Shown here piece by piece: positions 1 to 64,000 of a stretch of 64,000 nucleotides of DNA. The notes under the pieces were generated by a model. The model was given only the letters and a program-made list of their open reading frames with translations. It had not been told where the DNA came from and did no database searches. Position numbers and translations under genes: made by a program. Each line of letters opens with the position of its first letter. Position 1 is the first letter of the stretch. Source of the DNA: Patescibacteria group bacterium (GTDB lineage Bacteria > Patescibacteriota > SICC01). The stretch is from positions 268,280 through 332,279 of the forward strand of contig JBBDXB010000006.1 in the NCBI GenBank assembly GCA_040902515.1, given 5' to 3'.

Positions 1-975
1 TCCTCCGGAAGCGGTTCCCGGCCGAGGTCCTGCACCAGGCGGCGCTGGGTCCGGACCAGCTTGTTGATGGTCTCGACCATGTGGACGGGAATCCGGATCG
101 TCCGGGCCTGGTCCGCGATCGCGCGGGTGATCGCCTGACGGATCCACCAGGTGGCATACGTCGAGAACTTGTACCCGCGTTTATAGTCGAACTTGTCTAC
201 GGCACGGAGCAGGCCGGTGTTGCCCTCTTGGATCAGGTCCAGCAGCGGCAGTCCGCGACCGATGTATTTCTTGGCGATCGAGACGACCAGTCGGAGGTTG
301 GCCTCGGCCAAGGCGTCGTGCGCCTTCTTGTCGCCTTTCTCGATCTTCTTCGCCAACTCCACTTCCTGCTCGGCCTTGAGCAGCGGCACCCGGCCGATCT
401 CCCGGAGGTACATCCGGACCGAGTCGTCCTGGATGTCCGTCGTTTCTTCCTCCTCGTCGCCGATATCCTTCTCGGTGTCCTTGGCATCACCCTCTTCCTT
501 GCGTTTCGACACCTGGGGAATCTCCACGTTAAGCTTCTTCAGCGAAGAAATGATTTTCTTTCTGATGTCATCGTCGTCATTGGTCGCCTCCTCGATGTCC
601 TCGGCGGAAACGAACCCTGCGACCTGGCCGCGGCGGAGCAACTTCTTGATCTCCGGTCCGAACTCATGCTTGATCACGACTTCGGCGAAAAGCTCGGAGG
701 GCGACTTCTGCGGTTTCGCTGGCGCTTTGTCCTTGCCGCGGGCAGCCTTCTTCGCCGGCTTCTTGGCTGCCGGTTTCTTTGCCGGTTTCTTCGACGCGGC
801 CTTCGCCTTCGCCGGCGCTTTCTTCGGTGGAGCCTTCTTCGCCGCCGGCTTCTTGGCGCTCGCCTTCTTCACCGGACGTTTCGTTACGGCCTTCTTCGCC
901 GACTTCTTGGCGGCTGGTTTCTTCGACGCGGCCTTCGCCGGAGCTTTCTTCTTGGTGGTGGGAGTCTTAGCCATG
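1..975 (-). CDS. rpoD: RNA polymerase primary sigma factor RpoD (C-terminus runs off the window start). Carries an N-terminal ~85-aa Lys/Ala/Pro-rich tail.
   Basis: Reverse-strand translation from ATG at 975 gives [24 protein letters not shown]... followed by ...[12 protein letters not shown]...[51 protein letters not shown] (sigma-70 regions 1.2-2.4). It lies directly downstream of dnaG in the classic operon order and has no stop codon before position 1. Confidence 0.9.
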
Positions 976-2739
976 AACGGTGTGCTTACTTAAGGATAGG
1001 TATTCTTGCATGAGCCGGTTGCGGCGGTCGGTTTCCCCGGAGGCTTCGGCGCGCTTGATCGCGGCCATCAGCCTGGGCTGGAACCGCCGTACCCAGAGCG
1101 CCTTGAGCCGCGCGTAGAGCCGATCGAATTCCGCGGCGCGTGTGCGCTCGTCCATCGAATCGTATTCGGCAGCTGCCAAGGCACAGACATCAAGAAGCGG
1201 CTTGATCCCCTCGGCGGGATCGCTTCCTGACGTTGTTCCCTTAGTATAGCGAACTTTGAGCGCGTCAGCAGCCTCCCGATAGGGCCCGGAGAAAACCCGG
1301 GTATCCAACGCCGCCAGTTTCTCGCCGATCGCCGGCGTGGTCAAGGCCAACCCTACCATGCGCTCGGAAACGAGGTCCTCGGTAGTCTTCTGCGCCGGTG
1401 CAGGAAGGGAATCTTTCTCTGAGCCATCGCGTTTTGCCGGTCGGCGTACGGATGGTGCGCCGGTGCCGTGAGCGCCGGCCTTCCCAAGCTGCTCCTTGAT
1501 CGATGCCGGCTCCACGCCGAGGGTCATCGCGAGCTGCCCGGCATAGTAGTCCTGGTCCACGCCCGGCCGGTGGCGCAACGCGGGCAGGACGGCATCGAGG
1601 ACGTCGCGGATCGCATCGCGGCCATACGGCGGCTGGTGGCCGGCCAGCGCCCGTGCCATCAGAAAGTCGATCACCGGCTGCGCTTCCGCGACCGCCCGTT
1701 CCCATGCCTTCGGGTCCTGCTTGATCAGCTCGTCGGGATCCTTGGCATCGCCGAGGTCGGTCACGGTGAGCTCGAGGTCGGTCAGGCCGGCCGCGCCGAC
1801 CAGTTCGATCGCACGGAGCATCGCTTTGCGCCCGGCGGCGTCCGCGTCCAACGCGAACACCAGGGTCTTGGCGTAGCGGGCGATCTGCCGGAGCTGCTCT
1901 TCGGTGAGCGCGGTACCGGACACCGCAATCGCCTGTTTCGTCCCCGCCTGGTGGGCCGCCAACACGTCCATCTGCCCTTCGACCAGCACGGCCGCGTCCG
2001 TCCCGATGATCGCCTCTTTGGCCAGGTCGAGCGCGAAGATCAGCCGGCCCTTGTGGTAGATCGCCGTCTCCGGCGTGTTCACGTACTTCGCCTCCTTGGC
2101 GTCGGGGTCCAGCACCCGGCCGGTGAACCCGCGGATCACGCCTTGGCCGTCGGTGATCGGGATCATCACCCGGCCGCGGAACCGCGCGTAGGTGCCACGG
2201 CCCTTTGCGGCGAGACCGGCATCCACCAGCTCCTGCTCGGTGAAATCCTTCTTCTTGAGTGCCGCGACCATGGTGTCGAAGTCGTCCGGCGCGAAACCGA
2301 CGCGGAATTGCTTCAACGTTTCTTCCGTAAGACCACGGTCCTTCAGGTATCCGCGGGCCGCCTTGCCGGTGTCGTGTGCAAGCACCGCCTGGAAGTACCG
2401 CGCGGCCGCCTCGTTCGCCTCGAACAGGCGCTGCTTCTGCTTGTTCGCCTTGGCGTCGAAGCCCTTCAGCTCCACGCCGGCCCGGTTGGCGAGCATCCGA
2501 AGCGCCTCGGTGAAGTCCGCTCGTTCGCGCTTCATCACGAAGTCGAAGAGGTCGCCGCCTTCGTCGCAGCCGAAGCAGTGGAAGCTCTGCCGCTCCGGAT
2601 TGACCATGAAGCTCGGCGTTTTCTCGTTATGGAACGGGCAGAGCCCCTTGAAGTTCCGCCCTGCCTTCTTGAGCGGCACGGATTCGCCAATCACCTGGAC
2701 GATGTCGAGCCGGGTCTTGATGTCGTCGACGTCACTCAT
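967..2739 (-). CDS. dnaG: DNA primase
   Basis: 590-aa ORF with zinc-ribbon [11 protein letters not shown]...HCFGC, a TOPRIM region ([19 protein letters not shown]), and a dnaG-rpoD arrangement. Confidence 0.92.
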
Positions 2740-2790
2740 CGGATGCGGTTTCGGTTGGCCGTGCGGTGGTCATGGTGGAATCGAGAAAAA

Positions 2791-2826
2791 GTGAAGAAAT
2801 AAAAATACCCGTGCGTTTTGGGTATT
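2791..2826 (-). terminator. Rho-independent terminator downstream of the FNR-like gene
   Basis: Hairpin aataccc-gtgcgtttt-gggtatt at 2804-2826, followed on the minus strand by a T-rich run (ttttatttc). Confidence 0.5.
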
Positions 2827-2851
2827 CCTCATAAGTATACGGGACGGGGCC

Positions 2852-3559
2852 TCACATGTGCTCGTCCGCGTACCCGGTGAACTCCTCGGTGCGGACCCGC
2901 TGCTGCGGTACGCCGAGCGCGGTCAGTCCGGCGAGCGTGCGGCGGACCATCTCCGGTGGCCCCGAGACCATCCACCAGGTGTCGGGGTACCGCTCAAACC
3001 AGAACTTGAGCGGTTCCGGTTCGAACAGGCCGTACCGTGACTCGAACGTCCGCGTGTCCGCGACGGTAAGCCCGGCCAGATCATCAAGATAAGGCGCCAG
3101 CCCCCGGTCCCGGTTCCAGCAGAAGAGGCCCAGTATTCGATCCACGTGCCTCGAATCCCCGAGCATCGAACAGTACGGCGCGACCCCGATGCCGCCGGCG
3201 ATCAGGGCAATCGGTGCACCATCGACCGGCACGGCGAACGTGCCGAACGGACCCTGGAGCCGCACCGGTGTGCCCTCCGCGATGTCACGAAGGTGTCGCT
3301 TCACCACGCTGTCCGAGTCCCGGTATGCGATGGTGATCCGTTCCGGTTCCTGCGGCGGAGAGACGATCGAGAACTCACGCATGCGATCGGGGATGTCGAG
3401 ACGCCCGTGGTCCGGCATGATCACACTCAGGTACTGGCCGGACCGGAACGGCAGCGGCCGGGCCGAACAGTCGAACGTAAGCTCGAGCGTATCTTTCGCT
3501 ATTTCCCGGCGGCGCAGCAGGAACGCTTCCACGTCGACGATCTCCGCGATCTCTATCAT
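2852..3559 (-). CDS. FAD/NAD(P)-binding oxidoreductase, ferredoxin-NADP reductase-like
   Basis: Translation from the internal Met (MIEIAEIVDVE...) contains an RxYS-type FAD motif (REFSIVS) and GGIGVAP NAD(P)-binding motif. The track ORF extends upstream to 3757, but its N-terminal stretch is Arg-rich and probably spurious. The stop overlaps the start of the DUF1801 gene (ATGA). Confidence 0.6.
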   Translation of the reverse strand: MIEIAEIVDVEAFLLRRREIAKDTLELTFDCSARPLPFRSGQYLSVIMPDHGRLDIPDRMREFSIVSPPQEPERITIAYRDSDSVVKRHLRDIAEGTPVRLQGPFGTFAVPVDGAPIALIAGGIGVAPYCSMLGDSRHVDRILGLFCWNRDRGLAPYLDDLAGLTVADTRTFESRYGLFEPEPLKFWFERYPDTWWMVSGPPEMVRRTLAGLTALGVPQQRVRTEEFTGYADEHM

Positions 3560-4005
3560 CGTTTTCCCCGTGACGATTCGTACAGCATGATGAATGCATC
3601 CACCGGCATCCGGGCCACCGCTTCGCCAATGACTTCCAACGGCAAATCCTCGAGCTTGCGGAACCGGACGCAGGACTTTCCCATGTCGAGCTTCTTGCCG
3701 GCTTTCTCGAATTCCTTCCGGAACCACGCCTCTTCGCCGGCGTGCCCATAGATGCACATGAGGTACACCGCCATGTGGTTTTTCTGCGGGGCGATCGAAG
3801 CGATCGCCAGCGGCTGGCCGTTATAGGTGTCGGGGTACCGTTCAAGCGGGATGAAAAAGCTGATCATCCCATACTGCATGCCCTCCTCGTATCCTTCCGG
3901 GAGATGTTTTCGGATCACATCCCGGACCGCACCGATCGCCTCCCGCCGGTCCGGCAGTAACCCGGCCAAGTATGCCTCGACCGTCTTGGCATCGCTGCTT
4001 ACCAT
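3556..4005 (-). CDS. DUF1801 (YdhG-like) domain protein
   Basis: AKTVEAYLAGLLPDRREAIGAVRDVIRKHLPEGYEEGMQYGMISF... matches the DUF1801 family pattern. Start is placed at the internal Met. Confidence 0.55.
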   Translation of the reverse strand: MVSSDAKTVEAYLAGLLPDRREAIGAVRDVIRKHLPEGYEEGMQYGMISFFIPLERYPDTYNGQPLAIASIAPQKNHMAVYLMCIYGHAGEEAWFRKEFEKAGKKLDMGKSCVRFRKLEDLPLEVIGEAVARMPVDAFIMLYESSRGKR

Positions 4006-4122
4006 GCGGTCATTGTACCGCGGCGTGGCAAGGTATCCGTCCAATCATCCGACATGAGGGTGGTGGGTCGGGGGAGCAAAGGGCTATAAGCGCTTTGGGT
4101 TCCCCCGACCGGTCCACCATGA

Positions 4123-4545
4123 CTACCTCGGGTTGTACAGCACCGCTGTCTTGCGTGAGCACCGCGGGGGCTGGTTCTCGCCGGGGTGGTGCTCGTTGTT
4201 GAAGAGCGGCAGGGTCGGGACAGGTACGTCTCGTGTTCCGGCCGTCATGGAAGTCGTGCAATTGCCCATCTCGCGAAGTGTCATGCGATTCCTGCGCGAG
4301 GCAAGGGTCACGACCTCCACGCTGGTGCAGTCCCGACTGATCTGGTGGCTGGCCGCGACGGGGCGACCGGTGTGGATCACCAGCTTGCACGCCATCTTGC
4401 GCTTTGCGGGCTGGGCGGGCTGTACGCCGTCGAGCAACGGCGCCGCGGTCCGCTGGTCGTTGGCCGGCTCATCATCGATGGCGGGAGCCAGGACGATAAT
4501 CCAGAGTGCCACGCTAATGGCACCTGCGGCGATGTACTTGAGCAT
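4123..4545 (-). CDS. Small secreted hypothetical protein (signal peptide, 4 Cys)
   Basis: 140-aa ORF with GC3-rich codon usage, N-terminal hydrophobic signal-like segment (MLKYIAAGAISVALWIIVLAPA), and strong SD AAGGAGGGAG 4 nt upstream of the ATG. Confidence 0.5.
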   Translation of the reverse strand: MLKYIAAGAISVALWIIVLAPAIDDEPANDQRTAAPLLDGVQPAQPAKRKMACKLVIHTGRPVAASHQISRDCTSVEVVTLASRRNRMTLREMGNCTTSMTAGTRDVPVPTLPLFNNEHHPGENQPPRCSRKTAVLYNPR

Positions 4546-4689
4546 GTTGCTCCCTCCTTAGGGATTGCCAGGGTAGGTTCATGGTGGGTGGTTGGACGGA
4601 TTGCTAAGGAGCGGACAGGGGCGAATGGTATCATCAAATAATACCTTAGTCAAGGCATTATTTAGCAATTTCTCCAACGATCGGCAGGG

Positions 4690-5430
4690 TCAGAGCCCCA
4701 GCCCCTGCTCGAAGTCGGCGATCGGGTCGTACCAGCCTTGGTCGAGGATGAATGCCTGGAGATCGCGGTCAAGGCCGAGCAACACGCCGATGCCGACGAG
4801 CAGGAATAGCGCGCCGACCACCTTCCTGAACGTGCCGTGCGGGTCGGCCGCCCAGCCGAGCTTCCGTACCGCACCCTGGCCGGCGTAGGCCACGAGCAGC
4901 AACGCCCCGGCCAGACCGATGGCGTACGCGACCAGGTATGTGAATCCTTCCCCGAACGAGACCGGCAGGACCGCGGCGACGATCAGCGCGTAGGTCGGGC
5001 TGCAGCTGTTGAAGACCGGTCCGAGCGAAGCGCCGAGGAGCACGTCGCCGCCCACGCCTCCGCGCTGCTTGGCACCGGCCAGCGCCTGGCCGCTCCGGGC
5101 GGACAGGTTCAGCCGCGTGCTCAGCCGTTCCCACCATGCCGGATACAGGAAGTACGTGCCCAGCGCGATGATGATCATGCCGGACAACACCTGCCGGGCT
5201 TCCTGCGGCACCCCGAGCAGCCCGGTCGTCGCCCGGAGGAGCAATGTGAACACGATCACCGAGACCGCCAGGCTGGCGCTGATCACCAGCGGCCGGCGCC
5301 ATTCGCGCCCGGACCGTTCGTCGGCCCCGCGGACGATCGACCCGCCGACGATCACCGGCAGGAGCGGCAACACGCAAGGCGCCGCCACCGTCAGCACACC
5401 GGCGAGGAACGAAAGGACGAGCAGGGCCAT
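4690..5430 (-). CDS. ccdA: Cytochrome c-type biogenesis / thiol-disulfide transporter CcdA (DsbD family)
   Basis: Polytopic membrane protein with a CVLP motif in TM1 and a second conserved Cys (SCSP), as in the CcdA/DsbD-beta family. It lies 4 nt downstream of a membrane thioredoxin gene. Confidence 0.75.
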   Translation of the reverse strand: MALLVLSFLAGVLTVAAPCVLPLLPVIVGGSIVRGADERSGREWRRPLVISASLAVSVIVFTLLLRATTGLLGVPQEARQVLSGMIIIALGTYFLYPAWWERLSTRLNLSARSGQALAGAKQRGGVGGDVLLGASLGPVFNSCSPTYALIVAAVLPVSFGEGFTYLVAYAIGLAGALLLVAYAGQGAVRKLGWAADPHGTFRKVVGALFLLVGIGVLLGLDRDLQAFILDQGWYDPIADFEQGLGL

Positions 5431-5434
5431 CGCT

Positions 5435-5941
5435 TCAGTCCAGGAAGTTGCGCTTGACCGCCTCGAACGTCGGTTCGTCGTAGGCTACGTACACGTCGCC
5501 CTGCGGATCGCCGCTGCCGTCGACTTTCACGAAACTGGTCTGGATCCTGACCCCGTACTTCCGACGGAGATCCTGATGCGAATCGTAGTCCACCTTGATG
5601 ATCGTGTAACCGTCCGGGACTCCCTCTGACCGGATGCCTCGTTCAATCGAACGGCACTGCGGGCACCAGGGGGCGTGGAAGAAGAGGACGCGCTGGCCGG
5701 CGGCCTCGCCCAGGATTCCCTCACGGTAATCCACGTACGTGCCGGCGACTCTCTGTTCAGCAGACCGGTCCGCCGCTTGGACGGGAGCAGCCGTGGCCGT
5801 CGAAGACGCGCTTGGTGTACCCGTCGGTGTCGGCGAGGGTTCGGTTGCCGTCATGTCAGTATCGCCACGGGTCGCCACGAAGATCCCGGACCCCACCACG
5901 AGGATGGAGAACAGACCGATGATGATTGCCTTGGTGCTCAT
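5435..5941 (-). CDS. Membrane-anchored thioredoxin-like protein (ResA/TlpA-like)
   Basis: N-terminal TM anchor, Thr/Pro/Ser-rich linker, and thioredoxin fold with WCPQC active site. Operonic with ccdA. Confidence 0.75.
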   Translation of the reverse strand: MSTKAIIIGLFSILVVGSGIFVATRGDTDMTATEPSPTPTGTPSASSTATAAPVQAADRSAEQRVAGTYVDYREGILGEAAGQRVLFFHAPWCPQCRSIERGIRSEGVPDGYTIIKVDYDSHQDLRRKYGVRIQTSFVKVDGSGDPQGDVYVAYDEPTFEAVKRNFLD

Positions 5942-6028
5942 GCGCTTACCGCTGCAGGCTGACTATATCACTGCCCGCTACCGTTACGAAGCCTCGGCTG
6001 GCTGCTACAATAACCCGTTACATCGACC

Positions 6029-7069
6029 ATGAGGATACGCAGCGAAATCACGTTGGGCAGCATGGATTGGGCCGGACGGCCGGACCGTCCGGCTGACGAT
6101 GCGGAAATAGCGGCGGCGGATTGTCCGGCGCCCGAACTCAACCGTGACCTGTACAATCCGGAGAATGCCGAGCAGCTCGCCCTGATCCGACAACATTGCA
6201 TGGAACATCCGCAGGGCATCCTGTTGGACGTCTACCAAGCCGTCACCGAACTCGAACTAAAGCACCCGCCGGGAAGCCTGGAGGCCCAGCGACGGCACCT
6301 GAAGGGCCTTCGGGGCGAAGTGAAGGAATTGTCGGACGAACTGATGGAGGCCCTGATGAAACATCCGTACCACGCCATGGGGGAGGAGACGGAAGGTCCG
6401 GCCGATGCCTGGATCATGACCGTCCTCGACTACAACCGCCTTCGGTTCAACGACCTGGACGGCGAGCGGAAGAAACACATCCTCGGCGAGCTGGGCGACG
6501 TGCTGTGGTATACCTCACGCGTTGCCGCCGAGGCAGGCAGCAGCCTCTCGCGTTCGTTCGTGACGTTCCTGCGCGATGTGGAAGCCGGCAGGGTCAGGCA
6601 GAGTTACGATCAGGGCTTTGGTGGGACGATTGAAGAACGAGCCGGAGAAATCCTCGATGTCCGGCTGGTGCAGGATATCGCGTTAAGCCAGAAGAAAGCG
6701 TTCACCGTCCCGACGAACGAGGGAACGCCGGTCGAGACGCTGGCCACCATCGACAATATGCCGCACCGGCTGCTGGAGCGGATCTACGGCGACGAGCTGT
6801 ACGCACGGTCGGGCGGTGACGTCTGGGATGCCGAGCGACCGTACGAACACCTACCCCATACGGAAGCGACCGTCGGCAAGCTGGTTTGGTTCGTCGCCTA
6901 CACGTCGAGCTCGCTCCTGAACGCCGATTTCGCTACCGTCATGCGAACCAACCTGGAAAAGATCACGAAACGCAGCCAGCGCGGGACGATCTTCAGCAAG
7001 GAAGACCGTTCCGATGCCGACGAGGCCGAACTGCGGACAGCCCGCAATACCCGCATACCGATCGAGTAG
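6029..7069 (+). CDS. Tandem MazG-like nucleoside triphosphate pyrophosphohydrolase domain protein
   Basis: Two MazG-type motifs: KKHILGELGDVLWY...AAEAG and ATVGKLVWFVAY...NLEKITKR. The start is uncertain (alternative Met at 6062). Confidence 0.5.
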   Translation: MRIRSEITLGSMDWAGRPDRPADDAEIAAADCPAPELNRDLYNPENAEQLALIRQHCMEHPQGILLDVYQAVTELELKHPPGSLEAQRRHLKGLRGEVKELSDELMEALMKHPYHAMGEETEGPADAWIMTVLDYNRLRFNDLDGERKKHILGELGDVLWYTSRVAAEAGSSLSRSFVTFLRDVEAGRVRQSYDQGFGGTIEERAGEILDVRLVQDIALSQKKAFTVPTNEGTPVETLATIDNMPHRLLERIYGDELYARSGGDVWDAERPYEHLPHTEATVGKLVWFVAYTSSSLLNADFATVMRTNLEKITKRSQRGTIFSKEDRSDADEAELRTARNTRIPIE

Positions 7070-7095
7070 TTCCGGCTTCAACCACTTATTGATGC

Positions 7096-7124
7096 TTGAC
7101 ATTTTGCCTCAATAAAGGTATAAT
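7096..7124 (+). promoter_or_regulatory. Consensus sigma-70-type promoter (TTGACA-17-TATAAT)
   Basis: TTGACA at 7096-7101, 17-nt spacer, TATAAT at 7119-7124, in an AT-rich intergenic patch upstream of the ATG at 7147. Confidence 0.6.
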
Positions 7125-7146
7125 TCTTCAATTAATCCTTTTAGGC

Positions 7147-7965
7147 ATGAAAGCTCCTGACAGTCAGGGCCCCGATACACCCCTCTCGGAAACCGAGCAA
7201 TCTGAGCCATCGGCTATTGAGCGCTGGGAGGAACAATCATGGAGATCCGCCCGAGGAGCGGAGTTTACGGCAGTTGATTCGGGTCCCGGACATGACTTGG
7301 CCCGGAGCCTCGGTAACCACTACCGTGACTTGGCACACCGATTCGGTGCTATCGCGCGAGAAGGTGCCCCCGAAGATCGTGACAGCGCCCAGAATAGTTA
7401 CGAAGAAATATCGGGGGTCTCTCGAAGGTATCTTGCCGCCTCGGAGGCCGACGAGATACCGAGTGATCTGCAGGAAGAAATGGAACAGTATTGTGCGGAC
7501 CTAAACGAGGTACTCGACGGACTGGAGGAAGGAAAGTCCGAACGCTGGGATCGACCGGACAATCCGCGTCGCGAAGAAATGCGAAAATCGCTCATGGAAC
7601 TGGTTAGGATGCGCGACGCAAAGCGGAACGCCGCTCCCGAAAACCGATCCTCTGAGGTACCTGAAGATGAGAAGCGGACTCGCATGGCTGTAGCACATTC
7701 AGCGGATAGGATTAAGCATGACTTAATGCTTCGAATACCGCTCGATAGACTTGACTTACAGGCTGGCGACCCACGCTGGAAAACGCTCGCCGACGGTCTT
7801 GGCGAGATCCAGCGAGATCTTCGGAAGGACAGTCGATTGCCCGACGAGCGGAACCCTCAGTATGCCAAGCGTCTCAAGGAACTCCTGGGCAGTATGGCAC
7901 CGGATCAAGACTCCCGGAATGCTATCGACAAGGAGCTTGAGAGCGGTTCCAGGGGCCGCAAATAA
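7147..7965 (+). CDS. Acidic hypothetical protein (Glu/Asp/Arg-rich, no recognisable domain)
   Basis: The track ORF 7096..7965 overlaps the promoter, so the start is set to the first ATG after the -10 (MKAPDSQGPDT...). Codon usage is consistent with the genome. Confidence 0.5.
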   Translation: MKAPDSQGPDTPLSETEQSEPSAIERWEEQSWRSARGAEFTAVDSGPGHDLARSLGNHYRDLAHRFGAIAREGAPEDRDSAQNSYEEISGVSRRYLAASEADEIPSDLQEEMEQYCADLNEVLDGLEEGKSERWDRPDNPRREEMRKSLMELVRMRDAKRNAAPENRSSEVPEDEKRTRMAVAHSADRIKHDLMLRIPLDRLDLQAGDPRWKTLADGLGEIQRDLRKDSRLPDERNPQYAKRLKELLGSMAPDQDSRNAIDKELESGSRGRK

Positions 7966-8019
7966 TCCAACTAGGGTATCGCCCCTCGGGCATACGGGTC
8001 GCCTGAGCGTTTTATCTTG

Positions 8020-8106
8020 CGGAGAGGGAGGGATTCGAACCCCCGAGACCCTTGCGGGCCTGCCGGTTTTCAAGACCGGTGCCTTCAACCACTCGGCCAC
8101 CTCTCC
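8020..8106 (-). tRNA. tRNA-Ser (anticodon TGA)
   Basis: Minus-strand cloverleaf: acceptor GGAGAGG/CCTCTCC, anticodon stem CCGGT/ACCGG with loop CTTGAAA, 18-nt variable arm, T-loop TTCGAAT. 87 nt, no encoded CCA. Confidence 0.88.
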
Positions 8107-8167
8107 GTTTCTGACTGGTAACGTCCCCGTCCAGCTTAGCAGCCGGGCTGCTCCACTCGTCCAGAAC

Positions 8168-8196
8168 TTGACAGAAGGGTTATTTTGTGCTTTAAT
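8168..8196 (+). promoter_or_regulatory. Putative promoter (TTGACA-17-TTTAAT) for the 8249 membrane-protein gene
   Basis: TTGACA at 8168-8173, 17-nt spacer, TTTAAT at 8191-8196. Confidence 0.4.
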
Positions 8197-8248
8197 AGAG
8201 CGATTATCAACTTTCGCACCCGGCGAAGCAGTATAGTCAGGACAGTAC

Positions 8249-8803
8249 ATGTCAAAGCAGAACGACACTTCGGGTCAGCCCGCTCCGACGCAACAGGCGC
8301 CGGAGGAAACAAAAGATGCGCCCACGACCCAGGCGGACGCCGAACGGCCGCTGCTTGCCTGGCAGACCAGGGAATTCCAGGAGTTCGACCGGAACCGGCG
8401 CTGGTATGTCATCGCGCTGGTATTCGGAGCGGCCCTCGTGGCCGGTGCGCTCGTGCTGCAGCAGTGGCTCGCGGCGGCGGTCTTCGCGCTGGCGACCTAC
8501 GTAGTGGTCCGCCACGCCGACGACAAGCCGCGCCTGCTTTCGGTCGCGATCTCCAAGATCGGCGTGGAAATCGGCGGCACGTTCCATCCATACAGCGAAC
8601 TCAAGACGTTCTGGATCATCTACAAGCCACCGGTGAAGACCCTGACGCTCCAAAGCACCAGCCGGTTCCGCCCGCTGATCAAGGTGAATCTGGAGGACGT
8701 CGACCCGCTGGCTGTACAGGACACGCTCAAGGACCATCTCCCGGAGCAGCAGAAGCAGACCGAAGACTTCATCGACAAGTTCAGCCGGTGGATCCGGCTG
8801 TAG
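8249..8803 (+). CDS. Hypothetical membrane protein (two TM helices)
   Basis: 184-aa ORF with a hydrophilic N-terminus, then two hydrophobic segments (WYVIALVFGAALVAGALVL / WLAAAVFALATYVVV). Confidence 0.5.
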   Translation: MSKQNDTSGQPAPTQQAPEETKDAPTTQADAERPLLAWQTREFQEFDRNRRWYVIALVFGAALVAGALVLQQWLAAAVFALATYVVVRHADDKPRLLSVAISKIGVEIGGTFHPYSELKTFWIIYKPPVKTLTLQSTSRFRPLIKVNLEDVDPLAVQDTLKDHLPEQQKQTEDFIDKFSRWIRL

Positions 8804-8860
8804 TCGGACTACTTGGCCGCCGTGCATCCGGGCAAGGTACAATGGGACGCGTGTGCACAC

Positions 8861-8933
8861 GCGCCTGTAGCTCAGTGGATAGAGCGTCGGCTTGCGGAGC
8901 CGGAAGTCGCAGGTTCGAATCCTGCCAGGCGCG
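8861..8933 (+). tRNA. tRNA-Arg (anticodon read as GCG)
   Basis: 73-nt cloverleaf GCGCCTG...CAGGCGCG. Anticodon stem TCGGC/GCCGG with loop TTGCGGA (U33, then GCG). T-loop TTCGAAT. The backbone is nearly identical to the second Arg tRNA. Confidence 0.85.
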
Positions 8934-8962
8934 CATGAGCATACGCTCGAATACCAAACCGC

Positions 8963-9895
8963 ATGAATGAGATCCTGCTCTGGTCGCTGATCTTCCTCGT
9001 CTCGCTGGCGGTGATGCTCCGCGGCGCGGACTGGCTGCTGGTGAGCGGCGAACGGATCGGACGGGCCAAGGGGCTGTCGCCGTTCGTGATCGGCGTGCTG
9101 ATCGTCGGCATCGGGACGTCCCTCCCGGAACTGATCTCCAGCCTCGCGGCGGTCCTGCAGGGCGCCACCGAGATCGTTCCGGCCAACGCGATCGGATCGA
9201 ACATCACCAACATCCTGCTGGTCGTCGGACTCTCCGCGGTGGTCGCCCGGAAGCTCGAAGTCACCAAGAACCTCGTGGACCTGGAGCTGCCACTCCTCGC
9301 CATCGCCACGGCCATGGCCGCCGGTGCGATGGCGGACCGCTCGGTCAGCCAGGCGGAAGGCGCGTTCCTGGTCCTGGCGTTCGCCGTCTATGTCGCATAC
9401 ACGCTACTGTTCCGGGAGCACCCGAAAGCGACCGAAAAGCGACCGAAGACGAACGGCGGCACCGCGCTTAAGCTGATCGCCGGAGCGATCGCACTCGCAA
9501 TCGGCGCCAATTACATAATCGAGTCCGTGGTCAGGCTCGCGGACCTGTTCAACGTCAGTGCCGGGTTGATCACGCTGGCGGCCGTCGCACTCGGCACCTC
9601 GCTACCGGAGCTGACCGTGTCGTTAAAGGCCGCGTTCCGGGGCGACTCGGCGGTGGCGCTGGGGAACATCTTCGGCTCCAATGCGATCAACGCCCTGCTC
9701 GTGCTAGGCCTTCCGGCGCTCTTCACGGGATTGGCCGTCGACCAACAGACGTTCTCCCTGGCCTTGCCGGTCTTCGTGGTGGTCACGCTGCTGTTCATCC
9801 TGTCGGGACTGTCGCGGCGGATCCACATTTACGACGGCGGCCTCTACGTGCTGATCTACTGCTGGTTCATCGGCCGGCTGTTCGGACTGGTCTAG
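8963..9895 (+). CDS. Ca2+/Na+ antiporter (CaCA / YrbG family)
   Basis: Polytopic membrane protein with two alpha-repeat motifs: GTSLPELISS and GTSLPELTVS plus GSNAINALL. Confidence 0.8.
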   Translation: MNEILLWSLIFLVSLAVMLRGADWLLVSGERIGRAKGLSPFVIGVLIVGIGTSLPELISSLAAVLQGATEIVPANAIGSNITNILLVVGLSAVVARKLEVTKNLVDLELPLLAIATAMAAGAMADRSVSQAEGAFLVLAFAVYVAYTLLFREHPKATEKRPKTNGGTALKLIAGAIALAIGANYIIESVVRLADLFNVSAGLITLAAVALGTSLPELTVSLKAAFRGDSAVALGNIFGSNAINALLVLGLPALFTGLAVDQQTFSLALPVFVVVTLLFILSGLSRRIHIYDGGLYVLIYCWFIGRLFGLV

Positions 9896-9940
9896 GTCTA
9901 GCTGTTCGGACCGGCCCGAGGGCTTAATATAGAGGAGTAC

Positions 9941-10013
9941 GTCCTTGTAGCTCAGTGGATAGAGCGCTTGCCTCCGGAGCAAGAGGTCGCAGGTTCGAAT
10001 CCTGCCAAGGACG
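9941..10013 (+). tRNA. tRNA-Arg (anticodon CCG)
   Basis: 73-nt cloverleaf GTCCTTG...CAAGGACG. Anticodon stem CTTGC/GCAAG with loop CTCCGGA. T-loop TTCGAAT. Confidence 0.88.
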
Positions 10014-10039
10014 CATTGGGGCGACGCGCGGCGGTCCAT

Positions 10040-10059
10040 GGCTACAAGGCACCGTGGGA
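10040..10059. repeat. Copy 1 of a 20-nt direct repeat GGCTACAAGGCACCGTGGGA
   Basis: Exact 20-mer also found at 10730-10749, with an imperfectly similar 5' flank (gcgGCGGtCC / gcaGCGGcCC). It lies 27 nt downstream of tRNA-Arg(CCG). Confidence 0.7.
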
Positions 10060-10078
10060 ATGCTGATAACCGCTTCGG

Positions 10079-10107
10079 TTGACAAACTTACTGTGGTTGG
10101 TAGGATG
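10079..10107 (+). promoter_or_regulatory. Putative promoter TTGACA-16-TAGGAT upstream of a 33-codon ORF
   Basis: TTGACA at 10079-10084 and TAGGAT about 16 nt downstream. The downstream transcript carries SD AAGGAGGA before the ATG at 10200. Confidence 0.4.
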
Positions 10108-10199
10108 CTCTTGTCCTGAGTGACTGCAAGCCGTTTCACGGCTGAAGTACGAGCCGCCTGGCTTGTAGCTCATTCCCATCTCATCCAAGGAGGATCCAG

Positions 10200-10301
10200 A
10201 TGCAGAAGATCACCCGGCTCCGCGGCCACCCGGCCACCGAGCCCACTGAGCCCACCGCGTTCTGCGACCACCACGGCACCGGCGACCTGACGGGCACGTA
10301 G
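10200..10301 (+). CDS. Micro-ORF, 33 aa (MQKITRLRGHPATEPTEPTAFCDHHGTGDLTGT)
   Basis: ATG preceded by AAGGAGGA with 6-nt spacing and a promoter-like element upstream. Below the track's size cutoff. No homology inferable. Confidence 0.3.
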   Translation: MQKITRLRGHPATEPTEPTAFCDHHGTGDLTGT

Positions 10302-10545
10302 CCCGCCGCCGCGCCTCCACGTGTCACGTATGCCCCGAACAATCAGCTGCGTGACAGGATGAGATGAGGAAACTCAAGCAGAGAGTTGCATGACGACCCC
10401 CGTCGCCCACCAACTCTCTGCCTCATCCTGCCTTAAGAACGGGACTTTGTTATCATGCGAACATGATCAGCCGAAGCAATGCGACGTTCTTTTGCTTCGC
10501 TCCGCCCCGCGGTGGCTGATTAGAGGTAGTTACTAAGCACTAATC

Positions 10546-10567
10546 GCCACCGGCCGGTGGCTTTTTT
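10546..10567 (+). terminator. Intrinsic terminator/attenuator hairpin (GCCACCGGCCGGTGGC followed by T6)
   Basis: Perfect 16-nt GC palindrome at 10546-10561 followed by tttttt. An SD (AAAGGAGG) and the ATG at 10583 follow within 16 nt. An upstream segment, ccgcggtggc at about 10507-10516, could pair with the 5' arm as an antiterminator. Confidence 0.55.
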
Positions 10568-10582
10568 GATGAAAGGAGGAAC

Positions 10583-10759
10583 ATGTGTGAGCAAGAAAGG
10601 TCTCTCGAAGAGGTGCTGGGACCCGAGAGCGAATGCAGCTCCGAAAGCGGTGATGAAGAAACCTGCGCGGAAACCAAATCGGCGGAGCTTCCCGTGGAGT
10701 ATCCTGCCGTGCAGCGGCCCCGGACGCCCGGCTACAAGGCACCGTGGGACTATCGGTAG
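10583..10759 (+). CDS. Small acidic Cys-containing ORF, 58 aa (MCEQERSLEEVLGPESECSSESGDEETCAETKSAELPVEYPAVQRPRTPGYKAPWDYR)
   Basis: ATG 7 nt after SD AAAGGAGG. Its 3' end contains copy 2 of the 20-nt repeat. Stop lies 53 nt before tRNA-Ser(CGA). Confidence 0.35.
   Translation: MCEQERSLEEVLGPESECSSESGDEETCAETKSAELPVEYPAVQRPRTPGYKAPWDYR
10730..10749. repeat. Copy 2 of the 20-nt direct repeat GGCTACAAGGCACCGTGGGA
   Basis: Exact match to 10040-10059, 62 nt upstream of tRNA-Ser(CGA). In this copy the repeat encodes ...PGYKAPWD; copy 1 would encode ...HGYKAPWEC*. Confidence 0.7.
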
Positions 10760-10811
10760 CAGGAGGCTGCAGCACTTTGATACCGGCGGATTTACAATAG
10801 ACTGGAGATAC

Positions 10812-10898
10812 GGAGGAGTGCCGGAGCGGTCGAACGGGGCGGTCTCGAAAACCGTTAGGCCCGCAAGGGTCTCGGGGGTTCGAATCCCTCCTCCTCCG
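10812..10898 (+). tRNA. tRNA-Ser (anticodon CGA)
   Basis: 87-nt cloverleaf GGAGGAG...CTCCTCCG. Anticodon stem GCGGT/ACCGT with loop CTCGAAA. Long variable arm. The 3' 35 nt are identical to tRNA-Ser(TGA). Confidence 0.88.
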
Positions 10899-10954
10899 CA
10901 GGATAAAAGCGTCCAGGGCAACCCATGTGCTGTGGGATGGTAGGCTAATAGACC

Positions 10955-11563
10955 ATGAATAAGAAGCCTTCGATCGAAGGGGACCCGGCCACCTTCCCTG
11001 ATTCAACGGAAAGGGTTGATGAAGCAGGCGAATCGGTTACTGCGCTGGTGCCGAGAATCCTGGAAGGTCTGCAAATCACTCGATACCGCCTCAGGCGGTA
11101 TGTTCCGAAAACAGGTGATGAGTTTGATGAAGAAAAGGCGTTTAGCGACGTTTCCGGCTTCCGAGCTAATGTTGGAGCAATCGGACGAAGCCACGACCCT
11201 CGGGCCCTGGTATCTCTTTCGTCCAAGGTGGAGGTCGTGGGAGATACTCGGCATTTACCATTACTGGATTTCTCAAACACACGAATACCTGATTTGGATA
11301 TCTCTGATGTAGAAGAGGTGTTAATAGGGCTTGGTCAAAGGCGGGGTTTCATTCTTCATTCGGGAAGATGCTTCCATTACTACGGCCTTGATCTCCTGCG
11401 TGAGTCTGAATGGAGCGAATTGATGATGCAGTCCGCGGAACAGCCGGCGATAGGAGAACGGTACATTCAGCGTCAATTGTCTCGCGGCGCCTCCTACTTG
11501 CGGCAAAATACCGGCCCCACCAGACCCTGTTTACCTTATGTAGTTAAGGTATTGGAAGGCTGA
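10955..11563 (+). CDS. Hypothetical protein, compositionally atypical (lower GC)
   Basis: 202-aa ORF between two tRNA-Ser genes. GC is visibly lower (about 50%) than the surrounding ~63%, with A/T-ending codons. No recognisable motif. Confidence 0.5.
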   Translation: MNKKPSIEGDPATFPDSTERVDEAGESVTALVPRILEGLQITRYRLRRYVPKTGDEFDEEKAFSDVSGFRANVGAIGRSHDPRALVSLSSKVEVVGDTRHLPLLDFSNTRIPDLDISDVEEVLIGLGQRRGFILHSGRCFHYYGLDLLRESEWSELMMQSAEQPAIGERYIQRQLSRGASYLRQNTGPTRPCLPYVVKVLEG

Positions 11564-11726
11564 TAGGAGGAGCGGGCGGCCAAATTGCGTAATCTATCCA
11601 CCTGTATTCCAGAATCCGACCTCTCAGAAACCCCTTGGAAGCCTTACAATAAAACCCGTCGGGGGTTCCTGACCCGACTGCTCCGCAGGTATCCTTAAGG
11701 TGTTCTCTTTGGAGAACGCTTAACAC

Positions 11727-11816
11727 GGAGGGGTACCCAAGTGGCTTAAGGGGCGGGATTGCTAATCCTGTAGGTCGGCATTAGCCGGCGCGAGAGTTCG
11801 AATCTCTCCCCCTCCG
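11727..11816 (+). tRNA. tRNA-Ser (anticodon GCT)
   Basis: 90-nt cloverleaf GGAGGGG...CCCCTCCG. Anticodon stem CGGGA/TCCTG with loop TTGCTAA. 21-nt variable arm. T-loop TTCGAAT. Confidence 0.88.
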
Positions 11817-11840
11817 CAGTGTCTGGAGCATATGAAGCAA

Positions 11841-11870
11841 GGAACCCGCCGATCGGCGGGTTCCTTCGTT
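11841..11870. terminator. Hairpin terminator between tRNA-Ser(GCT) and the convergent secreted-protein gene
   Basis: ggaacccgcc-gatc-ggcgggttcc perfect stem followed by ttcgtt. Confidence 0.45.
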
Positions 11871-11887
11871 AGGCATCTCTGCGGTTC

Positions 11888-12490
11888 CTAGGTAATATCC
11901 CCGCTGCTGCCATCACTGGCGTTCACCCAGGTGCCGTGTTGGCCACCCCGATAAATCCATCCCCACCAGTCGTAGCTGAATCCGTACCCCGGTTCGAAGT
12001 ACTGGTCGATCCAGTTCACGTTGCCGGGACAGGAGCCGGCGATGGTGCAATCATGGTCGATCACGCCGACGTTGCCGCGAGTCGGCCAGGCGGGAACCGT
12101 AAGCAGGTCACCGCTGATGGTGGCGCGATAACCGCCCTGGAAGGTGCCGCCCTCATCACCGTCGAGCGGCTCGGTATTGCCCGGTGATTGCTGGCCCGCT
12201 TCAGCATCGAACTGACCCTGGTAGCTGACCACGGCGCAGTAAGTGCCGTCACCCTGATCCCACAGTTGGATCTGGCGGTTGTAGTCGATGAAGGCCCAGT
12301 AGCCGCCGAAACCGGAGTCGATCGAATTGACGACCTTGTGTGTGACATTCACGACGGGTTTGCCCTTCGTGTCACACTGTCCGGCACTGGTCTCAGGGCC
12401 CCAATTGAGCGTAGGCGGAGCTGCCAGAGCCGGCGTAGCCAGCAACACGAGCGCGATGACCGATATGAAGGAAATGACTGTTCTTATCAT
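11888..12490 (-). CDS. Secreted Trp/Gly/Tyr-rich hypothetical protein
   Basis: Signal peptide MIRTVISFISVIALVLLATPALA. Mature part rich in W/G/Y/D (GYGFSYDWWGWIYRGGQHGTW) with several Cys. Confidence 0.55.
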   Translation of the reverse strand: MIRTVISFISVIALVLLATPALAAPPTLNWGPETSAGQCDTKGKPVVNVTHKVVNSIDSGFGGYWAFIDYNRQIQLWDQGDGTYCAVVSYQGQFDAEAGQQSPGNTEPLDGDEGGTFQGGYRATISGDLLTVPAWPTRGNVGVIDHDCTIAGSCPGNVNWIDQYFEPGYGFSYDWWGWIYRGGQHGTWVNASDGSSGDIT

Positions 12491-12579
12491 GCGCAGTTCA
12501 CCTCCTTCCCCATGCAGTACGTCATGTAAGGCGGAGTATACCAGAACGTCCGCTGTGCTTGATATGGAACGGGCGAAAC

Positions 12580-12726
12580 TCAGGCTTCTTGCCGCACCTG
12601 ATGCGCCAGCAGGCCGATCAGTTCTTCCTCGGTATGCTCGCGTTCGTTGGCCGGCGTCTCATTGAACCGCCTGAGCTGCTCGATCGCGTCCTCGATCGGA
12701 TCGTACTGTTTCACGTAGAAGTTCAT
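12580..12726 (-). CDS. Small hypothetical protein, 48 aa (MNFYVKQYDPIEDAIEQLRRFNETPANEREHTEEELIGLLAHQVRQEA)
   Basis: Its ATG overlaps the TGA of the upstream 149-aa ORF (ATGA overlap), indicating translational coupling. The N-terminal part of track ORF 12580..12933 is in an Arg/Pro-rich frame and is not taken as real. Confidence 0.35.
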   Translation of the reverse strand: MNFYVKQYDPIEDAIEQLRRFNETPANEREHTEEELIGLLAHQVRQEA

Positions 12727-13172
12727 CGCGTGGCCAATCCGTTGACGATCCGGAAACGGAGCACCCTTGTCAGCGTGTCGTTGAACGCCGTCCGGTCGCG
12801 CACCAGCGTCGACGTCAGCAGGTCCTCCAAGCGGAGGATGTTCCCCGCGGCAGCATCGCGCAACCCGCGGTCGTCCGGCCGCAGGTTGAGCTCCAGGAGC
12901 TGCCGGTACGGTACGTCGGTCAGCTGGCTCCACGCCTCTTCCGACACCAGCGACTGCAGCCGCGGATACGTCTCGTAGACCGCCTGCAGTTCGTCCGTGA
13001 GCCGGAGCAGATCCACCAGGTGGCGCTTCACGAACGCGTCATCGACCCGGAACGGCGGGTCGATCCCGGCCCGGCACCGCTTGGAGCCGGTCTTGGCTCC
13101 ATTCGCCTTGGCTGATTTGGGGGTGATATCTCGCTTCATGGAAAACTCCATAGCTACCGAGAATAGGGACAA
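12723..13172 (-). CDS. Hypothetical protein, 149 aa
   Basis: ORF downstream of the sigma-factor gene on the same strand. No recognisable motif. Confidence 0.4.
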   Translation of the reverse strand: MSLFSVAMEFSMKRDITPKSAKANGAKTGSKRCRAGIDPPFRVDDAFVKRHLVDLLRLTDELQAVYETYPRLQSLVSEEAWSQLTDVPYRQLLELNLRPDDRGLRDAAAGNILRLEDLLTSTLVRDRTAFNDTLTRVLRFRIVNGLATR

Positions 13173-13189
13173 GAAACCCCTTTGTCAAG

Positions 13190-14215
13190 CTAATATTCGA
13201 CCGCTAGCTGTAATTTCCGGCGTGCCCGTTGCATGGCATTATCAACGGCCTTGTGATCGATCCCCAGCACTTCGCCGATTTCCGTATAGTTATGCCCGAC
13301 GTAATGCCCTATGATCACCCCCGACTCCACGTCGGTGAGGCGGGAGCGGGCTGCCCCGAATACATCCCTCACCAAACGCCTCTGTTCGATTATCTCATCC
13401 GGCTCCAGCACCTTCGAATCCGCGAGCACGTCCGACAAGGGTATTTCCTCCCCGTCCGAGTAGGTACCGACGGGTTGGCGGAACGACCTGGCCTCGTTGA
13501 CCGGCAAGTGCTTGTCCCGCGTGGCGGTCTTCACGGCGGTGATGACCTGACGATACATAGCCAGCTCGGCGAATGTCACGAAGCCCGCTTTTCCCGAACG
13601 CCTGTAGTCCCGAACGGCCTTCAACAGCCCGTAGCGGGCCTCCTGAGCGATGTCGTCCTTGCTGAGACCGGGGGCGAAATACGTATGTGCCAACCGGTCG
13701 ACAGATGCCTGCATCCGTTCGGCCAGTGCTTCGAACGCATCCTCGTTTCCTTCGAGCGCCCGCGTTACGAGCATCTCGTTACGCCGGTTGTCCGCAGAAA
13801 ACCCGGCGTCCGGTACGGCCGACTTTCCGGGAGGAGCCTGGGTGGCTTCCTGCCAATGGCGCTCCGCCAAGTCTGCCAGCCTCGACACGTACCCTTCCGC
13901 CGCACCGCTTTCCGCCGCTTCAAGAACCATGTTCGGAGCGGCTTCGAGCACTTCCTGCTTGCTGACCGTCTCCTTTTTCACATGGTAATAGCCGACGATC
14001 AGCGGGACGCCGATCGCCGTGCGTACCAATTCGTTCGCGGCTTCCGGACTGCCCGCCCGGTATTCCCGGAGCGCGGCCTCGATATCCTCGTGTTCCAGCG
14101 CACCGGTCATGGACTTCCTGAGGAAGTCGCCCAGCGCCTTGTCAAAGAACGGCGCTGCCTTCTCGGGAATGAAAACCGGCTCCCCCTGCTCGACTTGGTC
14201 TGCTTGTGCTTTCAT
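13190..14215 (-). CDS. Sigma-70 family RNA polymerase sigma factor (group-3-like) with ~110-aa N-terminal extension
   Basis: Region 2 (DIAQEARYGLLKAVRDYRRSGKAGFVTFAELAMYRQV) and region 4 HTH (YTEIGEVLGIDHKAVDNAMQRARRKLQ). Start set at MKAQADQ (14215). The track ORF extends to 14536 in a low-complexity frame. Confidence 0.65.
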   Translation of the reverse strand: MKAQADQVEQGEPVFIPEKAAPFFDKALGDFLRKSMTGALEHEDIEAALREYRAGSPEAANELVRTAIGVPLIVGYYHVKKETVSKQEVLEAAPNMVLEAAESGAAEGYVSRLADLAERHWQEATQAPPGKSAVPDAGFSADNRRNEMLVTRALEGNEDAFEALAERMQASVDRLAHTYFAPGLSKDDIAQEARYGLLKAVRDYRRSGKAGFVTFAELAMYRQVITAVKTATRDKHLPVNEARSFRQPVGTYSDGEEIPLSDVLADSKVLEPDEIIEQRRLVRDVFGAARSRLTDVESGVIIGHYVGHNYTEIGEVLGIDHKAVDNAMQRARRKLQLAVEY

Positions 14216-14318
14216 GATCCGTAACGGATGACTGGTTATTATGACACACCTTTCCCGGATGTTCAGGCGTGCCGGATCGTGCGCGTTTCGAACCCCTAAG
14301 CGGTACACTGGTAAGGTC

Positions 14319-15647
14319 ATGCGAGCCGAAACAGAGATCTTCCGGGCATACGATATCCGGGGAATCGTCCCGGACCAGCTGGACGAGGCCGGTGCCGAGC
14401 AGGTCGGTCGCGCCTTTGCGGCGTACTTGCAGCCGAAGCAGGTCGTGGTCGGTCGCGACGTCCGCACGACCGGAGCGGCATTCCAAGCGGCGGTCATCAA
14501 AGGCCTGACCGCTTCCGGCGTGGACGTGCTCGACATCGGCCGGGTCTCGACGGACCAGTACTACTTCGCCTGCAGCCGGCACGCCGCTCCCGGCATCATG
14601 GTCACCGCTTCGCACAATCCGCCCGAGTACAACGGCTTCAAGATGGTACGCAAGATGCCGGAACTGGTTCCCGTGAAGGAGTTCCGGTCATGGGTACTCG
14701 AGAAGCGGTACGAGGATGCCGCAAAGCCCGGCGCCGTCACGACCGAGGACACGCTGGACGCCTTCGTGGGCCGAATGCTGGAGCTCATTCCTCCGGCCCG
14801 GCTGAAACCGCTGAAAGTCGTGGTCGACACCTCGAGCGGCTCCCAGGGTGCCGCCTGGGAAAAACTTCGGGAACGTCTGCCGCTTGAGATCGTCCCGCTG
14901 TTCTGGGAGCCGGACGGAACCTTCCCCGGACATCCGAACGACGTGATCCAGCCGGAAGCCAAGGAGCCGCTGCGGAAGAAGGTGCTCGAAGAGAAAGCGG
15001 ACCTCGGCCTGATCTTCGACCCCGACGGCGACCGCTGCCTGGCGGTCGATGACGAAGGCCGGGACATTCCCGGCGACTACCTGACCGCGCTCCTCGCCAA
15101 GACGATGCTCAAGCACGCCCCCGCCAGTACGGTCGTATACGACATCCGAGCCAGCGACGCCGTCCCCGACGCCATCCGGGAAGCCGGCGGCACGCCGCTG
15201 GCCTGGAAGGTCGGGCATACGCACATCAAGCCGAAGATGATGGAACACGACGCCGTCTTCGGCGGCGAAGTCTCCGGTCACTTTTATTTCCGGGACTTCG
15301 GCTACGCCGACTGCGGCATCCTGGCCGGACTGGTCATCCTCGAGTACGTGAGCGGCCTCCCCGGTCCGCTCAGCGACGAACGGAAGCGCCTGGAGTCGAG
15401 CTACTCTCTGAGCGGTGAACTCAACTCGAAGGTCGCCGATGTGCCGGCCGTCCTGGCCCGGATCAAGGAACGGTACGCCGACGGCAAAATCGACGAGCTG
15501 GACGGCATCGCCGTCCGCTACCCCGACTGGCACTTCGTCGTGCGGCCGTCCAATACGGAGCCGGTGATCCGCCTGACGCTCGAAGCGGCATCCCGGAAGC
15601 TCATGGAGCGGAAGCGGGACGAGGTCCTTGCCCTGATCCGGCAATGA
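14319..15647 (+). CDS. Phosphomannomutase/phosphoglucomutase
   Basis: Active-site TASHNPPEYNGFK, Mg-binding FDPDGDR, and characteristic C-terminal domain. Start set at MRAETEIFRAYDIRG. Confidence 0.85.
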   Translation: MRAETEIFRAYDIRGIVPDQLDEAGAEQVGRAFAAYLQPKQVVVGRDVRTTGAAFQAAVIKGLTASGVDVLDIGRVSTDQYYFACSRHAAPGIMVTASHNPPEYNGFKMVRKMPELVPVKEFRSWVLEKRYEDAAKPGAVTTEDTLDAFVGRMLELIPPARLKPLKVVVDTSSGSQGAAWEKLRERLPLEIVPLFWEPDGTFPGHPNDVIQPEAKEPLRKKVLEEKADLGLIFDPDGDRCLAVDDEGRDIPGDYLTALLAKTMLKHAPASTVVYDIRASDAVPDAIREAGGTPLAWKVGHTHIKPKMMEHDAVFGGEVSGHFYFRDFGYADCGILAGLVILEYVSGLPGPLSDERKRLESSYSLSGELNSKVADVPAVLARIKERYADGKIDELDGIAVRYPDWHFVVRPSNTEPVIRLTLEAASRKLMERKRDEVLALIRQ

Positions 15648-15716
15648 ACGCCGGCGGCCTATCCCCGTCCGCACGGTACCTAGAAGCTCCCGCAGCTAAG
15701 CGCTAGGATAGAGTCT

Positions 15717-17597
15717 ATGGTCAAGCCCCAAACCACCGCCGGCATCGATTACGGCATCATCGGCAACTGCGAGACCGCGGCGCTGGTATCCAAGGACGCC
15801 AGCATCGACTGGTTCTGCTTCCCGCGGTTCGATTCGCCGTCCGCGTTCGGGAAGCTCCTCGATGAAAAGCAGGGCGGCTCCTTCTCGCTCCGGCCGGTCG
15901 GCAAGAAGTTCTGGTCCAAACAGGAGTACATGGAGAACACGAACGTCCTGGTGACCACGTTCGTTTCCGACGAGGCCGAGGTCGAGGTGACCGACTTCAT
16001 GCCGATCTTCGCCGAACCGTATCGCACCCGCCCGCTCCAGCGGCTCTGCCGCCGGGTGAAGGTGCTCCGCGGCACGGCGGACGTCGAGATGATCATGGAA
16101 CCGGCCTTCGACTACGCCCGGATCCGGCCGAAGTTCGAGTTCCGGAGCGGCGTCTGGCTCGCCCGCGGCGAGGGACAGACGTTCATCCTGTCCGCCAGCA
16201 CCCCGGTGGTAGACGCCTACGACGAGAAGCGTGACCGCCTGGAAAAGACGTTCAGGCTCAAGGAGGGCGAGCTGGTGGACTTCGTGCTCGGCTACCGCAA
16301 AAACCTCTTCGACGTGACCCAGTTCGACGGCAACGTCGACAACTCCGACGTGCTGGCCAAGACCGTCCACTTCTGGCGGCAGTGGCTCTGGAAGCTGGAA
16401 TACCAGGGGCCGTACCTGGAGACGGTCCGGCGGTCAGCCCTGGCGCTCAAGCTCCTTACCTACGCACCGTCCGGTGCCGTGGTCGCCGCGGTCACGACCT
16501 CACTTCCGGAGGACGTGGGCTCCAACCGCACCTGGGACTACCGGTACTGCTGGCTGCGCGACGCGTCGTTCACCGTGGACGCGCTCTTCAAGGTCGGGCT
16601 GTTTGCCGAGGCGCTCGCGTTCATGCACTTCCTGCGCGAGACCATCTCCCAGAGCGGCCCGGAGATCCAGATCATGTACCGGGTGGACGGCGCCGAGGAG
16701 ATGACCGAGCTCGAGCTCGACCACCTGGCCGGTTACAAGCACAGCCTGCCGGTCCGGGTCGGTAACCGCGCCGCCAACCAGCTCCAGCTGGATGCGTTCG
16801 GCGAGGTGATCGACGTGGCCGCGGTGGTCTTCGAGGAGAAGCACTACCTCTCGCCCGACATGTGGAACACGCTGAGCGAAGTGGTCGAGGTCATCTGCAA
16901 GTTCTGGCGGGAACCCGACAACGGCATCTGGGAATTCCACGACGAGAAGTTCAAGCTCAACTACACCGCCTCGAAGGTGCAGGCCTGGGTCGCGATGGAC
17001 CGCGGCGTGCGGCTGGCCCGGCGGATGAAGGACGAGGAGCGCGCCGCCCGCTGGGTCAAGGTGCGGGACGAGATCAAGGACGACATCCTCACCCACGGTT
17101 GGAATGAGGAGAAGCAGTCGTTCACGATTGCGTACGAACGGGACGAACTGGATGCGGCGATCCTGCACATGCCGCTGTTCGGCTTCATCAGTGCCAAGGA
17201 CCCGAAGATGAAGAAAACGGTGAAGCGGATGCTCAAGGAACTTTCCAGCGGCGACTTCATCCGGCGCTACAACATGATCGACGACCAGGGTGACACCAAG
17301 GCCGCGATGATCATCTGCAACCTCTGGCTAGCACAGGTGCTCGCGATGCAGGGCGAGGTGGACGAGGCCCGCCGGCGCTTCGAGCTGATCCTGGAGCACG
17401 GCAACCATCTCCGGCTGTTCTCGGAGAACATCAATCCGGAGAACGGCGAGCTGACCGGAAACTTCCCGCAGGCCTATACGCACATCGCGATCATCCAAAC
17501 CGCGCTGACGCTCGAGGCGGCAAAGCCGAAGAAGCGGAAGAAGGTCGGCGTCACCGAGACCGGCGAGGGCCGGGCACGTTCGAACCCGGCGGTCTGA
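15717..17597 (+). CDS. Glycoside hydrolase family 15 (glucoamylase/trehalase-like)
   Basis: N-terminus DYGIIGNCETAALVSKDASIDWFCFPRFDSPS and the (alpha/alpha)6 catalytic region (TWDYRYCWLRDASF) are typical of GH15. Confidence 0.8.
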   Translation: MVKPQTTAGIDYGIIGNCETAALVSKDASIDWFCFPRFDSPSAFGKLLDEKQGGSFSLRPVGKKFWSKQEYMENTNVLVTTFVSDEAEVEVTDFMPIFAEPYRTRPLQRLCRRVKVLRGTADVEMIMEPAFDYARIRPKFEFRSGVWLARGEGQTFILSASTPVVDAYDEKRDRLEKTFRLKEGELVDFVLGYRKNLFDVTQFDGNVDNSDVLAKTVHFWRQWLWKLEYQGPYLETVRRSALALKLLTYAPSGAVVAAVTTSLPEDVGSNRTWDYRYCWLRDASFTVDALFKVGLFAEALAFMHFLRETISQSGPEIQIMYRVDGAEEMTELELDHLAGYKHSLPVRVGNRAANQLQLDAFGEVIDVAAVVFEEKHYLSPDMWNTLSEVVEVICKFWREPDNGIWEFHDEKFKLNYTASKVQAWVAMDRGVRLARRMKDEERAARWVKVRDEIKDDILTHGWNEEKQSFTIAYERDELDAAILHMPLFGFISAKDPKMKKTVKRMLKELSSGDFIRRYNMIDDQGDTKAAMIICNLWLAQVLAMQGEVDEARRRFELILEHGNHLRLFSENINPENGELTGNFPQAYTHIAIIQTALTLEAAKPKKRKKVGVTETGEGRARSNPAV

Positions 17598-18368
17598 CTA
17601 CGTGGCGAGGTCGAATTCGAGGATCATCGGGAGATGATCCGAGATTGGCACATCCGGAACTTCGAACGAGCGGACCTGCACGCCCGGGGTTACCAACGTA
17701 TAGTCGGCGAATCGATCCGATCTCTTGTAGAGCGCGCTGCGGGTAGTTTGAATGTCAAAATCAGCGATCAGATTACGGTAGCCCTGTTCAAGCATCCGTA
17801 AGCTTTCGGTACCCGGGTTGAGGTTCAGGTCTCCGCACAGTATCTTCTCGCCGGGCTGTGCATCGAGAAACTCCCGTATCCGGCGCGATTGAATCAGGCG
17901 TTCTTCCGTATCGGTTTTTCCGATGTTGGGCACCCAGAGTCCGTGGAGCGTGGAGATCGTGAGCGGCTTGCCGGACAGAGCCGGCTTCACATTCAGCAGG
18001 TGCTTGGTCTCGTGGTAGGGATGGTCCGAGCTGTCGTTGTTTTCCAGGAGCACCACATGGGAAAATTCCGGCTTCAGCGACGTTTGGGCGAAAATCGCAC
18101 TGCCAAATGAAAGGTCATACGGTACCGGGCTGCGATCGATCGCAAACCCGACCTGCCCGGGAATGTAGTACGGCTCGAATGACGGGAGCGCCTGCTTGAG
18201 CTCATCAAGCAGGTTCAGTCGGAACTCGCCGTCGGAAACCTTGCCGGCGGAATTATTGAACACCTCCTGAAAGCAGAAAAGGTCCGTATAGGGAGCATGG
18301 GTCTTGATGAATTCGAGTAGCGGGTCGAGCTCATGTCCGCCCCACGCGTTCAGACAGACGAGCTTCAC
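17598..18368 (-). CDS. Endonuclease/exonuclease/phosphatase (EEP) family protein
   Basis: 256-aa ORF ending DHLPMILEFD, with an N-terminal ...CLNAWGG... EEP pattern. Confidence 0.6.
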   Translation of the reverse strand: MKLVCLNAWGGHELDPLLEFIKTHAPYTDLFCFQEVFNNSAGKVSDGEFRLNLLDELKQALPSFEPYYIPGQVGFAIDRSPVPYDLSFGSAIFAQTSLKPEFSHVVLLENNDSSDHPYHETKHLLNVKPALSGKPLTISTLHGLWVPNIGKTDTEERLIQSRRIREFLDAQPGEKILCGDLNLNPGTESLRMLEQGYRNLIADFDIQTTRSALYKRSDRFADYTLVTPGVQVRSFEVPDVPISDHLPMILEFDLAT

Positions 18369-19354
18369 AGCAGGCCCATGGCCCGCTTGGCGTCGGCCAA
18401 CGTGGCATCGGCGATCGGGCGGGCCTTTTCCGCGCCCGCGGTCAGGACGGCATCGATCACGCCGGGATCCTTTTCCAGTTCCACGCGTCTTCGCTGGATC
18501 GGATCCAGCGCGGCAACGATCGTTTCCGCCAGCGCTTCCTTGAACTCCTTGTAACCCGTGCCACCGAACTCTTCCTCAAGCTCGGCGATGCTCTTTCCAG
18601 ACAGCGTTCCCATGATCGTCAGCAGGTTCGTGAGGGCAGGCTTGTCCGAACCGCTCACAATCTTGTCCCCCGAATCGGTCACCGCCCGGGAGATCTTCCG
18701 GCGGACGGCGTCGGCATCATCAGCCAGTTCGATCCGGCTGGCTTCGGAGGGGGCACTCTTCGACATCTTCTTGCTCGGATCATCGAGCGCCATCACCCGG
18801 GCGCCCTGTTCCGGAATCAGCGGTTCCGGCACCCGGAACGTCTCACCGAACCGGCCGTTGAACCGTTCCGCGAGGTCGCGGGTCAGTTCGATGTGCTGTT
18901 TCTGGTCCTCGCCGACCGGCACCGCTTCCGGACGATACAGCAGGATGTCGGCAGCCATCAGTACCGGGTAATCGAACAGGCCCGCGCCGATCGAGGCGTC
19001 GGCCTGGCCGCCGGCCTTGTCCTTGTACTGGGTCATCCGTTTCAGCTCACCCATCGTAGCGATCGTGTTCAGCAGCCACCCCAGTTCGGCGTGTGCCGCG
19101 ATCCCGGACTGACGGAACAGCACGGTCTTGTCGGGGTCGATGCCGCAGGCTAGGTACGTCGCGACCGTCTCCCGGATCTGCGCGCGGAGCTCCTCCGGCT
19201 CCTGCGGAACGGTGATCGAATGCAGATCCGCGATGAAGAAGAAACACTCGTAGTGCTCCTGTAGCTCGATGAACCGGCGAAAAGCGCCGACGTAGTTACC
19301 GAGGTGAAGGCTGCCGCTCGACTGGATTCCGGAAACGATGCGTTTTTTACTCAT
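18365..19354 (-). CDS. trpS: Tryptophan--tRNA ligase
   Basis: GIQSSGSLHLGNY (HIGH-type) and KMSKS motifs. 329 aa. Confidence 0.9.
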   Translation of the reverse strand: MSKKRIVSGIQSSGSLHLGNYVGAFRRFIELQEHYECFFFIADLHSITVPQEPEELRAQIRETVATYLACGIDPDKTVLFRQSGIAAHAELGWLLNTIATMGELKRMTQYKDKAGGQADASIGAGLFDYPVLMAADILLYRPEAVPVGEDQKQHIELTRDLAERFNGRFGETFRVPEPLIPEQGARVMALDDPSKKMSKSAPSEASRIELADDADAVRRKISRAVTDSGDKIVSGSDKPALTNLLTIMGTLSGKSIAELEEEFGGTGYKEFKEALAETIVAALDPIQRRRVELEKDPGVIDAVLTAGAEKARPIADATLADAKRAMGLL

Positions 19355-19373
19355 GCGTCCAGTGTAAGCTGAG

Positions 19374-20312
19374 GTGGTGAGCGAACAAAAGCCGCCGATC
19401 GAGTGGTGCGTGGCCGGAACGCTGGCCTGGTTCGGGGTACTGGGCCGCGCCCTGACCGCCGCCGACTTGGAGCGGTTGCTCCTCAGGCGCTCGGCCGATC
19501 ACGCGGAGATCGAAAAGACCCTCGGTCGCCTGGGCACCAAGGTCAGTAAACGGCACGATGCCTACCGCGTCCGAGGGGCATCGATCCGGCAGTCGACCAC
19601 GAAATCCGACCGCGCCTATCGCTTCAAGTGGTGGCGCGTCCGGGTAGCGGCATCGCTCCTCCGCCACGTTCCGTTCATCCGGATGGTGGCCGTCGGCAAC
19701 ACCCTGGCGGACCGGACCGCCAGTCCCGAGAGCGACATCGACCTGTTCATCGTGACGGACCGGCGGCGGCTCTTCACCGCGCGGACGGTCACCACCGCCC
19801 TGCTCCAGGTCTTCGGTCTGCGGCGCCACGGCCGGAAGGTCCGCGACCGGATGTGTCTCTCGTTCTGGGTGACGGAGGAACACCTCGACCTGTCCGACAT
19901 CGCCTTCGCGCCGTATGACATTTACCTGGCTTACTGGATCGCGGAACTCCGGCCGGTACTGGATTCGTCCGGCGAGACGTATCCCGCCTTCCTGGCCGCG
20001 AACCGGTGGGTCCGGGAGTTCGTGCCTCGCTATGACACGGTCCGGTTCGAGGCGTCCGGACTGTCCCGGGTCGCCCGACGGCTCGAACGGCTGCTCGACA
20101 GCGGGGTCGGTGACCGGATCGAGCAGCGGCTGTCCCGCTGGCAGCTGAAGCGGATCGATACCGGCGAGCGGCAGGATGCGCCCGACGTGAAGATCGTCGC
20201 CGACCGGACGATGCTCAAGTTCCACGAGAAGGAGCGCCGGAAGGCCTACCGCGACGAGTGGGAACTGCTGATGCGTTCACTCGACTTCGACCCTAAGCGG
20301 ATCATTAAGTAA
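19374..20312 (+). CDS. Nucleotidyltransferase-fold domain protein (hypothetical)
   Basis: GNTLADRTASPESDIDLFIVTD resembles the GS-x9-DxD Pol-beta-type NTase motif. GTG start. Confidence 0.4.
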   Translation: MVSEQKPPIEWCVAGTLAWFGVLGRALTAADLERLLLRRSADHAEIEKTLGRLGTKVSKRHDAYRVRGASIRQSTTKSDRAYRFKWWRVRVAASLLRHVPFIRMVAVGNTLADRTASPESDIDLFIVTDRRRLFTARTVTTALLQVFGLRRHGRKVRDRMCLSFWVTEEHLDLSDIAFAPYDIYLAYWIAELRPVLDSSGETYPAFLAANRWVREFVPRYDTVRFEASGLSRVARRLERLLDSGVGDRIEQRLSRWQLKRIDTGERQDAPDVKIVADRTMLKFHEKERRKAYRDEWELLMRSLDFDPKRIIK

Positions 20313-20334
20313 GCTTGCCTGATAAAATGGGTGC

Positions 20335-20955
20335 ATGGTGTTCTCTCGACTGGTCGGCATGGTGTTTCCGTCCCGCTGCGTCGGATGCGAGATTCCCGGC
20401 AGCTGGTGGTGTTCCGACTGTGACCGACGGATCGTCCCGGTCGGGATGGTGTCCGTTCCAGGACTGGACGGGTTGATCGCGGCCGGCATCCATCGGGAGC
20501 CCCTGACGCGCTGGGTGAAAGCGCTCAAGTACCGCCACGTGAAAGCGGTGATCCCGACCTTGGTGGAACGCCTTACGGTCCTGTTGGCAGACCTTCGGCG
20601 GCGGCATCGGGACCTCGTGCTCGTGCCCGTGCCGCTCCATCCCCGGCGGCTCCGCAGCCGCGGCCATAACCAATCGGCCCTGCTTGCCGGAGCGTTAGCC
20701 GCGGCCACCGGGCTGCCGGTATCCTCCGGCCTGATCCGCTGCCACCGCACGCGGACCCAGACCGGGCTCGGTCGCGCCGAGCGGAGACGGAACGTCGCGG
20801 GCGCGTTCGCATGGACGGGCCCTCTTCCGGCAAACCGGACGGTCGTCCTGGTCGACGATGTCTATACCACGGGCGCCACGCTGGCCGCCTGTGCCGAAGC
20901 CTGCCGCGAAGCAGGCGCCGCGCAGGTATACGGGCTCGTCGTCGGGAAGCGCTAA
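20335..20955 (+). CDS. comFC: ComF family phosphoribosyltransferase-like protein (ComFC-like)
   Basis: N-terminal Cys-rich zinc-finger-like segment CVGCEIPGSWWCSDCD and C-terminal PRTase motif VVLVDDVYTTGATL. Confidence 0.7.
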   Translation: MVFSRLVGMVFPSRCVGCEIPGSWWCSDCDRRIVPVGMVSVPGLDGLIAAGIHREPLTRWVKALKYRHVKAVIPTLVERLTVLLADLRRRHRDLVLVPVPLHPRRLRSRGHNQSALLAGALAAATGLPVSSGLIRCHRTRTQTGLGRAERRRNVAGAFAWTGPLPANRTVVLVDDVYTTGATLAACAEACREAGAAQVYGLVVGKR

Positions 20956-20969
20956 GCGGCCCGGTCCGA

Positions 20970-22712
20970 TTAGTTCAGGCTGCGCTCGCCCGGCAGTGGG
21001 AAGGCCTTCCGCGGCTTGTAGCTCGAGTAGAAGACACGGTCGATCGGCTGCGGACCGCCATCCACCACGTAGCGGAACGACGCGGTGCCACCGCCTTCTT
21101 CCGTCGCGTTGATGTGCACGATCTCCGTATTCGCCTCCCGTCCGTCCGCGGTGCCGAAGAACTGGTACGTGATGCTCTGTCCCGAAACGCTGGTCTGCAC
21201 CAGGATATGCCCCGGCGTGTTGTTGACGAACCGCATGTCGGGATACGGCGGATAGATCGTCGCATCCATCCCGATCGGCGCGTAGTAATGGACCGCATAG
21301 GAGTGGTTGGTGCGCGCGGTGATCGGCAGCCCCGTGTCCAGCGCGGCCCGGAACATGGTCGTCGAGACCTGGCAGAGACCGCCGCCGTACTGCGGCTCCG
21401 TCCGGTTCTCCAGGATCACCAGTTCCTCGACGTATCCCGTTTCCGGACCGACTTCGCCGAGGGTGCCGTTGAACGAGAATTCCTCGCCGGGTTTGATCAG
21501 CGTGCCGTCGAACTTATCCGCTCCCACGCCGATGTTATACGTCCGGTCGGCCGAGCTGCCTTCGAACGTCGTCGTCGCGCTGCCGATCAGCGTCTCCAGC
21601 CCGAGACGATCCAGGTTCCCCGGACTGATCTGGGCAGGCTCCTCCTTGATCGGCAGCCGGGCGACCTCGTCGGCACGCACCCTGGCCGCGATCACCTCGA
21701 CGGCCTTCGCGCGATCCACGACCACGCCGCCCCGCGGTTCTCCGGAGAACGTGACCTGGCCGCCCTCGAACGCCAGCCGGCCGTTCACCGGTGGACGATC
21801 CACCTGGTCGGCGAGGGTCCGGACGTACGTACCGACCGCGTCGCGGTCGTACGTGGCGGCCACCCGCTTGGCCGGCGCCTGGCCGCCCAGCTCCTCCGGG
21901 CTGATGGACACCAGTGACAGGAATGCCGGCACGACCGTGGCTCCGTCGATGAACGAGTTCTCCGCCCGCGCTTCCTCGGTCCGGAACCCGACCCAGCTCC
22001 GTACCGTATCGACATCCGGTCGGAACGTCCGGCCGCCGGCTTCGATCACCGCGGACCGCCCGGCCAGCATCCGGGCCTCTCCCAGCGTTCCGGACAGCTG
22101 GCTCCGCGTGATCTCCGGCTTCAGCACGGTTTCCTCGAGCACGATCTCCGTCTCGAAGTGCTCGACGGCGTGGTTGGCATCACGTATCGCCTGGTCCAGG
22201 TCCACGCCGAACCCGTCGGCTTCCGGCTCCGTCACGAAGTCGTCCCCGGCCCGTACCACCCGGGCATCCCGGGCGGGGGTCGTCACTCCGCTTACCCGGT
22301 CGAGCAGCTTCTGGCGGAGCGCCGGACGGTTCAACCGGTATCGCAGCGGCGACTCGTACTCCGCCATGCCCAGGACGAACGGGCTGAGCGCGTCGAGCGC
22401 GTCGTCACGGCCCGCCCGCATCGTGGCAGCGGCCGTCGCCTCCACGTCGACCGACAGGCCGACCTCCTTGGCGCCGAACGTATATTCCCGGTCCCGGTAA
22501 CGGAACGTGAGCTCCTTGATGTCCGCCGTCTGTCGGGTCACGAACTCCCGCACGTCGGCTTCCGACATGCCTCCCACGTTGTGCCCGCCGACGGTCACGC
22601 CGGGCAGCGCCCGGTCGGCGTATACGAACTGGCCCGCCGCGACGATCGCCACGACGAATGCCGCCAGGGCCAGCCCGGCACGCAGGAACGGCCTCCCCTT
22701 GCGCTCGTTCAT
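20970..22712 (-). CDS. VanW family protein
   Basis: N-terminal TM, with C-terminal YGGGLCQVSTTMFRAALDTGLPI...HSY characteristic of the VanW domain. Confidence 0.8.
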   Translation of the reverse strand: MNERKGRPFLRAGLALAAFVVAIVAAGQFVYADRALPGVTVGGHNVGGMSEADVREFVTRQTADIKELTFRYRDREYTFGAKEVGLSVDVEATAAATMRAGRDDALDALSPFVLGMAEYESPLRYRLNRPALRQKLLDRVSGVTTPARDARVVRAGDDFVTEPEADGFGVDLDQAIRDANHAVEHFETEIVLEETVLKPEITRSQLSGTLGEARMLAGRSAVIEAGGRTFRPDVDTVRSWVGFRTEEARAENSFIDGATVVPAFLSLVSISPEELGGQAPAKRVAATYDRDAVGTYVRTLADQVDRPPVNGRLAFEGGQVTFSGEPRGGVVVDRAKAVEVIAARVRADEVARLPIKEEPAQISPGNLDRLGLETLIGSATTTFEGSSADRTYNIGVGADKFDGTLIKPGEEFSFNGTLGEVGPETGYVEELVILENRTEPQYGGGLCQVSTTMFRAALDTGLPITARTNHSYAVHYYAPIGMDATIYPPYPDMRFVNNTPGHILVQTSVSGQSITYQFFGTADGREANTEIVHINATEEGGGTASFRYVVDGGPQPIDRVFYSSYKPRKAFPLPGERSLN

Positions 22713-22954
22713 CGGCCTCCGCCGAGCAGCTCCTTGAGCACCGCCCGGGCTTGTTCATGACGGTCGGTGGCAGCCTGTGATTCGGTCATCAGGCGGACGA
22801 TCATCGTGTCACCCTCCGATACCCGGGGCGCGGCCTCCCGCGGCCACTCGAACGTCTTCCCGTCCAACGACAGGACGATGTGGCGATCGGAGACCGATAC
22901 GACGGTGGCTTGGCGATCATGTGCGTTCATTGTAGTACGGGTGCCTGGTGAGGA
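22709..22954 (-). CDS. Small hypothetical protein upstream of and overlapping the VanW gene
   Basis: ORF whose stop overlaps the VanW start (4 nt). TATACT box 7 nt upstream of the ATG at 22954. Start is uncertain (alternatives 22990, 22930). Confidence 0.3.
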   Translation of the reverse strand, partial: SSPGTRTTMNAHDRQATVVSVSDRHIVLSLDGKTFEWPREAAPRVSEGDTMIVRLMTESQAATDRHEQARAVLKELLGGGR

Positions 22955-22996
22955 CATCTCAGTATACAAGCCTCCGTGGGCCATATGCACGTCCGA

Positions 22997-24139
22997 CTAC
23001 CGGAGCGCCGATTCGTAGACCGCCAGCGTCTCCCGGGCGGTCTTCTGCCAGGAGTACCGCTTGACCCTGGCAAGGCCGCGGCGGCGGAGCGTCCGGCGGA
23101 GCGCCGGATCGAACAGCGTCCGTTCGACGACACGCGCTACGTCGGCGGTATTCCGGGGGTTGAAGAACGCCGCGGCGTCGCCGAGGATCTCGGGCATCGG
23201 CGGCGCGTCGGACGCCGCGACCGGCGTGCCGCAGGCCATCGCTTCGAGCGGCGGCAGGCCGAAGCCCTCGGTGAGCGACGGGAACGCGAAGGCATCGGCG
23301 GCGGCATAGTACCGGGGCAGGTCCTCGTCATCCACGAACCCCGTGCAGGTCACCGCCTCGGACAATCCCAACGAACGGATGGTACGGGGGATGATCGGGA
23401 ACGCCGGGTCGCGCTTGCCGACCAGGATCAGCCGCACCGCCGGGTGCTTCCGCCGTAGCAACCGGAACGCCTTGAGCAGCCGGACGAGGTTCTTGTGCTC
23501 CCGCCACTGTCCCGTGTACATCACGAACGGGTCGGCGAGGCCGCGCTCCCGCCGGAACGCCGTGACCTCCGCCCGGGACAGCGGCTTGAACCGCGGCTCC
23601 ACGGCTTCGTAGACCACTTCGATCTTCCCGTCGAACGCCCGGAAATCCCGGGCGATGATCTTCCGCTGGTACTCCGAGATGGTGATGATCTTCCGGCTGT
23701 TGCGGATCCCGGCCCGGACGACCGCCCGCATCGGTCCGTGTTTCAGCTTGGAAAGCCGGCTGCGGCCCGCGTACCGGAGCAGGGTAAGGTCGTGGACCGT
23801 TACCACGAAGGGATCGTGGTAACGGATCGGCAGGTTGAAGTTGGTGAAGTGCATCAGGTCGAGGCGGGCCCGGGACAGCTCACCGGGAAGCAGCATCTGC
23901 TCACGGAATGAGTAGTGCGGCGTCCGGGTGACGACGGTCTCGAACCGCGGCCCGCGGTGCGGGAACGACCGGGCGTCCTCGGGGCGGAGGAACACCACGA
24001 ACGTGTGCGGCGTCCGAACCGCGGCCAGGTGGCTGATCAGCTCGCGGGTGTACCGGGCCAATCCCGCCGAGCCAAGTCCGTGGAACCGGGCGTCGATGCC
24101 GATCCGCTTGCCCGCGGTGGCGGCGCGGCGAGGACTCAC
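22997..24139 (-). CDS. Glycosyltransferase family 4
   Basis: C-terminal GT-B motif FAFPSLTEGFGLPPLEAMACGTPVAASD. Confidence 0.8.
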   Translation of the reverse strand: MSPRRAATAGKRIGIDARFHGLGSAGLARYTRELISHLAAVRTPHTFVVFLRPEDARSFPHRGPRFETVVTRTPHYSFREQMLLPGELSRARLDLMHFTNFNLPIRYHDPFVVTVHDLTLLRYAGRSRLSKLKHGPMRAVVRAGIRNSRKIITISEYQRKIIARDFRAFDGKIEVVYEAVEPRFKPLSRAEVTAFRRERGLADPFVMYTGQWREHKNLVRLLKAFRLLRRKHPAVRLILVGKRDPAFPIIPRTIRSLGLSEAVTCTGFVDDEDLPRYYAAADAFAFPSLTEGFGLPPLEAMACGTPVAASDAPPMPEILGDAAAFFNPRNTADVARVVERTLFDPALRRTLRRRGLARVKRYSWQKTARETLAVYESALR

Positions 24140-25359
24140 GCCGCCCTCCGGCGCGGGAGCGCGGCCAGCACGAACACCAGCATGAATATGATCGCGAGGT
24201 CGTTCTTGAGCACGGGCGTGTCCACCAGCCCGTGGGCGAGGATCGCGGCAGCCATAGCGGCCGCGGACACGGCCCAGCGGTCACGGCGGCGCCAGAGAAC
24301 GGCCGCCAACGTGGTGAGGAGGCCGGCCAAGCCGGCTACCGTCGCGAGCCCCCATTCCGTCCAGGTGACCAGGAAGAGGTTGTGGGCATCCGGCGCGCGC
24401 GGCACGATGAACCGGCGGAGGTCCTCGTCGTCACCGACCCGGGCCCGAACCTCGTCCTGGAAATACTCGGGTCCGGCACCGAGCAGCGGCCGCTCAGCGA
24501 TGACCGCGGCAGCGGTCTTCCACAGCACGGGCCGCGTCGAGAACCGGTCGTCGCGGTCGGCGTTCAGAAGGATTCCGGTGACAAGGAGCGCCCCGATGAC
24601 CATGGCGGCGGTAATCCGCTTCCGCCAAGCCGGGCCGCTGCGCAGGAGGGCCAGCACCAAGCCGCCGGCCGCCAAGGCCAGCAGGCCGCCGCGGGATTGG
24701 CTCCCGGCCAGCAGCGCCAGGCCGAGCACGGCAGGGCCGAACCGGGCCAGCCGGGAAAGGCGGCCCGGCCACCCCAGGACCAGCAGGGTCAGCGGTACCG
24801 TCAGGTGGGCCATGAAATTCGGTGACTGGAACGGCCCGGCCAAGCGGCCGTCGTACGAGAGCGCCGACCCGCCGGCCGCCAGCACGGCTGTCCACGCAGC
24901 GGCCACGCCGATCGCACCGATCGCACCGTAGAGGAGCGGGCGAACCGGCTCGACCTTGAATACGGAGCGGGCAGCCACGAAGAAGACCGCCGGCTCCAGG
25001 AAGAACGCGCGCCAGAGGCCGAGGGCCTGTTTCGGGTCCGGTGCGAGGACCGCGGCCAGAAGCGAGCCCAGCACCCACAACGCCAGCCAGGGGTCGAACG
25101 GCGAGCGGACGGGGCGGTACCGCGGCCACCGGCTCAGCACGCCCAGCACCACCGCTCCCAAGATCAGCTCAAGCAGCGTGGTCGGCACGCCGAGCGAACC
25201 GCGCACCTGGTAGAGCGGCAGGGCGGCCACCACCAGGGCGATCCCCCAGTCCGCACGGCGGCGGGCGAGCAGGAACGCACCGACCGCGGCGGCGGCGATC
25301 GCCAGCCACCCTATCCCCGAAATCATGATCGTTTCCTCCGTGCCGATGAACCCGTTCAT
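24136..25359 (-). CDS. O-antigen ligase/polymerase-like (Wzy_C domain) membrane protein
   Basis: More than 10 TM segments, with GSQSRGGLLALAAGG and AHNLFL motifs of the Wzy_C family. Confidence 0.65.
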   Translation of the reverse strand: MNGFIGTEETIMISGIGWLAIAAAAVGAFLLARRRADWGIALVVAALPLYQVRGSLGVPTTLLELILGAVVLGVLSRWPRYRPVRSPFDPWLALWVLGSLLAAVLAPDPKQALGLWRAFFLEPAVFFVAARSVFKVEPVRPLLYGAIGAIGVAAAWTAVLAAGGSALSYDGRLAGPFQSPNFMAHLTVPLTLLVLGWPGRLSRLARFGPAVLGLALLAGSQSRGGLLALAAGGLVLALLRSGPAWRKRITAAMVIGALLVTGILLNADRDDRFSTRPVLWKTAAAVIAERPLLGAGPEYFQDEVRARVGDDEDLRRFIVPRAPDAHNLFLVTWTEWGLATVAGLAGLLTTLAAVLWRRRDRWAVSAAAMAAAILAHGLVDTPVLKNDLAIIFMLVFVLAALPRRRAA

Positions 25360-26687
25360 CGCCGGCTCCGTCCGGCCGGCAGCGTCACCGCCACCAGCAA
25401 CAGCCAGGGCACCAGCAGGAGCGTGTAGAGCAGTACGTTATTGAAGAAGGAAGCGGCGATAAACGCGAGGGTAAACCACAGCAGTGCGGTCGCGATCCAG
25501 GCGTCCTCGCCTCTGCCGCCCGCCACCCCGAACAGTCCACGGAGGACCTGCACCAGGAATGCCAGCATGAGCCCTAGGCCGACCAACCCGGTCGTCGCCC
25601 AGATGTTCAACAGCGAGATGTCCGAGCCGTGGCTGGAATTGCGCCGTACGATTGTCCTGCCCTGTTCGTCCTGTTCCTCCACCGGGGCGAAGCCATACGC
25701 GTTATACCCCACGCCGATCACCGGATTCTGCAGAGCCAATTCGAAGCCTTCCTGGACGCTGCTGATCCGCGTAGAGCCGGTGGGATCACATTCCCGGTCC
25801 CTCCTTTCATCGCACTCGAAGCCCTCGTCGGAATACCGGGACGTATCGGCCAGCGAAGGTACGGTCTCGAACCGGTCGGACAGCCTGGTGGGAACGAACA
25901 GCGCGGCAACGAATACCGCCGCGATGAGAAAGGCGGCCAAACGGCTACGTTTCCAGGCTATCGCGGGAATCGCGATCAGTCCCGCGACCCAGGCACTGCG
26001 GGAATACGTCAGGTACAGCGCGAGCCAGCCGGCGGCGAACAGCACCAGGTACAGCCTCGCCCTACTCCGGTCCGGCTTGAAGCAGTACTTTGCCAACACG
26101 AAGCCCATTGCCAGGATCGCGAACATACCGAAGAGGTTCGGGTCATAGAAGGTGGAGAGGAGTCTTCCGATGTGGGGATCCCATCCCTCCGATCTCATGA
26201 AACCGAAGTGCGGGTACCGGAGGAGGATCAGGAACCCGAATCCGATCAGGGCAACGGCCGCTGCCGTGAACCATTCGTGCACGGGAACCCGGAATCGCCG
26301 GGCTTCGAATCCGAAACCCCACGCCAGGAAGAACGCGGCCGCCAGGCGCGCAAGGTATCCGGCCGCGATCAAAAGCTCCCGTGTCTCGTGTGCCGCTGCG
26401 TTCACGAGCAACACGAGAGTGGCCCAACCCAGGAACAACGCGCTCCACTTCCATGCCGGGTGACGCCATACGAACGCTCCGAACGCACGGAGCTGTTTCA
26501 AAGCGACCAGACGTATGGCAAATCCCGCCAGCACCAGCACTAGCGCGAGGTCTATCGGAGTGACCGCCAGCTGGGAGCCCGTTACCGGACGGAACTGCAG
26601 CGCCTCGCCGGTGATCAGGGAGCCGAAGATGATTACCGAGGCGATCACGGGCCAGTGTCGGGAAACGAACGTTCGCATGGTTCCCAT
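25356..26687 (-). CDS. O-antigen ligase/polymerase-like (Wzy_C domain) membrane protein
   Basis: Polytopic. LTYSRSAWVAGLIAIP and a large periplasmic loop. Paralog of the neighbouring gene. Confidence 0.65.
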   Translation of the reverse strand: MGTMRTFVSRHWPVIASVIIFGSLITGEALQFRPVTGSQLAVTPIDLALVLVLAGFAIRLVALKQLRAFGAFVWRHPAWKWSALFLGWATLVLLVNAAAHETRELLIAAGYLARLAAAFFLAWGFGFEARRFRVPVHEWFTAAAVALIGFGFLILLRYPHFGFMRSEGWDPHIGRLLSTFYDPNLFGMFAILAMGFVLAKYCFKPDRSRARLYLVLFAAGWLALYLTYSRSAWVAGLIAIPAIAWKRSRLAAFLIAAVFVAALFVPTRLSDRFETVPSLADTSRYSDEGFECDERRDRECDPTGSTRISSVQEGFELALQNPVIGVGYNAYGFAPVEEQDEQGRTIVRRNSSHGSDISLLNIWATTGLVGLGLMLAFLVQVLRGLFGVAGGRGEDAWIATALLWFTLAFIAASFFNNVLLYTLLLVPWLLLVAVTLPAGRSRR

Positions 26688-26696
26688 GATACTGAA

Positions 26697-27788
26697 CTAA
26701 CGGCCCGCTGACCGACGGATCGCCTCGAGCGCCCGGTCCGCGGCAACGTCCCAGGAGAACTTCCGGGCACGGGTACGGCCGCGTTTGGCCAGACTGGCAC
26801 GGCGCGGTGCGTTTCCGAGGAGCGTCTTCAGGCCGCTCCGAATGGAACGGGCGCTGCGCGGCTTGCAGTACAGAGCGGCGTCGCCCGCCAACTCCCGCAG
26901 CGCCGGCGTGTCCGATAGCAGCGCCGGCAGGCCGGACTGCATCGCCTCGAGGGCCGGCAGGCCGAACCCTTCGTAGCGGCTCGGGTAGCAGAACGCGAGA
27001 GCGCCGGCATAGAGTGCCGGAAGCTCGTCATCGCCGACGTCGTCCAGCACCCGGGTCGAAGTCGCCGTGGCACACGCCCGTTCGACCGGGCCGTATCCCC
27101 AGCCCCATCGCCCCACGATGACCAGCTCCGTCTTTCCACGGACCTCCGCCGGCAGCCCTTCGAACGCCTCGATCAGCGCGGCGAAGTTCTTGCGCGGCTC
27201 GATCGTCCCCACGGCAAGAAGGTAGCGCGCCGGCAGGTTCCGTCGCGCCCGGACGGCAGCCTGAGCCTTGGCGGAAACCTTCCGTCCGAACGCCGGACCC
27301 GCGGCCAGCGGCGCGACGGTCACGGGCGGGAGTTTCCGGTACCGCGCCGCCAGGTCGGCCTTGGTCGTCTCGGAGTTCACGATGACCCCGGCGGCCTTGC
27401 GGAGCGCCCGCCGGAGCAGGGCCTGTTCCATCAGCCGTGCCTTCAGGCCCACGCCGCCGGCCTTCGAGAACGCGATCAGGTCATGGACGAACAGCACGAC
27501 GGGCTTCCGTACGAACCGGGACGTCAGGAAGCTGGTCGCGGCGAAGTAGACGTCGCAGGCGCGGTTCGCCGCCGCCGCCGTGCGCCGGTGCCAGAGGGGC
27601 CCTTTGCCGGAGACGATCCGCCAGCGGCAGTTCGCCGGCAGCTCCCAGTCGAAGCGGCGATCGGAGAACAGCAGCCAGGTGTCATCCGGCGAGCGGTCGG
27701 CCAGCCGCGGCACCAGTTCCGCGACCACCCGGCCTTTGCCGGCACGCCGCTCGGGTGCGGCTTCACGTACGTCGACTCCGATTACCAT
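26697..27788 (-). CDS. Glycosyltransferase family 4
   Basis: YPSRYEGFGLPALEAMQSGLPALLSD. Confidence 0.8.
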   Translation of the reverse strand: MVIGVDVREAAPERRAGKGRVVAELVPRLADRSPDDTWLLFSDRRFDWELPANCRWRIVSGKGPLWHRRTAAAANRACDVYFAATSFLTSRFVRKPVVLFVHDLIAFSKAGGVGLKARLMEQALLRRALRKAAGVIVNSETTKADLAARYRKLPPVTVAPLAAGPAFGRKVSAKAQAAVRARRNLPARYLLAVGTIEPRKNFAALIEAFEGLPAEVRGKTELVIVGRWGWGYGPVERACATATSTRVLDDVGDDELPALYAGALAFCYPSRYEGFGLPALEAMQSGLPALLSDTPALRELAGDAALYCKPRSARSIRSGLKTLLGNAPRRASLAKRGRTRARKFSWDVAADRALEAIRRSAGR

Positions 27789-27793
27789 ACGTC

Positions 27794-28978
27794 CTATTCT
27801 ACGGCACCGGCGGGCGGTTCCGGAGTATCCGTCGCGGGCTTCGGTACCCGGACGTTGCCGAGCCCGAGCGCCCGGTAGTACGTGCCGAGCGTCTTCTGCG
27901 CCGTCCGTTCCCAGCTGAACCCCTTCGCCTGTTCATGTCCCGCTTCGACCAAGCGCTCCTGGAGCTTCTCGTCGCCAAGCACCCGTTCGATCGCCAGGCG
28001 CATTCCCTTCTCGTCGTCGGGGTCGAAGTAGAGCGCCGCCGTGCCGCCCACCTCCGGCATCGAGGAGGTATTCGAGGAGAGTACCGGGGTGCCGGAAGCC
28101 ATCGCCTCCAGCAGCGGGATGCCGAACCCCTCGAGGTGGGACGGGAACACGAACGCCTTCGCACCGGCGTAGAGCGACGGAAGCTCCTCGTCGGGAACGT
28201 AGCCGGTAAGGATTACCCGGTCACCCAGGCCAAGCTTCCGGAGCAGCTCCTCGGTCTCGTCGAAGAGCCAACCGTGGCCTCCCACCACCACCAACTGCTC
28301 GCGGACCTTCTTGCGAAGCGCCGCGAACGCCAGCAACAACGTCTTCAGGTTCTTGCGCGGCTCAAGCGTCCCCACGGTAAGGATGTAATCCCGGTCGATG
28401 CCGTGCTTCTTGAGGATCCGGGAAAGGCGGTCTGGCTCCACGGGCTCGTGGAAAGCCGGGCTCGCTGCCAGTGACGTGACAGCGATCTTCGTTTGCGGGA
28501 CCGAGAACGTTTCCACCAATGCCTCGCGAGTCGCTTCGGAAATCGCGATGATATGTGCGGCCCGCGCCAGTGCCTCCGGCACGAACCGTTCCAGATACCG
28601 CAGGTTCTTCGGTTCGACGTATTCCGGGTGCTCGACGAACGCCAGGTCATGGACCGTCACCACGAACGGCTTTCGGGTCGGCGGAGCCACGTAGTTGGTG
28701 AAGTGCCAGAGGTCGCAGGGCGGCCCGGGCAAATCCACCGTCGGCCAGCCGACCGTCTTCCAGACGAGCTGCCAGGCCCGGCGCTGCTTGCCGGTGAACG
28801 GGAAATTGTGCGCGTTCATCCCCGTGCCGGTGAGCGGCGTGCCCCACAGGTGATAGCGGTTGCCCCGGTCGAGCTGCAGCATCGCCCGGACGAGCTCGCG
28901 GATGTAGACGGCGGTCCCGCCCGAAGCCGTCCGCGATTCCAGCCACCGGGTATCGATGCCGAAGGTATAGGCGCTCAC
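27794..28978 (-). CDS. Glycosyltransferase family 4
   Basis: [35 protein letters not shown]. Confidence 0.8.
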   Translation of the reverse strand: MSAYTFGIDTRWLESRTASGGTAVYIRELVRAMLQLDRGNRYHLWGTPLTGTGMNAHNFPFTGKQRRAWQLVWKTVGWPTVDLPGPPCDLWHFTNYVAPPTRKPFVVTVHDLAFVEHPEYVEPKNLRYLERFVPEALARAAHIIAISEATREALVETFSVPQTKIAVTSLAASPAFHEPVEPDRLSRILKKHGIDRDYILTVGTLEPRKNLKTLLLAFAALRKKVREQLVVVGGHGWLFDETEELLRKLGLGDRVILTGYVPDEELPSLYAGAKAFVFPSHLEGFGIPLLEAMASGTPVLSSNTSSMPEVGGTAALYFDPDDEKGMRLAIERVLGDEKLQERLVEAGHEQAKGFSWERTAQKTLGTYYRALGLGNVRVPKPATDTPEPPAGAVE

Positions 28979-28982
28979 GGGA

Positions 28983-29954
28983 TCAACCGCCGGCTATGAG
29001 CTTGCGGTCCGCGTCTACCATCAGGCGGATCAGCTCTTCGAAGCTGGTCTTCGGCTTCCAGCCGAGCTCCTTCTCCGCCTTGGAGTAATCGCCGACCAGC
29101 TGGTCCACCTCCGCCGGCCGTAAGAACTTCTTGTTGAGCTTCACATACTTCTCCCAGTCGAGACCGGCCTGGTCGAACGCCACCTGCACGCACTCCTTCA
29201 CGGAGTGGGTCTCGCCGGTCGCGATCACGAAGTCCTCGGACCGGTCCTGCTGCAGCATCAGCCACATCGCCTCCACGTAGTCCTTGGCGTAGCCCCAGTC
29301 GCGCTCGGCGTCGAGGTTGCCGAGTTCGAGCGAATCGCGGACACCTTCCTTGATCGCGGCCGCGTGCCAGCTGATCTTCCGGGTCACGAACTCCAGGCCG
29401 CGCCGGGGACTCTCGTGGTTGAAGAGGATGCCGCTCGAAGCATGGAGGTCGTAGGACTCGCGATAATTCACGGTGATGAAGTGGCCGTACGCCTTGGCCA
29501 CTCCGTAGGGCGAACGAGGGTAGAACGGCGTCAGCTCGGTCTGCGGTATCTCGCGGACCTTGCCGAACATCTCGCTGGAAGAGGCCTGGTAGAACCGTAC
29601 CTCCGGACAGACCTCGCGGACCGCCTCGAGCAGGCGCGTCACGCCCACGCCGGTGAACTCGGCCGTGAGCACCGGCTGCGTCCAGGACGTGTGCACGAAC
29701 GACATCGCGGCGAGATTGTAGATCTCGTCGGGCTTGGCCTCGCGGAGCGTGTCGCCGAGCGACCGCTGGTCGAGCAAGTCGCCCTGATGCAGGGTGATCT
29801 TGTCCCGCAGGTGCTCGACCCGTTCCAGCTTCTCGGTCGAGGAACGGCGGACCATGCCATGGACCTCGTATCCCTTGTCGAGTAGCAGCTCGGCCAGATA
29901 CGAGCCGTCCTGGCCGGTAATGCCCGTGATTAATGCTCGTTTAGCTTTTGCCAT
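28983..29954 (-). CDS. gmd: GDP-mannose 4,6-dehydratase
   Basis: [33 protein letters not shown]... with the SDR catalytic YxxxK, typical of Gmd. Confidence 0.88.
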
Positions 29955-30885
29955 ACGTGTTCCGTGCGCTTTCCAATAGCTCCTTCAGGGTCTGTTCGAT
30001 CGGTATCGCCGGCTCCCAGCCGAGGGCCCGGAGCTTGGCCGCGTCACCCTCGACTCTCGGGGTGTCCGACGGCCGGAGGCGGTCTTCGTCAACGACGACA
30101 TTTATTGTAGCAGGTGACGTTTCCAGCATGGCTTCGAGCAAGTGCCCGATCGAGTGCGCTTCGCCGGACGCCACGTTGTACGCCTCGCCCGGTACGCCTC
30201 GCTCCATCAGGATCCGGTAGGCGTCCGCGACGTCCCGGACGTCGAGGAAGTCCCGGGCGGCGTCGAGATTGCCGACGCTGATCTCCCCGCTGCCGCGGGC
30301 CTCGATTTCCGCGATCTGCGTGGCGAAGTCGGGGAGCGCGAAGCCGCCGCGTTGGCCCGGCCCGGTGTGGTTGAACGAGCGGGCGATGATCACGGGGAGC
30401 CCCCGTTTGTCCCCGAACCAGCGGGCCAGCTCCTCGCAGCGGGCCTTGCTCTCGCCGTAGGGATCGTTCGGGTTGAGGTGTTCGGTCTCCGCGATCGGCT
30501 GGCGGTCCTCCGGAACGCCCCCGTACACGCCGCCCGAGCTGACCAGGAGGACCCGCGGCTTGGGATCAAGCGCGGCCGCGCCTTCGAGGACCGATCGCGT
30601 CGTCCCCACGTTGCCGGTGACGGCGGCGCCGGGATCTTCCCAGGAGTGGCCCGGAGACACCTCCGGCGCGGCAAGGTGGAAGATGCCTTCCGGTGCCGCG
30701 TCCAGGACCGCTTGCTGCGTCGCCGCTTCGTCGGCCAGGTCGCAGACGACCTCCGCCGCCCCCTCGATGCCGAGCGAGCCGGGCTTCCGCACCAGCCCGG
30801 TCACCTCATGCCCGTCCTTGAGCAGTCCCCGTACCAGGTGTTTCCCGGCGAAGCCGCCGGCACCGGTCACGAGGTACCGGCTCAT
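29941..30885 (-). CDS. NAD-dependent epimerase/dehydratase; probable GDP-4-keto-6-deoxy-D-mannose reductase (Rmd-like)
   Basis: [13 protein letters not shown] Rossmann motif. Overlaps gmd by 14 nt. Functional assignment is by context. Confidence 0.6.
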
Positions 30886-32006
30886 CGGGATCCTCCGAGC
30901 ACGTCACGATAGACGGCCACCGTCTCCTTGGCCGTCCGCCGCCAGGAGAACTTCCGTGCCCGCTGCCGGCCGGCCGCGGCCAGCTCTTTCCGGAGCTTCG
31001 GTTCGTCGGTGATCCGGACCAGAGCCTTGCTAAGCGCCGCCGTATTCTCCGGATCAACCGCCAGCGCAGCATCGCCGTATACCTCCGGCATCGACGAGGT
31101 ATTTGAAGTCACGACCGGCGTACCTGACGCCATCGCTTCCAGGATCGGAATCCCGAATCCCTCGTAGTGCGAAGGGAAGACGAAGGCCTCGGCACCCTGG
31201 TAGAGCGCCGGCAGGTCCGGGTCGGGCACGTAGCCGAGGAACGTGACCCGGTCCGTGATGCCGAGCTCGCCGATCAGCCGTTTGGTCTCGTCGAAGTACC
31301 AGCCCTGGCCGCCCGCGATCGCCAGCCGGAGGTCCAGGCGGTCCTTTTGCGCAGCATACGCCTTGAACAGGGTCGCCAGGTTCTTCCGTGGCTCGAGGTT
31401 GCCGACCGCCAGGAAGTACGGGTCCCGCAGCTTGTAGCGGCGTAGCACCTTCCCCCGGTCGGCCGCGGAAAGGCGCCTCGAGAACCGCTCGTCCGCGGCA
31501 AGGTGGGTGACGACGATCTTGTCTTCCGGCGTGCCGTATTGTTCGATCACCGCCCGTTTCGTGGCCTCGGAGATCGCGAGCACCCGCTCGGCACCGGCGA
31601 TCGTCTCCGGCAGGTACTTCCGGAGCCGCTTCAGCGTTTCGGCCTCCGTGTACTCCGGATACCGCTCGAACGCCAGGTCGTAGACGGTCGTGACGTACGG
31701 CCGGCGGGTCGGCATGGTCGAGTAGTTCGGGAAGTGCCAGAGGTCGGGATCGGGACCGAGCGTCCGCGGGGACGGCCAGCGCAGGAAGTGCCAGTAGTTC
31801 TCCATGCCCCACTGGAAGTAGCCGCTGAACGGGTGGTGGACCGTGCCTTTGATCATCCGCGGCGGCTTGGTGCCAAAGAGGTGGTACGCCAGGCCGGGAT
31901 CGGCCTCCGGCAGCGCGCCGATCAAGCCCACCAGGTACTTGGCCACGCCGCTGTGCAGGCCGGCGAGCCAGCGGGTGTCGATGGCGATCGTGGGCTTGTC
32001 GCTCAT
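30882..32006 (-). CDS. Glycosyltransferase family 4
   Basis: [35 protein letters not shown]. Confidence 0.8.
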
Positions 32007-32827
32007 CGGCGGATTGCACGAATCATTGCCGTACTGCCAAGCATGTTGCTGACCGGCTTCCGCGCGTCCAGCTCATACACGAAGCCGGCCTCGTCGAGAA
32101 TCTGCAATAGCTCGGCAAGGCTGTTTTCTTCCACGTGATGGAACTCCAGTAGGATCGTTCGCACCTGCTTGAGCTTCGCCTTGGCTGCCCGAAGCACCCG
32201 GACTTCGCTACCTTCTATATCTACCTTGAGAATGTCCGCAGGTTGTTTCAAGACCGACGCCAGCGTGGTGGCCGGGATCTGCTGCGAGCGGATCGAACCT
32301 TTCGGCCCCAGCTTCTTGCGAAACGTCCGGTTGATCGACTGGGTGGTGTCGCCTGCGAAGTCCGGGTCGCCGTACAGCGTGACGGTTCCCGCCTTATCGG
32401 AGAGCGCCTTGCGGATAATCGTGGCGTCCTCGAAGCCGTTCGTGCGGAGGTTGTCCTCAAGGTACGTGGCGGTATTGCTGTCAGGTTCGATGCAAACGAT
32501 TGAGGCCTTCGGATTCTGGCGAAGCAGGTACAGTGCGGCCAGACCGATGTTGGCACCCGCATCCACGATCCGTGGCGAGCGACCCTTGGCGCGCGCGCGA
32601 TAATCGTTGGTCAGCAGTACCTCGCTGTACAGATGCCTGAGCAGCCAGAGCGAGGGGTAATACACCCGGAACCCGAACAGCTTGAGTGGTCGCTTGCGGC
32701 GCGGCCATACGGTGAGCCAAAACAGGACTTTCAGATATCCGCGGTAGAGCAGCCATCGGTCCGGGTTGCTACGGTCAGACAAGAAACGGGCGTAGTGCCA
32801 GGTGGTGGTGATTGCTCGATATGCCAT
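32003..32827 (-). CDS. FkbM family methyltransferase
   Basis: IVDAGANIGLAALY SAM-binding motif and overall FkbM-family pattern. Confidence 0.7.
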   Translation of the reverse strand: MAYRAITTTWHYARFLSDRSNPDRWLLYRGYLKVLFWLTVWPRRKRPLKLFGFRVYYPSLWLLRHLYSEVLLTNDYRARAKGRSPRIVDAGANIGLAALYLLRQNPKASIVCIEPDSNTATYLEDNLRTNGFEDATIIRKALSDKAGTVTLYGDPDFAGDTTQSINRTFRKKLGPKGSIRSQQIPATTLASVLKQPADILKVDIEGSEVRVLRAAKAKLKQVRTILLEFHHVEENSLAELLQILDEAGFVYELDARKPVSNMLGSTAMIRAIRR

Positions 32828-32841
32828 TGCTCAAGGATACC

Positions 32842-34281
32842 TTACGTTTTAGACACCCGCTTCCGCAGCATGCCGACGAGCTCTTTCAACGTATCCTTGT
32901 CCACTGCCCGGAACAGAACCAGCCCGCCGAGATACGTCGTCGAGCCAGCCAGGAATGCCAGGAGGGGAAGGTGCATGAGCGGCAGCATCACCGCGACCAT
33001 CACGACGGCCGCCGCCACTGCCCGCAGGGGAATGGCCGGGGACAGGGAGAAGCCGGCCAGCTTCCGCGTGTACCGATAATAGAAGGTGATCAGGAAGACC
33101 TCGGAGATAAGCGTGGCCACGGCGGCTCCGATGAACCCGTAAGGCGGGATCAGGAACAGGTTGAGCACGATGTTCAGCACCAGGCTGTACGTGCTGATCC
33201 GCAGCATCACCTTTTGCTTGCCGAGGGCGAGCAGCAATGAGCCGAGGGCGAGGACGCTGAACGTGAACGGCATGGTCAGCAGCACGACCCGTAGCGCGTC
33301 CGATCCGGCTACGAATTCCTGGCCGCCGACGATCCGCATGACGAAGGGGGCGATGGTCAGCGAGCCAGCCGCGATACCGAGTCCGCCGATGAAAAGGATG
33401 TTGAAGCTCTTCTGGGTGAATGCCCGGGCCTTGGCGGAACTCTCCTTGAGCCGCCGGTTAAGGATCGGGAACGTCGAGTTGTTGAAGAACCCGGAAAAGA
33501 CCATGAGCAGTTCGAATACTTTGAAGACCGCGCCATAGATGCCGACATCCGCATTGGTCTTGAAGAAGGACAGCAGCAGGATGTCGACCCGGAAGTATAG
33601 CTGTACGACCACGAGCGTCAGTCCGTAGGGCAACGCTTCCCTGAGCAATCCTTTCCAGAGGATCAGGTCTTTCATCGGCTTGACCCGGACGTACCTCCGG
33701 ACGAGCCAGGTCGATACCAGGAACGTCACGAAAGCGCCGAGGGACGCGGTCGCGACCACGGCATAAAAACCAAGGCCGAGTGCCGCCACCGCTATGACGG
33801 CGCCCAGCGCGATGGCTCGACCTGCTAAGTCGGCGATCGCGGCATACCCCATTACCAAACGCGACTGGAAGACGGCCATCATCGCCGAGTTGAGCAGGCC
33901 GAAGAGATGCGCACCGCCGGCGATTATGATGCCGATCCGAACATCGGGTTCATACGGCAACAGCCAGGAGACACCTATGGCAATCAGCAACACGATGACA
34001 CCAAGGAGCCCGCGGAGTGCCAGGGTATTGGAAAAGATCTCCTGCGTGCGGCGGAGATTCTTGCTCATTTCACGGATAGAGATCGTGAACAGCCCCATGT
34101 CCGCGGCAATACCGAAAATCGAGAGGTAGACGAGGACTAGCGTAAACTTGCCGTAACCCTCCGCCCCGAGGTACCGGGTCAGGATGGCCACGGACACAAG
34201 GCCCATCACGATCACGAACGTCTTCGCGATCGACTGCACCAACGTGTTCAGTGCTATTTTCTTCGTAGCGCTTTGGTTCAT
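32842..34281 (-). CDS. Polysaccharide/O-antigen flippase (Wzx, MOP superfamily)
   Basis: 479-aa protein with about 12-14 TM segments and an N-terminus (ALNTLVQSIAKTFVIVMGLVSVAILTRYLGAEGYG) typical of Wzx/polysaccharide biosynthesis proteins. Confidence 0.75.
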   Translation of the reverse strand: MNQSATKKIALNTLVQSIAKTFVIVMGLVSVAILTRYLGAEGYGKFTLVLVYLSIFGIAADMGLFTISIREMSKNLRRTQEIFSNTLALRGLLGVIVLLIAIGVSWLLPYEPDVRIGIIIAGGAHLFGLLNSAMMAVFQSRLVMGYAAIADLAGRAIALGAVIAVAALGLGFYAVVATASLGAFVTFLVSTWLVRRYVRVKPMKDLILWKGLLREALPYGLTLVVVQLYFRVDILLLSFFKTNADVGIYGAVFKVFELLMVFSGFFNNSTFPILNRRLKESSAKARAFTQKSFNILFIGGLGIAAGSLTIAPFVMRIVGGQEFVAGSDALRVVLLTMPFTFSVLALGSLLLALGKQKVMLRISTYSLVLNIVLNLFLIPPYGFIGAAVATLISEVFLITFYYRYTRKLAGFSLSPAIPLRAVAAAVVMVAVMLPLMHLPLLAFLAGSTTYLGGLVLFRAVDKDTLKELVGMLRKRVSKT

Positions 34282-34339
34282 GCAGAATTCATTGTATGCA
34301 ATGAAGCAACGAACCGATATCTGCTAGGATAGTTTCGTT

Positions 34340-34552
34340 ATGAGCGATCAGCTGAAAACTCTCACCGGTTCCATCGCCCTCGGCATCCTGGTCGTCCCCT
34401 CGACCGCGCATGCCTACATCGACCCGGGAACGGGCAGCGTGATCATCCAGGCGATCATCGGTGGCGTAGTAGCGGTAGGGTTCTTCCTGAAGACCAACTG
34501 GCTGCGGGTGAAGCAGCTGGTACGGCGCGTATCCGGCGGGAAGAAGAAGTAG
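34340..34552 (+). CDS. Small membrane protein (hypothetical)
   Basis: 70 aa, with a signal/TM segment and a second hydrophobic helix. Ends 8 nt before the sulfatase-like gene. Confidence 0.4.
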   Translation: MSDQLKTLTGSIALGILVVPSTAHAYIDPGTGSVIIQAIIGGVVAVGFFLKTNWLRVKQLVRRVSGGKKK

Positions 34553-34559
34553 CACTTCC

Positions 34560-36169
34560 ATGAATGCCAAGAAGCTCGCAGGAATATCCCGCCGGTTCTT
34601 CGAGGTGCTTTCCTCCGAAGCCATGGTGACATCCGCGGTTCTTGCGAGCTTCTACGCATTGCCGATCATTCTCTTCACTAAGAAGAACATCCATTCCATG
34701 CCGATCTCGGAAGCGGTCGCGCTCTTGGTGGCTTCGTTGCTGTTGGGCCTGGCCGTGGTCGCGGTGTGCTTCCTGCTCTTGCGGAGCTGGATGAAAGCCG
34801 CGATCTTGGCGGCAGTCTTAGCCTTTCCCCTCCTGCAGTATCTCGATCTCAAGGGGTGGGTCACCTCTGCGCTGCCGATCGGGGATGCTGTCGCGGTCGG
34901 CCTTTTGTTCCTAGTTCTACCTGCCGGTGCATTCCTGCTGGTTAAACGGCTGGGATTCGAGCGGACCCGGATGCTGGCAAGCTACTTGGCGATCGTCGGC
35001 CCACTGATCGCAGCGTACTCCCTGGCCCAGATCTCGATTTCCTTGGTCAATAATTCCGGGACGACCGTGACGGTCGATAGCGAAGACCTGCGGAGTACCG
35101 CGGTGAAGCCGCCCGAACGGAAACCGGACATCTACTATCTGGTGTTTGACCGGTACGAAGGGCAGATCGGACTCAAGGAAAGCTTCGACTTCGACAATAG
35201 CGAGTTCCTGGATGAGCTTCGTTCCCTGGGATTCTACGTGGCCGATCAGAGTTTCAGCAATTACCCGACGACCCGACCATCGTTAGCCTCCTCCCTCAAT
35301 GGCGGCGAATTAGTGGTGCATGGTTCGGAGCACATAAAATCAGCCAAGCCGCTCAACCCACTGTTTTACGAACCTGCGGTCGCCGCGTTCCTGAAAGACA
35401 AGCTCGATTACTCGTTCGCTGAGATCGGGTCTTGGGGACCGGACACGCAAACATCCCGGATCGCGGACCGGAATCCGCGGCCGGCCTGGCAGATCGACTT
35501 CTTCGGAGAGCATCACCTTCCGTACTATTCCGGGATCTTTCTGGTAGGCACCGCGCCGGGGAACGCGTACGACCGGTATGGCGGGACTAACTTCTCCCAG
35601 TACCAATCCCACGGCGACATCTTCCTGGACCAATTGGATGCGATCAGACAGCAAGCGAAGCATGACGAACCCACGTTCGTCTTCAGCCATCTCCTGATGC
35701 CGCATCCACCGTTGGTGTTCGACGAGCGGGGAGGCCCGAGCGACTCCGGTCTCCGAATGATCAGCGGTTCCTGAAACAGCTTCAGTTCACTAACAACCAC
35801 ATACTTGCCCTGGTCAGGGACCTGCTCGCCCAGCACAAGGATGATCCCCCTATTATCATCCTCGCGGCAGATGAGGGAGAGTACGAAAAACTCGGAGAGG
35901 ATCAGGATTTATCTAATTTTTCAGCCGGAGCCAGCGACCAGGCGCTCAGGAAGAAAACAAACATCCTGGCAGCGTTCCGTTTTCCCGGAGAGCGACATGA
36001 AGACCTTTATCCGACGATCACGCCAGTCAACTTCTTCCGGGTAACGTTCAACGAATTCTTCGGAACTGACCTGGAGCTCCAGCCGGATCAAATCCGTACG
36101 GTACGGTCGAGCGACATGCCTCTGGGCTGGGTAGATGTCACCGAACGCGTGCGGCAAGACTCAAAGTAA
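34560..36169 (+). pseudogene. LtaS/sulfatase-like (alkaline phosphatase superfamily) membrane protein, frameshifted near 35.73-35.77 kb
   Basis: Frame 1 (34560..35774) gives five TM segments plus PDIYYLVFDRYEG...FVFSHLLMPHPP. The protein then continues only in another frame as NDQRFLKQLQFTNNHILALVRDLLAQHKDDPPIIILAADEGEY...RVRQDSK*, ending at 36169. This indicates an indel. Confidence 0.6.
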
Positions 36170-36182
36170 CTAACCGGATCGG

Positions 36183-37589
36183 CTAAGCGACATGCGCGCG
36201 CCGCGACAGCAACGCGCTCAGCAGCACCGCCCCCAGCAGTAGTCCCGGCACCTGGCTCCAGAAGAAGTGGTCGGCGGCGGCCATCAGCACGAAGGCGCCG
36301 GTGACGGAGAGCAGCATGAATTCGATGGAGCGCTCGCGGCGGTTCCGCGACGAACTGCGGTGGAAGCGCCTACCGAGCCGTGCCGCGAACCATGCCAACA
36401 GTGCCCCGCCGAGCAGGCCGAGCTCCGCGGTCGCGAGCAGCGGCACGTTATGCACGGGCTGGTACTGGTACGCCGGCCGGCCGGCATCGAGCAGGTGTGC
36501 CACCGGGACGAAGTTGCCGATGCCCGCGCCGTGCGGCTGGGTGGTGATCACCAGGGCCGCCTGGCGGTAGCCGACGGCGCGGTTGGTGATGCCGGTCTCG
36601 TCCCGCGACTCGAGGCTGGTGCGCTGCATCAGTGCCGGGGCCAGCACGAGCGCGACCGCGAGCGTCGCGGCGGCGGCGATTCCGGCGGCGGGCGGCAGCC
36701 ACTGCCAGCGCCGCCAGGAAAAGAGCGCGACCAGCACGCCGCCCACCAGCGTGGCGATGATCGCCACCCGGGAGAACGTCACGAGCAGTCCCGCCCCGAG
36801 CAGGGCCAGGAGCAGCGCGAAGCCGAGCTGCCGCAACCGCGACCGTTCGCCGTTCTTCCAGAAGACGACCGTGCCGACCCAGAACGCGGCCAGGGACAGG
36901 TAGGCGGCCAGCACGTTCGGGTGCGGAAGACTGCCGTAGGCGCGGACCAGCGGCCCCTCGATCGTCGCGACCTTGGCGATGCCCGCCTTGTCCGGCGCCA
37001 GGCCGCTCTCGCCGAGCCGCCAAAGGCCGAAGTCATGTTGTGCCGCGTACTGCGCGATGCCCCAGACGGCCTGGAGCGCGGCGGCCGCGGTGAACGTCCA
37101 GAACACCGCCCGCAGGAACGCGCGGTCCCGGAGCTCGTACGCCAGCATGGCCGCCAGGGAGAACGCGACGGCGAGGTGGATGGCCCCTACCCCCGCCAGC
37201 AACGGCTCCGGCGCCCAAAGGATGGAAGCGGCCGCCAGCACTACCAGCCCGAGAAGCGGGGCTAGTAGGGAAGCGTTCTGCCGCAGCACCCTCCGGTGCC
37301 GGGCGTCCCGGAGTCGGAGGGCGCTCCATGCCGCGGCCGTCACCAGCACCAGCCCCTCGATCAGGTAAAAGACCGGCACGGCGAAGCTGTTCCGCGCTCC
37401 CGCGACCGTGGCGTTTGCCTCGGAGATGATCCAGACGCTTCCGACGGGAAGCAGGAAGACGGTGAGCAGCAAGAGCCCGCGGACCCACCGGTCCGACGTG
37501 CGTTCGCCCAAGCGCATCCAAGCAGCCTTCATGAGCCCATTGTAGAGGAGGTGGCGCACTACAGGCTCCCGGCTTCTTGCCAGAAGCAC
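36183..37589 (-). CDS. O-antigen ligase/polymerase-like (Wzy_C domain) membrane protein
   Basis: Polytopic, with TFSRVAIIATLVGGVL and a periplasmic loop. Confidence 0.6.
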   Translation of the reverse strand: MLLARSREPVVRHLLYNGLMKAAWMRLGERTSDRWVRGLLLLTVFLLPVGSVWIISEANATVAGARNSFAVPVFYLIEGLVLVTAAAWSALRLRDARHRRVLRQNASLLAPLLGLVVLAAASILWAPEPLLAGVGAIHLAVAFSLAAMLAYELRDRAFLRAVFWTFTAAAALQAVWGIAQYAAQHDFGLWRLGESGLAPDKAGIAKVATIEGPLVRAYGSLPHPNVLAAYLSLAAFWVGTVVFWKNGERSRLRQLGFALLLALLGAGLLVTFSRVAIIATLVGGVLVALFSWRRWQWLPPAAGIAAAATLAVALVLAPALMQRTSLESRDETGITNRAVGYRQAALVITTQPHGAGIGNFVPVAHLLDAGRPAYQYQPVHNVPLLATAELGLLGGALLAWFAARLGRRFHRSSSRNRRERSIEFMLLSVTGAFVLMAAADHFFWSQVPGLLLGAVLLSALLSRRAHVA

Positions 37590-37665
37590 TATGTGACTGG
37601 GCTCAAGGACATGGTGGGAAGTGGTGTAGCTTTGGGGGTGCTTCGGTAAGAAGTCGGGAGCCTGT

Positions 37666-38121
37666 TTACTGCTCGACCTTCTTGATCATCACCCGCCGGC
37701 CACCGCCTTCGCCGATCGATTCGGTGGTCACCTCGGGATCGTCCCGCAGCTCCACGTGCACCAGCCGCCGCTCGTACGAGGTCATCGGTGAGAGCACGGT
37801 CAGCCGGCCAGTCTGTTTCACCTCTTCCGCCTTCTGCTTGGCGGTCTCCTTGAGCTGCTCCTGCTGGCGGCTGCGGTAGCCGTCCACGTCCACGATCGCG
37901 GTCGGCGAGCCGCCGGCGCGTGCGACCATCACCCGCAGCACGTGCTGGAGCGAACGGATCGCTTCGCCGCGGTGGCCGATCAGCGTCGCCGGATCCTCGA
38001 CGTCGACGATCTCCAGCAGCGGCGGGTCGTCCTCGCGCTGCTCGACCGTGGCATCTATCCCCATCTTCGCCAGGAGTTCGGCGAGCAGCTCACGGGGTTG
38101 GGTGAGGGTCTGCGTCGTCAT
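37666..38121 (-). CDS. jag: Jag/KhpB-like RNA-binding protein (KH plus R3H)
   Basis: 151 aa; lies downstream of yidC and overlaps it by 4 nt. C-terminal R3H-like ERRLVHVEL. Confidence 0.7.
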   Translation of the reverse strand: MTTQTLTQPRELLAELLAKMGIDATVEQREDDPPLLEIVDVEDPATLIGHRGEAIRSLQHVLRVMVARAGGSPTAIVDVDGYRSRQQEQLKETAKQKAEEVKQTGRLTVLSPMTSYERRLVHVELRDDPEVTTESIGEGGGRRVMIKKVEQ

Positions 38122-38981
38122 TTCCGGCCCTTGCCCTTACTGCCCTTGCCGCGCGATCGCACGGTCACCTGAGCGCCTTTCTTGCCTCGCTTTCCCCTGG
38201 CCTGCGTGCCTTTCGTTTTCCGCCCTCCCTTGCCGTTCACGGGGTCGGACGGGTTCGCCTCGTTCCAGTCTTCCACGGCAACGGCCCGTTCCGCCGACAG
38301 CGGATGCCGCCGGATGATGTAGTACTGCTGGAGGATCGTGAAGATGGTGGAGCTGGCCCAGTAGAGCGGCAGGGCGGCCGGCAGGGTGATCGCGAACACC
38401 AGCGTCAGCACCGGGAACAGGAACATCAGTTGCCGGCTCATGCCCGGTATGTTGCCGTCCTTCGGCATCATCATCCGCGCCTGCCAGAACATCACGCCCG
38501 CGGTGACCACGCCGAGGATCATGTTCGAAGGCTGGAAGCCGACCGTCGAAAGGTCGAGGACGCCGAAGAACGCGGTGTCGACCGGGCCGGGGTGCGGCAC
38601 GAACGAATAGAGGTGGTCGAACGCCTTGCCGTCGATCACGTCCTTGATCGCGAAGAAGATCACGATCAGGAACGGGATCTGGACCAGCGTCGGCAGGCAC
38701 GAAGCCGCCGGGTTCACGCCCTCCTTCTGGTAGAAGGCCATCATCTCCTTGGCCAGCGTCTCGCGGTCGTCCTTGTGCTTCTCCTGGAGTTTCTTGAGCT
38801 CCGGCTGCAGCGCCTGCATCCGCCGCTGCGCCTTGAACGCCTTGGCAGAGAACGGCCCCACCGCGAACCGGACCAGCAGCGTGAGGATGATGATCGCGAT
38901 GCCGAAGTCGCCGGTCAGGCCGTACAGCCAGATCAGGGCGTTGAATATCGGGTCGAAAAAGATGGTCGAAAGCAGTTCCAT
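38118..38981 (-). CDS. yidC: Membrane protein insertase YidC/Oxa1
   Basis: GIAIIILTLLVRFAVGPF...QPELKKLQEKHKDD...MMAFYQKEGVNP. Confidence 0.88.
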   Translation of the reverse strand: MELLSTIFFDPIFNALIWLYGLTGDFGIAIIILTLLVRFAVGPFSAKAFKAQRRMQALQPELKKLQEKHKDDRETLAKEMMAFYQKEGVNPAASCLPTLVQIPFLIVIFFAIKDVIDGKAFDHLYSFVPHPGPVDTAFFGVLDLSTVGFQPSNMILGVVTAGVMFWQARMMMPKDGNIPGMSRQLMFLFPVLTLVFAITLPAALPLYWASSTIFTILQQYYIIRRHPLSAERAVAVEDWNEANPSDPVNGKGGRKTKGTQARGKRGKKGAQVTVRSRGKGSKGKGRK

Positions 38982-38990
38982 GGTTCCTCG

Positions 38991-39230
38991 TTATCTCCTT
39001 ACGGGGTCAAATCCGCCGGCGGCGCCGGGGTGGCAGCGGCCGATCCGCTTCATGCCGAGCCAGAGGCCCCGGCGTACCCCGAGCCGCTCCACGGCTTCCT
39101 TGGCGTATTCCGAGCAGGTCGGATGGAACCGGCAGGTGCCGTACGGGCGCCGGCCCTTGAGCCAGCCGTGATCCGGCGAGAGGGTCCGCTGGTACAGGAC
39201 GATCAGGCCGATGACGGCGCGCTTGGTCAT
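38991..39230 (-). CDS. yidD: Membrane protein insertion efficiency factor YidD
   Basis: [11 protein letters not shown] signature. Confidence 0.85.
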
Positions 39231-39592
39231 GTGCGCGCCTCCGACCGTTCCAGCCGCGCGAGCAAGGCGTCGAATTCGTCGGCCAGCGCCGTATGTCCGG
39301 CCGTAGCCGCCGGACGCCTCGCCGAAACGACGACCTCGGCGGTGCCGAGCCGGGGCCGGGCCGTACGCACGATGTCCCGGAGGCGGCGTTTCGTCCGGTT
39401 CCGGACGACGGCCCGTTCGCTGACGGACTTGCCGACCACGAACCCAGCCTTGAATCCGTCCGCCGGACGGAGCCGGACGCTGATCAGCCGGCCGTGCGCG
39501 GCCCGGCCTTCGCTGAATACCCGGTCGAATTCGTCGGGCTTCCTGAGCCGGAACATCCGCGGAATCATCATGATGAGCGGGGCCGCCGTCAC
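39227..39592 (-). CDS. rnpA: Ribonuclease P protein component
   Basis: Basic ~120-aa protein with ...[22 protein letters not shown]... Its start overlaps the rpmH stop. Confidence 0.8.
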
Positions 39593-39732
39593 GCCGTCAC
39601 CGTCAGGCGCTTGCGTCCCTTGGCCCGTCGGCGCGCCAGGATCTGCTGGCCGTCCCGGGTCTGCATGCGTTTGCGGAACCCGTGTTTGCGGGCCCGGCGG
39701 CGCTTCGAGGGCTGGTATGTTCGCTTAACCAC
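39589..39732 (-). CDS. rpmH: 50S ribosomal protein L34
   Basis: [44 protein letters not shown]. The only in-frame start at the canonical position is GTG (complement of 39730-39732). Confidence 0.8.
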
Positions 39733-39865
39733 CCGTCCAGTGTACCGCATTTCGTCGCGCGAGTGACCGTCCCGCCGACCCGTTTCCGACGGGATCTGGG
39801 GATGTTTCTGCCGGAGTTGGGGATGATCGGGTGGGATTGTGTATGCTGTGGATAGCTCTGCTATC
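39733..39865. other. oriC-associated DnaA-box cluster (rpmH-dnaA intergenic region)
   Basis: TGTGGATAG at 39847-39855 (8/9 to TGTGGATAA), plus degenerate boxes TGGGGATGA, TGGGGATGT and TGTGTATGC. Confidence 0.5.
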
Positions 39866-41269
39866 ATGTCGGAGCACAACTTGGAAAACGTATTGATGGA
39901 CCCCAAAAAAATTTGGCAGGCCGTTCTTGGTGAGCTTCAGGTGACGATCTCGCGCCCGAATTTCTCCACATGGCTGAAGCACACGGAGCTCCTGGAGGTC
40001 CAGGGCGACACCGCCCGGATCCTCGTACCGAGCGCGTTCGCCAAGGAATGGCTGAAGCGGAAGTTCAGCGACGATATCCTTTCCGCGGTCACCAAGCACG
40101 CTCCCGAAGTCTCGAAGCTCGAGTACAAGATCGGCCGGCCGGAGGCCGGAGCGCCCGTCGCGAATCCCGACGCGGAAACGTCCGGGTCCGATTCGGACGA
40201 AGCCTCCGAACCCGCCCCGACGGCGCGTCCGTCCCGGAGCGGCAGCAAGCCGGCGGCGCCCCAGGTCCGCTGCACGTTCGAGAACTTCATCGTCTCCGGC
40301 TCCAACCAGCTTGCCCACGCCGCCGCCAAGGCCGTGGCGAAGAATCCCGGCACCACGTACAACCCGCTCTTCATCTACGGGCCGGTGGGGCTCGGCAAGA
40401 CCCACCTGATCCGCGCGATCGGCAGCGAGATCCGCCGCACCAGCGACAAGGAGGTCCTCTACGTCACCGCGGAGAAGTTCACCAACGAGGTGATCTCCTC
40501 GATCCAGGCCAACAAGACCGCCCGGCTCAAGAACAAGTACCGCAAGGTGGACGTGCTGATGATCGACGATATCCAGTTCATGGCCGGCAAGGTCCAGACC
40601 CAGGAGGAGTTCTTCCACACGTTCAACGCGCTCAAGGACGCCGACAAGCAGATCGTCCTCACCTCCGACCGGCCGCCGAAGGCGATCGCGACGCTCGAGG
40701 AGCGGCTGATGAGCCGCCTGACCATGGGCATGATCGCCGACCTCGGGCCGCCCGAGCTCGAGACCCGGATCGCGATCCTCAAGACGAAGGCCCAGGAACG
40801 GCGTTACGACGTGTCCGACGACGTGCTGGAGTTCATCGCCAAGGCGTTCCAGCGGAACATCCGCGAGCTGGAGGGGGCGCTGATCCGCGTGGCCGCCAAT
40901 GCCGAGCTGATCGGTGAGCCGCTGTCGATCGAACTGACCGAACGGGTGCTCGGTTCCATGCTCGCCTCGCGCCAACACCGGAAGATCTCGAGCGACCAGA
41001 TCCTCGAATCGGTCGCGAAGTTCTACGACATCAGCGTCGATGACCTTAAGGGCCCCAAGCGGGTGAAGGAGATCGTCCGGCCGCGGCAGATGGTGATGTA
41101 CCTGCTCCGCCAGGAGTCGAACCTGTCCTACCCGAAGATCGGCCGCGAGCTCGGCAACCGCGACCATACGACGGTGATTCACGCCGTCGATAAGATCGGG
41201 CATGAGACGGAAATCAACGAGCCGCTCCGCCATGAGCTCAACCTGATCAAGGAGCGCTTGTACGGCTAA
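39866..41269 (+). CDS. dnaA: Chromosomal replication initiator protein DnaA
   Basis: AAA+ Walker [11 protein letters not shown], DnaA signature, and C-terminal DNA-binding helix. Start set at MSEHNL (39866) because the track start at 39839 would sit on a DnaA box. The Met at 39896 (MDPKKIWQ) is an equally plausible start. Confidence 0.9.
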
Positions 41270-41570
41270 CTCTCCGCCGTTTGTGCCTACATCTGTGGAC
41301 GAAGTTGTGGAAAACTATGGGTATGTCCTGGGTATGGTCCGGGTGCGGCGGGTTCGTCGCTGTGTATCAATTAGGTGTTTTAGGCGGCCATTACGCGGAA
41401 CGTCCGTGTTCTCTACAGGTGGTCCCCTGGGGCTGGGGACGTAGATTGGTTATGATAAAGACACTTTCTAGACGTTTCCCCGTTTCCCCAGGCCCTACTC
41501 CAACTACCAGTTATCTTTAATTGAAATCTACCCGCATTGTGTATGAACTAATCCCCATGGAATACTCCCG
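41270..41570. other. Probable oriC core (dnaA-dnaN intergenic region): DnaA boxes plus an AT-rich unwinding element
   Basis: TGTGGACGA, TGTGGAAAA, TGTGTATCA, TGTGTATGA and TTATCTTTA boxes, plus an AT-rich stretch (cagttatctttaattgaaatctacc) immediately upstream of dnaN. Confidence 0.55.
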
Positions 41571-42662
41571 ATGAAACTCGTCACTACCCAGGATCAATTA
41601 GCCAAAGCCCTCTCATCCGTCAGCCGGATGATCAATCCGCGGGGAACCCTCTCGGTGCTTGCCAATGTGTTGCTTGAGACTAAGGATGGACGGCTTCGGG
41701 TCTCCGCGACGAACCTCGAACTCGGCATCGATTACTCGATCGGCGCGAAGATCGAGAAAGAGGGGTCACTAACGGTGCCGGCGCGTCTCCTGACCGATTA
41801 CGTGAACAATCTTGGTGAGGAAAAGCTTGAGCTGTCCTCCAAGGAACAGACGTTGGTGATCAAGAGCACCGGCGCCCAGTCGACGATCAACGGTATTCCC
41901 GCGTCAGAATTCCCGGTGATTCCGGAAGTCAGCGAAGGCAAATCGGTGACCGTTTCCGCGGCGGGAATCAAGGACATCATCCAGAAGGTCGCGATCGCGG
42001 CGTCGAACGACGAGACACGGCCGATCCTTTCCGGCGCCCTGTTCCACTTCAAGGATCCGGAGCTCAAGGTGGCGGCTACGGACAGCTACCGGCTCGCGGA
42101 ACTCTCGATGCGATTCGAGAAGTCCGCGCTGGAAGAGCTCAAGGTGGTCGTGCCGGCCAAGGCGCTGGCCGAGCTGGGGCGCATCGTCGAGGCCGAAGAG
42201 GTGACGATCCGCACCGCCGAGAACCAGGTGCAGTTCGAGACCGAGCACGTGCGGCTGGTGAGCCGGCTGCTCGAAGGCGAGTTCCCGAAGTACGACCAGA
42301 TCATTCCCGAAAAGCTCACCACCAAGGCGACGGTAAAGCGCGGCGACCTGATGAACAAGATCCGGATCGCGGCGCTGTTCTCGGAAGATGCCGGATTCGG
42401 CGTGAAGCTGACTTTCGCGGCTCCGGGCAAGCTCGAGATAGCCTCGGAAACCGCCCAAGTGGGAGACTCGCACAGCTCGCTGTCCGGCAAGGTGTCCGGC
42501 CCGGAGAACACCGTCGCGTTCAACGCGCGGTATCTCCTGGACGGCCTGACCGCGGTCGGCGGCGAAGAGGTGACGATCGAGAGCGACGGGAAGCTGAACC
42601 CGTGCGTGATCCGCGGCAAGGCCAAGGATTACCTGTACGTCGTGATGCCGCTGCGGGTGTGA
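41571..42662 (+). CDS. dnaN: DNA polymerase III beta sliding clamp
   Basis: 363 aa with a three-domain beta-clamp pattern (...LLETKDGRLRVSATNLEL...). Follows dnaA. Confidence 0.9.
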   Translation: MKLVTTQDQLAKALSSVSRMINPRGTLSVLANVLLETKDGRLRVSATNLELGIDYSIGAKIEKEGSLTVPARLLTDYVNNLGEEKLELSSKEQTLVIKSTGAQSTINGIPASEFPVIPEVSEGKSVTVSAAGIKDIIQKVAIAASNDETRPILSGALFHFKDPELKVAATDSYRLAELSMRFEKSALEELKVVVPAKALAELGRIVEAEEVTIRTAENQVQFETEHVRLVSRLLEGEFPKYDQIIPEKLTTKATVKRGDLMNKIRIAALFSEDAGFGVKLTFAAPGKLEIASETAQVGDSHSSLSGKVSGPENTVAFNARYLLDGLTAVGGEEVTIESDGKLNPCVIRGKAKDYLYVVMPLRV

Positions 42663-42803
42663 GACGACCCTGTTTGCACCGAAAGCGCCCTCAAAGCATC
42701 GCCATTTGTACGCAACATAACTGAGCCCAGTGACGTTGCGCTTTCTTGGTGCAAACAGGGTTATTCATCCCGGGTTGTTGGCAGTGTGGCGTAGAATGGC
42801 ACC

Positions 42804-43907
42804 GTGACCTTATTGCTGAAGCGGCTGGCCCTGCATGACTTCCGAAGCTATCGGGAGGCGGTATTCGAGTGGGCGCCGCGGACGGTGATCGTCGGGCCGA
42901 ACGCGACCGGTAAGACGAACCTGCTCGAGGCGGCGTTCCTCTTCGCGGCCGGCAAGAGCTTCCGGGCCGGCCGGGAATCGGAGATGGTGCGCTGGGGAGA
43001 GACGGCCGCACGGGTGGAAGCGGCGTTCGAAGGCGAACGGTCTAACCATCGCGCCGCCGTCACGCTGGAATCCGGCGGCCGAATCATCAGGAAGTCGCTC
43101 GAGCTGGACGGCAAGGCGAAGCCGACCAAGGAACTCAGGCGCCGGTTCCCGATGGTGCTGTTCTCGGCGGACGACGTCCGGCTCGTGGACGGATCGCCCG
43201 GCCGCCGCCGCAAGACGCTGGACCTGGCGATCGGGCAGGGGTCGGCGTCCTACCAACAAGCACTGTCCGGATACAACCGCGCCCTGGCATCCCGGAACCG
43301 GCTCCTGGAACAGATCGCGACCCGCGAGGCGACGGAAGCGGAGCTTGACGCGTGGGACGTCCAGCTGGCCGAAACGGGCGCGGCGGTGATCGAAGGGCGC
43401 CAGCGGTTCTTCGCCGAATCGGCGGAGGCGTTGGCCGCGGCGTACGCCGCCCTGACCACGGCATCGGACCATGTGCACGGTAGGCTGGAGGTCGCGCACG
43501 AGCCGGGCGCGCCGGACTTCGCGACGGCGCTCACAGCGCGCCGCACCCAGGACATCGCGGTGGGTACGACGACGGCCGGTCCGCACCGCGACGACTGGAA
43601 GCTTCTGTTGGACGGCCGGGTGCTGGCCTCATTCGGTTCCGGCGGCGAGTTCCGGAGCGCGGCCCTGGCCTGGCGGCTGGCCGAGACGGATTGGCTCGGC
43701 CGGCAGACCGGCGTGCCGCCGATCCTGCTCCTGGACGACGTCTTCTCGGAACTGGACGCCGCGCGGTCGGAGTCGCTCCGGGCGGCGCTGCCGGACGGGC
43801 AGACGGTGATCACCACGCCGGAAGCGGCTGCCGTGCCCGCGGCGCTTCGCACCGAAGCGAAGCTGATCGAGATCCGCCCGAAGGAATCCGAGGAGGCCGG
43901 TGTTTAA
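42804..43907 (+). CDS. recF: DNA replication and repair protein RecF
   Basis: Walker A GPNATGKTN and signature/Walker B LLLDDVFSELD. Confidence 0.9.
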   Translation: MTLLLKRLALHDFRSYREAVFEWAPRTVIVGPNATGKTNLLEAAFLFAAGKSFRAGRESEMVRWGETAARVEAAFEGERSNHRAAVTLESGGRIIRKSLELDGKAKPTKELRRRFPMVLFSADDVRLVDGSPGRRRKTLDLAIGQGSASYQQALSGYNRALASRNRLLEQIATREATEAELDAWDVQLAETGAAVIEGRQRFFAESAEALAAAYAALTTASDHVHGRLEVAHEPGAPDFATALTARRTQDIAVGTTTAGPHRDDWKLLLDGRVLASFGSGGEFRSAALAWRLAETDWLGRQTGVPPILLLDDVFSELDAARSESLRAALPDGQTVITTPEAAAVPAALRTEAKLIEIRPKESEEAGV

Positions 43908-44223
43908 GAACGTCGGCGACCTGCTTCCCGAGCGACTGAACCGGCTGCGCATCCGGCGGCCGGTCGAGGCCAGCGCCGTCTGCCGGGCCTGCGACGCGGC
44001 GCTGGGGGACGTGTTCGACCAAAGCGTCCCGATGCGGGCGGTGTCGTTCCGGAGCGGCATGGTGACGGTCGCGGTGGTGAGCCCCGCCTGGTCCCACGAG
44101 CTGACGGCCTCGGCTGACGAGGTCATCCGGAGCGCCAACCGGAAGATCGGCAAGGACGCAGTCCGGGATCTGAAAGCCCGCGTCGCCCCCGGACTGGCCC
44201 GCGGCGAAGACCAGACTTTCTGA
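43900..44223 (+). CDS. DUF721 (DciA-like) domain protein
   Basis: 107-aa ORF overlapping the recF stop. This family commonly follows recF. Confidence 0.55.
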   Translation: MFKNVGDLLPERLNRLRIRRPVEASAVCRACDAALGDVFDQSVPMRAVSFRSGMVTVAVVSPAWSHELTASADEVIRSANRKIGKDAVRDLKARVAPGLARGEDQTF

Positions 44224-44242
44224 GAAAGTCGGTCCTAGGGCC

Positions 44243-44572
44243 CTAGAGGCGCTTGAACTGGTCCACGTCGAGCACGAAGACGGTCGCACCGCCCACGGTC
44301 ACCTCGACGGGGTCGGCCATGTAGAAGTCGCCCGGCCCGCCCATCGTGGGCGTCGGGGTCAGCGTCTCCTTGTGGCTCTTGGCGCAGGCGCCGATGATCT
44401 TCAGCACGCCGTTCACCTGCTTCGGCTCGGTACCGACCAGGATGATCGCGTTCTTCTCCTTAAGGAACCCGCCGACCGAATCGATCCGCGTGGCCCGGAA
44501 GTCCTTCTTGGTGAGCGAGGAAACCGTCTTCTCCGCGTCATCCTTGCTGACGATGGCGAGCACGAGCTTCAT
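44243..44572 (-). CDS. PII-like signal-transduction protein (DarA/PstA-like, DUF970)
   Basis: MKLVLAIVSKDDAEKTVSSLTKKDFRATRIDSVGGFLKEKNAIILVG, with a ferredoxin-like PII fold pattern. Confidence 0.5.
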   Translation of the reverse strand: MKLVLAIVSKDDAEKTVSSLTKKDFRATRIDSVGGFLKEKNAIILVGTEPKQVNGVLKIIGACAKSHKETLTPTPTMGGPGDFYMADPVEVTVGGATVFVLDVDQFKRL

Positions 44573-44610
44573 GGCCTTAGCGTAGCAAGGAACCTGCGAG
44601 GCGTCGAAGT

Positions 44611-45075
44611 CTAGAGACCCCCGGAGTTTACCATCCGTGTTTCGTAGTCGATGACATACGTCCCGTCGGGCTGCCCGATTTTCCGGAGGTACTCGATGAC
44701 GTACGGTCGTTGCTCGGAGACCTTTTTCGAGGGATCTTCCCCGTCGGCGTAATAGACCGTGGCCAACAGCTTGTACTTGTTGCCCGCGCTACCGTTGAAC
44801 GTCAGTTCCCAATGATCGTTCCCGTATGGAAGCGCCGACAACACCGGATTCCGATCACCCTCTTCCTGATGCTCTTCGAATGCTCCCGCATGCGGATCCT
44901 CATCCAAAGGAAGGGACGGGGAGAGGTCTGGCGTGGGGCTGGCCGGCGTAGTCCCGGGCTCGTCATCGGGCTCACTGCCGAAGAACACTACGGTTATCAG
45001 CGCCACCAGGACCAGCAGGGCAGCCGCGGCGATCAACAGCAGGCGCTTCCGGCTCATGGCGCCTCCCCGTGCCAC
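44611..45075 (-). CDS. Membrane-anchored hypothetical protein (possible VirB8/NTF2-like T4SS component)
   Basis: N-terminal TM, Pro/Thr linker, and ~100-aa beta-rich domain. It is the last gene of the T4SS-like operon. Confidence 0.35.
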   Translation of the reverse strand: MARGGAMSRKRLLLIAAAALLVLVALITVVFFGSEPDDEPGTTPASPTPDLSPSLPLDEDPHAGAFEEHQEEGDRNPVLSALPYGNDHWELTFNGSAGNKYKLLATVYYADGEDPSKKVSEQRPYVIEYLRKIGQPDGTYVIDYETRMVNSGGL

Positions 45076-46118
45076 TCGAAGTGCATCCAGTCCTTGGTGG
45101 TGCGGAAGTTGCCGCCCCAGAAGAAACCGTATTTCTCGAAGATCCGCACCCAGGAGTCGGGAATGTCATGCGTATCGCATTTACAGTACGGGTTCGTGTC
45201 CGGATTGATGTCGACCGCCGCGCCGTACATGTGGAAATAATACAGCGGGTCTCCCGGCCGGGGATGGTAGCCGCCGATCGACCGGACCTTGTAGTTATCC
45301 AGTCCCTTTTGCTTTATTTCCCGCTCGACGGCCTCCAGGCACGGCACGACCTTGCGGTGTGCCTGGATGTCGTGGCCGAAGAACGAGACCGGCTGCTTGG
45401 CCGCCGCACTGTTCGCCTTTCCGAAGACCTTTTCCCGATCTCCCACGTTGGATCCGGGAAGTCCGAAGGCGATCCCGTTCGCCGTACACTCGCCGGCCGG
45501 GCCGGAATCTTCCGGACAATCCTCCCCGGCATCGGCCGGCGCGCCCGTGTTGACGGCGCTGCGGACGATTTGTGCCAACCGCTCGTATCCGGCGGCATTG
45601 GGGTGGATGTTGTCCGCCATATCAATCCCCTTACCCTTGGTCTGGATGACCGTGACGTCTCCGAGGCCCCTGATCGCCTGGTTCTCGTTCGCGTAGTCAC
45701 CCCGGGAGAAGATCTCGACCCAGTATATCGCCGCCGAGTCGTTCTTGTTCCTGATCTTATTCACCATCGTCTGGGCGTCCGCGGCAAAGCCGTTCGACTT
45801 ATTAGTTCCGAGCTCGACGACTACGGCGTCGGCATTCTCTACTTTCGGCGTGTCGCTTTCGAGCGCGCTGATTCCGGCCGGGAGCGCGCGGCCCGTTTCG
45901 GCATTGACCGTATAGCGGTCGCCCAGCTTGTCCCGGATGCCCGTGCCGATGGAGTCGCCGACGAAGTAAACGGGCCCGTCCCCGGGTGCGGCTGCTTCGG
46001 CGACGCAGTCATCATCACCACCGCCGCCGAGCAGCGCCGCTGCCAATGCGATCGGCGCGATGATGACCATCAGCAGCAGGCCGATGATGAGAAGTCCGAT
46101 GCCGAGGTATTTTCCCAT
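45054..46118 (-). CDS. Bifunctional cell-wall hydrolase: SGNH/GDSL hydrolase domain plus peptidase M15 (VanY-like D,D-carboxypeptidase) domain
   Basis: N-terminal TM, then VYFVGDSIGTG / ELGTNKSNG / DNIHPNAAG (SGNH blocks I, III, V). C-terminal YHPRPGDPLYYFHMYGAAVDI...DWMHFEWHG (M15 zinc motifs). Confidence 0.55.
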   Translation of the reverse strand: MGKYLGIGLLIIGLLLMVIIAPIALAAALLGGGGDDDCVAEAAAPGDGPVYFVGDSIGTGIRDKLGDRYTVNAETGRALPAGISALESDTPKVENADAVVVELGTNKSNGFAADAQTMVNKIRNKNDSAAIYWVEIFSRGDYANENQAIRGLGDVTVIQTKGKGIDMADNIHPNAAGYERLAQIVRSAVNTGAPADAGEDCPEDSGPAGECTANGIAFGLPGSNVGDREKVFGKANSAAAKQPVSFFGHDIQAHRKVVPCLEAVEREIKQKGLDNYKVRSIGGYHPRPGDPLYYFHMYGAAVDINPDTNPYCKCDTHDIPDSWVRIFEKYGFFWGGNFRTTKDWMHFEWHGEAP

Positions 46119-46120
46119 GA

Positions 46121-46789
46121 TCAGTCCGTTGCTACGTGTACGTGCTCGTTTCCGTCGGGATTGCTGCCGGTGACTCTGCCGTTATCAAGCACGCAGCCGG
46201 GGTTCGCGATACCGAAGAGCTCGTTGATCTTGTACGGATTGCCCTCCTTGAGCGCCGAATCACAGAGGAACTGGTTGAGTCTGTGGGGATTATCAGTGCC
46301 GACGCTTCCGATATCCAAGGCTTGGCCGGGAGGACAGTGGAACGACCCCGCCTTATGGGATGCGCACGCCGCCGACGAGATGGCCAGGTTTCCCATTCTT
46401 GGCTGCTTTGCTGCTGCCAGAACAGCCCGAAGCACGTTGTCCTTGACGTCACCGCTTCGGATTTCCGTCTTGATGACTTCCTTTTGGTACGTGATGTTCC
46501 GCTGGGCCAGGAAAGCATCGCGCAGCTCCTTGCCGGACAGGCCGATCTCTCCGGCTTCCACGCTCACTTCATCATCTCCATCACCGCCGGATCCGGCGAT
46601 GCCGGCGACGGCGATACCGACGAGGAACACCAGCAGGAAGACTACGGCAAGTACGGCCACGACGACCCAGGTCCAGGGGTTCGCGAGCAGTGCCGCGGCC
46701 CGCGCCGTTTTCGCGGCCTTTGCCGCCTGACCGGCCGCTCCTGCGCCGGTCCGATCCTGCTGATCAGCCATCGTAGCCCTCCCGGTCAT
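46121..46789 (-). CDS. Membrane-anchored peptidase M15-like (VanY-like) protein
   Basis: N-terminal TM, with ASHKAGSFHCPPGQALDIGS (SxHxxGxAxD-like) and NEHVHVA (HxH). Confidence 0.4.
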   Translation of the reverse strand: MTGRATMADQQDRTGAGAAGQAAKAAKTARAAALLANPWTWVVVAVLAVVFLLVFLVGIAVAGIAGSGGDGDDEVSVEAGEIGLSGKELRDAFLAQRNITYQKEVIKTEIRSGDVKDNVLRAVLAAAKQPRMGNLAISSAACASHKAGSFHCPPGQALDIGSVGTDNPHRLNQFLCDSALKEGNPYKINELFGIANPGCVLDNGRVTGSNPDGNEHVHVATD

Positions 46790-47297
46790 AATCGCTGATG
46801 TGGACGTCCGTCGCGCTCCAGCGCGAACCGAACCGCTGCCAGGTGATCTCGATCGTTTGTTCGAACGTTTCCTCGGTCCGGAGCAACGTCGAACGCAGCC
46901 GCACCTCCGCCTGTGCCTCTCCGGCCGCGGAGTCGCCCGTCACGTCAGTCCGCAGCGCCTCGCTCCTGACCGGCTGGAAAAACGGGGCCCGGTCCGCATA
47001 GCGCAGAGTGCTTCGGTAGTCCTCGTAGAATTCCTTCGTCAGGTACGGGCGGATGCTCTCGGCATACGCCGCGTCGGCCCGTGAGAAGGACTGGTACTTT
47101 ACGGCCAACTCGGTTGACAGGCGCGCGAGCAGCTCCCGGTCGGCGGCGAGCGGGTCGGCGGTAGGTGTGGGCGAAGGCGGGGCCGTTGGCTCCGAAGTCG
47201 CTCCGGGAGCGGCGCGCCCGGCGGTCAGTACCAACAGCACTCCGGTTACCAGAATGGCAAAGATGACGAGCATCAGGATCAGCCGTTTTCTGTTCAT
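46764..47297 (-). CDS. Membrane-anchored hypothetical protein (possible VirB8/NTF2-like)
   Basis: N-terminal TM, Pro/Thr-rich linker, and ~120-aa globular domain. Overlaps its neighbours. Confidence 0.35.
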   Translation of the reverse strand: MNRKRLILMLVIFAILVTGVLLVLTAGRAAPGATSEPTAPPSPTPTADPLAADRELLARLSTELAVKYQSFSRADAAYAESIRPYLTKEFYEDYRSTLRYADRAPFFQPVRSEALRTDVTGDSAAGEAQAEVRLRSTLLRTEETFEQTIEITWQRFGSRWSATDVHISDYDREGYDG

Positions 47298-47941
47298 GTG
47301 CCTCCCTCGACATCCTTCGCGAATCGCTGTGCCTGCAAGGTCACCGCGTATACGTACCAGTCTGCATTGTTGTAGGAATAGATGCCATTCCGCCAGTTAC
47401 CGGGAGCGCCCCCGCCCAGGAGGTGATGGGCGGCTGCACAGGCGCCGTTCTCAACCGAATAGGCGGGCCAGGTGCGGGAGCCGGCTTCCCGGCACGGGGG
47501 ATTGTGGTTGATGGCGAAGCCCTGCCAGCTTGGTTCAAGGAACTGCCAGGGGCCGCCCGCACCGGCAAAGTTTACGACCGAATAGCCGGTGTCGGCGAAA
47601 CCGGTCTCGATGCTATGGATCCCCGCCAGGATCGACGGTCCGCAGCCTCCGAGCTTCTTCTTTTCGGAAATCTCGTTATAGATCGGAATGAACTTGGCGG
47701 GAGGTTTGTCGGTCTTGCCGGCGACGTACGCCTTCCCGGCTTCGGCACCGGCGGATGCGTCGCTGAAGATCTTATCGTAATCACATCCGCCCGAAAGGGA
47801 ACCACCGGCGTCTTCACCCCCACCCCCACCGGTCCCGGCCAGGGCCGCGGCCACCAGCAGGATCGGAATCATCGCGAGGCTTGCCAGGAACACCCCGCCT
47901 CCGAGGATCAGCCACGGCGCACCGCTCGACTTCTTGGCCAC
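47294..47941 (-). CDS. Lytic transglycosylase-like (SLT/VirB1-like) membrane-anchored protein
   Basis: N-terminal TM, Gly-rich linker, ...ILAGIHSIETGF... (catalytic E-S/T) and AGAGGPWQF (GLMQ-like). Lies immediately downstream of VirB4. Confidence 0.5.
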   Translation of the reverse strand: MAKKSSGAPWLILGGGVFLASLAMIPILLVAAALAGTGGGGGEDAGGSLSGGCDYDKIFSDASAGAEAGKAYVAGKTDKPPAKFIPIYNEISEKKKLGGCGPSILAGIHSIETGFADTGYSVVNFAGAGGPWQFLEPSWQGFAINHNPPCREAGSRTWPAYSVENGACAAAHHLLGGGAPGNWRNGIYSYNNADWYVYAVTLQAQRFAKDVEGGT

Positions 47942-49872
47942 TACTCCTCCTTCAGCCGGAGGCCGGCGTTCTCCAGCTCCTCAAGCTGCTGCGGGTTGGT
48001 GGTGATGATCTGGTCCTCGGCGTAGCTTGCTAGCACCTTGATCGCCACGTGGTTGAGCCCGGCGAAGAACAGCCCCTCGCCGACCTCGCTCTCCAGCAAG
48101 AGGAGCTTCTCGCCCTCGGTAAGGTTGAACGTGTCGGCCACCAGGTCGATCGATGCCGGCGATTGCCGGAGCAACAGTTGCAGCGAACTGTTCGTCACGA
48201 TCGCCTTGCCGTAGCTGGAATTCAAGAAGTCCTCCACGTCCTGCGTCACCGTGGTCAGGCCGAGATAGTATTTTCGAGCCCGCTTCGCCAGCGAAAACAG
48301 GAACTTCGCCGAGTCTTCGTGCCCCATCATCTGCCAGGCTTCGTCGATTACCATCAGTCGGCGCTTCCGGTCCTTCCGGATCAAATTCCAGATGTGGTTC
48401 AGGATCATGTACATCGCGATCGGCCGGAGCGAATCTTCCAGGTCGCGGATCGAGAAGGTCAGGAAGTGGTTGTCCAGCGAGACGTTGCTCGGCTTGTTGA
48501 GGAGTCCGGAGAACGAACCGGTCACGTACTTCTGGAGCTTCGACGCGACTTCCTCGGCGCCCTGCATGTTGGTCAGCACCTCATGGAAGTCCTGGAGCGT
48601 CGGCGGTGCGTTCTTGTGCGATGCTACGTCGGTGGTGATGTCGCGGAGCGCGTACGTTTCCATCAGGGCCCGGTCGACCAGCGCGTCCTGTTCGGGAGTC
48701 AGCGAACCGCACATCAGGGCGATCAGCCCGTGCAGGTTGGTGATCGCCGAGCGCAGGATCGCCTCGCCGTCCGTTTCGTCGCCGAGCGCCGGTGGCAGGT
48801 CGAACGGGTTGATGTTGTGCTCCGAGTTGAGCGACACGTTCACGAACCGTCCACCGACCGCGGCAGTCAGCGCCTGGTACTCGTTCTCCGGGTCGATCAC
48901 GATCGTCTCGGTGCCGAACATCAGCGAGCGGAGCAGTTCCAGCTTCACGGCGTAACTCTTACCACCACCGGACTTGGCGAAGATCACCATGTTGGCGTTC
49001 TCGAGCGTGAACCGGTCGAAGAGGATCAGCCCGTTGTTGTGGCGGTTCACACCGAAGAGGATGCCGTCGGACTGGGTAAGCTCCGAGCTCGTGAACGGGA
49101 ACGTCGTCGACAGCGAATCCGTGTCCATGTTCCGGGTGACGCGGAGTTCGTCGGTCCCGGTCGGGAGCGAGCTGTTGAAGCCCTGCTCCATCTGCAGGTT
49201 CGCATACTTGGTGAAGACGAGCTTCCCGTTGAGGGTCGCTTCGAGCTGCTTGGTGAGCCGGTCCAGCTCGTCCTTCGACTTCGCGTAGAGCGTGAAGTAG
49301 AGGGCGTACTGGAAGAACTTCTCCTCGCCGCGCTGCAGGCGGTCGCGGAGCTCCTCGGCGTCGCCGAGCGCGGTCTCCAGCTCCGGATCGCGAACCTTGC
49401 CCTTTTCCTTGTTGAGCATCCAGGCCGATTCCATCTGACCGACCTTCTTGCGGAGGTTCTGCATGATCTCCTTGGTCTCGACCGGGTAGATGAACATCGA
49501 GATGTCCATCGTGATGTCGTAGTTGATGACCGGATTCAGCCAGTTCGTGTTGATGTACCGCGGGTAGGTGAAGACGAAGAGCGTCCGCACGAAGTAGTCT
49601 TCGAGCTTGAGGTAGTTGAAAGTGATCTCCATCGCCGCCGGAGCGATCAGGTCCTTGATCGTGGAGATGCCTTCCTCGTAGACGCGCTTGGCCTCCTCGA
49701 ACTGCTGGGCCTCGACCTGTTGCTGGGAGCGCTCCGCCTGGGAAGCCTTCCCCTGCTTCCAGGCGAAGAACCGCTCCAGGAAGCTCGGCTTGTCGGAGCC
49801 GACGGAACGGCCGACGGCTTCGGCCGGTACGTCCGGCACGGGGGGTGCCTGCTGGTCCGGCTGGTCAGCCAT
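47941..49872 (-). CDS. virB4: Type IV secretion system ATPase VirB4/TrbE/PrgJ family
   Basis: N-terminal VirB4 domain (IKDLIAPAAMEITFNYLKLEDYFVRTLFVFTYPRYINTNWL), Walker A FAKSGGGKSY, Walker B MVIDEAW. The ATG at 49872 is preceded by SD GGAAGGAGG. The Arg-rich stretch upstream in the track ORF is not taken as coding. Confidence 0.9.
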   Translation of the reverse strand: MADQPDQQAPPVPDVPAEAVGRSVGSDKPSFLERFFAWKQGKASQAERSQQQVEAQQFEEAKRVYEEGISTIKDLIAPAAMEITFNYLKLEDYFVRTLFVFTYPRYINTNWLNPVINYDITMDISMFIYPVETKEIMQNLRKKVGQMESAWMLNKEKGKVRDPELETALGDAEELRDRLQRGEEKFFQYALYFTLYAKSKDELDRLTKQLEATLNGKLVFTKYANLQMEQGFNSSLPTGTDELRVTRNMDTDSLSTTFPFTSSELTQSDGILFGVNRHNNGLILFDRFTLENANMVIFAKSGGGKSYAVKLELLRSLMFGTETIVIDPENEYQALTAAVGGRFVNVSLNSEHNINPFDLPPALGDETDGEAILRSAITNLHGLIALMCGSLTPEQDALVDRALMETYALRDITTDVASHKNAPPTLQDFHEVLTNMQGAEEVASKLQKYVTGSFSGLLNKPSNVSLDNHFLTFSIRDLEDSLRPIAMYMILNHIWNLIRKDRKRRLMVIDEAWQMMGHEDSAKFLFSLAKRARKYYLGLTTVTQDVEDFLNSSYGKAIVTNSSLQLLLRQSPASIDLVADTFNLTEGEKLLLLESEVGEGLFFAGLNHVAIKVLASYAEDQIITTNPQQLEELENAGLRLKEE

Positions 49873-50755
49873 TGCTGCCTCCTTCCTGGTCAGTCGCCTG
49901 CTGGTCCGGCTGTTGCGGCTGCGCCGGTTGCGGTGGCGCGGACTGGGGCTGCGGTGCATAAGCCGCCGATTCTGTCTGGGGTTCCATGGTGGCCGGACTC
50001 GGCGCGGGTGCCTGTCCGGTCGGTCCGGCAGGCGCTTGTCCGTGGTTCGGCCCCCGGACCGTCGCTGCCGTCAGCTCGTCCACGTTGACCAGGCGCTGCT
50101 TGGTGGCGGTCTGCGGGTTGTAGATGCTGTAGAACAGCTCCACCAGTTCCTCGGAGTTGAGCTGGGCGGCACGGACGCCGAGCGCACCTAGGCCGGACGC
50201 CACCGACTCGGTCCGCTGGAGCAGCTGGCCGCGGTAGTTCTGGAACGTTGCCTCGCGCTTGGCGACCTCCTTGGCCGGCTGGGGATTGGTGGCGAACAGC
50301 TTCCCGAGTCCCTTGGCCGGTTCGGTCGCCGGCGGGAAGTACGGCACGATCACGTAGAACCGCTTGTCCATGATGTTCGTGACCGAGATCAGCCGGGAGA
50401 TGAACTCGCCGTACTCGATGGTCTGGAGCTTCACCAGCTCGATCGGCTGGTCGTCGGCCCGCTTCTTCAGCTTGTCGAGATAGTAGTCGAGGTCGAGCCG
50501 CCGCGAGTGGATCAGGATTTGTATCGGGAAGTTCAGCGAGTTCAGGAACCGCTGGTAGGCGTAGATCATCGCGTCCTGTTCCTCGCCGGACTTGAGCGCG
50601 AAGTTAACGGCGCTGGTCATCAGCACCGCGCGGAGCGAGCCGTCCTTCAGGACGATCACGCCGTCCTTGATCTCGGAGATATTGAGGTACGCCTGCGTGG
50701 AAGCCGCCTCCTGCTTCCGCTGCTGCTGTTGCTGGGTCTTGTCTTGCTTCGCCAT
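49865..50755 (-). CDS. T4SS-associated hypothetical protein with Gln/Pro/Ala-rich C-terminal tail
   Basis: 296 aa from ATG 50755 (SD AAGGAG 7 nt upstream). Conserved-looking N-terminal domain (IKDGVIVLKDGSLRAVLMTSAVNF...FPIQILIHSRRLD), then a low-complexity tail QAPAGPTGQAPAPSP...PQPAQPQQPDQQ. Overlaps the virB4 start by 8 nt. Confidence 0.5.
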   Translation of the reverse strand: MAKQDKTQQQQQRKQEAASTQAYLNISEIKDGVIVLKDGSLRAVLMTSAVNFALKSGEEQDAMIYAYQRFLNSLNFPIQILIHSRRLDLDYYLDKLKKRADDQPIELVKLQTIEYGEFISRLISVTNIMDKRFYVIVPYFPPATEPAKGLGKLFATNPQPAKEVAKREATFQNYRGQLLQRTESVASGLGALGVRAAQLNSEELVELFYSIYNPQTATKQRLVNVDELTAATVRGPNHGQAPAGPTGQAPAPSPATMEPQTESAAYAPQPQSAPPQPAQPQQPDQQATDQEGGSNG

Positions 50756-50756
50756 G

Positions 50757-51422
50757 TCAGGCTCCTTGTCCCGTCGGTTTGGGGGCAACGTCGCGCTGCG
50801 GTGATCGCCGCGCCTGCCTTGCTATCTTCTGGCTCAGTACCTGGCCCAGGTCGGCGCTGGCCCGGTCGGACCCGGCCCCCTCTTCCTCGCGCTCCAGGAT
50901 GTCCTGGGGTTCCTCGGTCTGGGCCATGAAGATGTTGAGCTTGGGCTTGGCTTCCACGTCGCTGGTGATCCGGCCGGTCGTCTCCGCCGCATCCACCTCG
51001 CTCCAGCCACGCGCGTCCACGATGTGGGACAGGCGTGCGAGCTTGGAGCGGACCTCTTCCTCCGACGGCTCTTCCTGCACGACCCTCGGCGGTGCCTGCC
51101 GATCTTCCAGCTTGATCTCGCCGAGACTGGGCATCCGCTTCCAGGCACGTCGCGACGGACGCACGTAGAACGAGAAGAACGAGCTGATGAACTTGGCGAA
51201 CGGCTGGTCGTTCGGACGGATGAAGACGAATGCCCCCGCGATGATCCAGGTGAACGCGGTGACCATAAAGAACGCGGGCGGCGAGGCGGTGTAGAACGCG
51301 CTGAACGACACGAACGTCACCAGTCCGGCTGCCAGCAGGTAGAAGAACTGCTTGAGCGTGAACGGCCCGAGGATCTTGTCCTCAAGCTCGACGTTCTGCG
51401 GGATTTTGTAGCTGCTGGCCAT
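50757..51422 (-). CDS. PrgI/VirB3-like family conjugation/T4SS membrane protein
   Basis: MASSYKIPQNVELEDKILGPFTLKQFFYLLAAGLVTF followed by a second TM, the hallmark N-terminus of the PrgI family. Acidic C-terminal extension. Confidence 0.6.
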   Translation of the reverse strand: MASSYKIPQNVELEDKILGPFTLKQFFYLLAAGLVTFVSFSAFYTASPPAFFMVTAFTWIIAGAFVFIRPNDQPFAKFISSFFSFYVRPSRRAWKRMPSLGEIKLEDRQAPPRVVQEEPSEEEVRSKLARLSHIVDARGWSEVDAAETTGRITSDVEAKPKLNIFMAQTEEPQDILEREEEGAGSDRASADLGQVLSQKIARQARRSPQRDVAPKPTGQGA

Positions 51423-51510
51423 GTTGGTTTTTATGGATACACTGTCCGCGAAAATTAACTAAGATTAACACTTTTTAGCTGAAATGTCAATGGTTTAAGG
51501 CGCCACCGGC

Positions 51511-53871
51511 TCATAGCGTGGGGTGGTCGAACGGAAGGCCGAGCGAGCGGCGGCCGTCCTGGTACTTCTTGACGACCGCGCTTTCGGTGCCCTGCTGCTT
51601 GGCTACCTCGGCCTGGTACTCGGCACCGGTCTTGAAGTCGGCACGGTTCACGCTGGAGCTGAGCAGTCCCTGCCGGGCCACTTCGTACGCCAACCGCTGC
51701 TTTTGGGCGGAGTGGAACTTGTTCCGGGCGGTGGCATCGGAGGCTTCGGACAACCGCACGCCGTCCAGGTTGCGCATGACGCGTAGGTAGCGGCCGTCGC
51801 CGCTCAGTGCACCCTGCAGCACGTTCGTATCCATGCCACGCAGCGTATCGGAGTCCATCAGCTGGGTCTTGATGTCCAGGGAACCGAAGTTGATGCGGTC
51901 GCCGCTGCGCTCGTACGAGGAGATCAGTGGATCGCCCTTGTGCAGCTGCTGGTAACCGGTCCAGGCGAGGTTCTTTGGCCCTTGGAGCATGTGTTCGTCG
52001 ACGTACTCGGCCTGGGCCAGCTCCTTGAAGGCTGCCGCCGAGTTGATGCGGTTCTGGGCCAGCGCGTGCTCGGTGGCGTCCATTTCCATGCGTTGGTTCG
52101 GATCGCCGCTCGAGTGGTTGGCGAAGTATCTCCCGCCCTCCTGGACCGTTCCGTACTTGTAGCCGTGGGCGATCCGGTTCTTGGCAGAGATCGACAGCGG
52201 GATCATTTCTTTCTGTGCCTGGTTCACCATGGACTCAAGCGCTGCGACTTGCTGGCCCTGCGACATGCCAGTGAGCGTGCGGGTGAGTCCCGTGCCGCTG
52301 GGACCGAGCTGGTTGAACGCCTCAGCCATCGCGATCCGGTTGTGAGCGGCTGACAGCATGGCGTCTTGCTCCTGGCTGTCCTTGCGTTGCTTGAAGAAGG
52401 CCTTGGTCTCGCGGCCGCGCTGACCGATCGTCTTGCCGCCGGGGCCCGGAAGCATGCCGACGGCGCCCAGGCCGCCCTTGCCGCCGATGCCCCCGGCACG
52501 TTTGCCCTGGCCGGCGGCCATGCTGGCGACCCGCCCGCCGAGCGCCAGCGGCACGGCCACCGCGGCGATCACGATGCCGGCGAAGAAGAGTGCCTGGATG
52601 ATCGCGGTCGCGCCTGACCGGCCCGTGTCCGCACCGGTCAGGATGGCCTCAAGCATCAGCGACCCGACGAATAACAGCAGGAAGGCGACCGGCGCCATGT
52701 AGACCCAGCGGATGTACGTCTGGAGCAGGTTCCTCGATTCACCGCGGGTGAACGGAAGCACCAGGAACAGGAACAGCGCGGGTGAGAGCACGGCCAGGAC
52801 CCAGATCACTACCACGCGGACGATGAAGAAGAACAGGAGGACCAGGAGGGCAACGAGGATGATGATCGACGCCAACAGGAGGACGACGCCCTCTCCGAAA
52901 CCGTCAGCCAGTCCGCTCGCGAACCCGCTTCCTACGCCCGACCAGGACTGGATCATGTCCTTGGCGTGTTCCGCGAACGGCTGGCTGAGGACGAAAGCCG
53001 TGTTGGCGAGGATGTTCGCGAACAGGAAGCTGAAGTTGACGGCCAATATGGAGAAGACGAGAAGCGGCAGGAGCTGGCGGACGTTATACTTCTGTGGCTC
53101 GATCCGGATGATGGACGAAAGCGCCAGGCCGCTCAGAACGAGGATGAAGATCAGGTTCACGACGTCACGGACGACCTTCCATCCCTCCGCCAGGCCCCGG
53201 TTCTCGTTGAAGTTACCGACGTCCATGGCCCACAGGAGGGCGTCGGTGACGCTGCCGGAAAGACTCGAGACGACCTCCGCCATCTTGGCCAGCGCCTTGG
53301 CGAACGGGTCATCCGAAGCCCGGTCGAGCAAGCTCGTCTGCTCCACGTCGGTCGCGGCGCCCCCTTCTTCCGCCCATGCGATGCCCTCCGCATTGGACCG
53401 GTCCTTGAGGAACTCGCCGATCGGTGTCTTATGGAAGTCGATCAGGTTACAGACCTTGTTGGCAGGCTCCAGGCCCTCGCCGGGCGGGCCGTCGACTACG
53501 TAACCGAAGCCGCCGCCGTTACCCGGGTCGTTCCGGAACAGGAACGTAAGCCCGCCGCTCCCCGTACCGTCCGGCTTGAAGAAGAAGTCCCAGCTGTCGA
53601 GGCCGCCGCCGCGGTCGTGGTGCTTCAGGGCATTGAACGTGAACGTGATATCGCCGACCGTGACGCCCAGGCTTTCGGGGCGGACCTTGTCGGGATCATC
53701 GGGGAAACTGCGCGGTTGGAAGCGGTAGTCCTCGGTCTTGCCGTCAGGGCAGGCAAGGGAATCGGCAGGAGCGGCACTAACCGGCTCCGCCGCCAGGCCC
53801 AACGAGAGCATGACGAACAGGCCTCCGAGGGCCGCCGTGCTGAGCCGTCTGATTCGTTCAGGAAACCGCAT
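51511..53871 (-). CDS. VirB6/TrbL-like polytopic T4SS membrane protein, paralog 1 (signal peptide, ~210-aa extracellular N-domain, 6-7 TM core, Gly-rich segment, ~300-aa cytoplasmic C-domain)
   Basis: Signal peptide LGLAAEPVSA. TM core VVNLIFILVLSGLALSSIIRIEPQKYNVRQLLPLLVFSILAVNFSF... shared with the next gene. GKRAGGIGGKGG linker. Confidence 0.45.
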   Translation of the reverse strand: MRFPERIRRLSTAALGGLFVMLSLGLAAEPVSAAPADSLACPDGKTEDYRFQPRSFPDDPDKVRPESLGVTVGDITFTFNALKHHDRGGGLDSWDFFFKPDGTGSGGLTFLFRNDPGNGGGFGYVVDGPPGEGLEPANKVCNLIDFHKTPIGEFLKDRSNAEGIAWAEEGGAATDVEQTSLLDRASDDPFAKALAKMAEVVSSLSGSVTDALLWAMDVGNFNENRGLAEGWKVVRDVVNLIFILVLSGLALSSIIRIEPQKYNVRQLLPLLVFSILAVNFSFLFANILANTAFVLSQPFAEHAKDMIQSWSGVGSGFASGLADGFGEGVVLLLASIIILVALLVLLFFFIVRVVVIWVLAVLSPALFLFLVLPFTRGESRNLLQTYIRWVYMAPVAFLLLFVGSLMLEAILTGADTGRSGATAIIQALFFAGIVIAAVAVPLALGGRVASMAAGQGKRAGGIGGKGGLGAVGMLPGPGGKTIGQRGRETKAFFKQRKDSQEQDAMLSAAHNRIAMAEAFNQLGPSGTGLTRTLTGMSQGQQVAALESMVNQAQKEMIPLSISAKNRIAHGYKYGTVQEGGRYFANHSSGDPNQRMEMDATEHALAQNRINSAAAFKELAQAEYVDEHMLQGPKNLAWTGYQQLHKGDPLISSYERSGDRINFGSLDIKTQLMDSDTLRGMDTNVLQGALSGDGRYLRVMRNLDGVRLSEASDATARNKFHSAQKQRLAYEVARQGLLSSSVNRADFKTGAEYQAEVAKQQGTESAVVKKYQDGRRSLGLPFDHPTL

Positions 53872-53985
53872 GTGCCGTATTTGGGAAAGACTTCATTGTA
53901 CCGCTCTGGCCTCTTAGGGGAAGCTATGCCGCGTTTCGTGTCCGGCGTGTGTCCGGCGCCTGCAGGCACGGTTTGCTTGCTACCC

Positions 53986-54017
53986 AAAAAGCGCTCAATC
54001 ATGGCATAATTGAGCGC
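53986..54017 (-). terminator. Intrinsic terminator between the two VirB6-like genes
   Basis: Perfect 9-bp inverted repeat GCGCTCAAT-N9-ATTGAGCGC at 53991-54017, followed on the minus strand by TTTTT. Confidence 0.5.
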
Positions 54018-54036
54018 CACGGTCAAGAGGGCCGAA

Positions 54037-56634
54037 TCAGTGGATGGTGGCGTTGGGGTTGTTATGGGAATCCAGAACTGACCGGTTGGCGTTCGCGTCA
54101 TGGAATCCGCCGGCGCCCGCGAACCGTCGCATGAGTTCACGCTGCTGATCCTGCGGCATGGAATTCCGATGGCCTTGGGTCACGGCGTAGGCAGCACGAG
54201 TCTTGTCCAGGCTCCCAAGCGATTCCGCTGCCGTGCGGTGGTAATCCGATGTTTCCCTTCCTTCGGCGTAATCGACCGCGGCTTGCAGGTAGGTACTGTG
54301 GTCCCACTTCTTCATGTCGTCGGGAGAAGCGAACTGCACCTTGGCATCGGCCGTTCCCTGGCGGTACTCACCATTACGGTCGACGGCTGCCTGGGCCGGG
54401 TCGGATACGTTAAGCTGCTGTAGCCCGCTTCCTGCATAGGTCTCCGTGAGGTCGTGGGTCGCCAGGCCGGCCTGGGAAAGTTCCGCGAACGCCGCTTCGG
54501 AGGCCTGGCGCTTGCCCGCGAAGTCCGCCTCGTCCGCGGTGAGCCTGCCGAGAGAGTTGTTTCCGCTATCGAAGACCTCGTCGCCCGCTTTCAAACTAGG
54601 ATTACCATGCGCCCAGGCGATACGGCGTTTGCCAGCTGGGGTAACAGTGGCCATCTCCTTCTGGTACCGTCCGATGGCCCGCTGCTGGGCGATGGTGCGT
54701 TGTCCCGGCGTGGCTCCCGTGAGCTTGCCGACACCCTTGCCTCGTCCGGTCTGCTCCTCAAGGTGGGCCATCGCAGCCTTTTGGCGCAAGTCGCCACGAG
54801 AGCCTTCCGCGTATGACTTCGGCTTCTTCAGGCCGAGACCGTAGCCGGTCGCCCGGGCCCGGGTAGCCAGGGATGTCCCGCCCGGACTGACCCGGCCGAC
54901 CGTCCCGGCAAGCGCGGCCCCGGCACCCTTTCCGCCGTACTTCCCGGCTTTCCCGGCACCTCTTCCGGCCGACTTGACGCCTCGGTATGCTTGCCCGACG
55001 ACCTGGCCCCCGAGTTGGAGCGGGATCATCACCGCCGCCACCGCGGCCAGCAGGAAGAAGGCGACCTTCAGGAGAAAGTCGGGGCCGTTGATGTCTTCAT
55101 TCCCCCGTCCGGCGGTACCGATCAGTTCGGCCGCGATAAACAGCAGGACGAAAGCGATCGGTGCGGCGAAGATCCACTTCAGCGCGTTCTGCCACCACTG
55201 GCCAGCCAGCCCCCTCGTCAGCGGGAGGACCATAAAGAGGAACACGAACGGCGACAGCGCGGCCAGGAACCAGATGATCAGCATGCGCAGGACGAAGAAG
55301 GCGAAGAGGATGATGAACCCGAACAGGATCATCAGCACCAGCAGTAGCGCGATGATGAATTGACCGATCCCCTCGCTCGGATCGATGATGCTTCCGGTCG
55401 CCGGCGGATTGGCCAGCAGGTCGAACGCCTTGCTTGCGAACGGCTGGGAAATGATGTAGGCGACGTTAGTAAGAATCTGTACCAGGATGAAGCTGAAGTT
55501 CACCGCGATGACTCCAAAGATCAGGCGGGGAAGGAGTGCCCGTATGCCGTACCGGTCAGTGTCGATGCGGAGGATGTTGGAGAAGGCGATCGTCACCATG
55601 ACCAATATGAAGATGATGTTGACGAAGTCGCGCATGGTCTTCCAGGCATTGGTGAGTCCGCGGTTGTCGGTGAGGGTGCCGATATTGATCACGTTCAGAA
55701 GGGCGCTCTTGATCCAGTCGAGGACCGCACTGATAGCTTCCTTGATCGATTCCAACGCCTTTTCAATGGCGTCACTGAAGGCGCCGGTCGTCTTGTGACA
55801 GGCGTTGGCAGTGAGGTTGTACTCCTTGATTTTCTTTTCGGTCTCATCGCTTTCCGGATCATTTGGGATGTCTTCGGTTTGGTTGGGGAACTGACCCCGG
55901 TCGCCGTTCGGCACTTCCGCGATGATCGTGTCTTCGTTTTCGCGCACCGTTCCCTGACAGGTACCGGCGTACACGAACCGATCTATGTCCCCGGCATTGA
56001 GCTCATTGCCCTTCCGGGACCAGAGGATGATCGCCAGGTTCCGGTTGTACTCATTACGGAAGATCCAGACCACGCCCTTGGAGTGGCCCACACCGGTAAT
56101 GTCGCTGGTGCGCGTCATCACTTCCGACAGTACGAAGCGCACGGGAATGCCCCCGAACTTTAACTGGGTGTCACCGACTTCATGATCCTTGTTGCTCCAT
56201 ACGAGGAACGGGTTTCCTTCGAACTTGAGGAATTCCCGGGAAGTGTTGCTCCGTGCCCGGAAGTCGCCGCGGTACACATAGTTAAGGTTTCGGTCCTTGA
56301 AGGTGTTTCCTTCGATGCCGAACTCCCGCATGGCTTCAGGGACGGAATTTATTTGCTGTAATTCGGTTTTTTGTTCCGCGCTACGCCGATTGTCGATTTC
56401 TTCTATCGGCACCAACGGGGGGATGTCCGGATCAGACTGAGGAGGATCCCCGATCGGTGCCGCGGGAGCGCCGGGTTCGAATGGATTCTGGTCGCTGAAT
56501 TGCGCCTGGGCTTGTCCGGCGGCGAAAGGTGCGACCAAGGCGGGTACCAGCAACGCGCCCAGCACCATGCTGCTCAGCGTGCGGTGCAGCCAACGACGGA
56601 TTCGAGGGCGGGTGAATGTCTTGGTCGCTTTCAT
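54037..56634 (-). CDS. VirB6/TrbL-like polytopic T4SS membrane protein, paralog 2 (~300-aa extracellular N-domain)
   Basis: Signal peptide ...APFAAGQAQA. TM core DNRGLTNAWKTMRDFVNIIFILVMVTIAFSNILRIDTDRYGIRALLPRLIFGVIAVNFSF... paralogous to 51511..53871. Gly-rich AGRGAGKAGKYGGKGAG linker. Confidence 0.45.
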   Translation of the reverse strand: MKATKTFTRPRIRRWLHRTLSSMVLGALLVPALVAPFAAGQAQAQFSDQNPFEPGAPAAPIGDPPQSDPDIPPLVPIEEIDNRRSAEQKTELQQINSVPEAMREFGIEGNTFKDRNLNYVYRGDFRARSNTSREFLKFEGNPFLVWSNKDHEVGDTQLKFGGIPVRFVLSEVMTRTSDITGVGHSKGVVWIFRNEYNRNLAIILWSRKGNELNAGDIDRFVYAGTCQGTVRENEDTIIAEVPNGDRGQFPNQTEDIPNDPESDETEKKIKEYNLTANACHKTTGAFSDAIEKALESIKEAISAVLDWIKSALLNVINIGTLTDNRGLTNAWKTMRDFVNIIFILVMVTIAFSNILRIDTDRYGIRALLPRLIFGVIAVNFSFILVQILTNVAYIISQPFASKAFDLLANPPATGSIIDPSEGIGQFIIALLLVLMILFGFIILFAFFVLRMLIIWFLAALSPFVFLFMVLPLTRGLAGQWWQNALKWIFAAPIAFVLLFIAAELIGTAGRGNEDINGPDFLLKVAFFLLAAVAAVMIPLQLGGQVVGQAYRGVKSAGRGAGKAGKYGGKGAGAALAGTVGRVSPGGTSLATRARATGYGLGLKKPKSYAEGSRGDLRQKAAMAHLEEQTGRGKGVGKLTGATPGQRTIAQQRAIGRYQKEMATVTPAGKRRIAWAHGNPSLKAGDEVFDSGNNSLGRLTADEADFAGKRQASEAAFAELSQAGLATHDLTETYAGSGLQQLNVSDPAQAAVDRNGEYRQGTADAKVQFASPDDMKKWDHSTYLQAAVDYAEGRETSDYHRTAAESLGSLDKTRAAYAVTQGHRNSMPQDQQRELMRRFAGAGGFHDANANRSVLDSHNNPNATIH

Positions 56635-56653
56635 GGCTCAAGAAAATTGGCTA

Positions 56654-56682
56654 ATCATAGCAAAATCAGTGGGAAATGTCAA
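56654..56682 (-). promoter_or_regulatory. Near-consensus promoter (minus strand TTGACA-17-TATGAT) for VirB6-like paralog 2
   Basis: Minus-strand TTGACA (plus tgtcaa at 56677-56682), 17-nt spacer, TATGAT (plus atcata at 56654-56659). The -35 context TTGACATTTC also recurs upstream of the PrgI-like gene (51485-51490). Confidence 0.55.
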
Positions 56683-56741
56683 CCGTGCCACCTGGCGGTG
56701 GCCGAGGTGCAACCGGAGCCTTCGCGGAACCAGCCCATAAG

Positions 56742-56769
56742 AAAAGAGGCCCGCGCGCGGGCCTCTTTT
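56742..56769. terminator. Bidirectional intrinsic terminator after pilin gene 1
   Basis: aaaa-GAGGCCCGCGCGCGGGCCTC-tttt at 56742-56769. On the minus strand the hairpin is followed by TTTTCTT. Confidence 0.7.
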
Positions 56770-56785
56770 CAGGACAGGGCCGAGG

Positions 56786-57160
56786 TTACTCGGTAACGCG
56801 GAAGCCGCGTTCGACGCCCAGGTACTGCTGGATCAGTCGCGTCAGTACGAACGCGATGAAGATGATGATCAAGCCAAGGATGGCATAGAGGATGGTCTTC
56901 CGGGCTGCGTCGACCTGTTCGGGGTTGCCCGTGGAAACCACGTAGCGGAAACCGCCGATAATCAGGAAGAGCACCGCGACGGCGCCGGCGAAGAGCAGCA
57001 GCGCTTCGATGACGCTGGCGAGCACTTCGCCCAGCGAAGTACCGGACACCGGGTTGTCGATGTTTGGCCGGCGTACCTGCGCGAACGCGGTCTGTACCAT
57101 GCCGAGCGAAAGCGCGAAGCCGGAACCGGTTCGGATGAGAAGTTGTTTCATGCGTATCAC
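56786..57160 (-). CDS. VirB2/TrbC-like pilin, paralog 1
   Basis: Signal peptide ending AFAQ, then hydrophobic helix - GGFRYVVSTGNPEQVDAARKTILYAILG - second hydrophobic helix. 124 aa. Confidence 0.6.
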   Translation of the reverse strand: MIRMKQLLIRTGSGFALSLGMVQTAFAQVRRPNIDNPVSGTSLGEVLASVIEALLLFAGAVAVLFLIIGGFRYVVSTGNPEQVDAARKTILYAILGLIIIFIAFVLTRLIQQYLGVERGFRVTE

Positions 57161-57180
57161 CTCCTTTCTATGTTTGTCGT

Positions 57181-57822
57181 TTACCCACGTGTCGCTTGGA
57201 TAGTCGTCACCACGATAACATAGGAAAGGAACACCACCGCGAGCCCGATGACCGAGTACAGGATGGTCTTTCGGGCCGCCTCGACCTGGTCCTGGTTGCC
57301 CTGCGAGGTGACGTAGCGGTAGCCGCCGAGGATCAGGAACAGTACCGCCGCGGCGCCGCCGAACGCGAGGAATATCTCGAACAGGCGGGCAAGGATGCCG
57401 CTCGCACTGCCGGGTGCTCCCTGGATCGCACCGCCGATGCCGGGGGCGCGGGACACCCTGGTCTGCAAGCTCGCGTCCAAGGTCCGTTGGAGCAACACTA
57501 CGATCGCATACGAACTGACCGTCAGGATGAACCCGGTGATCGACCAGGTCAGCCCCTGCTTGGCCTTTTCCACCTTCTCCGGGTTGCCTGCCGAGAGGAT
57601 GTACTGGTAGCCGTTCACGACGATGAACAGGACGGCGACAGCGGCCGCGAACAGCATCCCGAACCGGATGAACTGCACCAGGATCCGGACGAGGTCGTCG
57701 AGTCCGACGCTGCGCGGCGTCTGCGGGATGTTGAAGAATCCGCCCTGGGCGCTGGCCGTTTCCGGAAGAAGCACGGCAGCGGCGACGGCCGAAAGCAGCG
57801 TGACCGGCAGGTACCGCTTCAT
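57181..57822 (-). CDS. VirB2/TrbC-like pilin, paralog 2 (internally duplicated, two pilin modules)
   Basis: Signal peptide ETASA, then module A (NGYQYILSAGNPEKVEKAKQGLTW) and module B (GGYRYVTSQGNQDQVEAARKTILYSVIG), each between hydrophobic helices. Confidence 0.55.
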   Translation of the reverse strand: MKRYLPVTLLSAVAAAVLLPETASAQGGFFNIPQTPRSVGLDDLVRILVQFIRFGMLFAAAVAVLFIVVNGYQYILSAGNPEKVEKAKQGLTWSITGFILTVSSYAIVVLLQRTLDASLQTRVSRAPGIGGAIQGAPGSASGILARLFEIFLAFGGAAAVLFLILGGYRYVTSQGNQDQVEAARKTILYSVIGLAVVFLSYVIVVTTIQATRG

Positions 57823-58187
57823 ATCCGGAGTCCCGAGTTAAAGCCGAGCGCCCGTGAGATCATGAAGATCACGCCGACCGAGACGATCGCGACGATCAGC
57901 CCATAGACGGCGTACAGCAGACTCTTCTTCGCACGATCCACCAGCTCGGGGTTGCCCTGCGCGACCATGTACCGGTAGCCGGCGATGGCTACGTAGAGGG
58001 CGGCGACGGTGGGGATGAAGAAGATCAGCGCGTTGAAGATGGCGCTGATCGGCTCCCCGAGGTTGTCAAAGCCGGTCTGGCTCTGGATGCGTCGTGGCCG
58101 GTTGCCCGGGTCCGGCAGCTGCGCGGCCGCCTGAGCGGGAACCGTCAGGAGCAGCGCCAGTGCCGAATAGCCGAACCGCCGCATCAT
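57819..58187 (-). CDS. VirB2/TrbC-like pilin, paralog 3
   Basis: Signal peptide ...VPAQAAAQ. AGYRYMVAQGNPELVDRAKKSLLYAVYG between two hydrophobic helices. Start set at the internal Met (MMRRFGY). Confidence 0.55.
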   Translation of the reverse strand: MMRRFGYSALALLLTVPAQAAAQLPDPGNRPRRIQSQTGFDNLGEPISAIFNALIFFIPTVAALYVAIAGYRYMVAQGNPELVDRAKKSLLYAVYGLIVAIVSVGVIFMISRALGFNSGLRI

Positions 58188-58657
58188 CCGCCCGGCCTCG
58201 TGAAGTCGATGTCGCCGCAGCCGCGTTCTCCCGGCCGGCACGGGTCGGTGGTCCGTGGATTGATCGTACTGAGGATCAGCGCCGCCAGGATCAGCAGGGC
58301 TAGGCCGATCAGGGTCTTCTCCACGATGTCCTTGGCGTTCGAGATCTTTTCCGGATCGCCGTAGCTTCCCATGTAGGTGTAGCCCGCGTAGATCAACATG
58401 ATGATCGCGAGGAGCCCCCCGATGAATGCGAACCAGATGTAGGCCGCGTTGATGTACTGCACGACGGACGTCCGCTCGACCTCCTGGCCGCTGACCGGGT
58501 CGATGTTATCGCCGTCCCGGTCGCGGGCTTGTGCCAGCGCCGACCCGTCGGCGGTCGTCCCGGCGGACGGAGCCGCTGATGCGGACGGAGCGGTCGTCAC
58601 TGCAAGTCCGAGCGCGAGCCCGACGGCGAAAATGAGTTGGACGGTTCGTGTAATCAT
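58184..58657 (-). CDS. VirB2/TrbC-like pilin, paralog 4, with Cys-containing C-terminal extension
   Basis: Signal peptide ...PSASA. AGYTYMGSYGDPEKISNAKDIVEKTLIG between hydrophobic helices. C-terminal DPCRPGERGCGDIDF. Confidence 0.5.
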   Translation of the reverse strand: MITRTVQLIFAVGLALGLAVTTAPSASAAPSAGTTADGSALAQARDRDGDNIDPVSGQEVERTSVVQYINAAYIWFAFIGGLLAIIMLIYAGYTYMGSYGDPEKISNAKDIVEKTLIGLALLILAALILSTINPRTTDPCRPGERGCGDIDFTRPGG

Positions 58658-58711
58658 GGGCGATAGGGTAAGGGAGCTATCATAGAGCGGAAAAACGGCT
58701 TCGTAAAGGCG

Positions 58712-60046
58712 CTACTGCGTCGAAGCGTTCAGTTGCCGGAGTATGTCCGTCAGTTCGTTGGCCCCCCGGTCGATCACGTTCTGCGGATTCTCCCCGGCCA
58801 GGACCTGGTCGATCATCCGGGCGAAGATCGCATCGGCCTTGGCCGCGTCGCCCTTGTACCAACTGCGGGCGGTCTCAAGCTGCTCCTGTAATACGTCCAG
58901 CCCGCCGCTGGCCGGGACTTCCTTGCGGGCGGGAACGCTCTCGACCGCCTGGGTGTATTCGCGCATCTGGTCGCGGTTGGTGATGAACCGGAGGAAGTTC
59001 CAAGCCTCCTTTGGATGCTCGCTGCCCTGGGCCACGGTCTCGACCCAGAAGCTGGCATAGTTCACCGGCGAGGTCCCGGCGATCTGCGGCATCGGGGCGA
59101 TCTCGTACTGGAGCTCGGGATTGAGCCGCTCAAGCTCCGGCGCGTGGTATGCATAGCCGAGCATGTACGCGACCTTGCCTTCGGCGAACGCCCGGACCGA
59201 ATCGCCCGACTTGCTGTTCCAGGAATAGTTGCTGCTCCGCGGGTCGGCGAAGCTGGTGTAGAACTCCAGCGCGAGACGGCCGAGCGGCTGCTGCCGACCC
59301 TCCACGTCCTGCGTGAGGTTGAACGTGGCCTGGGTATTGTCATCGTTCGTCATCTGCGTGCGCTGCTGGAGCATCATCAGCGCGAGAATGTCGACGCTTC
59401 GGTTGACGGTGTTGTTGCCGAGCGCGATCGCCGAGCGGACGAACCGGTCACCCTGCCGCTGGTTGAGCTCCCGGAGCAGCCCGGGTCGGTCAGGATTGCC
59501 GGGTTCGCCGACCAAATCCTCCCAGGTCTTGGGTGCCTCGTGGGTTCCCGTCCCCCCCTCGAATTCCGCGTTGAGATAGAGCCCCAGCGAATCGATCGCC
59601 AGCGGGATGCCATAGATGCGGTCGTTCCGGACCGTTTCGAGCGCGGGCGGATAGAATTCATTCCGGTAATCCCGGAGGGCGTACTTCTCTGCCGAGATCG
59701 GTTCGATCTTGTCGAAGTAACGCGGAAGCCAGGTGTTGTGCACGGTGAAGATGTCCGGCCCGCGCCCCCCCGCGAGGGCATCCACCAACGTCCGTTCATA
59801 CTCCTCGTACGTGAGCTTCCGGTACTCGATCTTCACGTCCGGATGGTCCGCCTGATACCGGTCTATCAGCGGTTGGAACTTGTCCTTGTCGTCGAACACC
59901 CGCCAGTACCGGATCGTGACCGGACCGGCATCGCCTTCATCTTCCGCGGATTGCTGCCGTCCCCCCAGGACCACCATGGCGATGATCAGTAACACAAGCA
60001 CCCCGAGGAGCACGCCAACGATGATAGTGATGCGTCGTTTGTCCAT
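58712..60046 (-). CDS. Extracellular solute-binding protein (ABC transporter SBP family 1, sugar-type), orphan
   Basis: N-terminal TM anchor, then a family-1 SBP pattern (IRYWRVFDDKDKFQPLIDRYQADHPDVKIEY...). No permease or ATPase genes adjacent. A weak hairpin plus T5 follows the stop, and a TATGAT box precedes pilin gene 4. Confidence 0.7.
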   Translation of the reverse strand: MDKRRITIIVGVLLGVLVLLIIAMVVLGGRQQSAEDEGDAGPVTIRYWRVFDDKDKFQPLIDRYQADHPDVKIEYRKLTYEEYERTLVDALAGGRGPDIFTVHNTWLPRYFDKIEPISAEKYALRDYRNEFYPPALETVRNDRIYGIPLAIDSLGLYLNAEFEGGTGTHEAPKTWEDLVGEPGNPDRPGLLRELNQRQGDRFVRSAIALGNNTVNRSVDILALMMLQQRTQMTNDDNTQATFNLTQDVEGRQQPLGRLALEFYTSFADPRSSNYSWNSKSGDSVRAFAEGKVAYMLGYAYHAPELERLNPELQYEIAPMPQIAGTSPVNYASFWVETVAQGSEHPKEAWNFLRFITNRDQMREYTQAVESVPARKEVPASGGLDVLQEQLETARSWYKGDAAKADAIFARMIDQVLAGENPQNVIDRGANELTDILRQLNASTQ

Positions 60047-60111
60047 GTTTGTTTCTAGCCAAATTCTACCCTAACCACCTCGATTGTGAAGCACCGTGTA
60101 TACTCGACCTC

Positions 60112-61005
60112 ATGAGTGAACGGATTCGCAAAGCGGTAATCCCGGCGGCCGGGTTCGGTACCCGGTTCCTGCCGGCCACCAAAGCCACACCGAAGGAGAT
60201 GTTCCCGCTGGTGGACAAGCCGCTGGCCCAGTACGTGGTGGAGGAAGCGGCGGCAGCCGGCATCGAGGAGATCATCTTCATCACCGGCCAGGCCAAGCGG
60301 GCGATCGAGGATCACTTCGACCGTAACTTCGAACTCGAGTACCTGCTGCACTCGTCGGGGAAAGACGAATCCCTGGCCGCGGTACGGGATATCTCGGATC
60401 TCGTCTCGTTCGCCTACGTCCGCCAGAAGGAGATGAAAGGGCTCGGCCATGCCGTACTGCAGGCTAAGAAACTGCTTAACCAGGAGCCTTTTGCAGTCAT
60501 CCTGCCGGATAACGTGTTCTCCGGGGCGGGGCCGGCAATCGGCGACGTGATCAAGACATACGACAAGGTCGGCACCACGGTGGTCGGGGTTAAGGAAGTG
60601 CCGGAGGAGCAGACCCGTCTGTACGGGATCGTGAGCGGCGAACCGGCCGGCACGGCGGCCGGCGAAGACGTACTCAAGGTGACGGGCATCGTTGAAAAAC
60701 CGGATCCGGCCGATGCGCCCACGCGCCAGGCCGCGATCGGCCGCTACGTACTCAGTCCGGCGATCTTTGAAGCGCTCGAGAGCCTGAAGCCGGATGACGG
60801 CGGCGAGATCCAGTTGGCGGAAGCCATCCATAACCTGGCCGGGACGGAAGGCGTCCATACGGCGACCGTGTCGGGCGAGTACCACGATGCCGGGGACAAG
60901 CTCGGCTACCTGCAGGCGGTCGTCGAGTACGCGCTAGCACGTGATGACCTCGGGCCGGCCTTCCGGAAGTACCTTGAGGAACGCTTGGGCTCAGGAAACG
61001 ACTGA
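60112..61005 (+). CDS. galU: UTP--glucose-1-phosphate uridylyltransferase
   Basis: AVIPAAGFGTRFLPATKATPKEMFPLVDKPLAQYVVEEA. Start set at MSERIRK. The track TTG start at 60049 would leave no divergent promoter space. Confidence 0.85.
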   Translation: MSERIRKAVIPAAGFGTRFLPATKATPKEMFPLVDKPLAQYVVEEAAAAGIEEIIFITGQAKRAIEDHFDRNFELEYLLHSSGKDESLAAVRDISDLVSFAYVRQKEMKGLGHAVLQAKKLLNQEPFAVILPDNVFSGAGPAIGDVIKTYDKVGTTVVGVKEVPEEQTRLYGIVSGEPAGTAAGEDVLKVTGIVEKPDPADAPTRQAAIGRYVLSPAIFEALESLKPDDGGEIQLAEAIHNLAGTEGVHTATVSGEYHDAGDKLGYLQAVVEYALARDDLGPAFRKYLEERLGSGND

Positions 61006-61806
61006 CGTAACGTCCCAGTGGCCCACCGTCCTGAATGCCACCGGCTTGCCCAGAAGCCGGCTCGCGATCTCGCTGGGTACGGAAGCATCTCCGCTGGTGA
61101 GGTACGACGTATTCCCTTTGCCGGCGGACCTCAGCGCGTCATTGTGAGCAAGGATGTGTTTCACCTGGTGCGCGACGGCGGTTCCGGGCTCAAGCAATTC
61201 GGCTTTTCCGTTGATCGCCGTGCGTAGCAGCTCGGTCAGGAACGGATAGTGCGTGCATCCGAGCACAAGCTGGTCCGCGCCGGCATCCAACGCGCGGCGC
61301 ACCGGCCGCTCGACGGTTTCCGGGGCACGTTCGCCGGATTCGACCATCGTGACCCAGGAGGGGCAAGGAATGTCGATGACCTTCATGTTTTTGGCATGGG
61401 TGCCGCCCTTCAACTCGGCATATGCGGGGCTCCCGAGGGTCGCCTTGGTGGCAAAAACAGCTATGGTACCGGTCTTCGTCCGTTCGGCAGCATCCTTGAC
61501 CATCGGCACGACGGCAACGAACGGCGTATCCGCGAACCTGGCACGAAAGAGGTCGATCGTGGTGAGGGAAGCGCTATTACAAGCTACGACGACGATCTTC
61601 GCGCCTTCGGCGATGAGCGTCGGAATCGCGATTTTCGTGAGTTTGAGGATTTCTTCAGGCGTCTTTTCTCCGTAAGGAACGTTCGCTTGGTCGGCCAAGT
61701 ACAGGATATCTTCAGCCGGCAGGAGATGCCTGACCTGGCGGGCGATAGTGAGTCCGCCAAGCCCCGAGTCGAATATGCCGATCGGTGCCTGGGCGTTGGA
61801 TTTCAT
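60991..61806 (-). CDS. murI: Glutamate racemase
   Basis: IGIFDSGLGGLTIA and VLGCTHYPFL motifs. Confidence 0.88.
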   Translation of the reverse strand: MKSNAQAPIGIFDSGLGGLTIARQVRHLLPAEDILYLADQANVPYGEKTPEEILKLTKIAIPTLIAEGAKIVVVACNSASLTTIDLFRARFADTPFVAVVPMVKDAAERTKTGTIAVFATKATLGSPAYAELKGGTHAKNMKVIDIPCPSWVTMVESGERAPETVERPVRRALDAGADQLVLGCTHYPFLTELLRTAINGKAELLEPGTAVAHQVKHILAHNDALRSAGKGNTSYLTSGDASVPSEIASRLLGKPVAFRTVGHWDVTSVVS

Positions 61807-61861
61807 GCTTCCATCTTACTTGATGGTAATTCCAGGCTGTTCCACGTGAAACAAGGGGCGT

Positions 61862-63148
61862 TTAACCGGACTTCTTTGATTCAGCCTGGTTTCGCTGTTG
61901 GCTGAACCGTTCAAGCGTCTTCTTGATCCGTTCCTCGAATCCGCGCGTGCCGGGCTCATAAAACCGTTTTCCTACCAGCTTTTCGGGTAAATGGGAGTGG
62001 GACACGGCCGCATCGTCCTTGGCGTGGGCGTACTCGTATCCTTTTCCGTAGTCTTCCTGCTTCATCAGCTTGGTTACGGGATTTCGGAGGTGTAACGGTA
62101 CGGGCAAGGCCCCGGAATCCCGCACTTCCGCCCGGGCGCTCTCGATGGCGCGGTAGGTGGCGTTGCTCTTCGGGGCCGAAGCGAGGTACGTTGCCGCCTG
62201 GCTAAGGTTGATCCGTGCCTCCGGCATGCCGATCATGCGCGTAGCCTCGAACGCGGCGATGGCCAGCGGCAGCGCCTCCGGATCCGCGTTGCCGACGTCT
62301 TCCGAGGCGAAAATCACCATACGGCGGGCGATGAAGACCGGATCTTCGCCCGCTTCCAGCATGCGCGCCAGGTAATAGACGGCGGCGTCGGGATCCGAAC
62401 CCCGCATGCTTTTGATGAACGCCGAGATGACGTTGTAATGCTCCTCGCCCTTTTTGTCGTAACCCAGCGCTTTCTTAGTGAGTACCTGCTCCAGGAGCGG
62501 CCGGTCGACGGCCTTTCCGGGTAAGGACCAGGCGGCCTCGACGGTATTCAGCAGCATCCGGGCGTCGCCGTCGGCGATGTCGAGCAGGAACCGCTTGGCA
62601 TCCGGGGCCAGCTTCTTCTTGCCAGCGGCCTTTTCTAACTCAGAAATCGCTCGGTTGAGAATCTTTTCCAGCTCCTGGGGAGAAAGCGCCTCCAAGCGGT
62701 ACACGTGGGCACGGGACAGGAGCGGCCCCACCACCTCGAAGCTCGGATTCTCGGTCGTTGCGCCGATCAGCGTAACCGTGCCCGATTCCACGTGTGGCAG
62801 CAGCGCATCCTGCTGCGCCTTGTTCCAGCGGTGGATTTCATCGATGAACAGGACCGTCTTGCGCCTGAGCCGGACGTTCTGCTCCGCGACGGCGATCGCG
62901 TTCCGGAGATCGGCGATGCCGCTGGTCACGGCTGAGAACGGCATGAATTCCGCGTCCGCCATGCCGGCGATCAGCTTGGCCAGCGTGGTCTTCCCCACGC
63001 CTGGCGGCCCCCAGAGGATGATCGAGGGGAGATGGTCGGCCGCCAGGAACTTGGTCAGCGCCCCGCCGGCCCCGACCAGATGCGGTTGCCCCACGAACGA
63101 CGCGAAGTCCGTGGGCCTGAGCCGGTCAGCGAGGGGTTGGGTACGCAT
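61862..63148 (-). CDS. rarA: Replication-associated recombination protein A (AAA+ ATPase RarA/MgsA)
   Basis: Walker A GPPGVGKTTLA, Walker B VLFIDEIHR, and a MgsA C-terminal domain. Confidence 0.88.
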   Translation of the reverse strand: MRTQPLADRLRPTDFASFVGQPHLVGAGGALTKFLAADHLPSIILWGPPGVGKTTLAKLIAGMADAEFMPFSAVTSGIADLRNAIAVAEQNVRLRRKTVLFIDEIHRWNKAQQDALLPHVESGTVTLIGATTENPSFEVVGPLLSRAHVYRLEALSPQELEKILNRAISELEKAAGKKKLAPDAKRFLLDIADGDARMLLNTVEAAWSLPGKAVDRPLLEQVLTKKALGYDKKGEEHYNVISAFIKSMRGSDPDAAVYYLARMLEAGEDPVFIARRMVIFASEDVGNADPEALPLAIAAFEATRMIGMPEARINLSQAATYLASAPKSNATYRAIESARAEVRDSGALPVPLHLRNPVTKLMKQEDYGKGYEYAHAKDDAAVSHSHLPEKLVGKRFYEPGTRGFEERIKKTLERFSQQRNQAESKKSG

Positions 63149-63195
63149 GATACGTGCAGTGTACGCTTCCTGCGCCCCCTCCGCCGGCCGTGGTA

Positions 63196-63642
63196 CTACT
63201 CGACCGTTTTTACCTTAATCGTGCGCTTTTTGGCTTTACGGGACTTGGGGACTTCCACGGTAAGGACGCCATGCTTGAACGTGGCCTGCGCCTTGTCCAC
63301 CTCGCACGGTACCGGCAGCCCCACGGTCCGCGAGAACCGGCCCCAGTAAATCTCCTGGACGTGGGTGTTCTCGCTCCGTTCCTCGTGTTCGGTCTTCCGC
63401 TCGCCGGAAATCGTGATCGAGTCGTCGTCGGCCGCGATCGTGACGTCTTCCGGGTCGACGCCTGCGATCGGTGACACGATGATGATCGCGTCCCCTGTCT
63501 CGTGCACATCGACGGCGATTTCGCCGCCCGCGGAGGTGTCCTCGTCTTCGTCCGGCGTGTTTTCCGAAGCCGCCGGCGCGTCGGTACGGTCGGTCAGCGT
63601 GCCGAAGAAAGGTGAAGCGGTCTGGTCGTCCGGTGCGGTCAT
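63196..63642 (-). CDS. Hsp20/alpha-crystallin family small heat-shock protein
   Basis: Alpha-crystallin domain with C-terminal ...FKHGVLTVEVPK. Confidence 0.8.
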   Translation of the reverse strand: MTAPDDQTASPFFGTLTDRTDAPAASENTPDEDEDTSAGGEIAVDVHETGDAIIIVSPIAGVDPEDVTIAADDDSITISGERKTEHEERSENTHVQEIYWGRFSRTVGLPVPCEVDKAQATFKHGVLTVEVPKSRKAKKRTIKVKTVE

Positions 63643-63708
63643 GTCTACCCATTCACGCTACTTGGCAGGCAGGAGGCGGTCAAGCGAGCGTGAAAGGGGT
63701 TTGTTCGA

Positions 63709-63740
63709 TTGACGCCCCCGCCCGCTACCGTTACGATAAT
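63709..63740 (+). promoter_or_regulatory. Putative groES promoter (TTGACG -35, with TACGAT/GATAAT -10 region)
   Basis: TTGACG at 63709-63714; -10 candidates at 63732-63740. A CIRCE element lies immediately downstream. Confidence 0.4.
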
Positions 63741-63749
63741 TACCGCAGT

Positions 63750-63776
63750 TTGGCACTCAATATATTAGAGTGCTAA
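63750..63776. promoter_or_regulatory. CIRCE element (HrcA operator) TTGGCACTC-N9-GAGTGCTAA
   Basis: Matches CIRCE consensus TTAGCACTC-N9-GAGTGCTAA at 17 of 18 positions. Lies between divergent hsp20 and groES, 48 nt upstream of the groES ATG. Confidence 0.8.
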
Positions 63777-63823
63777 CGAATTACGAATCAGTAATAATTG
63801 TTAATAACCCCAGGAGGTTCCCC

Positions 63824-64000
63824 ATGGACATCTCACCACTAGGTGACCGCGTAGTCATCGAGGCGATCGAGGAAGACACGACCAGCGCCGCCGGCATCGT
63901 GATCCCTGAGACCGCCGACAAGGATAAGCCGCAAAAGGGCAAAGTGCTCGCCGTAGGGCCGGGCAAGGTCGGCGACGACAACGAGCGCATCGCACCCGAA
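63824..64000 (+). CDS. groES: Co-chaperonin GroES (10 kDa chaperonin), 3' end runs off the window
   Basis: [48 protein letters not shown]... SD AGGAGG sits 7 nt upstream of the ATG. Confidence 0.9.

Follow-up and report, generated by a model that had tools for sequence, protein, structure and literature searches.

Here we describe a run of 15 tightly packed minus-strand genes at positions 44611-60046 of a 64-kb stretch of DNA (hereafter the window) from a high-GC Candidatus Saccharimonadia/Patescibacteria MAG. The original prediction had counted 17 genes; the number becomes 16 only when the co-directional darA gene (44243-44572), which it did not mention, is added. Families were assigned by Pfam and NCBIfam profile searches and membrane topologies by a TM scan, and 80 related CPR loci, all of which contain VirB4, served as the comparison set. 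The profile searches placed the pilins (PF18895), PrgI (PF12666) and VirB4 (NF045971) above cut-off, as had been anticipated; the assignments of VirB6, TrsD, SLT and VirB8 come from family-level, profile or fold evidence, and none of them passes a curated single-sequence cut-off. From the PrgI gene to the last gene, junctions measure -8 to +2 nt and are accompanied by Shine-Dalgarno sequences, consistent with the tight packing and overlaps noted previously. The GC content of the locus equals that of its flanks.

The run begins with a gene for a membrane-anchored solute-binding protein (SBP) of the SBP_bac_8/SBP_bac_1 type (58712-60046; PF13416, 97 bits), correctly placed at the head of the locus in the original prediction, which has a single N-terminal TM segment and is preceded by a promoter-like site at 60090-60063. 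Although it ends 54 nt from pilin 1, only 5/80 related loci have an SBP homolog no further than 10 kb from virB4, and at varying positions, so the linkage looks incidental; membership of the SBP in the T4SS is uncertain. Four VirB2-type T4SS pilin genes follow, all exceeding the gathering score of PF18895 (T4SS_pilin). Pilin 1 (58184-58657; 45.7 bits; NF045849, E 2.3e-7) has a signal peptide, two TM helices and a C-terminal tail with Cys, and its stop codon overlaps by 4 nt the ATG at 58187 of pilin 2 (57819-58187; 33 bits; NF045849, E 3.3e-7). The third gene (57181-57822) encodes a tandem pilin with a signal peptide, four TM helices and two modules (amino acids 43-109 and 141-206), matching PF18895 in two stretches (77 bits) and the Mbov_0395 pilin-like family NF045849 (47.8 bits, cut-off 40); 30 related loci of Saccharibacteria each have one fused pilin ORF of this kind. 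Pilin 4 (56786-57151; 43 bits; NF045849, E 5e-10), which has an AGGAGG Shine-Dalgarno sequence ahead of its ATG at 57151, shares 56% identity with module b of pilin 3. The four genes, one of them a tandem fusion, thus supply five divergent PF18895 modules. A repeat scan also showed that a 107-nt repeat family (D1) touches the pilin 4 region.

The terminator and near-consensus promoter reported to separate the pilins from the remaining genes can both be read in the sequence. The intrinsic terminator (minus strand, 56737-56770) lies 3' of the pilin genes and consists of a hairpin at 56770-56741 (GAAAAGAGGCCCGC/GCGGGCCTCTTTTC) followed by TTAT; it was recognised by direct reading and was not listed by the consensus scanner because its T run sits in the stem. 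The promoter (minus strand, 56654-56682) is of the sigma-70 type with an extended -10 TG (TTGACA-17 nt-TATGAT), matches the hexamers at 11/12 positions and is the top scanner site of the region, with the VirB6a start 20 nt downstream. Between the two VirB6 genes, a 13-bp hairpin with a T run (minus strand, 53990-54018), found by the scanner and in the sequence, overlaps a weak promoter-like site and may act in attenuation or as an internal terminator.

Two extended VirB6-like proteins, a (865 aa, 54037-56634) and b (786 aa, 51511-53871), match TrbL (PF04610) below its cut-off, with E-values of 3e-3 and 1.2e-3, respectively. Protein a comprises a signal/anchor, a variable outer domain of ∼285 aa, a polytopic TM core and a hydrophilic C-domain of ∼330 aa. 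The two are paralogs, as proposed, with 33% identity over 571 aa of TM core and C-domain (BLASTP E 6e-75) and unrelated N-domains, and their VirB6 identity is upheld at family level by TrbL matches in 14/35 family members from related loci (best E 6.8e-10). A sequence search of the related loci found two VirB6 copies only in L001, L002 and L025. The predicted PrgI/VirB3-like protein (50757-51422) was borne out by PF12666 (42.4 bits, cut-off 27) and forms a two-TM hairpin with an acidic C-terminal extension. The next gene (49865-50755) had been described simply as encoding a Q/P-rich protein; the gene and the tail stand, and the product is now identified as a TrsD-like, separate VirB4 N-terminal domain from its matches to NF045975 (positions 94-233, E 2.4e-8), to TrsD NF041427 (E 2.8e-5, below cut-off) and to positions 11-81 of the CD1110 model. 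TrsD homologs are known to adjoin virB4 (PMC12102498). The VirB4 ATPase itself (47941-49872) is of the MPF-FATA/CD1110 type of monoderm conjugation (NF045971 conju_CD1110, 385.7 bits, cut-off 325; P-loop_TraG, 86.6 bits), with intact Walker A (GGGKS) and Walker B (VIDEAW) motifs in the translation and a probable start at the ATG at 49872, ahead of which lies the expected Shine-Dalgarno sequence, GGAGG.

Downstream of virB4 lies a group of genes for membrane-anchored and bitopic proteins. The first (47294-47941) encodes a membrane-anchored SLT-type lytic transglycosylase, a functional analogue of VirB1. The protein has no direct Pfam or NCBIfam match; its homologs carry PF13406 and PF01464 (SLT/SLT_2) domains, the family profile matches MltB-type 7qvd (E 5.5e-7) and T7 gp16 (E 2e-4) in the PDB, and Glu112 is invariant in the family, all of which agrees with the VirB1-like role first suggested. 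Of two anchored proteins originally called NTF2-like, the bitopic product of 46764-47297, with an N-terminal TM segment, a Pro-rich linker and an NTF2-like domain, has the VirB8 fold. The other, a small anchored protein (44611-45057), has a TM segment, a Pro-rich linker and a ∼70-aa beta-beta-alpha-beta domain, and an NTF2-like assignment was rejected. The claim of two M15 peptidases was likewise upheld for one gene: the anchored fusion of an SGNH esterase and an M15_4 peptidase (45054-46118) matches PF13539 with 52 bits (cut-off 25) and GDSL families below cut-off (E 1e-4), and its translation shows GDS, GTN, DNIH and HxxGAAVD/WMHFEW motifs. The anchored protein at 46121-46771 has no significant Pfam, NCBIfam or PDB profile match, but bears a LAS-type H...D / HxH zinc-peptidase signature and is probably an M15-like wall hydrolase of the Hedgehog/DD-peptidase fold. 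In nine homologs D153, H210 and H212 are invariant and H139 is kept in most; one of them carries the SxHxxGxAxD motif in its canonical form, and in another (P0032) the domain is fused to SLT_2 and GDSL. The assignments of 46121-46771 and 44611-45057 are not secure.

On the same strand, 38 nt downstream of the run, darA encodes the cyclic-di-AMP receptor DarA (PF06153, 116 bits; NF058593, 113.5 bits, below the cut-off of 140). It is found at the matching position in L001 and L002 and is possibly co-transcribed with the run; DarA is not a T4SS component. Convergent with the T4SS operon is a plus-strand dnaA-dnaN-recF-dciA block (39827-44223), whose DnaA, DnaN, RecF and DciA/DUF721 products, already named as neighbours, were identified by Pfam. 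The block marks the replication origin region, and the cumulative GC-skew minimum lies near 41 kb. Like darA, the genes of this block are housekeeping genes. We found no relaxase, T4CP, integrase or transposase domain in the substantial ORFs of the 64-kb window, and a repeat scan found no flanking att-like direct repeats. The claim that mobility genes are absent for 20 kb on each side holds on the left, where 44 kb was available, and on the right extends to the 4 kb within the window. A T4CP may nevertheless be encoded outside the window, as VirD4 homologs are distant from virB4 in many Patescibacteria (PMC12102498).

Among the 80 CPR loci, TrsD-like proteins were present in 73, PrgI in 71, VirB6 in 62 and pilins in 56 (222 ORFs). 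Gene order and the dnaA-adjacent position are conserved across Saccharimonadia loci with VirB4 identities of ∼50% to 92%, and distant Saccharibacteria show matching order on the identical side of recF-dnaN-dnaA. Overall, dnaA and virB4 are no more than 10 kb apart in 31/80 loci, 26 of which show the convergent arrangement. Conservation of the locus at ∼50% VirB4 identity argues for vertical inheritance over long times.

As a whole, the locus is very probably the counterpart of Southlakia epibionticum SEML1_0004-0019, a chromosomal T4SS machine that does not serve conjugation, since no relaxase, coupling protein, oriT-type element or integrase lies alongside it. The chromosomally fixed, non-conjugative machine for host interaction put forward in the original prediction is therefore supported by synteny, flank-like GC content and the lack of mobility domains and att-like repeats in the window. 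From T4SS biology, we envisage that both extended VirB6 proteins join with PrgI/VirB3 and the VirB8-fold protein to make a translocon in the cytoplasmic membrane, the only membrane of the cell. A VirB4 hexamer would dock onto this translocon, with the hexamer's N-terminal domain being partly provided by the separate TrsD-like protein. The anchored SLT transglycosylase, M15-type peptidase(s) and SGNH esterase would open the peptidoglycan around the machine and possibly also attack the host wall. All four pilin genes would be transcribed as a unit of their own with its own terminator. Their products would be exported through Sec and kept in the membrane until VirB4 pulls them out for polymerisation into a VirB2-type pilus or conduit to the host cell. 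The favoured reading of function, with slightly less than an even chance of being right, is that this putative host-contact pilus is coupled to protein export in the direction of the host that needs no coupling protein.

It is also conceivable, if unlikely, that the ATPase and membrane proteins just build a host-anchoring VirB2-type filament and translocate nothing. Such a role would fit with a dedicated unit that has its own terminator and encodes five divergent pilin modules, and also with the lack of a coupling protein among the window ORFs and with variable outer VirB6 domains that could bind host surfaces. However, Saccharibacteria already adhere and move by means of two type IV pili (PMC11623550; PMC12857230), the full translocon set (VirB3, VirB6, VirB8, VirB4) is kept across the phylum, and the T4CP-less Ptl and Brucella VirB systems still secrete proteins (PMC12102498). 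Similarly improbable is import, in which the T4SS with its pilus would serve for the uptake of DNA, nucleotides or further molecules of the host, as in H. pylori ComB, and the SBP would capture a substrate. Patescibacteria do not make their own nucleotides, amino acids or lipids, and the T4SS has been proposed as an uptake route (PMC11665869; PMC12857230), the S. epibionticum T4SS is essential while ComEC is dispensable (PMC12857230), and the SBP gene heads the run close to pilin 1; yet this linkage is rare and variable, and by Pfam the cluster has no ComEC-like channel or DNA-processing gene. [quoted passage not shown]

Returning to the host-interaction machine, its content and position match SEML1_0004-0019, a cluster in which Tn-seq (Wang 2023) showed that epibiotic growth requires nearly all genes (PMC10633639). 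An exception is the NTF2-like gene, which is non-essential in S. epibionticum (PMC10633639), and for this reason the VirB8-like protein may be dispensable. Both loci encode dual VirB6-like proteins, the large SEML1_0011 and SEML1_0013 in S. epibionticum, which has six pilins (PMC10633639) against four pilin genes here. The class survey of Quinonero-Coronel 2025 describes such systems as lacking a relaxase, lying near dnaA and containing pilin arrays and TrsD, with arrays of 2-11 pilin genes catalogued across 383 assemblies (PMC12102498), and a review places the Patescibacterial system inside the T4SS superfamily (PMC12857230). It is consequently outdated to call an architecture with several pilins and dual VirB6 poorly described, and a non-conjugative host-interaction T4SS is itself a published conclusion (PMC10633639; PMC12102498; PMC12857230). 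The locus is thus not new, being the already described origin-adjacent, pilus-encoding T4SS cluster of Saccharibacteria and other ultrasmall episymbionts, which, though known, is biologically important.

The minus-strand locus at 44611-60046 belongs to the Patescibacterial chromosomal T4SSs: it has a VirB4 of MPF-FATA type, PrgI and TrsD-like proteins, a PF18895 pilin array and VirB6, and it lies beside dnaA in a window whose substantial ORFs carry no mobility domains. It brings refinements of a known system and is not a new kind of system. VirB4 (47941-49872) scores 385.7 bits against the equivalog cut-off of 325 for NF045971 (conju_CD1110), retains intact Walker A and Walker B motifs in its translation and is, as judged by sequence, related to the MPF-FATA class. 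A VirB4 search of a species-level genome collection returned 580 relatives, the best 80 of which are all from Patescibacteria, with two Saccharimonadia MAGs closest at 91-92% identity. GenBank lists the window proteins (WD603 tags, WD603_00265-00340 for the cluster, on a contig of 638,718 bp) as hypothetical proteins of "Patescibacteria group bacterium". Across the loci of these best 80 of 580 relatives, VirB4 is present in 80/80, the TrsD-like protein in 73, PrgI in 71, VirB6 in 62 and pilins in 56 (222 ORFs), and the genes downstream of VirB4 evolve fast.

PrgI (50757-51422) passes the PF12666 cut-off, in agreement with its original description as PrgI/VirB3-like. Taken singly, VirB6a (54037-56634) and VirB6b (51511-53871) match TrbL/VirB6 at only E ∼1e-3, which is sub-threshold; the VirB6-like assignment holds at the family level, since PF04610 (TrbL) is matched by 14 of the 35 members of an alignment of the two window proteins with 33 homologs from related loci (best E 6.8e-10). 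VirB6a and VirB6b are paralogous, aligning at 33% identity across 571 aa (E 6e-75), but their N-terminal domains are unrelated; a TM scan gives 6-7 TM segments; searching PDB with the family profile was swamped by low-complexity C-domains. The protein originally described as Q/P-rich (49865-50755) matches the N-termini of VirB4 models (NF045975 positions 94-233, E 2.4e-8; CD1110 positions 11-81) and, weakly, TrsD (E 2.8e-5, under the curated cut-off), and is therefore taken as a TrsD-like split VirB4 N-domain. This link came from the NCBIfam models; comparing the TrsD-like and VirB4 families by local hhalign gave no significant match (E 0.33).

All four genes predicted to encode VirB2-like pilins (58184-58657, 57819-58187, 57181-57822 and 56786-57151, pilins 1 to 4 on the minus strand) score above the Pfam gathering threshold for PF18895 (T4SS_pilin), and 57181-57822 holds two modules, giving five in total. 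A signal peptide is present in every pilin, and each module contributes two TM helices (TM scan); pairwise identity among the five modules is 25-56%, close to the mean of 25% and maximum of 54% given by Quinonero-Coronel et al. 2025 (PMC12102498). A tandem-fused pilin occurs as one ORF per locus in 30 related Saccharibacteria loci (for example L001:698-1348 and L028:3900-4559), with two modules in 29 of them and three in L063. The literature on Patescibacterial T4SSs, in the portions available to us, does not mention this conserved fused pilin, which may go beyond it. Within the array, a 107-nt stretch of pilin 4 (56886-56992) shares 79% DNA and 56% protein identity with the second module of pilin 3 (57257-57363), suggesting a recent duplication or gene conversion.

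The pilins also have relatives in Mycoplasma ICEs. All four match NCBIfam NF045849, the Mbov_0395 family of pilin-like conjugal transfer proteins (E 2e-7 to 8.5e-13, one of the four exceeding the cut-off), and the Mycoplasma Mbov_0397 model is also matched by VirB4 and the TrsD-like protein. Because all four match NF045849, the pilins may not be borrowed from diderm systems, and their sequences hint that the pilin arrived with a monoderm ancestor instead of from diderm T4SSs. This homology, too, may go beyond what the accessible parts of the published texts contain.

The run from 44611 to 60046 comprises 15 minus-strand genes, not the 17 counted originally. A 16th co-directional gene, darA (44243-44572, minus strand), lies 38 nt beyond the last cluster gene. 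It encodes a DarA-type cyclic-di-AMP receptor, was absent from the original prediction, has no visible terminator between it and 44611-45057, and occupies the equal position in related virB4 loci L001 and L002. At the other end, a TM-anchored solute-binding protein (58712-60046) heads the run, with no permease or ATPase partner nearby; SBP homologs are found no more than 10 kb from virB4 in 5/80 loci (L002, L004, L011, L018, L025), at varying positions and in different CPR classes.

With start codons adjusted using Shine-Dalgarno sequences and relatives before junctions were measured, the genes from PrgI to the end of the cluster are separated by -8 to +2 nt (+1 and -8 nt for PrgI/TrsD-like/VirB4), and 4-nt overlaps join pilin 1 to pilin 2 and pilin 2 to pilin 3. 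Wider gaps follow pilin 4 (151 nt), separate VirB6a from VirB6b (165 nt) and precede PrgI (88 nt). Direct reading of the minus strand in the gap past pilin 4 reveals a textbook hairpin terminator (56770-56737). Downstream of it lies the site that scores best as a promoter in this region (TTGACA-17-TATGAT, extended -10 TG; 56682-56654, minus strand). That the pilins form a transcription unit of their own, closed by a strong terminator, fits a demand for surplus structural subunits. Between the VirB6 paralogs, a hairpin of 13 bp and its T run (54018-53990, minus strand) overlap a weak promoter-like site (53990-54026) and may act as an internal attenuator or second start point. The window offers a clean and compact case of high GC in which the transcription signals are clear, and it adds no new principle.

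Past VirB4 lie wall hydrolases and a VirB8-fold protein. The product of 47294-47941 gave no direct match in Pfam; its homologs bear SLT and SLT_2 domains, and its family profile, in which one Glu is invariant, matches MltB-type lytic transglycosylases in PDB (7qvd, E 5.5e-7). Only one of the two M15 peptidases of the original prediction stands as such, namely 45054-46118, a fusion of SGNH and M15_4 domains recognised by Pfam and by motifs in the translation. The other, 46121-46771, is a zinc-peptidase candidate by motif and fusion: its H...D / HxH zinc-ligand residues are conserved, and a 554-aa homolog from another genome (P0032) carries SLT_2, GDSL/SGNH and the 46121-46771-type domain in a single protein. 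Searches gave no significant match, single homologs reaching only E 0.056 (HH_signal) and E 0.093 (M15_4), family profiles finding nothing significant in PDB, and BLASTP finding no similarity to 45054-46118. The three functions joined in P0032 are split over separate genes in the window.

Two NTF2-like anchored proteins had likewise been proposed, of which 46764-47297 was retained. It is bitopic, with a TM segment at residues 6-24, and its AF2 model (pLDDT 83) has three helices and a four-stranded sheet that in a fold search lie closer to VirB8-family T4SS proteins than to generic NTF2 enzymes. Only the fold search was informative, Pfam (including VirB8), NCBIfam and PDB profiles giving no match, and the modelled protein looks like VirB8, and would work like it, by topology and fold, not by sequence profile. 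In the window's lineage its gene follows VirB4/SLT, a position that may go beyond the published texts as far as these are available. The second protein, 44611-45057, was rejected as NTF2-like: its model matches neither the NTF2 nor the VirB8 fold, and BLASTP similarity between the two is confined to TM and linker regions.

From T4SS biology, the two VirB6 copies, PrgI/VirB3 and the VirB8-fold protein would form a membrane translocon whose assembly would be energised by VirB4 with the TrsD-like protein; anchored hydrolases would open the wall, and pilins exported by Sec would then polymerise into a pilus or conduit. The most likely function, which we put forward tentatively, would be a pilus that contacts the host and is linked to export of proteins, with no coupling protein involved. 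Two alternatives are live, each with a rather low probability: that the apparatus imports host molecules, or that it serves adhesion only. Doubtful when all its parts are taken jointly is a fuller picture in which a monoderm cell bears a VirB2-type pilus that is a heteropolymer. In that combination the conserved, covalently fused two-module pilin would stand in for the absent VirB5 as a specialised subunit at the base or tip or as an adaptor; the membrane-anchored SLT, LAS peptidases (one or two) and SGNH esterase would breach the wall of the actinobacterial host; a conduit powered by the split VirB4 without a coupling protein would take up host material; and the source of the pilin would be a monoderm ancestor resembling a Mycoplasma ICE, not a diderm system. 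Conjugation, or an ICE remnant, is very improbable and was rejected, given that the substantial ORFs of the 64-kb window have no relaxase, T4CP or integrase domain, that no flanking repeats were found and that the GC of the cluster equals that of its surroundings (0.61-0.64, within a window-wide range of 0.56-0.70).

The predicted lack of relaxase, VirD4 and integrase was borne out over the substantial ORFs of the 64-kb window, with its 4-kb right flank, where domains of relaxases, coupling proteins, integrases and transposases were all absent; a search for att-like direct repeats bracketing the cluster gave just the repeat shared by pilin paralogs and some short matches due to chance. The left flank carries darA, dciA, recF, dnaN, dnaA, yidC and jag, with dnaA ∼3.3 kb from the cluster end, and farther out come tRNAs, dnaG, a sigma factor gene and a long polysaccharide/O-antigen cluster; on the right are mgsA, hsp20 and genes for a nucleotidyl transferase and a racemase. 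The cell-surface polysaccharide cluster (22997-37685, across the origin) includes several GT4 glycosyltransferases, GDP-mannose dehydratase and epimerase, a flippase, a methyltransferase and three O-antigen ligase-like Wzy_C paralogs. A stretch at 7000-12500 has lower GC (0.56-0.58), few ORFs and five tRNA genes (Ser x3, Arg x2), and an Rfam scan of the window found tRNAs only.

Cumulative GC skew reaches its minimum near 41 kb, at dnaA-dnaN. DnaA boxes are not enriched (5 sites against 4 expected) and therefore lend no independent support, so that the placement of oriC rests on gene synteny and the skew minimum. Since the whole T4SS operon is on the minus strand to the right of that minimum, its transcription runs toward the origin and meets replication head-on. 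DnaA is encoded within 10 kb of virB4 in 31/80 loci and is convergent in 26 of these, and animal-associated Saccharibacteria with ∼50% VirB4 identity keep the identical order pilins-VirB6-PrgI-TrsD-VirB4-...-recF-dnaN-dnaA. Conservation of this order down to such identity supports the claim of a fixed chromosomal locus. A conserved, essential operon running head-on beside the origin may also be a point beyond the published texts, in their available portions.

Much of this system has been described. McLean et al. 2020 reported a conserved VirB4/VirB6/PrgI region, accompanied by 4-6 small proteins in an array and exported by Sec, for TM7x and across the Saccharibacteria. Wang et al. 2023 (PMC10633639) delimited the T4SS of Southlakia epibionticum as SEML1_0006-0019, pointed out its series of pilins and that coupling and relaxase proteins are missing, and used Tn-seq to show that it is essential; a requirement for epibiotic growth is known only for this species. 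Quinonero-Coronel et al. 2025 (PMC12102498) surveyed 2,474 virB4 genes, describing MPF-FATA affinity, PrgI, VirB6, TrsD as the most abundant accessory gene, 441 arrays of 2-11 pilin genes, near-absence of relaxases and closeness to dnaA/dnaN, for which a gene-dosage effect was proposed. A 2025 review (PMC12857230) places the system in the T4SS superfamily as a newcomer distinct from the rest, and a 2025 activated-sludge study scored virB2, virB4, virB6 and virB8 across Saccharimonadia bins. The original interpretation as a non-conjugative, host-interaction T4SS-like machine is therefore supported with every element already in print, and the suggestion that a multi-pilin, dual-VirB6 architecture was poorly described does not hold, both features having been published. 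The Patescibacterial T4SS matters as the first T4SS reported essential for growth of its bearer, possibly the first pilus-forming T4SS on a monoderm, and a leading candidate for host exploitation by ultrasmall epibionts. Four leads, the tandem-fused pilin, the VirB8-fold protein past VirB4, the Mycoplasma ICE pilin homology and the head-on operon at the origin, could feed structural or evolutionary work on it.

In the supplementary tables of PMC10633639, the SEML1 gene list corresponds about one-for-one with the window: dnaA, dnaN and recF are followed on the opposite strand by two small exported proteins, a lysozyme-like protein, a Hedgehog/DD-peptidase-domain protein, VirB4, a 293-aa protein, PrgI, a 998-aa "T4SS protein", an NTF2-like protein (ECOD match to TraM of pIP501), a 1088-aa TrbL/VirB6, six PF18895 pilins and then Hsp20. 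Like the window cluster, those of S. epibionticum ML1 (SEML1_0004-0019) and Nanosynbacter lyticus TM7x come directly after dnaA-dnaN-recF, convergent with it, and lack relaxase and T4CP. They share with it VirB4, an upstream ∼290-aa TrsD-like protein, PrgI, two large VirB6-like proteins, an NTF2/VirB8-like protein, the PF18895 array, wall hydrolases past VirB4 that include a Hedgehog/DD-peptidase (M15) domain, and Hsp20 nearby. The window cluster differs from that of S. epibionticum in having four co-directional pilin genes with five modules and their own terminator, where S. epibionticum has six divergently transcribed ones; in its VirB8-like gene past VirB4/SLT instead of between the VirB6 genes; and in VirB6 proteins of ∼800 aa as opposed to ∼1000-1100 aa. 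It uses an SLT transglycosylase in place of lysozyme/glucosaminidase for glycan cleavage, adds an SGNH esterase, has no detectable counterpart of the prealbumin-like and PEGA-domain proteins, and is bracketed by the SBP and darA in a genome of ∼63% GC.

With the MPF-FATA conjugative T4SSs (pCF10 Prg, pIP501 Tra, CTn2 CD1110, Mycoplasma ICE) the cluster shares a VirB4 of the CD1110 family, PrgI/VirB3, TrsD-like, VirB6 and VirB8-fold (PrgL/TraM-like) proteins, membrane-anchored multi-enzyme wall hydrolases and the absence of outer-membrane core components, and its pilins match the Mycoplasma ICE Mbov_0395 family. In contrast to those systems it is fixed at the origin, is without relaxase, T4CP, oriT-type element, integrase or PrgB-type surface adhesin, and has multiple VirB2-type pilins, which PMC12102498 and PMC12857230 report as lacking in Gram-positive T4SS classes. 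Like Bordetella Ptl, Brucella VirB and the Rickettsiales vir system, with its multiple VirB6 and VirB2, it needs no nearby coupling protein, and its duplicated, extended VirB6 and divergent VirB2 pilins recall obligate host-associated bacteria, as described in those two papers. However, these are diderm MPF-T systems with a VirB7/9/10 core and VirB11, whereas the window system is monoderm-type, of separate ancestry, and has another bacterium as its host.

What the first reader, a model, noticed from the sequence alone, without database searches (positions are those of the whole stretch)
51511..56634. Tandem paralogous giant VirB6-like proteins with divergent extracellular N-domains, separated by a terminator and promoter
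The two proteins (786 and 865 aa) share a clearly homologous 6-7 TM core (…NRGL[AT]-x-[GA]WK-x-[VM]RD[VF]VN[LI]IFILV…LLP-x-L[VI]F[SG][IV][LI]AVNFSF…), a Gly-rich linker (GKGG… / GKYGGKGAG) and a long cytoplasmic C-domain. Their signal-peptide-led N-terminal domains, about 210 and 300 aa, are unrelated in sequence. A perfect 9-bp IR terminator (53991-54017) sits between them. This looks like a duplicated channel subunit with swapped surface-exposed domains, possibly for receptor or target specificity.
Basis: seen in the sequence. Interest (0 to 1): 0.6.

Follow-up and report, generated by a model that had tools for sequence, protein, structure and literature searches.

The report
Two extended VirB6 subunits, Saccharibacterial T4SS
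[quoted passage not shown] The system and the adjacent virB6 pair are already in the literature, but here the soluble domains on both sides of the membrane turn out to be exchanged between relatives.

Summary
ORFs 51511-53871 (786 aa, "A") and 54037-56634 (865 aa, "B"), both on the minus strand, are paralogues: 33% identity over about 580 aa, E 1e-78. An intrinsic-terminator hairpin and a sigma70-like promoter lie between them.

Both are extended VirB6/TrbL-family subunits of the chromosomal T4SS of a Saccharimonadia (Patescibacteria) MAG. The locus lies beside dnaN/recF and contains four VirB2-like pilin genes, PrgI/VirB3, TrsD and VirB4.
- The link to VirB6 rests on sub-threshold Pfam TrbL hits, on 30 of 41 family members matching TrbL, and on R388 TrwI/VirB6 as the most credible PDB fold match for both AF2 models.
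- The duplication is old. There are two clean orthologue clades, and both copies stay in tandem in all 7 distinct relatives examined.

- There are most likely five membrane passes plus a signal peptide, giving N-out and C-in.
- The two N-domains are probably very diverged homologues, not unrelated.

New points:
- The terminator and promoter overlap in one roughly 45-nt element that is conserved in 9 loci.
- Among orthologues, the N-domain plus outer loop 2, and separately the C-domain, are replaced cassette-like around a conserved membrane core.

The Patescibacteria T4SS, two adjacent virB6 genes in TM7x and tandem extended VirB6 paralogues in Rickettsiales are all published. This is therefore a new member of a known kind, of moderate interest.

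The parts
54037..56634 (-). Paralogue B (865 aa), an extended VirB6-family protein. Layout: signal peptide aa 1-44; Pro-rich/helical extension about aa 45-115; beta-rich N-domain about aa 116-284 with clade-invariant Cys226 and Cys279; amphipathic helix plus five-helix membrane core aa 285-547; Gly/Lys-rich disordered linker aa 548-589; alpha-helical C-domain aa 590-865.
   Evidence: ORF. Pfam TrbL 17.8 bits, E 0.003, aa 411-537. AF2 model pLDDT 78.2. Most credible Foldseek PDB hit is TrwI/VirB6 7o3v_F, prob 1.00, TMt 0.47. Orthologues carry names such as 'type IV secretion system protein' and Pfam PF04610/PF19590. Invariant Cys pair.
51511..53871 (-). Paralogue A (786 aa), an extended VirB6-family protein. 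Layout: signal peptide aa 1-33; beta-rich N-domain aa 34-188; amphipathic helix plus five-helix membrane core aa 189-447; Gly/Lys/Arg-rich linker aa 448-480; alpha-helical C-domain aa 481-786.
   Evidence: ORF. Pfam TrbL 19.1 bits, E 0.0012, aa 303-437. AF2 model pLDDT 82.6, with the C-domain above 95. Top Foldseek PDB hits are TrwI/VirB6 7o3v_J, 8rt9_F and 8rtd_L, prob 0.96-0.99, TMt 0.42-0.46. Identical to NCBI MAG protein WD603_00295, Patescibacteria group bacterium.
53985..54030 (-). Overlapping terminator/promoter element between B and A. The -35 TTGACC is at 54026-54021, followed by a 17-nt spacer and the -10 CATGAT at 54003-53998. The hairpin spans 54018-53990, and its 3' arm contains the -10. 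The T-run is at 53990-53986.
   Evidence: Conserved in 9 distinct loci, with CTTGAC, the -10 and TTTTT invariant. On the stem, 87% of cells are paired, against 32-44% in the slid controls. Two compensatory pairs were found. There is no Rfam match.
53885..53900 (-). Conserved motif TACAAT-GAAGTCTTTC, 23 nt upstream of the start codon of A. It may be a proximal -10 box for a short-leader transcript.
   Evidence: Present once per locus, at the same place, in 9 loci. It occurs once in the window without mismatch. A TACAAT also lies 9 nt upstream of the ATG of ORF 32842-34281.
56654..56769 (-). Terminator after the pilin genes (hairpin AAAAGAGGCCCGC/GCGGGCCTCTTTT, 56769-56742), followed by the promoter of B: TTGACA-17-TATGAT at 56682-56654, preceded by TG. 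B is therefore a monocistronic unit.
   Evidence: The same terminator-promoter arrangement is seen in L003/L010, L005 and L001.
56786..58657 (-). Array of four VirB2-like pilin genes (Pfam T4SS_pilin PF18895). The 213-aa product has two matched stretches.
50757..51422 (-). PrgI/VirB3-like protein, directly downstream of A.
   Evidence: Pfam PrgI, 42.4 bits, above the cutoff.
47941..50788 (-). TrsD/TraC-like protein (49865-50788), resembling the VirB4 N-terminal region, plus the VirB4-type ATPase. The VirB4 ORF runs 47941-49959, and its likely start is the ATG at 49872.
   Evidence: Pfam P-loop_TraG 86.6 bits and AAA_10. NCBIfam TrsD and VirB4 partial matches. The same 8-nt overlap is seen in relatives.

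Best explanation
A and B are two ancient, non-redundant paralogues of the VirB6 (TrbL) inner-membrane subunit. They belong to the chromosomal, oriC-proximal type IV secretion system of a Saccharimonadia (Patescibacteria) bacterium.

Domain layout of each protein:
- A Sec signal peptide exports a beta-rich N-domain.
- An amphipathic helix leads into a five-pass VirB6-fold core, giving N-out and C-in.
- A basic, Gly-rich disordered linker tethers an alpha-helical C-domain of about 300 aa in the cytoplasm.

Inferred mechanism, by analogy with the R388 TrwI/VirB6 pentamer, which forms the membrane base of the stalk and the pilin-assembly platform:
- The cores form the channel and pilus platform above VirB4/VirB3.
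- The N-domains and outer loop 2 face the wall, the pilins or the host.
- The C-domains face VirB4/TrsD or substrates, in a system where neither this locus nor the published descriptions show a clear coupling protein.

Transcription is split. B is monocistronic, with a terminator and promoter on each side. A heads the unit A-PrgI-TrsD-VirB4. The copies can therefore be dosed or timed independently.

Shown here: paralogy, family and fold link, conserved tandem synteny, conserved regulatory element, mosaic domains.
Inferred: topology, oligomeric role, function of the domains.
For: Paralogy: E 1e-78.

Family link:
- Pfam TrbL in both proteins, on equivalent core helices.
- 30 of 41 family members hit TrbL, best E 2.8e-7.
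- Orthologues carry PF04610/PF19590, and some are named 'type IV secretion system protein'.

Fold:
- TrwI/VirB6 of R388 is the highest-probability PDB match for both independent AF2 models.
- TrbL-like phage proteins were hit in BFVD, E 4e-5.

Context:
- Four T4SS_pilin genes, PrgI, TrsD-like and VirB4.
- DnaN and RecF at 41571-43907.
- The same synteny is found in L001, L003 and L005, up to DnaA.
- Record titles name Ca. Saccharibacteria / Saccharimonadia.

Ancient duplication:
- Core identity is 47-86% within each clade and about 40% between clades.
- Both full-length genes are in tandem in WIN, L001, L003, L005, L008, L011 and L012.

Topology:
- AF2 helices.
- Mean net charge alternates over 41 sequences: N-domain -13, loop 1 +0.4, loop 2 -1.9, loop 3 +2.5, loop 4 -1.4, linker +5.4.
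- An invariant Cys pair sits in the B N-domain.
- N-domain and loop 2 diverge together in WIN vs L007 and in B of WIN vs L003.

Separate transcription.

Literature:
- The Patescibacteria T4SS lies near dnaA and has VirB6 homologues and VirB2 arrays (PMC12102498).
- The T4SS cluster SEML1_0006-0019 is essential in S. epibionticum (PMC10633639).
- TM7x has two adjacent predicted virB6 genes, TM7x_00055 and TM7x_00060, with opposite expression changes (bioRxiv 10.1101/2022.03.25.485537).
Against: - Neither window protein reaches Pfam's TrbL gathering score: 19.1 and 17.8 bits against 25.9.
- NCBIfam gives nothing.
- Sequence and profile searches of the PDB do not find TrwI.
- The Foldseek E-values to TrwI are only about 0.1, with TM-scores of 0.4-0.47.
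- Hydropathy alone would allow six passes, which would put the C-domain outside. Topology was not measured.
- Nothing here shows that the two proteins sit in one machine, that the promoters fire, or that the hairpin terminates.
- Fast, cassette-like turnover of a supposedly cytoplasmic C-domain is not what a simple structural docking role predicts.
Confidence: 0.75

Rival explanations
1. Host-specificity reading. The exported N-domains are adhesin- or receptor-binding modules. They decide which host cell or surface structure the T4SS engages, and the two paralogues offer two specificities.
For: - The N-domains are exported, shown by the signal peptides and by the invariant Cys pair in B.
- The extracellular parts are the most divergent parts between close relatives. 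In A of WIN vs L007 the N-domain is 29% identical and loop 2 dips, while the C-domain is 92%. In B of WIN vs L003 the N-domain is 42% against 82-85% elsewhere.
- Neighbouring genes are 72-93% identical in the same genome pair.
Against: - No adhesin, lectin or Ig-like family or fold was found.
- The predicted cytoplasmic C-domain varies just as much, so variability alone does not indicate host contact.
- The N-domains could instead contact the equally variable pilins or the cell's own wall.
- Saccharibacterial host adhesion has been attributed to type IV pili and other adhesins (PMC10633639, PMC11665869).
Confidence: 0.25
2. Stage-specific alternative machines. A and B do not co-assemble. Each forms homo-oligomers used at different life-cycle stages, such as swarmer or first contact versus stable attachment. 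This would give two functional states of one T4SS, for example pilus growth versus transport.
For: - B is insulated by terminators and has its own promoter, and A heads the downstream unit. The arrangement is conserved.
- In TM7x one virB6 rises at initial encounter and the other in stable symbiosis (bioRxiv 10.1101/2022.03.25.485537).
- The same question is open for the Rickettsiales RvhB6 paralogues (PMC8035066).
Against: - It is not shown that TM7x_00055 and TM7x_00060 correspond to clades A and B.
- There are no expression data for this lineage.
- Separate promoters can equally serve to set the stoichiometry of a hetero-oligomer.
Confidence: 0.3
3. The variable C-domain is cargo rather than machinery. 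It would be cleaved at the disordered Gly-rich linker and delivered or displayed, like the variable C-terminal modules of polymorphic toxin or effector proteins.
For: - C-domain replacement shows a sharp breakpoint at the linker. In WIN vs L003, nucleotide identity is 80-88% up to about aa 450, then 28-53%.
- P0028 and P0029 have cores 90% identical but C-domains that do not align.
- The C-domain has no relative outside this narrow family: 17 representatives among 1.84e9 proteins.
- Cleavage of a VirB6 paralogue in Ehrlichia is reported by Bao et al. 2009. That paper is cited in PMC12857230 and PMC8035066 but was not read here.
Against: - No toxin, enzyme or defence family was hit.
- No immunity-like small gene follows either paralogue. 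PrgI follows A, and A follows B.
- Most C-domains are one homologous family shared by both paralogues. That fits a conserved structural partner better than a set of toxins.
- The topology places the C-domain in the producer's cytoplasm.
Confidence: 0.1
4. One copy is a redundant or decaying duplicate with no separate role.
For: Duplicates often decay, and soluble-domain identity is low within both clades.
Against: - Both copies are full-length in all 7 distinct genomes, even where protein identity falls to 36-43%.
- 24 columns are invariant across both clades.
- The genomes are strongly reduced (about 0.7-0.8 Mb contigs), which argues against keeping dead weight.
Confidence: 0.03

Closest known systems
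VirB6 genes of the Patescibacteria/Saccharibacteria T4SS (TM7x_00055/TM7x_00060; the virB6 within the SEML1_0006-0019 cluster of Southlakia epibionticum)
   Same: Same lineage-level system. The T4SS is chromosomal and lies near dnaA/dnaN, with a VirB2-like pilin array, PrgI/VirB3, TrsD, VirB4 and VirB6. Two adjacent predicted virB6 genes are already noted in TM7x, and the cluster is essential for epibiotic growth (PMC12102498, PMC10633639, bioRxiv 10.1101/2022.03.25.485537, PMC7427843).
   Different: - Those papers do not analyse the pair.
- Clade assignment of the TM7x and S. epibionticum genes to A or B was not done here.
- This MAG belongs to a high-GC (about 62%) environmental branch.
- The domain architecture, the mosaicism and the intergenic element described here were not found in the passages read.
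Rickettsiales rvh T4SS RvhB6/VirB6 paralogues (4-5 tandem copies in Rickettsia, Ehrlichia and Wolbachia)
   Same: [quoted passage not shown] VirB2 is also duplicated and VirB5 is absent. The function of the duplication is unknown, and the same choice between hetero-oligomers and alternative complexes is discussed (PMC8035066, PMC12407924).
   Different: - Rickettsiales are diderm alphaproteobacteria with an MPF-T type system and an outer-membrane complex.
- The duplication is independent, and no sequence relation of the extensions was detected.
- There are two copies here, not four or five.
Canonical VirB6: A. tumefaciens VirB6 and R388 TrwI (PDB 7o3v, 8rt9, 8rtd)
   Same: Polytopic alpha-helical core. 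The best structural match is with TrwI over about 260-290 columns. The inferred N-out/C-in five-pass topology equals that reported for A. tumefaciens VirB6 (own knowledge of Jakubowski et al. 2004; 5-6 hydrophobic helices per PMC12857230).
   Different: - Canonical proteins are about 260-300 aa, without a signal-peptide-led N-domain or a 300-aa C-domain.
- TM-score is only 0.4-0.47 and sequence identity 13-17%.
- There is no VirB5 partner in this locus.
Extended VirB6-like proteins of monoderm conjugation systems (PrgH of pCF10, TcpH of pCW3, ConG of ICEBs1) and F-plasmid TraG
   Same: A VirB6-like membrane domain joined to large hydrophilic domains. The Patescibacteria VirB4 clusters with the monoderm MPF-FATA class (PMC12102498). 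'Extended VirB6' is a recognised category (PMC12857230).
   Different: - In the published survey only 12 of 480 Patescibacteria VirB6 homologues matched the PrgH profile (PMC12102498).
- No similarity of the N- or C-domains to these proteins was tested or found here.
- The comparison with TcpH, ConG and TraG rests on my own knowledge.

Membership tests
TrbL/VirB6 (Pfam PF04610) | The protein scores at or above the curated gathering threshold of the family profile. | tested here: not met
   A scores 19.1 bits (E 0.0012) and B 17.8 bits (E 0.003), against a cutoff of 25.9. At family level, 30 of 41 orthologues match at E <= 0.01, best 2.8e-7. Several orthologues carry precomputed PF04610/PF19590 hits. 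They are remote members, recognised through the family and not individually.
TrbL/VirB6 | Polytopic inner-membrane protein with 5 or more hydrophobic helices. | tested here: met
   Hydropathy segments. AF2 helices 225-255, 264-323, 325-371, 373-412 and 421-463 in A, with the equivalents in B.
TrbL/VirB6 | The core fold superposes on a solved VirB6 (TrwI of R388). | tested here: inconclusive
TrbL/VirB6 | Encoded in a T4SS gene cluster with VirB4 and other mating-pair-formation genes. | tested here: met
   The pilin genes, PrgI/VirB3, TrsD-like and VirB4 are adjacent on the same strand. The synteny is conserved.
TrbL/VirB6 | N-terminus outside and C-terminus in the cytoplasm. | tested here: inconclusive
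   Supported by the signal peptides, the alternating loop charge over 41 sequences and the +5.4 net charge of the linker. Also supported by the joint divergence of the N-domain and loop 2. This is a prediction only; a six-pass reading of the hydropathy is not excluded.
TrbL/VirB6 | Physically part of the T4SS channel or stalk and required for transfer or pilus formation. | not testable with these tools
   Needs genetics, biochemistry or cryo-ET. The only indirect support is that the T4SS cluster is essential in S. epibionticum (PMC10633639).
Patescibacteria-type T4SS (Quinonero-Coronel et al. 2025) | Chromosomal cluster with VirB4, TrsD, PrgI/VirB3, VirB6 and a VirB2-like pilin array, often near dnaA/dnaN, without a relaxase. 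| tested here: met
   All components were found. DnaN and RecF lie 4-6 kb from the cluster, and DnaA is in the relatives. No relaxase or coupling-protein family appeared among the ORFs scanned, but the whole window was not scanned for them.
Polymorphic toxin / effector with variable C-terminal module | Variable C-terminal domain with toxin or enzyme fold, followed by a cognate immunity gene. | tested here: not met
   C-domains are variable and cassette-like. No toxin or defence family was hit, and the downstream genes are conserved T4SS genes.

The most novel reading that the evidence does not exclude
The two VirB6 paralogues are the variable, specificity-determining parts of an otherwise conserved and essential T4SS. 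Naturally competent Saccharibacteria exchange N-domain/loop-2 cassettes (outer face) and C-domain cassettes (inner face) by recombination, using the conserved membrane core and the Gly-rich linker as joints. In this way they retune which host or pilin partner is engaged outside and which substrate or ATPase partner is engaged inside, in a system without a coupling protein. The two insulated promoters would let the cell switch or balance the two versions during its life cycle.
Probability: 0.25. Interest if true: 0.7.

Novelty: new member of a known kind. Interest (0 to 1): 0.42.

Why it matters
The T4SS of Saccharibacteria is essential for their epibiotic life, yet its role is described as completely unknown (PMC11665869). 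The locus is otherwise conserved: between the window and L003, VirB4 is 93% identical and PrgI 79%. Against that background, the two VirB6 copies are the variable parts. Their outward-facing segments and their C-domains are replaced between close relatives.

This points experiments at specific domains:
- N-domain or C-domain swaps, and depletion of a single paralogue, in the cultivable relatives.
- Correlation of cassette type with host.

The pair also offers a second, independent case, alongside Rickettsiales, for asking why host-dependent bacteria multiply and extend VirB6. The compact, conserved terminator/promoter overlap is a small but clear example of transcriptional insulation in a reduced genome.

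Tried and rejected
Searches that found nothing useful:
- Sequence searches of the PDB with each protein, with the family profile and with each N-domain profile gave nothing meaningful.
- NCBIfam, PHROGs and PADLOC gave no family for A, B or two orthologues with other C-domain types.
- Rfam found nothing in the intergenic region.
- Foldseek against the PDB gave no credible match for the N- or C-domains. The nuclear-receptor and CRM1 hits have low probability and rmsd of about 20-28 A, so I rejected them.
- A third word-indexed homology search, using the 41-sequence profile, added no new relatives. TM7x and S. epibionticum proteins could therefore not be placed in clade A or B.

Libraries that were unavailable:
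- The third fold search went to the viral library. It only re-found TrbL-like phage proteins.

Readings considered and dropped:
- Six-pass topology from hydropathy. It breaks the positive-inside pattern that five passes satisfy.
- The inverted repeat as a repressor operator only. Two compensatory changes, a differently built hairpin in L011 and the invariant T-run favour an RNA terminator. An operator role is not excluded.
- The ATG inside TACAATG as the start of a conserved 12-aa leader peptide. L005 and L011 have ATA at that position.
- Recent local duplication. The two orthologue clades rule it out.
Full report
**1. What is in the sequence**

Two ORFs lie head to tail on the minus strand:
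- B, 54037-56634, 865 aa.
- A, 51511-53871, 786 aa.

BLASTP aligns A 185-744 with B 285-852 at 33% identity, E 1e-78. The first 184 and 284 residues show no significant pairwise similarity. The 165-nt spacer contains the reported 9-bp perfect inverted repeat at 54017-54009 / 53999-53991. It extends to a stem of 12-13 pairs (-16.7 kcal/mol) and is followed directly by TTTTT.

**2. Organism and context**

A is identical to a protein of an NCBI 'Patescibacteria group bacterium' MAG. Related loci come from Candidatus Saccharibacteria / Saccharimonadia MAGs.

The genes on the same strand, in order of transcription, are:
- a solute-binding protein;
- four VirB2-like pilin genes (Pfam T4SS_pilin);
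- B, then A;
- PrgI/VirB3;
- a TrsD/TraC-like protein;
- a VirB4-type ATPase.

A cell-wall hydrolase-like gene lies further downstream. DnaN and RecF are at 41571-43907.

The same order, extending to DciA-RecF-DnaN-DnaA, occurs on long contigs of relatives, one of them 681 kb. This is therefore the chromosomal, oriC-proximal T4SS already described for Patescibacteria (PMC12102498). It is essential in Southlakia epibionticum (PMC10633639). Reviews call it the first T4SS required for survival of its bearer and describe its role as unknown (PMC12857230, PMC11665869).

**3. Are the proteins VirB6?**

- Each protein gives a sub-threshold Pfam TrbL hit on equivalent helices: 19.1 and 17.8 bits against a cutoff of 25.9.
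- Across the 41 homologues collected, 30 match TrbL at E <= 0.01, best 2.8e-7.
- Several B orthologues are named 'type IV secretion system protein' and carry PF04610/PF19590.
- AF2 models built on a 41-sequence alignment are good: pLDDT 82.6 and 78.2.
- For both models, the only high-probability PDB matches are the TrwI/VirB6 chains of the R388 T4SS. These have prob 0.96-1.00 and TM-score 0.42-0.47 normalised to the target, over 258-290 columns. The E-values are weak, at about 0.1.
- The viral structure library returned TrbL-like phage proteins, best E 4e-5.
- Sequence searches of the PDB do not reach TrwI.

Together with the gene context, this makes A and B remote members of the VirB6 family of the 'extended' type (PMC12857230).

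**4. Topology**

Hydropathy gives a signal peptide plus six core segments. AF2, however, predicts the 47-residue hydrophobic stretch (A 325-371) as one helix.

With five passes, the mean net charge over 41 sequences alternates as the positive-inside rule expects:

| Segment | Mean net charge |
|---|---|
| N-domain | -13 |
| Loop 1 | +0.4 |
| Loop 2 | -1.9 |
| Loop 3 | +2.5 |
| Loop 4 | -1.4 |
| Linker | +5.4 |

. A six-pass model would violate the rule three times.

Two further observations agree with N-out:
- Two Cys residues (226 and 279) are invariant in the B-clade N-domain.
- The N-domain and loop 2 diverge together between close relatives.

This remains a prediction.

**5. Age of the duplication**

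On the membrane core, the homologues fall into two clean clades. Identity to A is 47-86% within its clade and about 40% to B, and the reverse holds for B. Both genes are full-length and in the order B-A in seven distinct genomes, even where protein identity drops to 36-43%.

The duplication is therefore old and both copies are kept, which argues for non-redundant roles. Two adjacent predicted virB6 genes with opposite expression changes are reported in TM7x (bioRxiv 10.1101/2022.03.25.485537). I could not test whether they correspond to A and B.

**6. Are the N-domains unrelated?**

There is no BLAST-level similarity, even across all clade members. Two lines of evidence nevertheless suggest common descent.

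- The two AF2 models show the same order of elements: a long strand, three further strands, a fifth strand followed by short helices and a last strand, and then the long amphipathic helix.
- Profile-profile comparison of the two orthologue sets, without signal peptides, aligns four strands in register. It gives P of 4-7e-4 and probability 25-36%. The score of 29.1 compares with 9.6 +/- 1.6 (maximum 15.0) for 150 column shuffles and 15.8 for the reversed profile.

I regard the N-domains as probably homologous and very diverged, at about 70% confidence. B has an additional, partly disordered extension of roughly 70-100 aa. Within each clade the N-domain is inherited, not imported.

No family or solved structure matches either N-domain.

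**7. Mosaic orthologues (new)**

Domain identities among orthologues are discordant:

| Pair | N-domain | Membrane core | C-domain |
|---|---|---|---|
| A vs P0003 (L003) | 70% | 85% | 25-30% |
| A vs P0002 (L007) | 29-31% | 75-76% | 92% |
| P0005 vs P0010 | 85% | 86% | 29% |
| B vs P0018 | 42% | 82-83% | 85-86% |
| P0028 vs P0029 | 77% | 90% | not alignable |

.

Clusters of N-types and C-types do not nest. A tree with unequal rates cannot produce that pattern.

Sliding windows on the DNA show sharp breakpoints.
- A of WIN vs L003: 71-88% nucleotide identity up to about aa 465, then 28-53%.
- A of WIN vs L007: about 38-59% over aa 16-180 and 53-60% in loop 2 (aa 286-315), but mostly 80-93% over the rest of the membrane core and the C-domain.
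- B of WIN vs L003: the same low N-domain and loop-2 dip.

Neighbouring T4SS genes of WIN and L003 are 58-93% identical.

Most C-domains belong to one homologous family shared by A and B. Seven B-clade proteins carry a second type that BLASTP cannot link to it. An exhaustive profile search with the window's C-domains found only 17 representatives among 1.84 billion, all C-terminal parts of such proteins or fragments. Averaged within clades, the N-domain (26-31%) and the C-domain (21-30%) are equally divergent, against 59-62% for the core.

The two VirB6 proteins are thus modular. The extracellular face and the C-domain have been replaced independently around a conserved core, with joints near the amphipathic helix and the Gly-rich linker.

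**8. Regulatory anatomy (extended)**

The hairpin and the promoter are not side by side. They form one element, roughly 54030-53985:
- -35 TTGACC at 54026-54021;
- a 17-nt spacer containing the 5' arm;
- -10 CATGAT at 54003-53998, inside the loop and 3' arm;
- the T-run.

The element is present in 9 distinct loci, with CTTGAC, the -10 core and TTTTT invariant.

The stem is paired in 87% of cells, against 32-44% in slid controls. It has two compensatory pairs, and 21 of 500 shuffles reach the observed score, so this is modest support. L011 builds a different hairpin at the same place.

Read-through from B would form the hairpin and stop. Initiation from the embedded promoter would start at about the T-run and escape it. 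Both steps are inferred.

A second conserved motif, TACAAT-GAAGTCTTTC at 53900-53885, precedes the start of A in 9 loci. It may be a proximal -10.

Upstream of B there is a strong terminator (56769-56742) and a near-consensus promoter, TTGACA-17-TATGAT, at 56682-56654. Both are also conserved. B is therefore an insulated single-gene unit, and A heads the unit that continues into PrgI-TrsD-VirB4.

**9. How it most likely works**

In R388, a VirB6 pentamer forms the membrane base of the stalk (PDB 7o3v/8rt9; its role in pilin assembly is from my own knowledge of Mace et al. 2022). By analogy, the A and B cores would form the channel and pilus platform above VirB4/VirB3. The exported N-domains and loop 2 would face the wall, the pilins or the host. 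The C-domains would face VirB4/TrsD or substrates.

The evidence does not decide whether A and B co-assemble or form alternative machines. The same question is open for the 4-5 tandem, extended RvhB6 paralogues of Rickettsiales (PMC8035066, PMC12407924). The equally variable C-domain shows that the explanation cannot be host contact alone.

**10. Novelty and verdict**

The system, its VirB6 homologues, the adjacent virB6 pair in TM7x and tandem extended VirB6 paralogues in another host-dependent lineage are all published. The finding as stated is a new member of a known kind.

The following did not appear in the passages I read:
- the two-clade history of the pair;
- the probable homology of the N-domains;
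- the cassette-like replacement of the outer-face and C-terminal modules;
- the conserved overlapping terminator/promoter element.

These raise the interest to moderate (0.42).

Noticed in passing
window 53985-54030 (-); L001 9848-9918, L003 9799-9869, L005 9915-9985, L006 785-855, L007 898-968, L008 4675-4745, L011 2838-2908, L012 5269-5339: The terminator hairpin and the sigma70-like promoter between B and A are one overlapping element, with the -10 inside the 3' arm of the stem. It is conserved in 9 loci whose proteins are only 38-97% identical. Two compensatory stem changes were found, and L011 forms an alternative hairpin.
   Followed up: yes
window 53885-53900 (-); one copy at the same place in L003-L008 and L010-L012: The conserved motif TACAAT[GA][GA]AnTCTTT lies 10-23 nt upstream of the start codon of A. 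It may be a proximal promoter giving a very short leader. A TACAAT also lies 9 nt before the ATG of ORF 32842-34281.
   Followed up: partly
window 56654-56769 (-); also L001, L003/L010, L005 upstream of B (in L001, upstream of the extra gene preceding B): A strong terminator after the last pilin gene is followed by a near-consensus promoter, TTGACA-17-TATGAT. This makes B an insulated monocistronic unit, and the arrangement is conserved.
   Followed up: partly
A 51511-53871 and B 54037-56634 compared with L003, L007 and proteins P0002-P0041: The orthologues are mosaics. N-domain types and C-domain types re-assort around a conserved membrane core, with sharp DNA breakpoints near aa 180-210 and at the Gly-rich linker (about aa 460). 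Neighbouring T4SS genes are far more conserved.
   Followed up: yes
A aa 286-315 (window about 52927-53016) and B aa 391-420 (window about 55375-55464): The short loop between membrane helices 2 and 3 diverges together with the N-domain between close relatives, while the flanking helices stay at 80-90% identity. This is as expected if both lie on the outer face.
   Followed up: partly
proteins P0025, P0028, P0032-P0035, P0039 (B clade): A second C-domain type shows no BLASTP-detectable similarity to the common C-domain. P0028 and P0029 have cores 90% identical but different C-domain types.
   Followed up: partly
window 47941-50788 (-): The VirB4 function is split. A 307-aa TrsD/TraC-like protein resembling the VirB4 N-terminal region precedes the ATPase. 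If the ATPase starts at the ATG at 49872, the two ORFs overlap by 8 nt, as in the relatives.
   Followed up: partly
window 57181-57822 (-): One of the four pilin genes encodes a 213-aa protein with two T4SS_pilin matches, that is, a tandem pilin fusion.
   Followed up: no
L001 5897-7249, L002 and L009 at the same position: One relative carries an extra 450-aa gene without any Pfam family between the pilin array and the B orthologue. It overlaps the start of B by 4 nt.
   Followed up: no
window 45054-46118 (-): A 354-aa protein with GDSL-lipase-like and Peptidase_M15_4 (D-Ala-D-Ala carboxypeptidase) parts lies downstream of the T4SS genes. It may be the wall-remodelling (VirB1-like) component. 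Relatives have SLT or beta-lactamase-like genes at this position.
   Followed up: no
window 7095-7125 (+): The promoter-like site CTTGACA-N17-TATAAT carries the same CTCAAT in its spacer as the promoter of A.
   Followed up: no

Follow-up and report, generated by a model that had tools for sequence, protein, structure and literature searches.

Much of the bacterial diversity that is still uncultured belongs to the Patescibacteria, whose cultivated members are epibionts on other bacteria. In the sole genetically tractable species, Southlakia epibionticum, six PF18895 pilins (SEML1_0014-0019) are encoded inside a T4SS cluster, both the T4SS and the array being essential (Wang et al. 2023, PMC10633639). 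Patescibacterial T4SS pilin arrays, defined as 2-11 tandem pilin genes near virB4, were catalogued in 2025, when 441 arrays of 2-11 pilins were listed and T4SS loci were described in the vicinity of dnaA-dnaN-recF (Quinonero-Coronel et al., PMC12102498). The authors of that catalogue favour antigenic or host-range variation, by analogy with the VirB2 paralogs of Bartonella and Anaplasma. Cryo-ET of the Saccharibacterium Mycosynbacter amalyticus has revealed a tube of 8.6-9.0 nm x 60-70 nm that reaches the host and is so far unassigned (PMC11880426). A 2025 review goes no further than a 'potential to elaborate conjugative pili'.

The array considered here was found in a stretch of 64,000 nucleotides (the 64-kb window) from an ultrasmall parasitic bacterium, a high-GC Patescibacterium of the Saccharimonadia, whose closest GTDB species representatives are Candidatus Saccharibacteria/Saccharimonadia. 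Identical pilin proteins are also present in the NCBI MAG GCA_040881485.1 (Patescibacteria group bacterium). An earlier note on this DNA had claimed four tandem pilin genes with five modules within a T4SS locus, and this description holds: four minus-strand ORFs encode five helical-hairpin modules, all four match PF18895 (T4SS_pilin) at 33-77 bits against a gathering threshold of 26.6 bits, and genes for VirB6/TrbL-like, PrgI/VirB3-like, TrsD-like and VirB4 proteins lie directly downstream (Table 1). To count as an array, a locus should have two or more tandem PF18895 or PF04956 genes near a virB4 of the Patescibacteria type, along with homologues of PrgI and VirB6. Here, the four pilin genes are 6.8 kb from virB4, with PrgI, TrsD-like and two VirB6/TrbL-like genes in between, and dnaA-dnaN-recF adjoin the locus. 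The block is read as the pilin operon of a chromosomal, monoderm-type (MPF-FATA-like) T4SS of Saccharimonadia, a reading to which we give a probability of about 0.7.

Arrays of this sort have already been published, and the present locus adds one more. With S. epibionticum ML1 and the other Patescibacterial arrays it shares PF18895, tandem divergent paralogs, a chromosomal position near dnaA and linked PrgI/VirB3-, VirB6- and split VirB4-like genes, and the host is of the same phylum and probably of the same class (Saccharimonadia). Whereas ML1 has six pilin genes, a single PF18895 stretch being seen in each of the five inspected, there are four genes and five modules here, two of the modules being joined in a di-pilin. 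New are the conserved di-pilin, the position-wise orthology, the operon boundary signals and the poly-pilins found elsewhere in the family; pilin-pilin fusions, the terminator/promoter boundary and positional orthology are not mentioned in PMC10633639 or PMC12102498. The overall picture is unchanged by this locus, although the options are narrowed.

Table 1. Features of the pilin block and the adjoining T4SS genes, in order of transcription (positions within the 64-kb window).
Feature	Positions	Strand	Evidence or remark
Promoter-like site of pilin operon, TTTACG-17-TATGAT	58679..58707	-	9/12 consensus positions; about 22 nt upstream of gene 4 ATG
Pilin gene 4, first of operon, 157 aa	58184..58657	-	PF18895 45.7 bits; orthologs 51-92% identical
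Gene 4 C-terminal tail, P-C-x6-C-G-D-I-D-F-[TS]-[KR]-P-G-G, with Cys140 and Cys147	58187..58243	-	Alignment of 7 orthologs
Pilin gene 3, 122 aa, one module	57819..58187	-	PF18895 33.0 bits; ATG overlaps gene 4 stop (ATGA)
Pilin gene 2, covalent di-pilin, 213 aa	57181..57822	-	PF18895 77.0 bits, two stretches; ATG overlaps gene 3 stop (ATGA)
Gene 2 module A, residues about 44-112	57487..57693	-	Module HMM, hydropathy
Gene 2 linker, residues about 113-141	57400..57486	-	No internal signal peptide; AlphaFold pLDDT low, 53-62
Gene 2 module B, residues about 142-212	57187..57399	-	Nearest paralog gene 1 (55%)
Shine-Dalgarno AAGGAGG of gene 1	57160..57166	-	
Pilin gene 1, last of operon, 121 aa, one module	56786..57151	-	PF18895 43.3 bits
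Intrinsic terminator hairpin, 13-bp stem, flanking A-tract and T-tract	56741..56770	-	Direct folding
Near-consensus sigma-70-type promoter for machinery genes, TTGACA-17-TGcTATGAT	56654..56682	-	11/12 positions
VirB6/TrbL-like polytopic protein, 865 aa	54037..56634	-	PF04610 weak, E = 0.003; L005 ortholog with TrbL_3/TrbL
Second VirB6/TrbL_3-like protein, 786 aa	51511..53871	-	
PrgI (VirB3-like) protein	50757..51422	-	PF12666 42.4 bits
TraC-like/TrsD protein, separately encoded	49865..50788	-	Resembles VirB4 N-terminal domain
VirB4-family ATPase, CD1110-type	47941..49959	-	NF045971 385.7 bits (cut-off 325); PF19044, PF12846

The VirB2/TrbC/TraA pilins of diderm systems (PF04956; F- and T-pilus) resemble the proteins of this array: they too are small, carry a long Sec-type signal peptide and two hydrophobic helices joined through a short basic loop, are encoded in a T4SS locus and are expected to be highly expressed. 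Unlike them, the present proteins come from a monoderm host and are encoded beside machinery of the Gram-positive type, and among them are several paralogs that have become differentiated as well as covalently fused tandem modules. PF04956 stays below its threshold of 27.9 bits across the four genes (22.1, 17.9, 23.2 and 14.7), and an hhalign comparison of the gene 1 family (87 sequences) with VirB2 gave a probability of 2.3%, aligning the signal peptide region alone; this is a weak test, as the VirB2 side was narrow (4 annotated VirB2/TrbC genes from Agrobacterium, Sinorhizobium, Rhizobium and Acetobacter plasmids). Some homologs have a precomputed PF04956 hit, which makes the relation to this family borderline. 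Hence the term VirB2/TrbC-like, as used in the earlier note, stands for architecture and T4SS context, and for these only.

Significant similarity was found in all four genes to the pilin-like family of Mycoplasma ICEs, Mbov_0395 (NF045849), over 68-70 of 80 profile positions and with E = 8.5e-13 to 3.3e-07. This family is likewise located near an MPF-FATA-type VirB4, and the VirB4 and TrsD-like proteins of the window match the Mbov_0397-named VirB4 model, below its cut-off. NF045849 is an equivalog model with a cut-off of 40 bits, which is exceeded only by the di-pilin, through summing of its two modules (47.8), whereas the single-module genes 1, 3 and 4 reach 38.9, 29.9 and 30.4 bits; the four genes thus appear to be related to the family without being equivalogs. 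The Mycoplasma proteins belong to DNA-transferring mobile elements, whereas the system here is chromosomal and neither a relaxase nor a coupling protein was seen among the examined ORFs of the 64-kb window. The similarity also bears on the origin of the Patescibacterial pilins.

Flp/Fap pilins of Tad systems are also small, hydrophobic, secreted proteins that are often encoded in tandem copies, and a search with their HMM had been proposed. PF04964 matches gene 3 alone, with 16.5 bits over 17 residues (113-129) against a cut-off of 32.2 bits, and no Tad machinery adjoins the array, so that a Flp/Tad identity is rejected. With tblastn, gene 1 found no match in 72,556 plasmids, which indicates that plasmids sequenced from cultured bacteria do not characteristically carry the family. 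When PDB sequences were searched with a profile of the gene 1 family, only a spurious MacB transmembrane segment (E = 0.07) came up, and Foldseek found nothing in the PDB at E <= 0.001 for the di-pilin model, the best matches being unrelated helical bundles.

Each of the proteins begins with a signal-peptide-like N-terminus ending in AxA (ASA/A, AQA/A, ASA/Q and AFA/Q across the four), and each module contains two hydrophobic segments of ~30 residues; hydropathy gives four such segments for gene 2. The signal peptide, two hydrophobic helices and hydrophilic loop ascribed earlier to each gene are supported by hydropathy, the AxA rule, a -1 Ala that is kept in 50 orthologs and the helices predicted by AlphaFold. 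The five loop sequences agree with those quoted previously, although the regular expression offered for them matches, as written, only two of the five modules. A relaxed core, G[FY].Y..[SA].G[ND][PQ][ED].[VI]..A[KR], is found in all five and, in a six-frame translation of the 64-kb window, nowhere outside the pilin block. It is envisaged that Sec would export each pilin and signal peptidase I would cut after the AxA site, leaving a helical hairpin in the membrane with the short basic G-N-P-E...A-[KR] loop in the cytoplasm and both termini outward. The VirB4/VirB3/VirB6-like machinery may then receive the pilins and build from them a tube or pilus-like conduit that leads towards the host.

The individual genes differ in layout. 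The product of gene 4 consists of a signal peptide, a variable low-complexity N-terminal region, one PF18895 module and a conserved C-terminal tail. The CRPGERGC extension claimed for it is present, and its cysteine pair, which is a putative disulfide, is kept in six of seven orthologs, the exception (L007) having four cysteines in an N-terminal extension. For gene 3 the most probable start is the ATG at 58187, which overlaps the stop of gene 4, and not a GTG at 58241, and its product is annotated as 122 aa in public assemblies too. The start of gene 1 is the ATG at 57151, behind the AAGGAGG ribosome-binding site, and in the AlphaFold model its product folds into a hairpin (helices 40-72 and 77-110) for which the block-mean pLDDT is 94-97 across residues 51-100. 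For gene 1, 359 homologs were found. On account of its strong Shine-Dalgarno sequence, gene 1 is likely to encode the major subunit.

The signals around the genes suggest that the pilin block is one transcription unit of four genes that has a promoter of its own and ends in an intrinsic terminator. The site at 58679..58707 is a putative promoter of the operon, and its hexamers, together with the following AGCTCCCTTA, are conserved in three related loci (L009, L010 and L005). The ATGA overlaps at the gene 4/3 and gene 3/2 junctions imply that the genes are expressed together and not as alternatives. In 6/6 relatives, GAAAGGAGGTGA is strictly conserved ahead of the gene 1 ortholog, and no Shine-Dalgarno sequence comparable to that of gene 1 precedes genes 4, 3 or 2. 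These translationally coupled genes would probably provide minor or specialised subunits.

The strong terminator reported after the pilin block (56742-56769) is real and spans 56741-56770: a 61-nt stretch folds with a dG of -35.4 kcal/mol (z = -4.5), and none of 200 shuffles was as good. A simple terminator scanner missed the hairpin because the T-run lies within the stem. Hairpins of like design occur 3' of the last pilin gene in L005, L007, L009, L010, L012 and L013, where the stem sequences differ but still pair. The accompanying proposal, that the terminator sets the stoichiometry of pilin to machinery, fares less well, in that no simple read-through attenuation operates where a conserved separate promoter precedes the VirB6-like gene. 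This promoter sits between the terminator and that gene, and its TTGAC...TGCTATG.TT...AATTTT is invariant in six species.

The in-frame fusion of two modules reported for gene 2 is confirmed by two Pfam stretches, by two domains in a scan with an HMM built from the modules, and by four hydrophobic segments; AlphaFold predicts four long helices (41-76, 81-114, 140-172 and 177-211). Modules A and B are only 35% identical, which argues against a recent internal duplication. Orthologs of this di-pilin form more than 50 clusters with lengths of about 205-247 aa, and the family elsewhere includes proteins with 3-16 matched PF18895 stretches behind a single N-terminal signal peptide. A gene-calling artefact, through stop read-through or a wrong genetic code, was considered for gene 2 and is refuted by direct reading in the window as well as by the more than 50 conserved clusters, the linker and the missing internal signal peptide. 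For a poly-pilin of six modules (P0184), inspection of the DNA ruled out the same artefact, as its frame contains neither a stop nor a TGA under table 11. The di-pilin and the longer poly-pilins provide a natural constraint on protomer adjacency that can be used in structural modelling and cryo-EM.

Rather than being filament subunits, the modules could be integral parts of the secretion channel, with their hairpins ringed or bundled in the cytoplasmic membrane in the manner of a c-ring, an arrangement we consider unlikely. Tandem-fused hairpins occur in the c-ring of ATP synthase too, covalent fusions are common in the present family, and long poly-hairpin chains would fit a membrane ring more easily than the extraction of single subunits into a filament. 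Pili are normally absent from monoderm T4SSs, which counts against a filament as well. Moreover, the supplement of Wang et al. gives 'F1F0 ATP synthase subunit C' as the ECOD assignment of SEML1_0018 (PMC10633639). The match of a hairpin fold is, however, non-specific, and the strong separate promoter, the Shine-Dalgarno sequence of gene 1 and the terminator suggest a bulk structural product. The known conjugative pilins, as in the F- and T-pilus structures, have both termini on the outer face, so that a tandem fusion is equally compatible with a filament. Finally, the Saccharibacterium tube is of conjugative-pilus-like width and has no assigned genes.

Within the pilin-operon reading, a heteropolymer of several putative pilins is plausible. 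The five modules would be old, functionally differentiated subunits that are co-produced in fixed proportions, and the two modules of the gene 2 product would represent neighbouring protomers. A bolder proposal, which we put forward tentatively and hold to be doubtful, is that the five modules form one hetero-oligomeric tube of fixed composition and that this is the unassigned lance or conduit (~9 nm x 60-70 nm) of the cryo-ET images. Gene 1 would then supply the shaft, the Cys-tailed product of gene 4 would be a tip or base subunit, and the covalent di-pilin would fix two adjacent protomer positions. If this were true, the poly-pilins with 3-16 stretches would imply that PF18895 assemblies are built of pre-linked protomers, a construction that we know from no conjugative pilus. 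The pilin type would, moreover, be ancestral to monoderm (MPF-FATA/Mycoplasma-ICE-like) T4SSs and not borrowed from diderms.

The presence of several divergent paralogs had also been taken to suggest antigenic variation, and it is quite improbable that they are interchangeable major pilins serving antigenic or host-range variation. The variation favoured in PMC12102498 would accord with the strong divergence of the paralogs within the array, whose identities of 24-55% are in line with the 25% averaged over Patescibacterial arrays in that study, and with the presumably exposed N-terminal region of gene 4, which differs in length and sequence among orthologs. The data from this clade give it no support. 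Every position of the array has a clear ortholog in every relative, with identities of 46-93% against the 24-55% between paralogs. Every related species recovered keeps the module layout of 1-1-2-1 with its fused di-pilin, and in each the array is flanked by the SBP gene on one side and the VirB6-like gene on the other. None of the refuting outcomes named in the earlier note came about, the genes being retained in all related genomes examined. The pilins diverge about as fast as the neighbouring SBP gene (50-93%), and the VirB6-like genes diverge faster than they do. Elsewhere in the 64-kb window there are no silent cassettes, no inverted repeats and no further pilin modules, and translational coupling in a single operon argues that the genes are co-expressed and not switched. 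By sequence comparison the paralogs are old, stable and not fast-varying. Being ancient, position-specific and co-translated in this clade, they speak for a structure of several subunits and against antigenic variation.

The four genes also gave Pfam matches to many unrelated families of membrane proteins (Sdh_cyt, MatE, DUF6112 and others), all of them below threshold and driven by composition, and the automatic JGI names of their homologs are inconsistent, for example 'amino acid transporter' or 'Na+-driven multidrug efflux pump'. Such matches and names are what could speak for small membrane proteins that have no part in secretion and simply happen to be encoded beside a T4SS, a notion that is largely refuted and retains a very slight probability, given that PF18895 is the sole Pfam family to pass its threshold and does so in all four genes, that the VirB6/PrgI/VirB4 linkage is conserved from close relatives to S. 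epibionticum, that the similarity to the Mycoplasma ICE family NF045849 is significant (E = 5e-10 to 8.5e-13), and that the S. epibionticum homologs are essential along with the remaining T4SS. The precomputed PF18895 annotation is carried by all homologs listed.

The four tandem pilin genes described in the earlier note were borne out as minus-strand open reading frames arranged head to tail (56786-58657), and all four score above the gathering threshold of the Pfam family PF18895 (T4SS_pilin), no other Pfam family passing for any of them. For gene 3 the most likely start is the ATG at 58187, which overlaps the stop of gene 4 (ATGA) and gives the same 122-aa product as is called in public assemblies. 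The start of gene 2, at 57822, overlaps the stop of gene 3 in the same way (ATGA), and gene 1 begins at an ATG at 57151 with AAGGAGG eight bases before it. All four products have a basic N-terminus followed by a hydrophobic segment with AxA at its end. Each module contains a short polar loop flanked by two hydrophobic stretches of ~30 residues, and the gene 2 product, a di-pilin, has four such stretches; AlphaFold models of the gene 1 and gene 2 products show confident helical hairpins. The five loop sequences agree with those quoted earlier; of the five modules, the shared motif proposed for them matches just two when read to the letter, whereas a relaxed core, G[FY].Y..[SA].G[ND][PQ][ED].[VI]..A[KR], fits all five. 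When the entire 64-kb window is translated in six frames, this core matches exactly five times, always within the pilin block, and a module HMM built from homologs detects no further copies in the window.

The assignment to a T4SS pilin family stands, but strict membership of VirB2/TrbC is not supported: PF04956 (TrbC/VirB2) remains sub-threshold in all four genes, and hhalign against a narrow set of annotated VirB2/TrbC genes taken from plasmids gives a probability of 2.3%. A PDB sequence search with the pilin family returned no match, and fold searches have no discriminating power for a hairpin fold. The NCBIfam model NF045849 (Mbov_0395 'pilin-like conjugal transfer protein' of Mycoplasma ICEs) matches all four pilins (E = 3e-07 to 8.5e-13), and the VirB4 and TrsD-like proteins of the window match the Mycoplasma ICE VirB4 model (Mbov_0397; NF045975), below its cut-off. 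These matches hint that this kind of pilin is part of the monoderm MPF-FATA lineage rather than a loan from diderm systems, and suggest that at least some of that lineage has a pilin-like protein of its own. VirB2-like pilins have been described as absent from MPF-FATA, and a diderm origin of the pilins considered possible (PMC12102498).

Downstream of the pilins, on the same strand, follow two large VirB6/TrbL-like genes, PrgI, a TrsD/TraC-like gene, VirB4 and an M15 peptidase/GDSL hydrolase, the last being a candidate cell-wall hydrolase and VirB1 analogue of a different family. As described for Patescibacteria, VirB4 is split, with the TrsD/TraC-like ORF before the ATPase gene; in related contigs (L001) the two called genes overlap by a few bases. 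Three ORFs (222, 177 and 215 aa) in 46121-47941, between the M15/GDSL gene and virB4, have no Pfam match. In two relatives (L005, L007) the pilin operon is separated from the first VirB6-like gene by an additional gene (450 or 276 aa) that has no Pfam hit and is absent from the window. The T4SS locus (44611-58657) directly adjoins dnaA, dnaN and recF, and the other large ORFs examined in the window are housekeeping genes, with no relaxase or coupling protein among them. The cumulative GC skew has its minimum at ~40-42 kb and the whole locus, pilin operon included, lies to the right of it on the minus strand, so that it is apparently transcribed head-on to replication. An identical di-pilin occurs in the NCBI MAG GCA_040881485.1 ('Patescibacteria group bacterium') and in three Logan runs, and the nearest GTDB species representatives carry the labels Candidatus Saccharibacteria or Saccharimonadia; hence, with a GC content of ~62%, this is a chromosomal, monoderm-type T4SS of a high-GC Saccharimonadia bacterium.

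Features of the pilin array and its surroundings (window positions), with three poly-pilins from other genomes
Feature	Position	Strand	Remarks
Promoter-like element TTTACx-17-TATGAT	upstream of gene 4		conserved
Pilin gene 4	58184-58657	minus	
Pilin gene 3	57819-58187	minus	
Pilin gene 2	57181-57822	minus	di-pilin
Pilin gene 1	56786-57151	minus	
Terminator hairpin	56741-56770		13-bp stem, A-tract before, T-tract after
Predicted promoter for machinery genes, TTGACA-17-TGCTATGAT	~60 nt past terminator		almost invariant
VirB6/TrbL-like protein	54037-56634	minus	865 aa, very large
VirB6/TrbL-like protein	51511-53871	minus	786 aa, paralog of the 865-aa protein
PrgI (VirB3-like) protein	after both VirB6/TrbL-like genes	minus	
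TrsD/TraC-like ORF	49865-50788	minus	resembles VirB4 N-terminal domain, encoded separately
VirB4 ATPase	47941-49959	minus	CD1110-type
Secreted protein	45054-46118	minus	354 aa, Peptidase_M15_4 and GDSL-lipase-like domains; end of T4SS locus
recF	42804-43907	plus	
dnaN	41571-42662	plus	
dnaA	39839-41269	plus	
Poly-pilin P0236			1,775 aa, 16 stretches
Poly-pilin P0219			1,147 aa, 11 stretches
Poly-pilin P0184	L021:1777-3435		552 aa, 6 modules

The single-single-double-single layout (four genes, five modules) and the place of the array, flanked by the SBP gene on one side and the VirB6-like gene on the other, are kept in every relative recovered (contigs L005/L006/L011, L007/L008, L009, L010, L013, and L012 with L014 from one MAG). 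Within gene 2 the two modules share only 35% identity, and module B is closest to gene 1 (55%), identities from which the di-pilin is read as an old fusion of two already distinct paralogs. Its orthologs form more than 50 clusters (~205-247 aa, 44-94% identity). In the distant Patescibacterium Candidatus Dojkabacteria (DUTP01000005.1, L015:9567-11321) there are likewise five modules, yet all are unfused, in five tandem single-module genes.

A full HMMER search of the gene 1 family profile against 1.84 billion representatives returned 79,736 proteins at E <= 0.001, the top scorers carrying 2-16 matched stretches, although the ranking favours multi-module proteins and their frequency is not readable from it. 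Many of the PF18895 proteins P0184-P0326 are covalent poly-pilins with 2-16 matched stretches; in those inspected, a single signal peptide stands at the N-terminus, and the linkers, ~20-30 residues long, contain no further one. P0184, one of five genes in a pilin array, reads without in-frame stops or TGA under table 11. Such fusions are not mentioned in PMC12102498 or PMC10633639, the two papers on Patescibacterial T4SSs that were searched for them. Two giant stop-to-stop ORFs (~1,039 and ~2,656 aa; L016:6691-9807 and L016:9836-17803, CAZLFP010000005.1) each carry a single pilin-like module at their start, scoring 56 and 65 bits with the module HMM, and such a module may here be joined to a very large extracellular protein; the MAG is labelled 'uncultured Gammaproteobacteria', a bin taxonomy that may be wrong.

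Known conjugative pilins have both termini on the outer face. If the topology is shared, tandem fusion would be allowed and would tie neighbouring protomers together. The main rival is that the modules form a membrane-embedded ring of hairpins, which covalent fusion fits equally well. For the array itself, family, architecture, operon structure, synteny and orthology are established. In the likely mechanism, the subunits would be exported by Sec and cleaved by signal peptidase I after AxA. The hairpin would then sit in the membrane with its basic loop in the cytoplasm, and the VirB4/VirB3/VirB6-like machinery would extract the subunits and assemble a tube toward the host. The F pilus is ~8.7 nm wide. 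Cryo-ET of the Saccharibacterium Mycosynbacter amalyticus revealed a 'lance/conduit' that measures 8.6-9.0 nm across and 60-70 nm in length and runs from the parasite inner membrane into the host, to which no genes were assigned (PMC11880426). Conjugative pili are similar in width to this structure, and the PF18895 array is an obvious candidate for encoding a lance/conduit of the same type.

Positional orthologs share 46-93% identity, against 24-55% for neighbouring paralogs. Between species, pilin divergence roughly keeps pace with that of the adjacent SBP gene and is slower than that of the VirB6-like proteins, which (37-68% identity) diverge faster than pilins or VirB4 (84-92%). Both this lack of acceleration and the ATGA couplings speak for functionally differentiated subunits that are co-expressed, and against antigenic variation in this clade. 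The earlier interpretation is supported in part. Antigenic variation or adaptation to different hosts was also suggested by Quinonero-Coronel et al. 2025 (PMC12102498), who screened 3,035 Patescibacterial genomes using PF18895 and PF04956 and catalogued 441 arrays, each with 2-11 pilin genes; identity within an array averages 25%. For Southlakia epibionticum, the tables of Wang et al. (PMC10633639) list SEML1_0014-0019 as PF18895 proteins and score at least SEML1_0017-0019 essential, and the text calls pilin subunits essential. A 2025 review (PMC12857230) treats these arrays as the sole exception to the rule that monoderm T4SSs are without pilins, and adds that a pilus has yet to be demonstrated. 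The core reading of the earlier note is essentially the published one; the conserved di-pilin, positional orthology and operon boundary signals are modestly new.

The terminator noted previously is real: the hairpin is strong (-35.4 kcal/mol, z = -4.5) and lies 3' of gene 1 in all species compared, its stem letters differing whilst pairing is kept. A separate promoter comes after it, however, so that it is not a simple step-down to the machinery. Taken together, the conserved promoter elements, the terminator and GAAAGGAGGTGA, which is strictly conserved upstream of gene 1 only, indicate that the pilins form their own operon and that transcription of the machinery genes does not depend solely on read-through. 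The strong ribosome-binding site of gene 1 suggests that it may supply the bulk subunit. The gene 4 tail, P-C-x6-C-GDIDF[TS][KR]PGG, is kept in six of seven orthologs, whilst the N-terminal region downstream of the signal peptide is variable among the seven, which fits an exposed, possibly disulfide-stapled specialised subunit.
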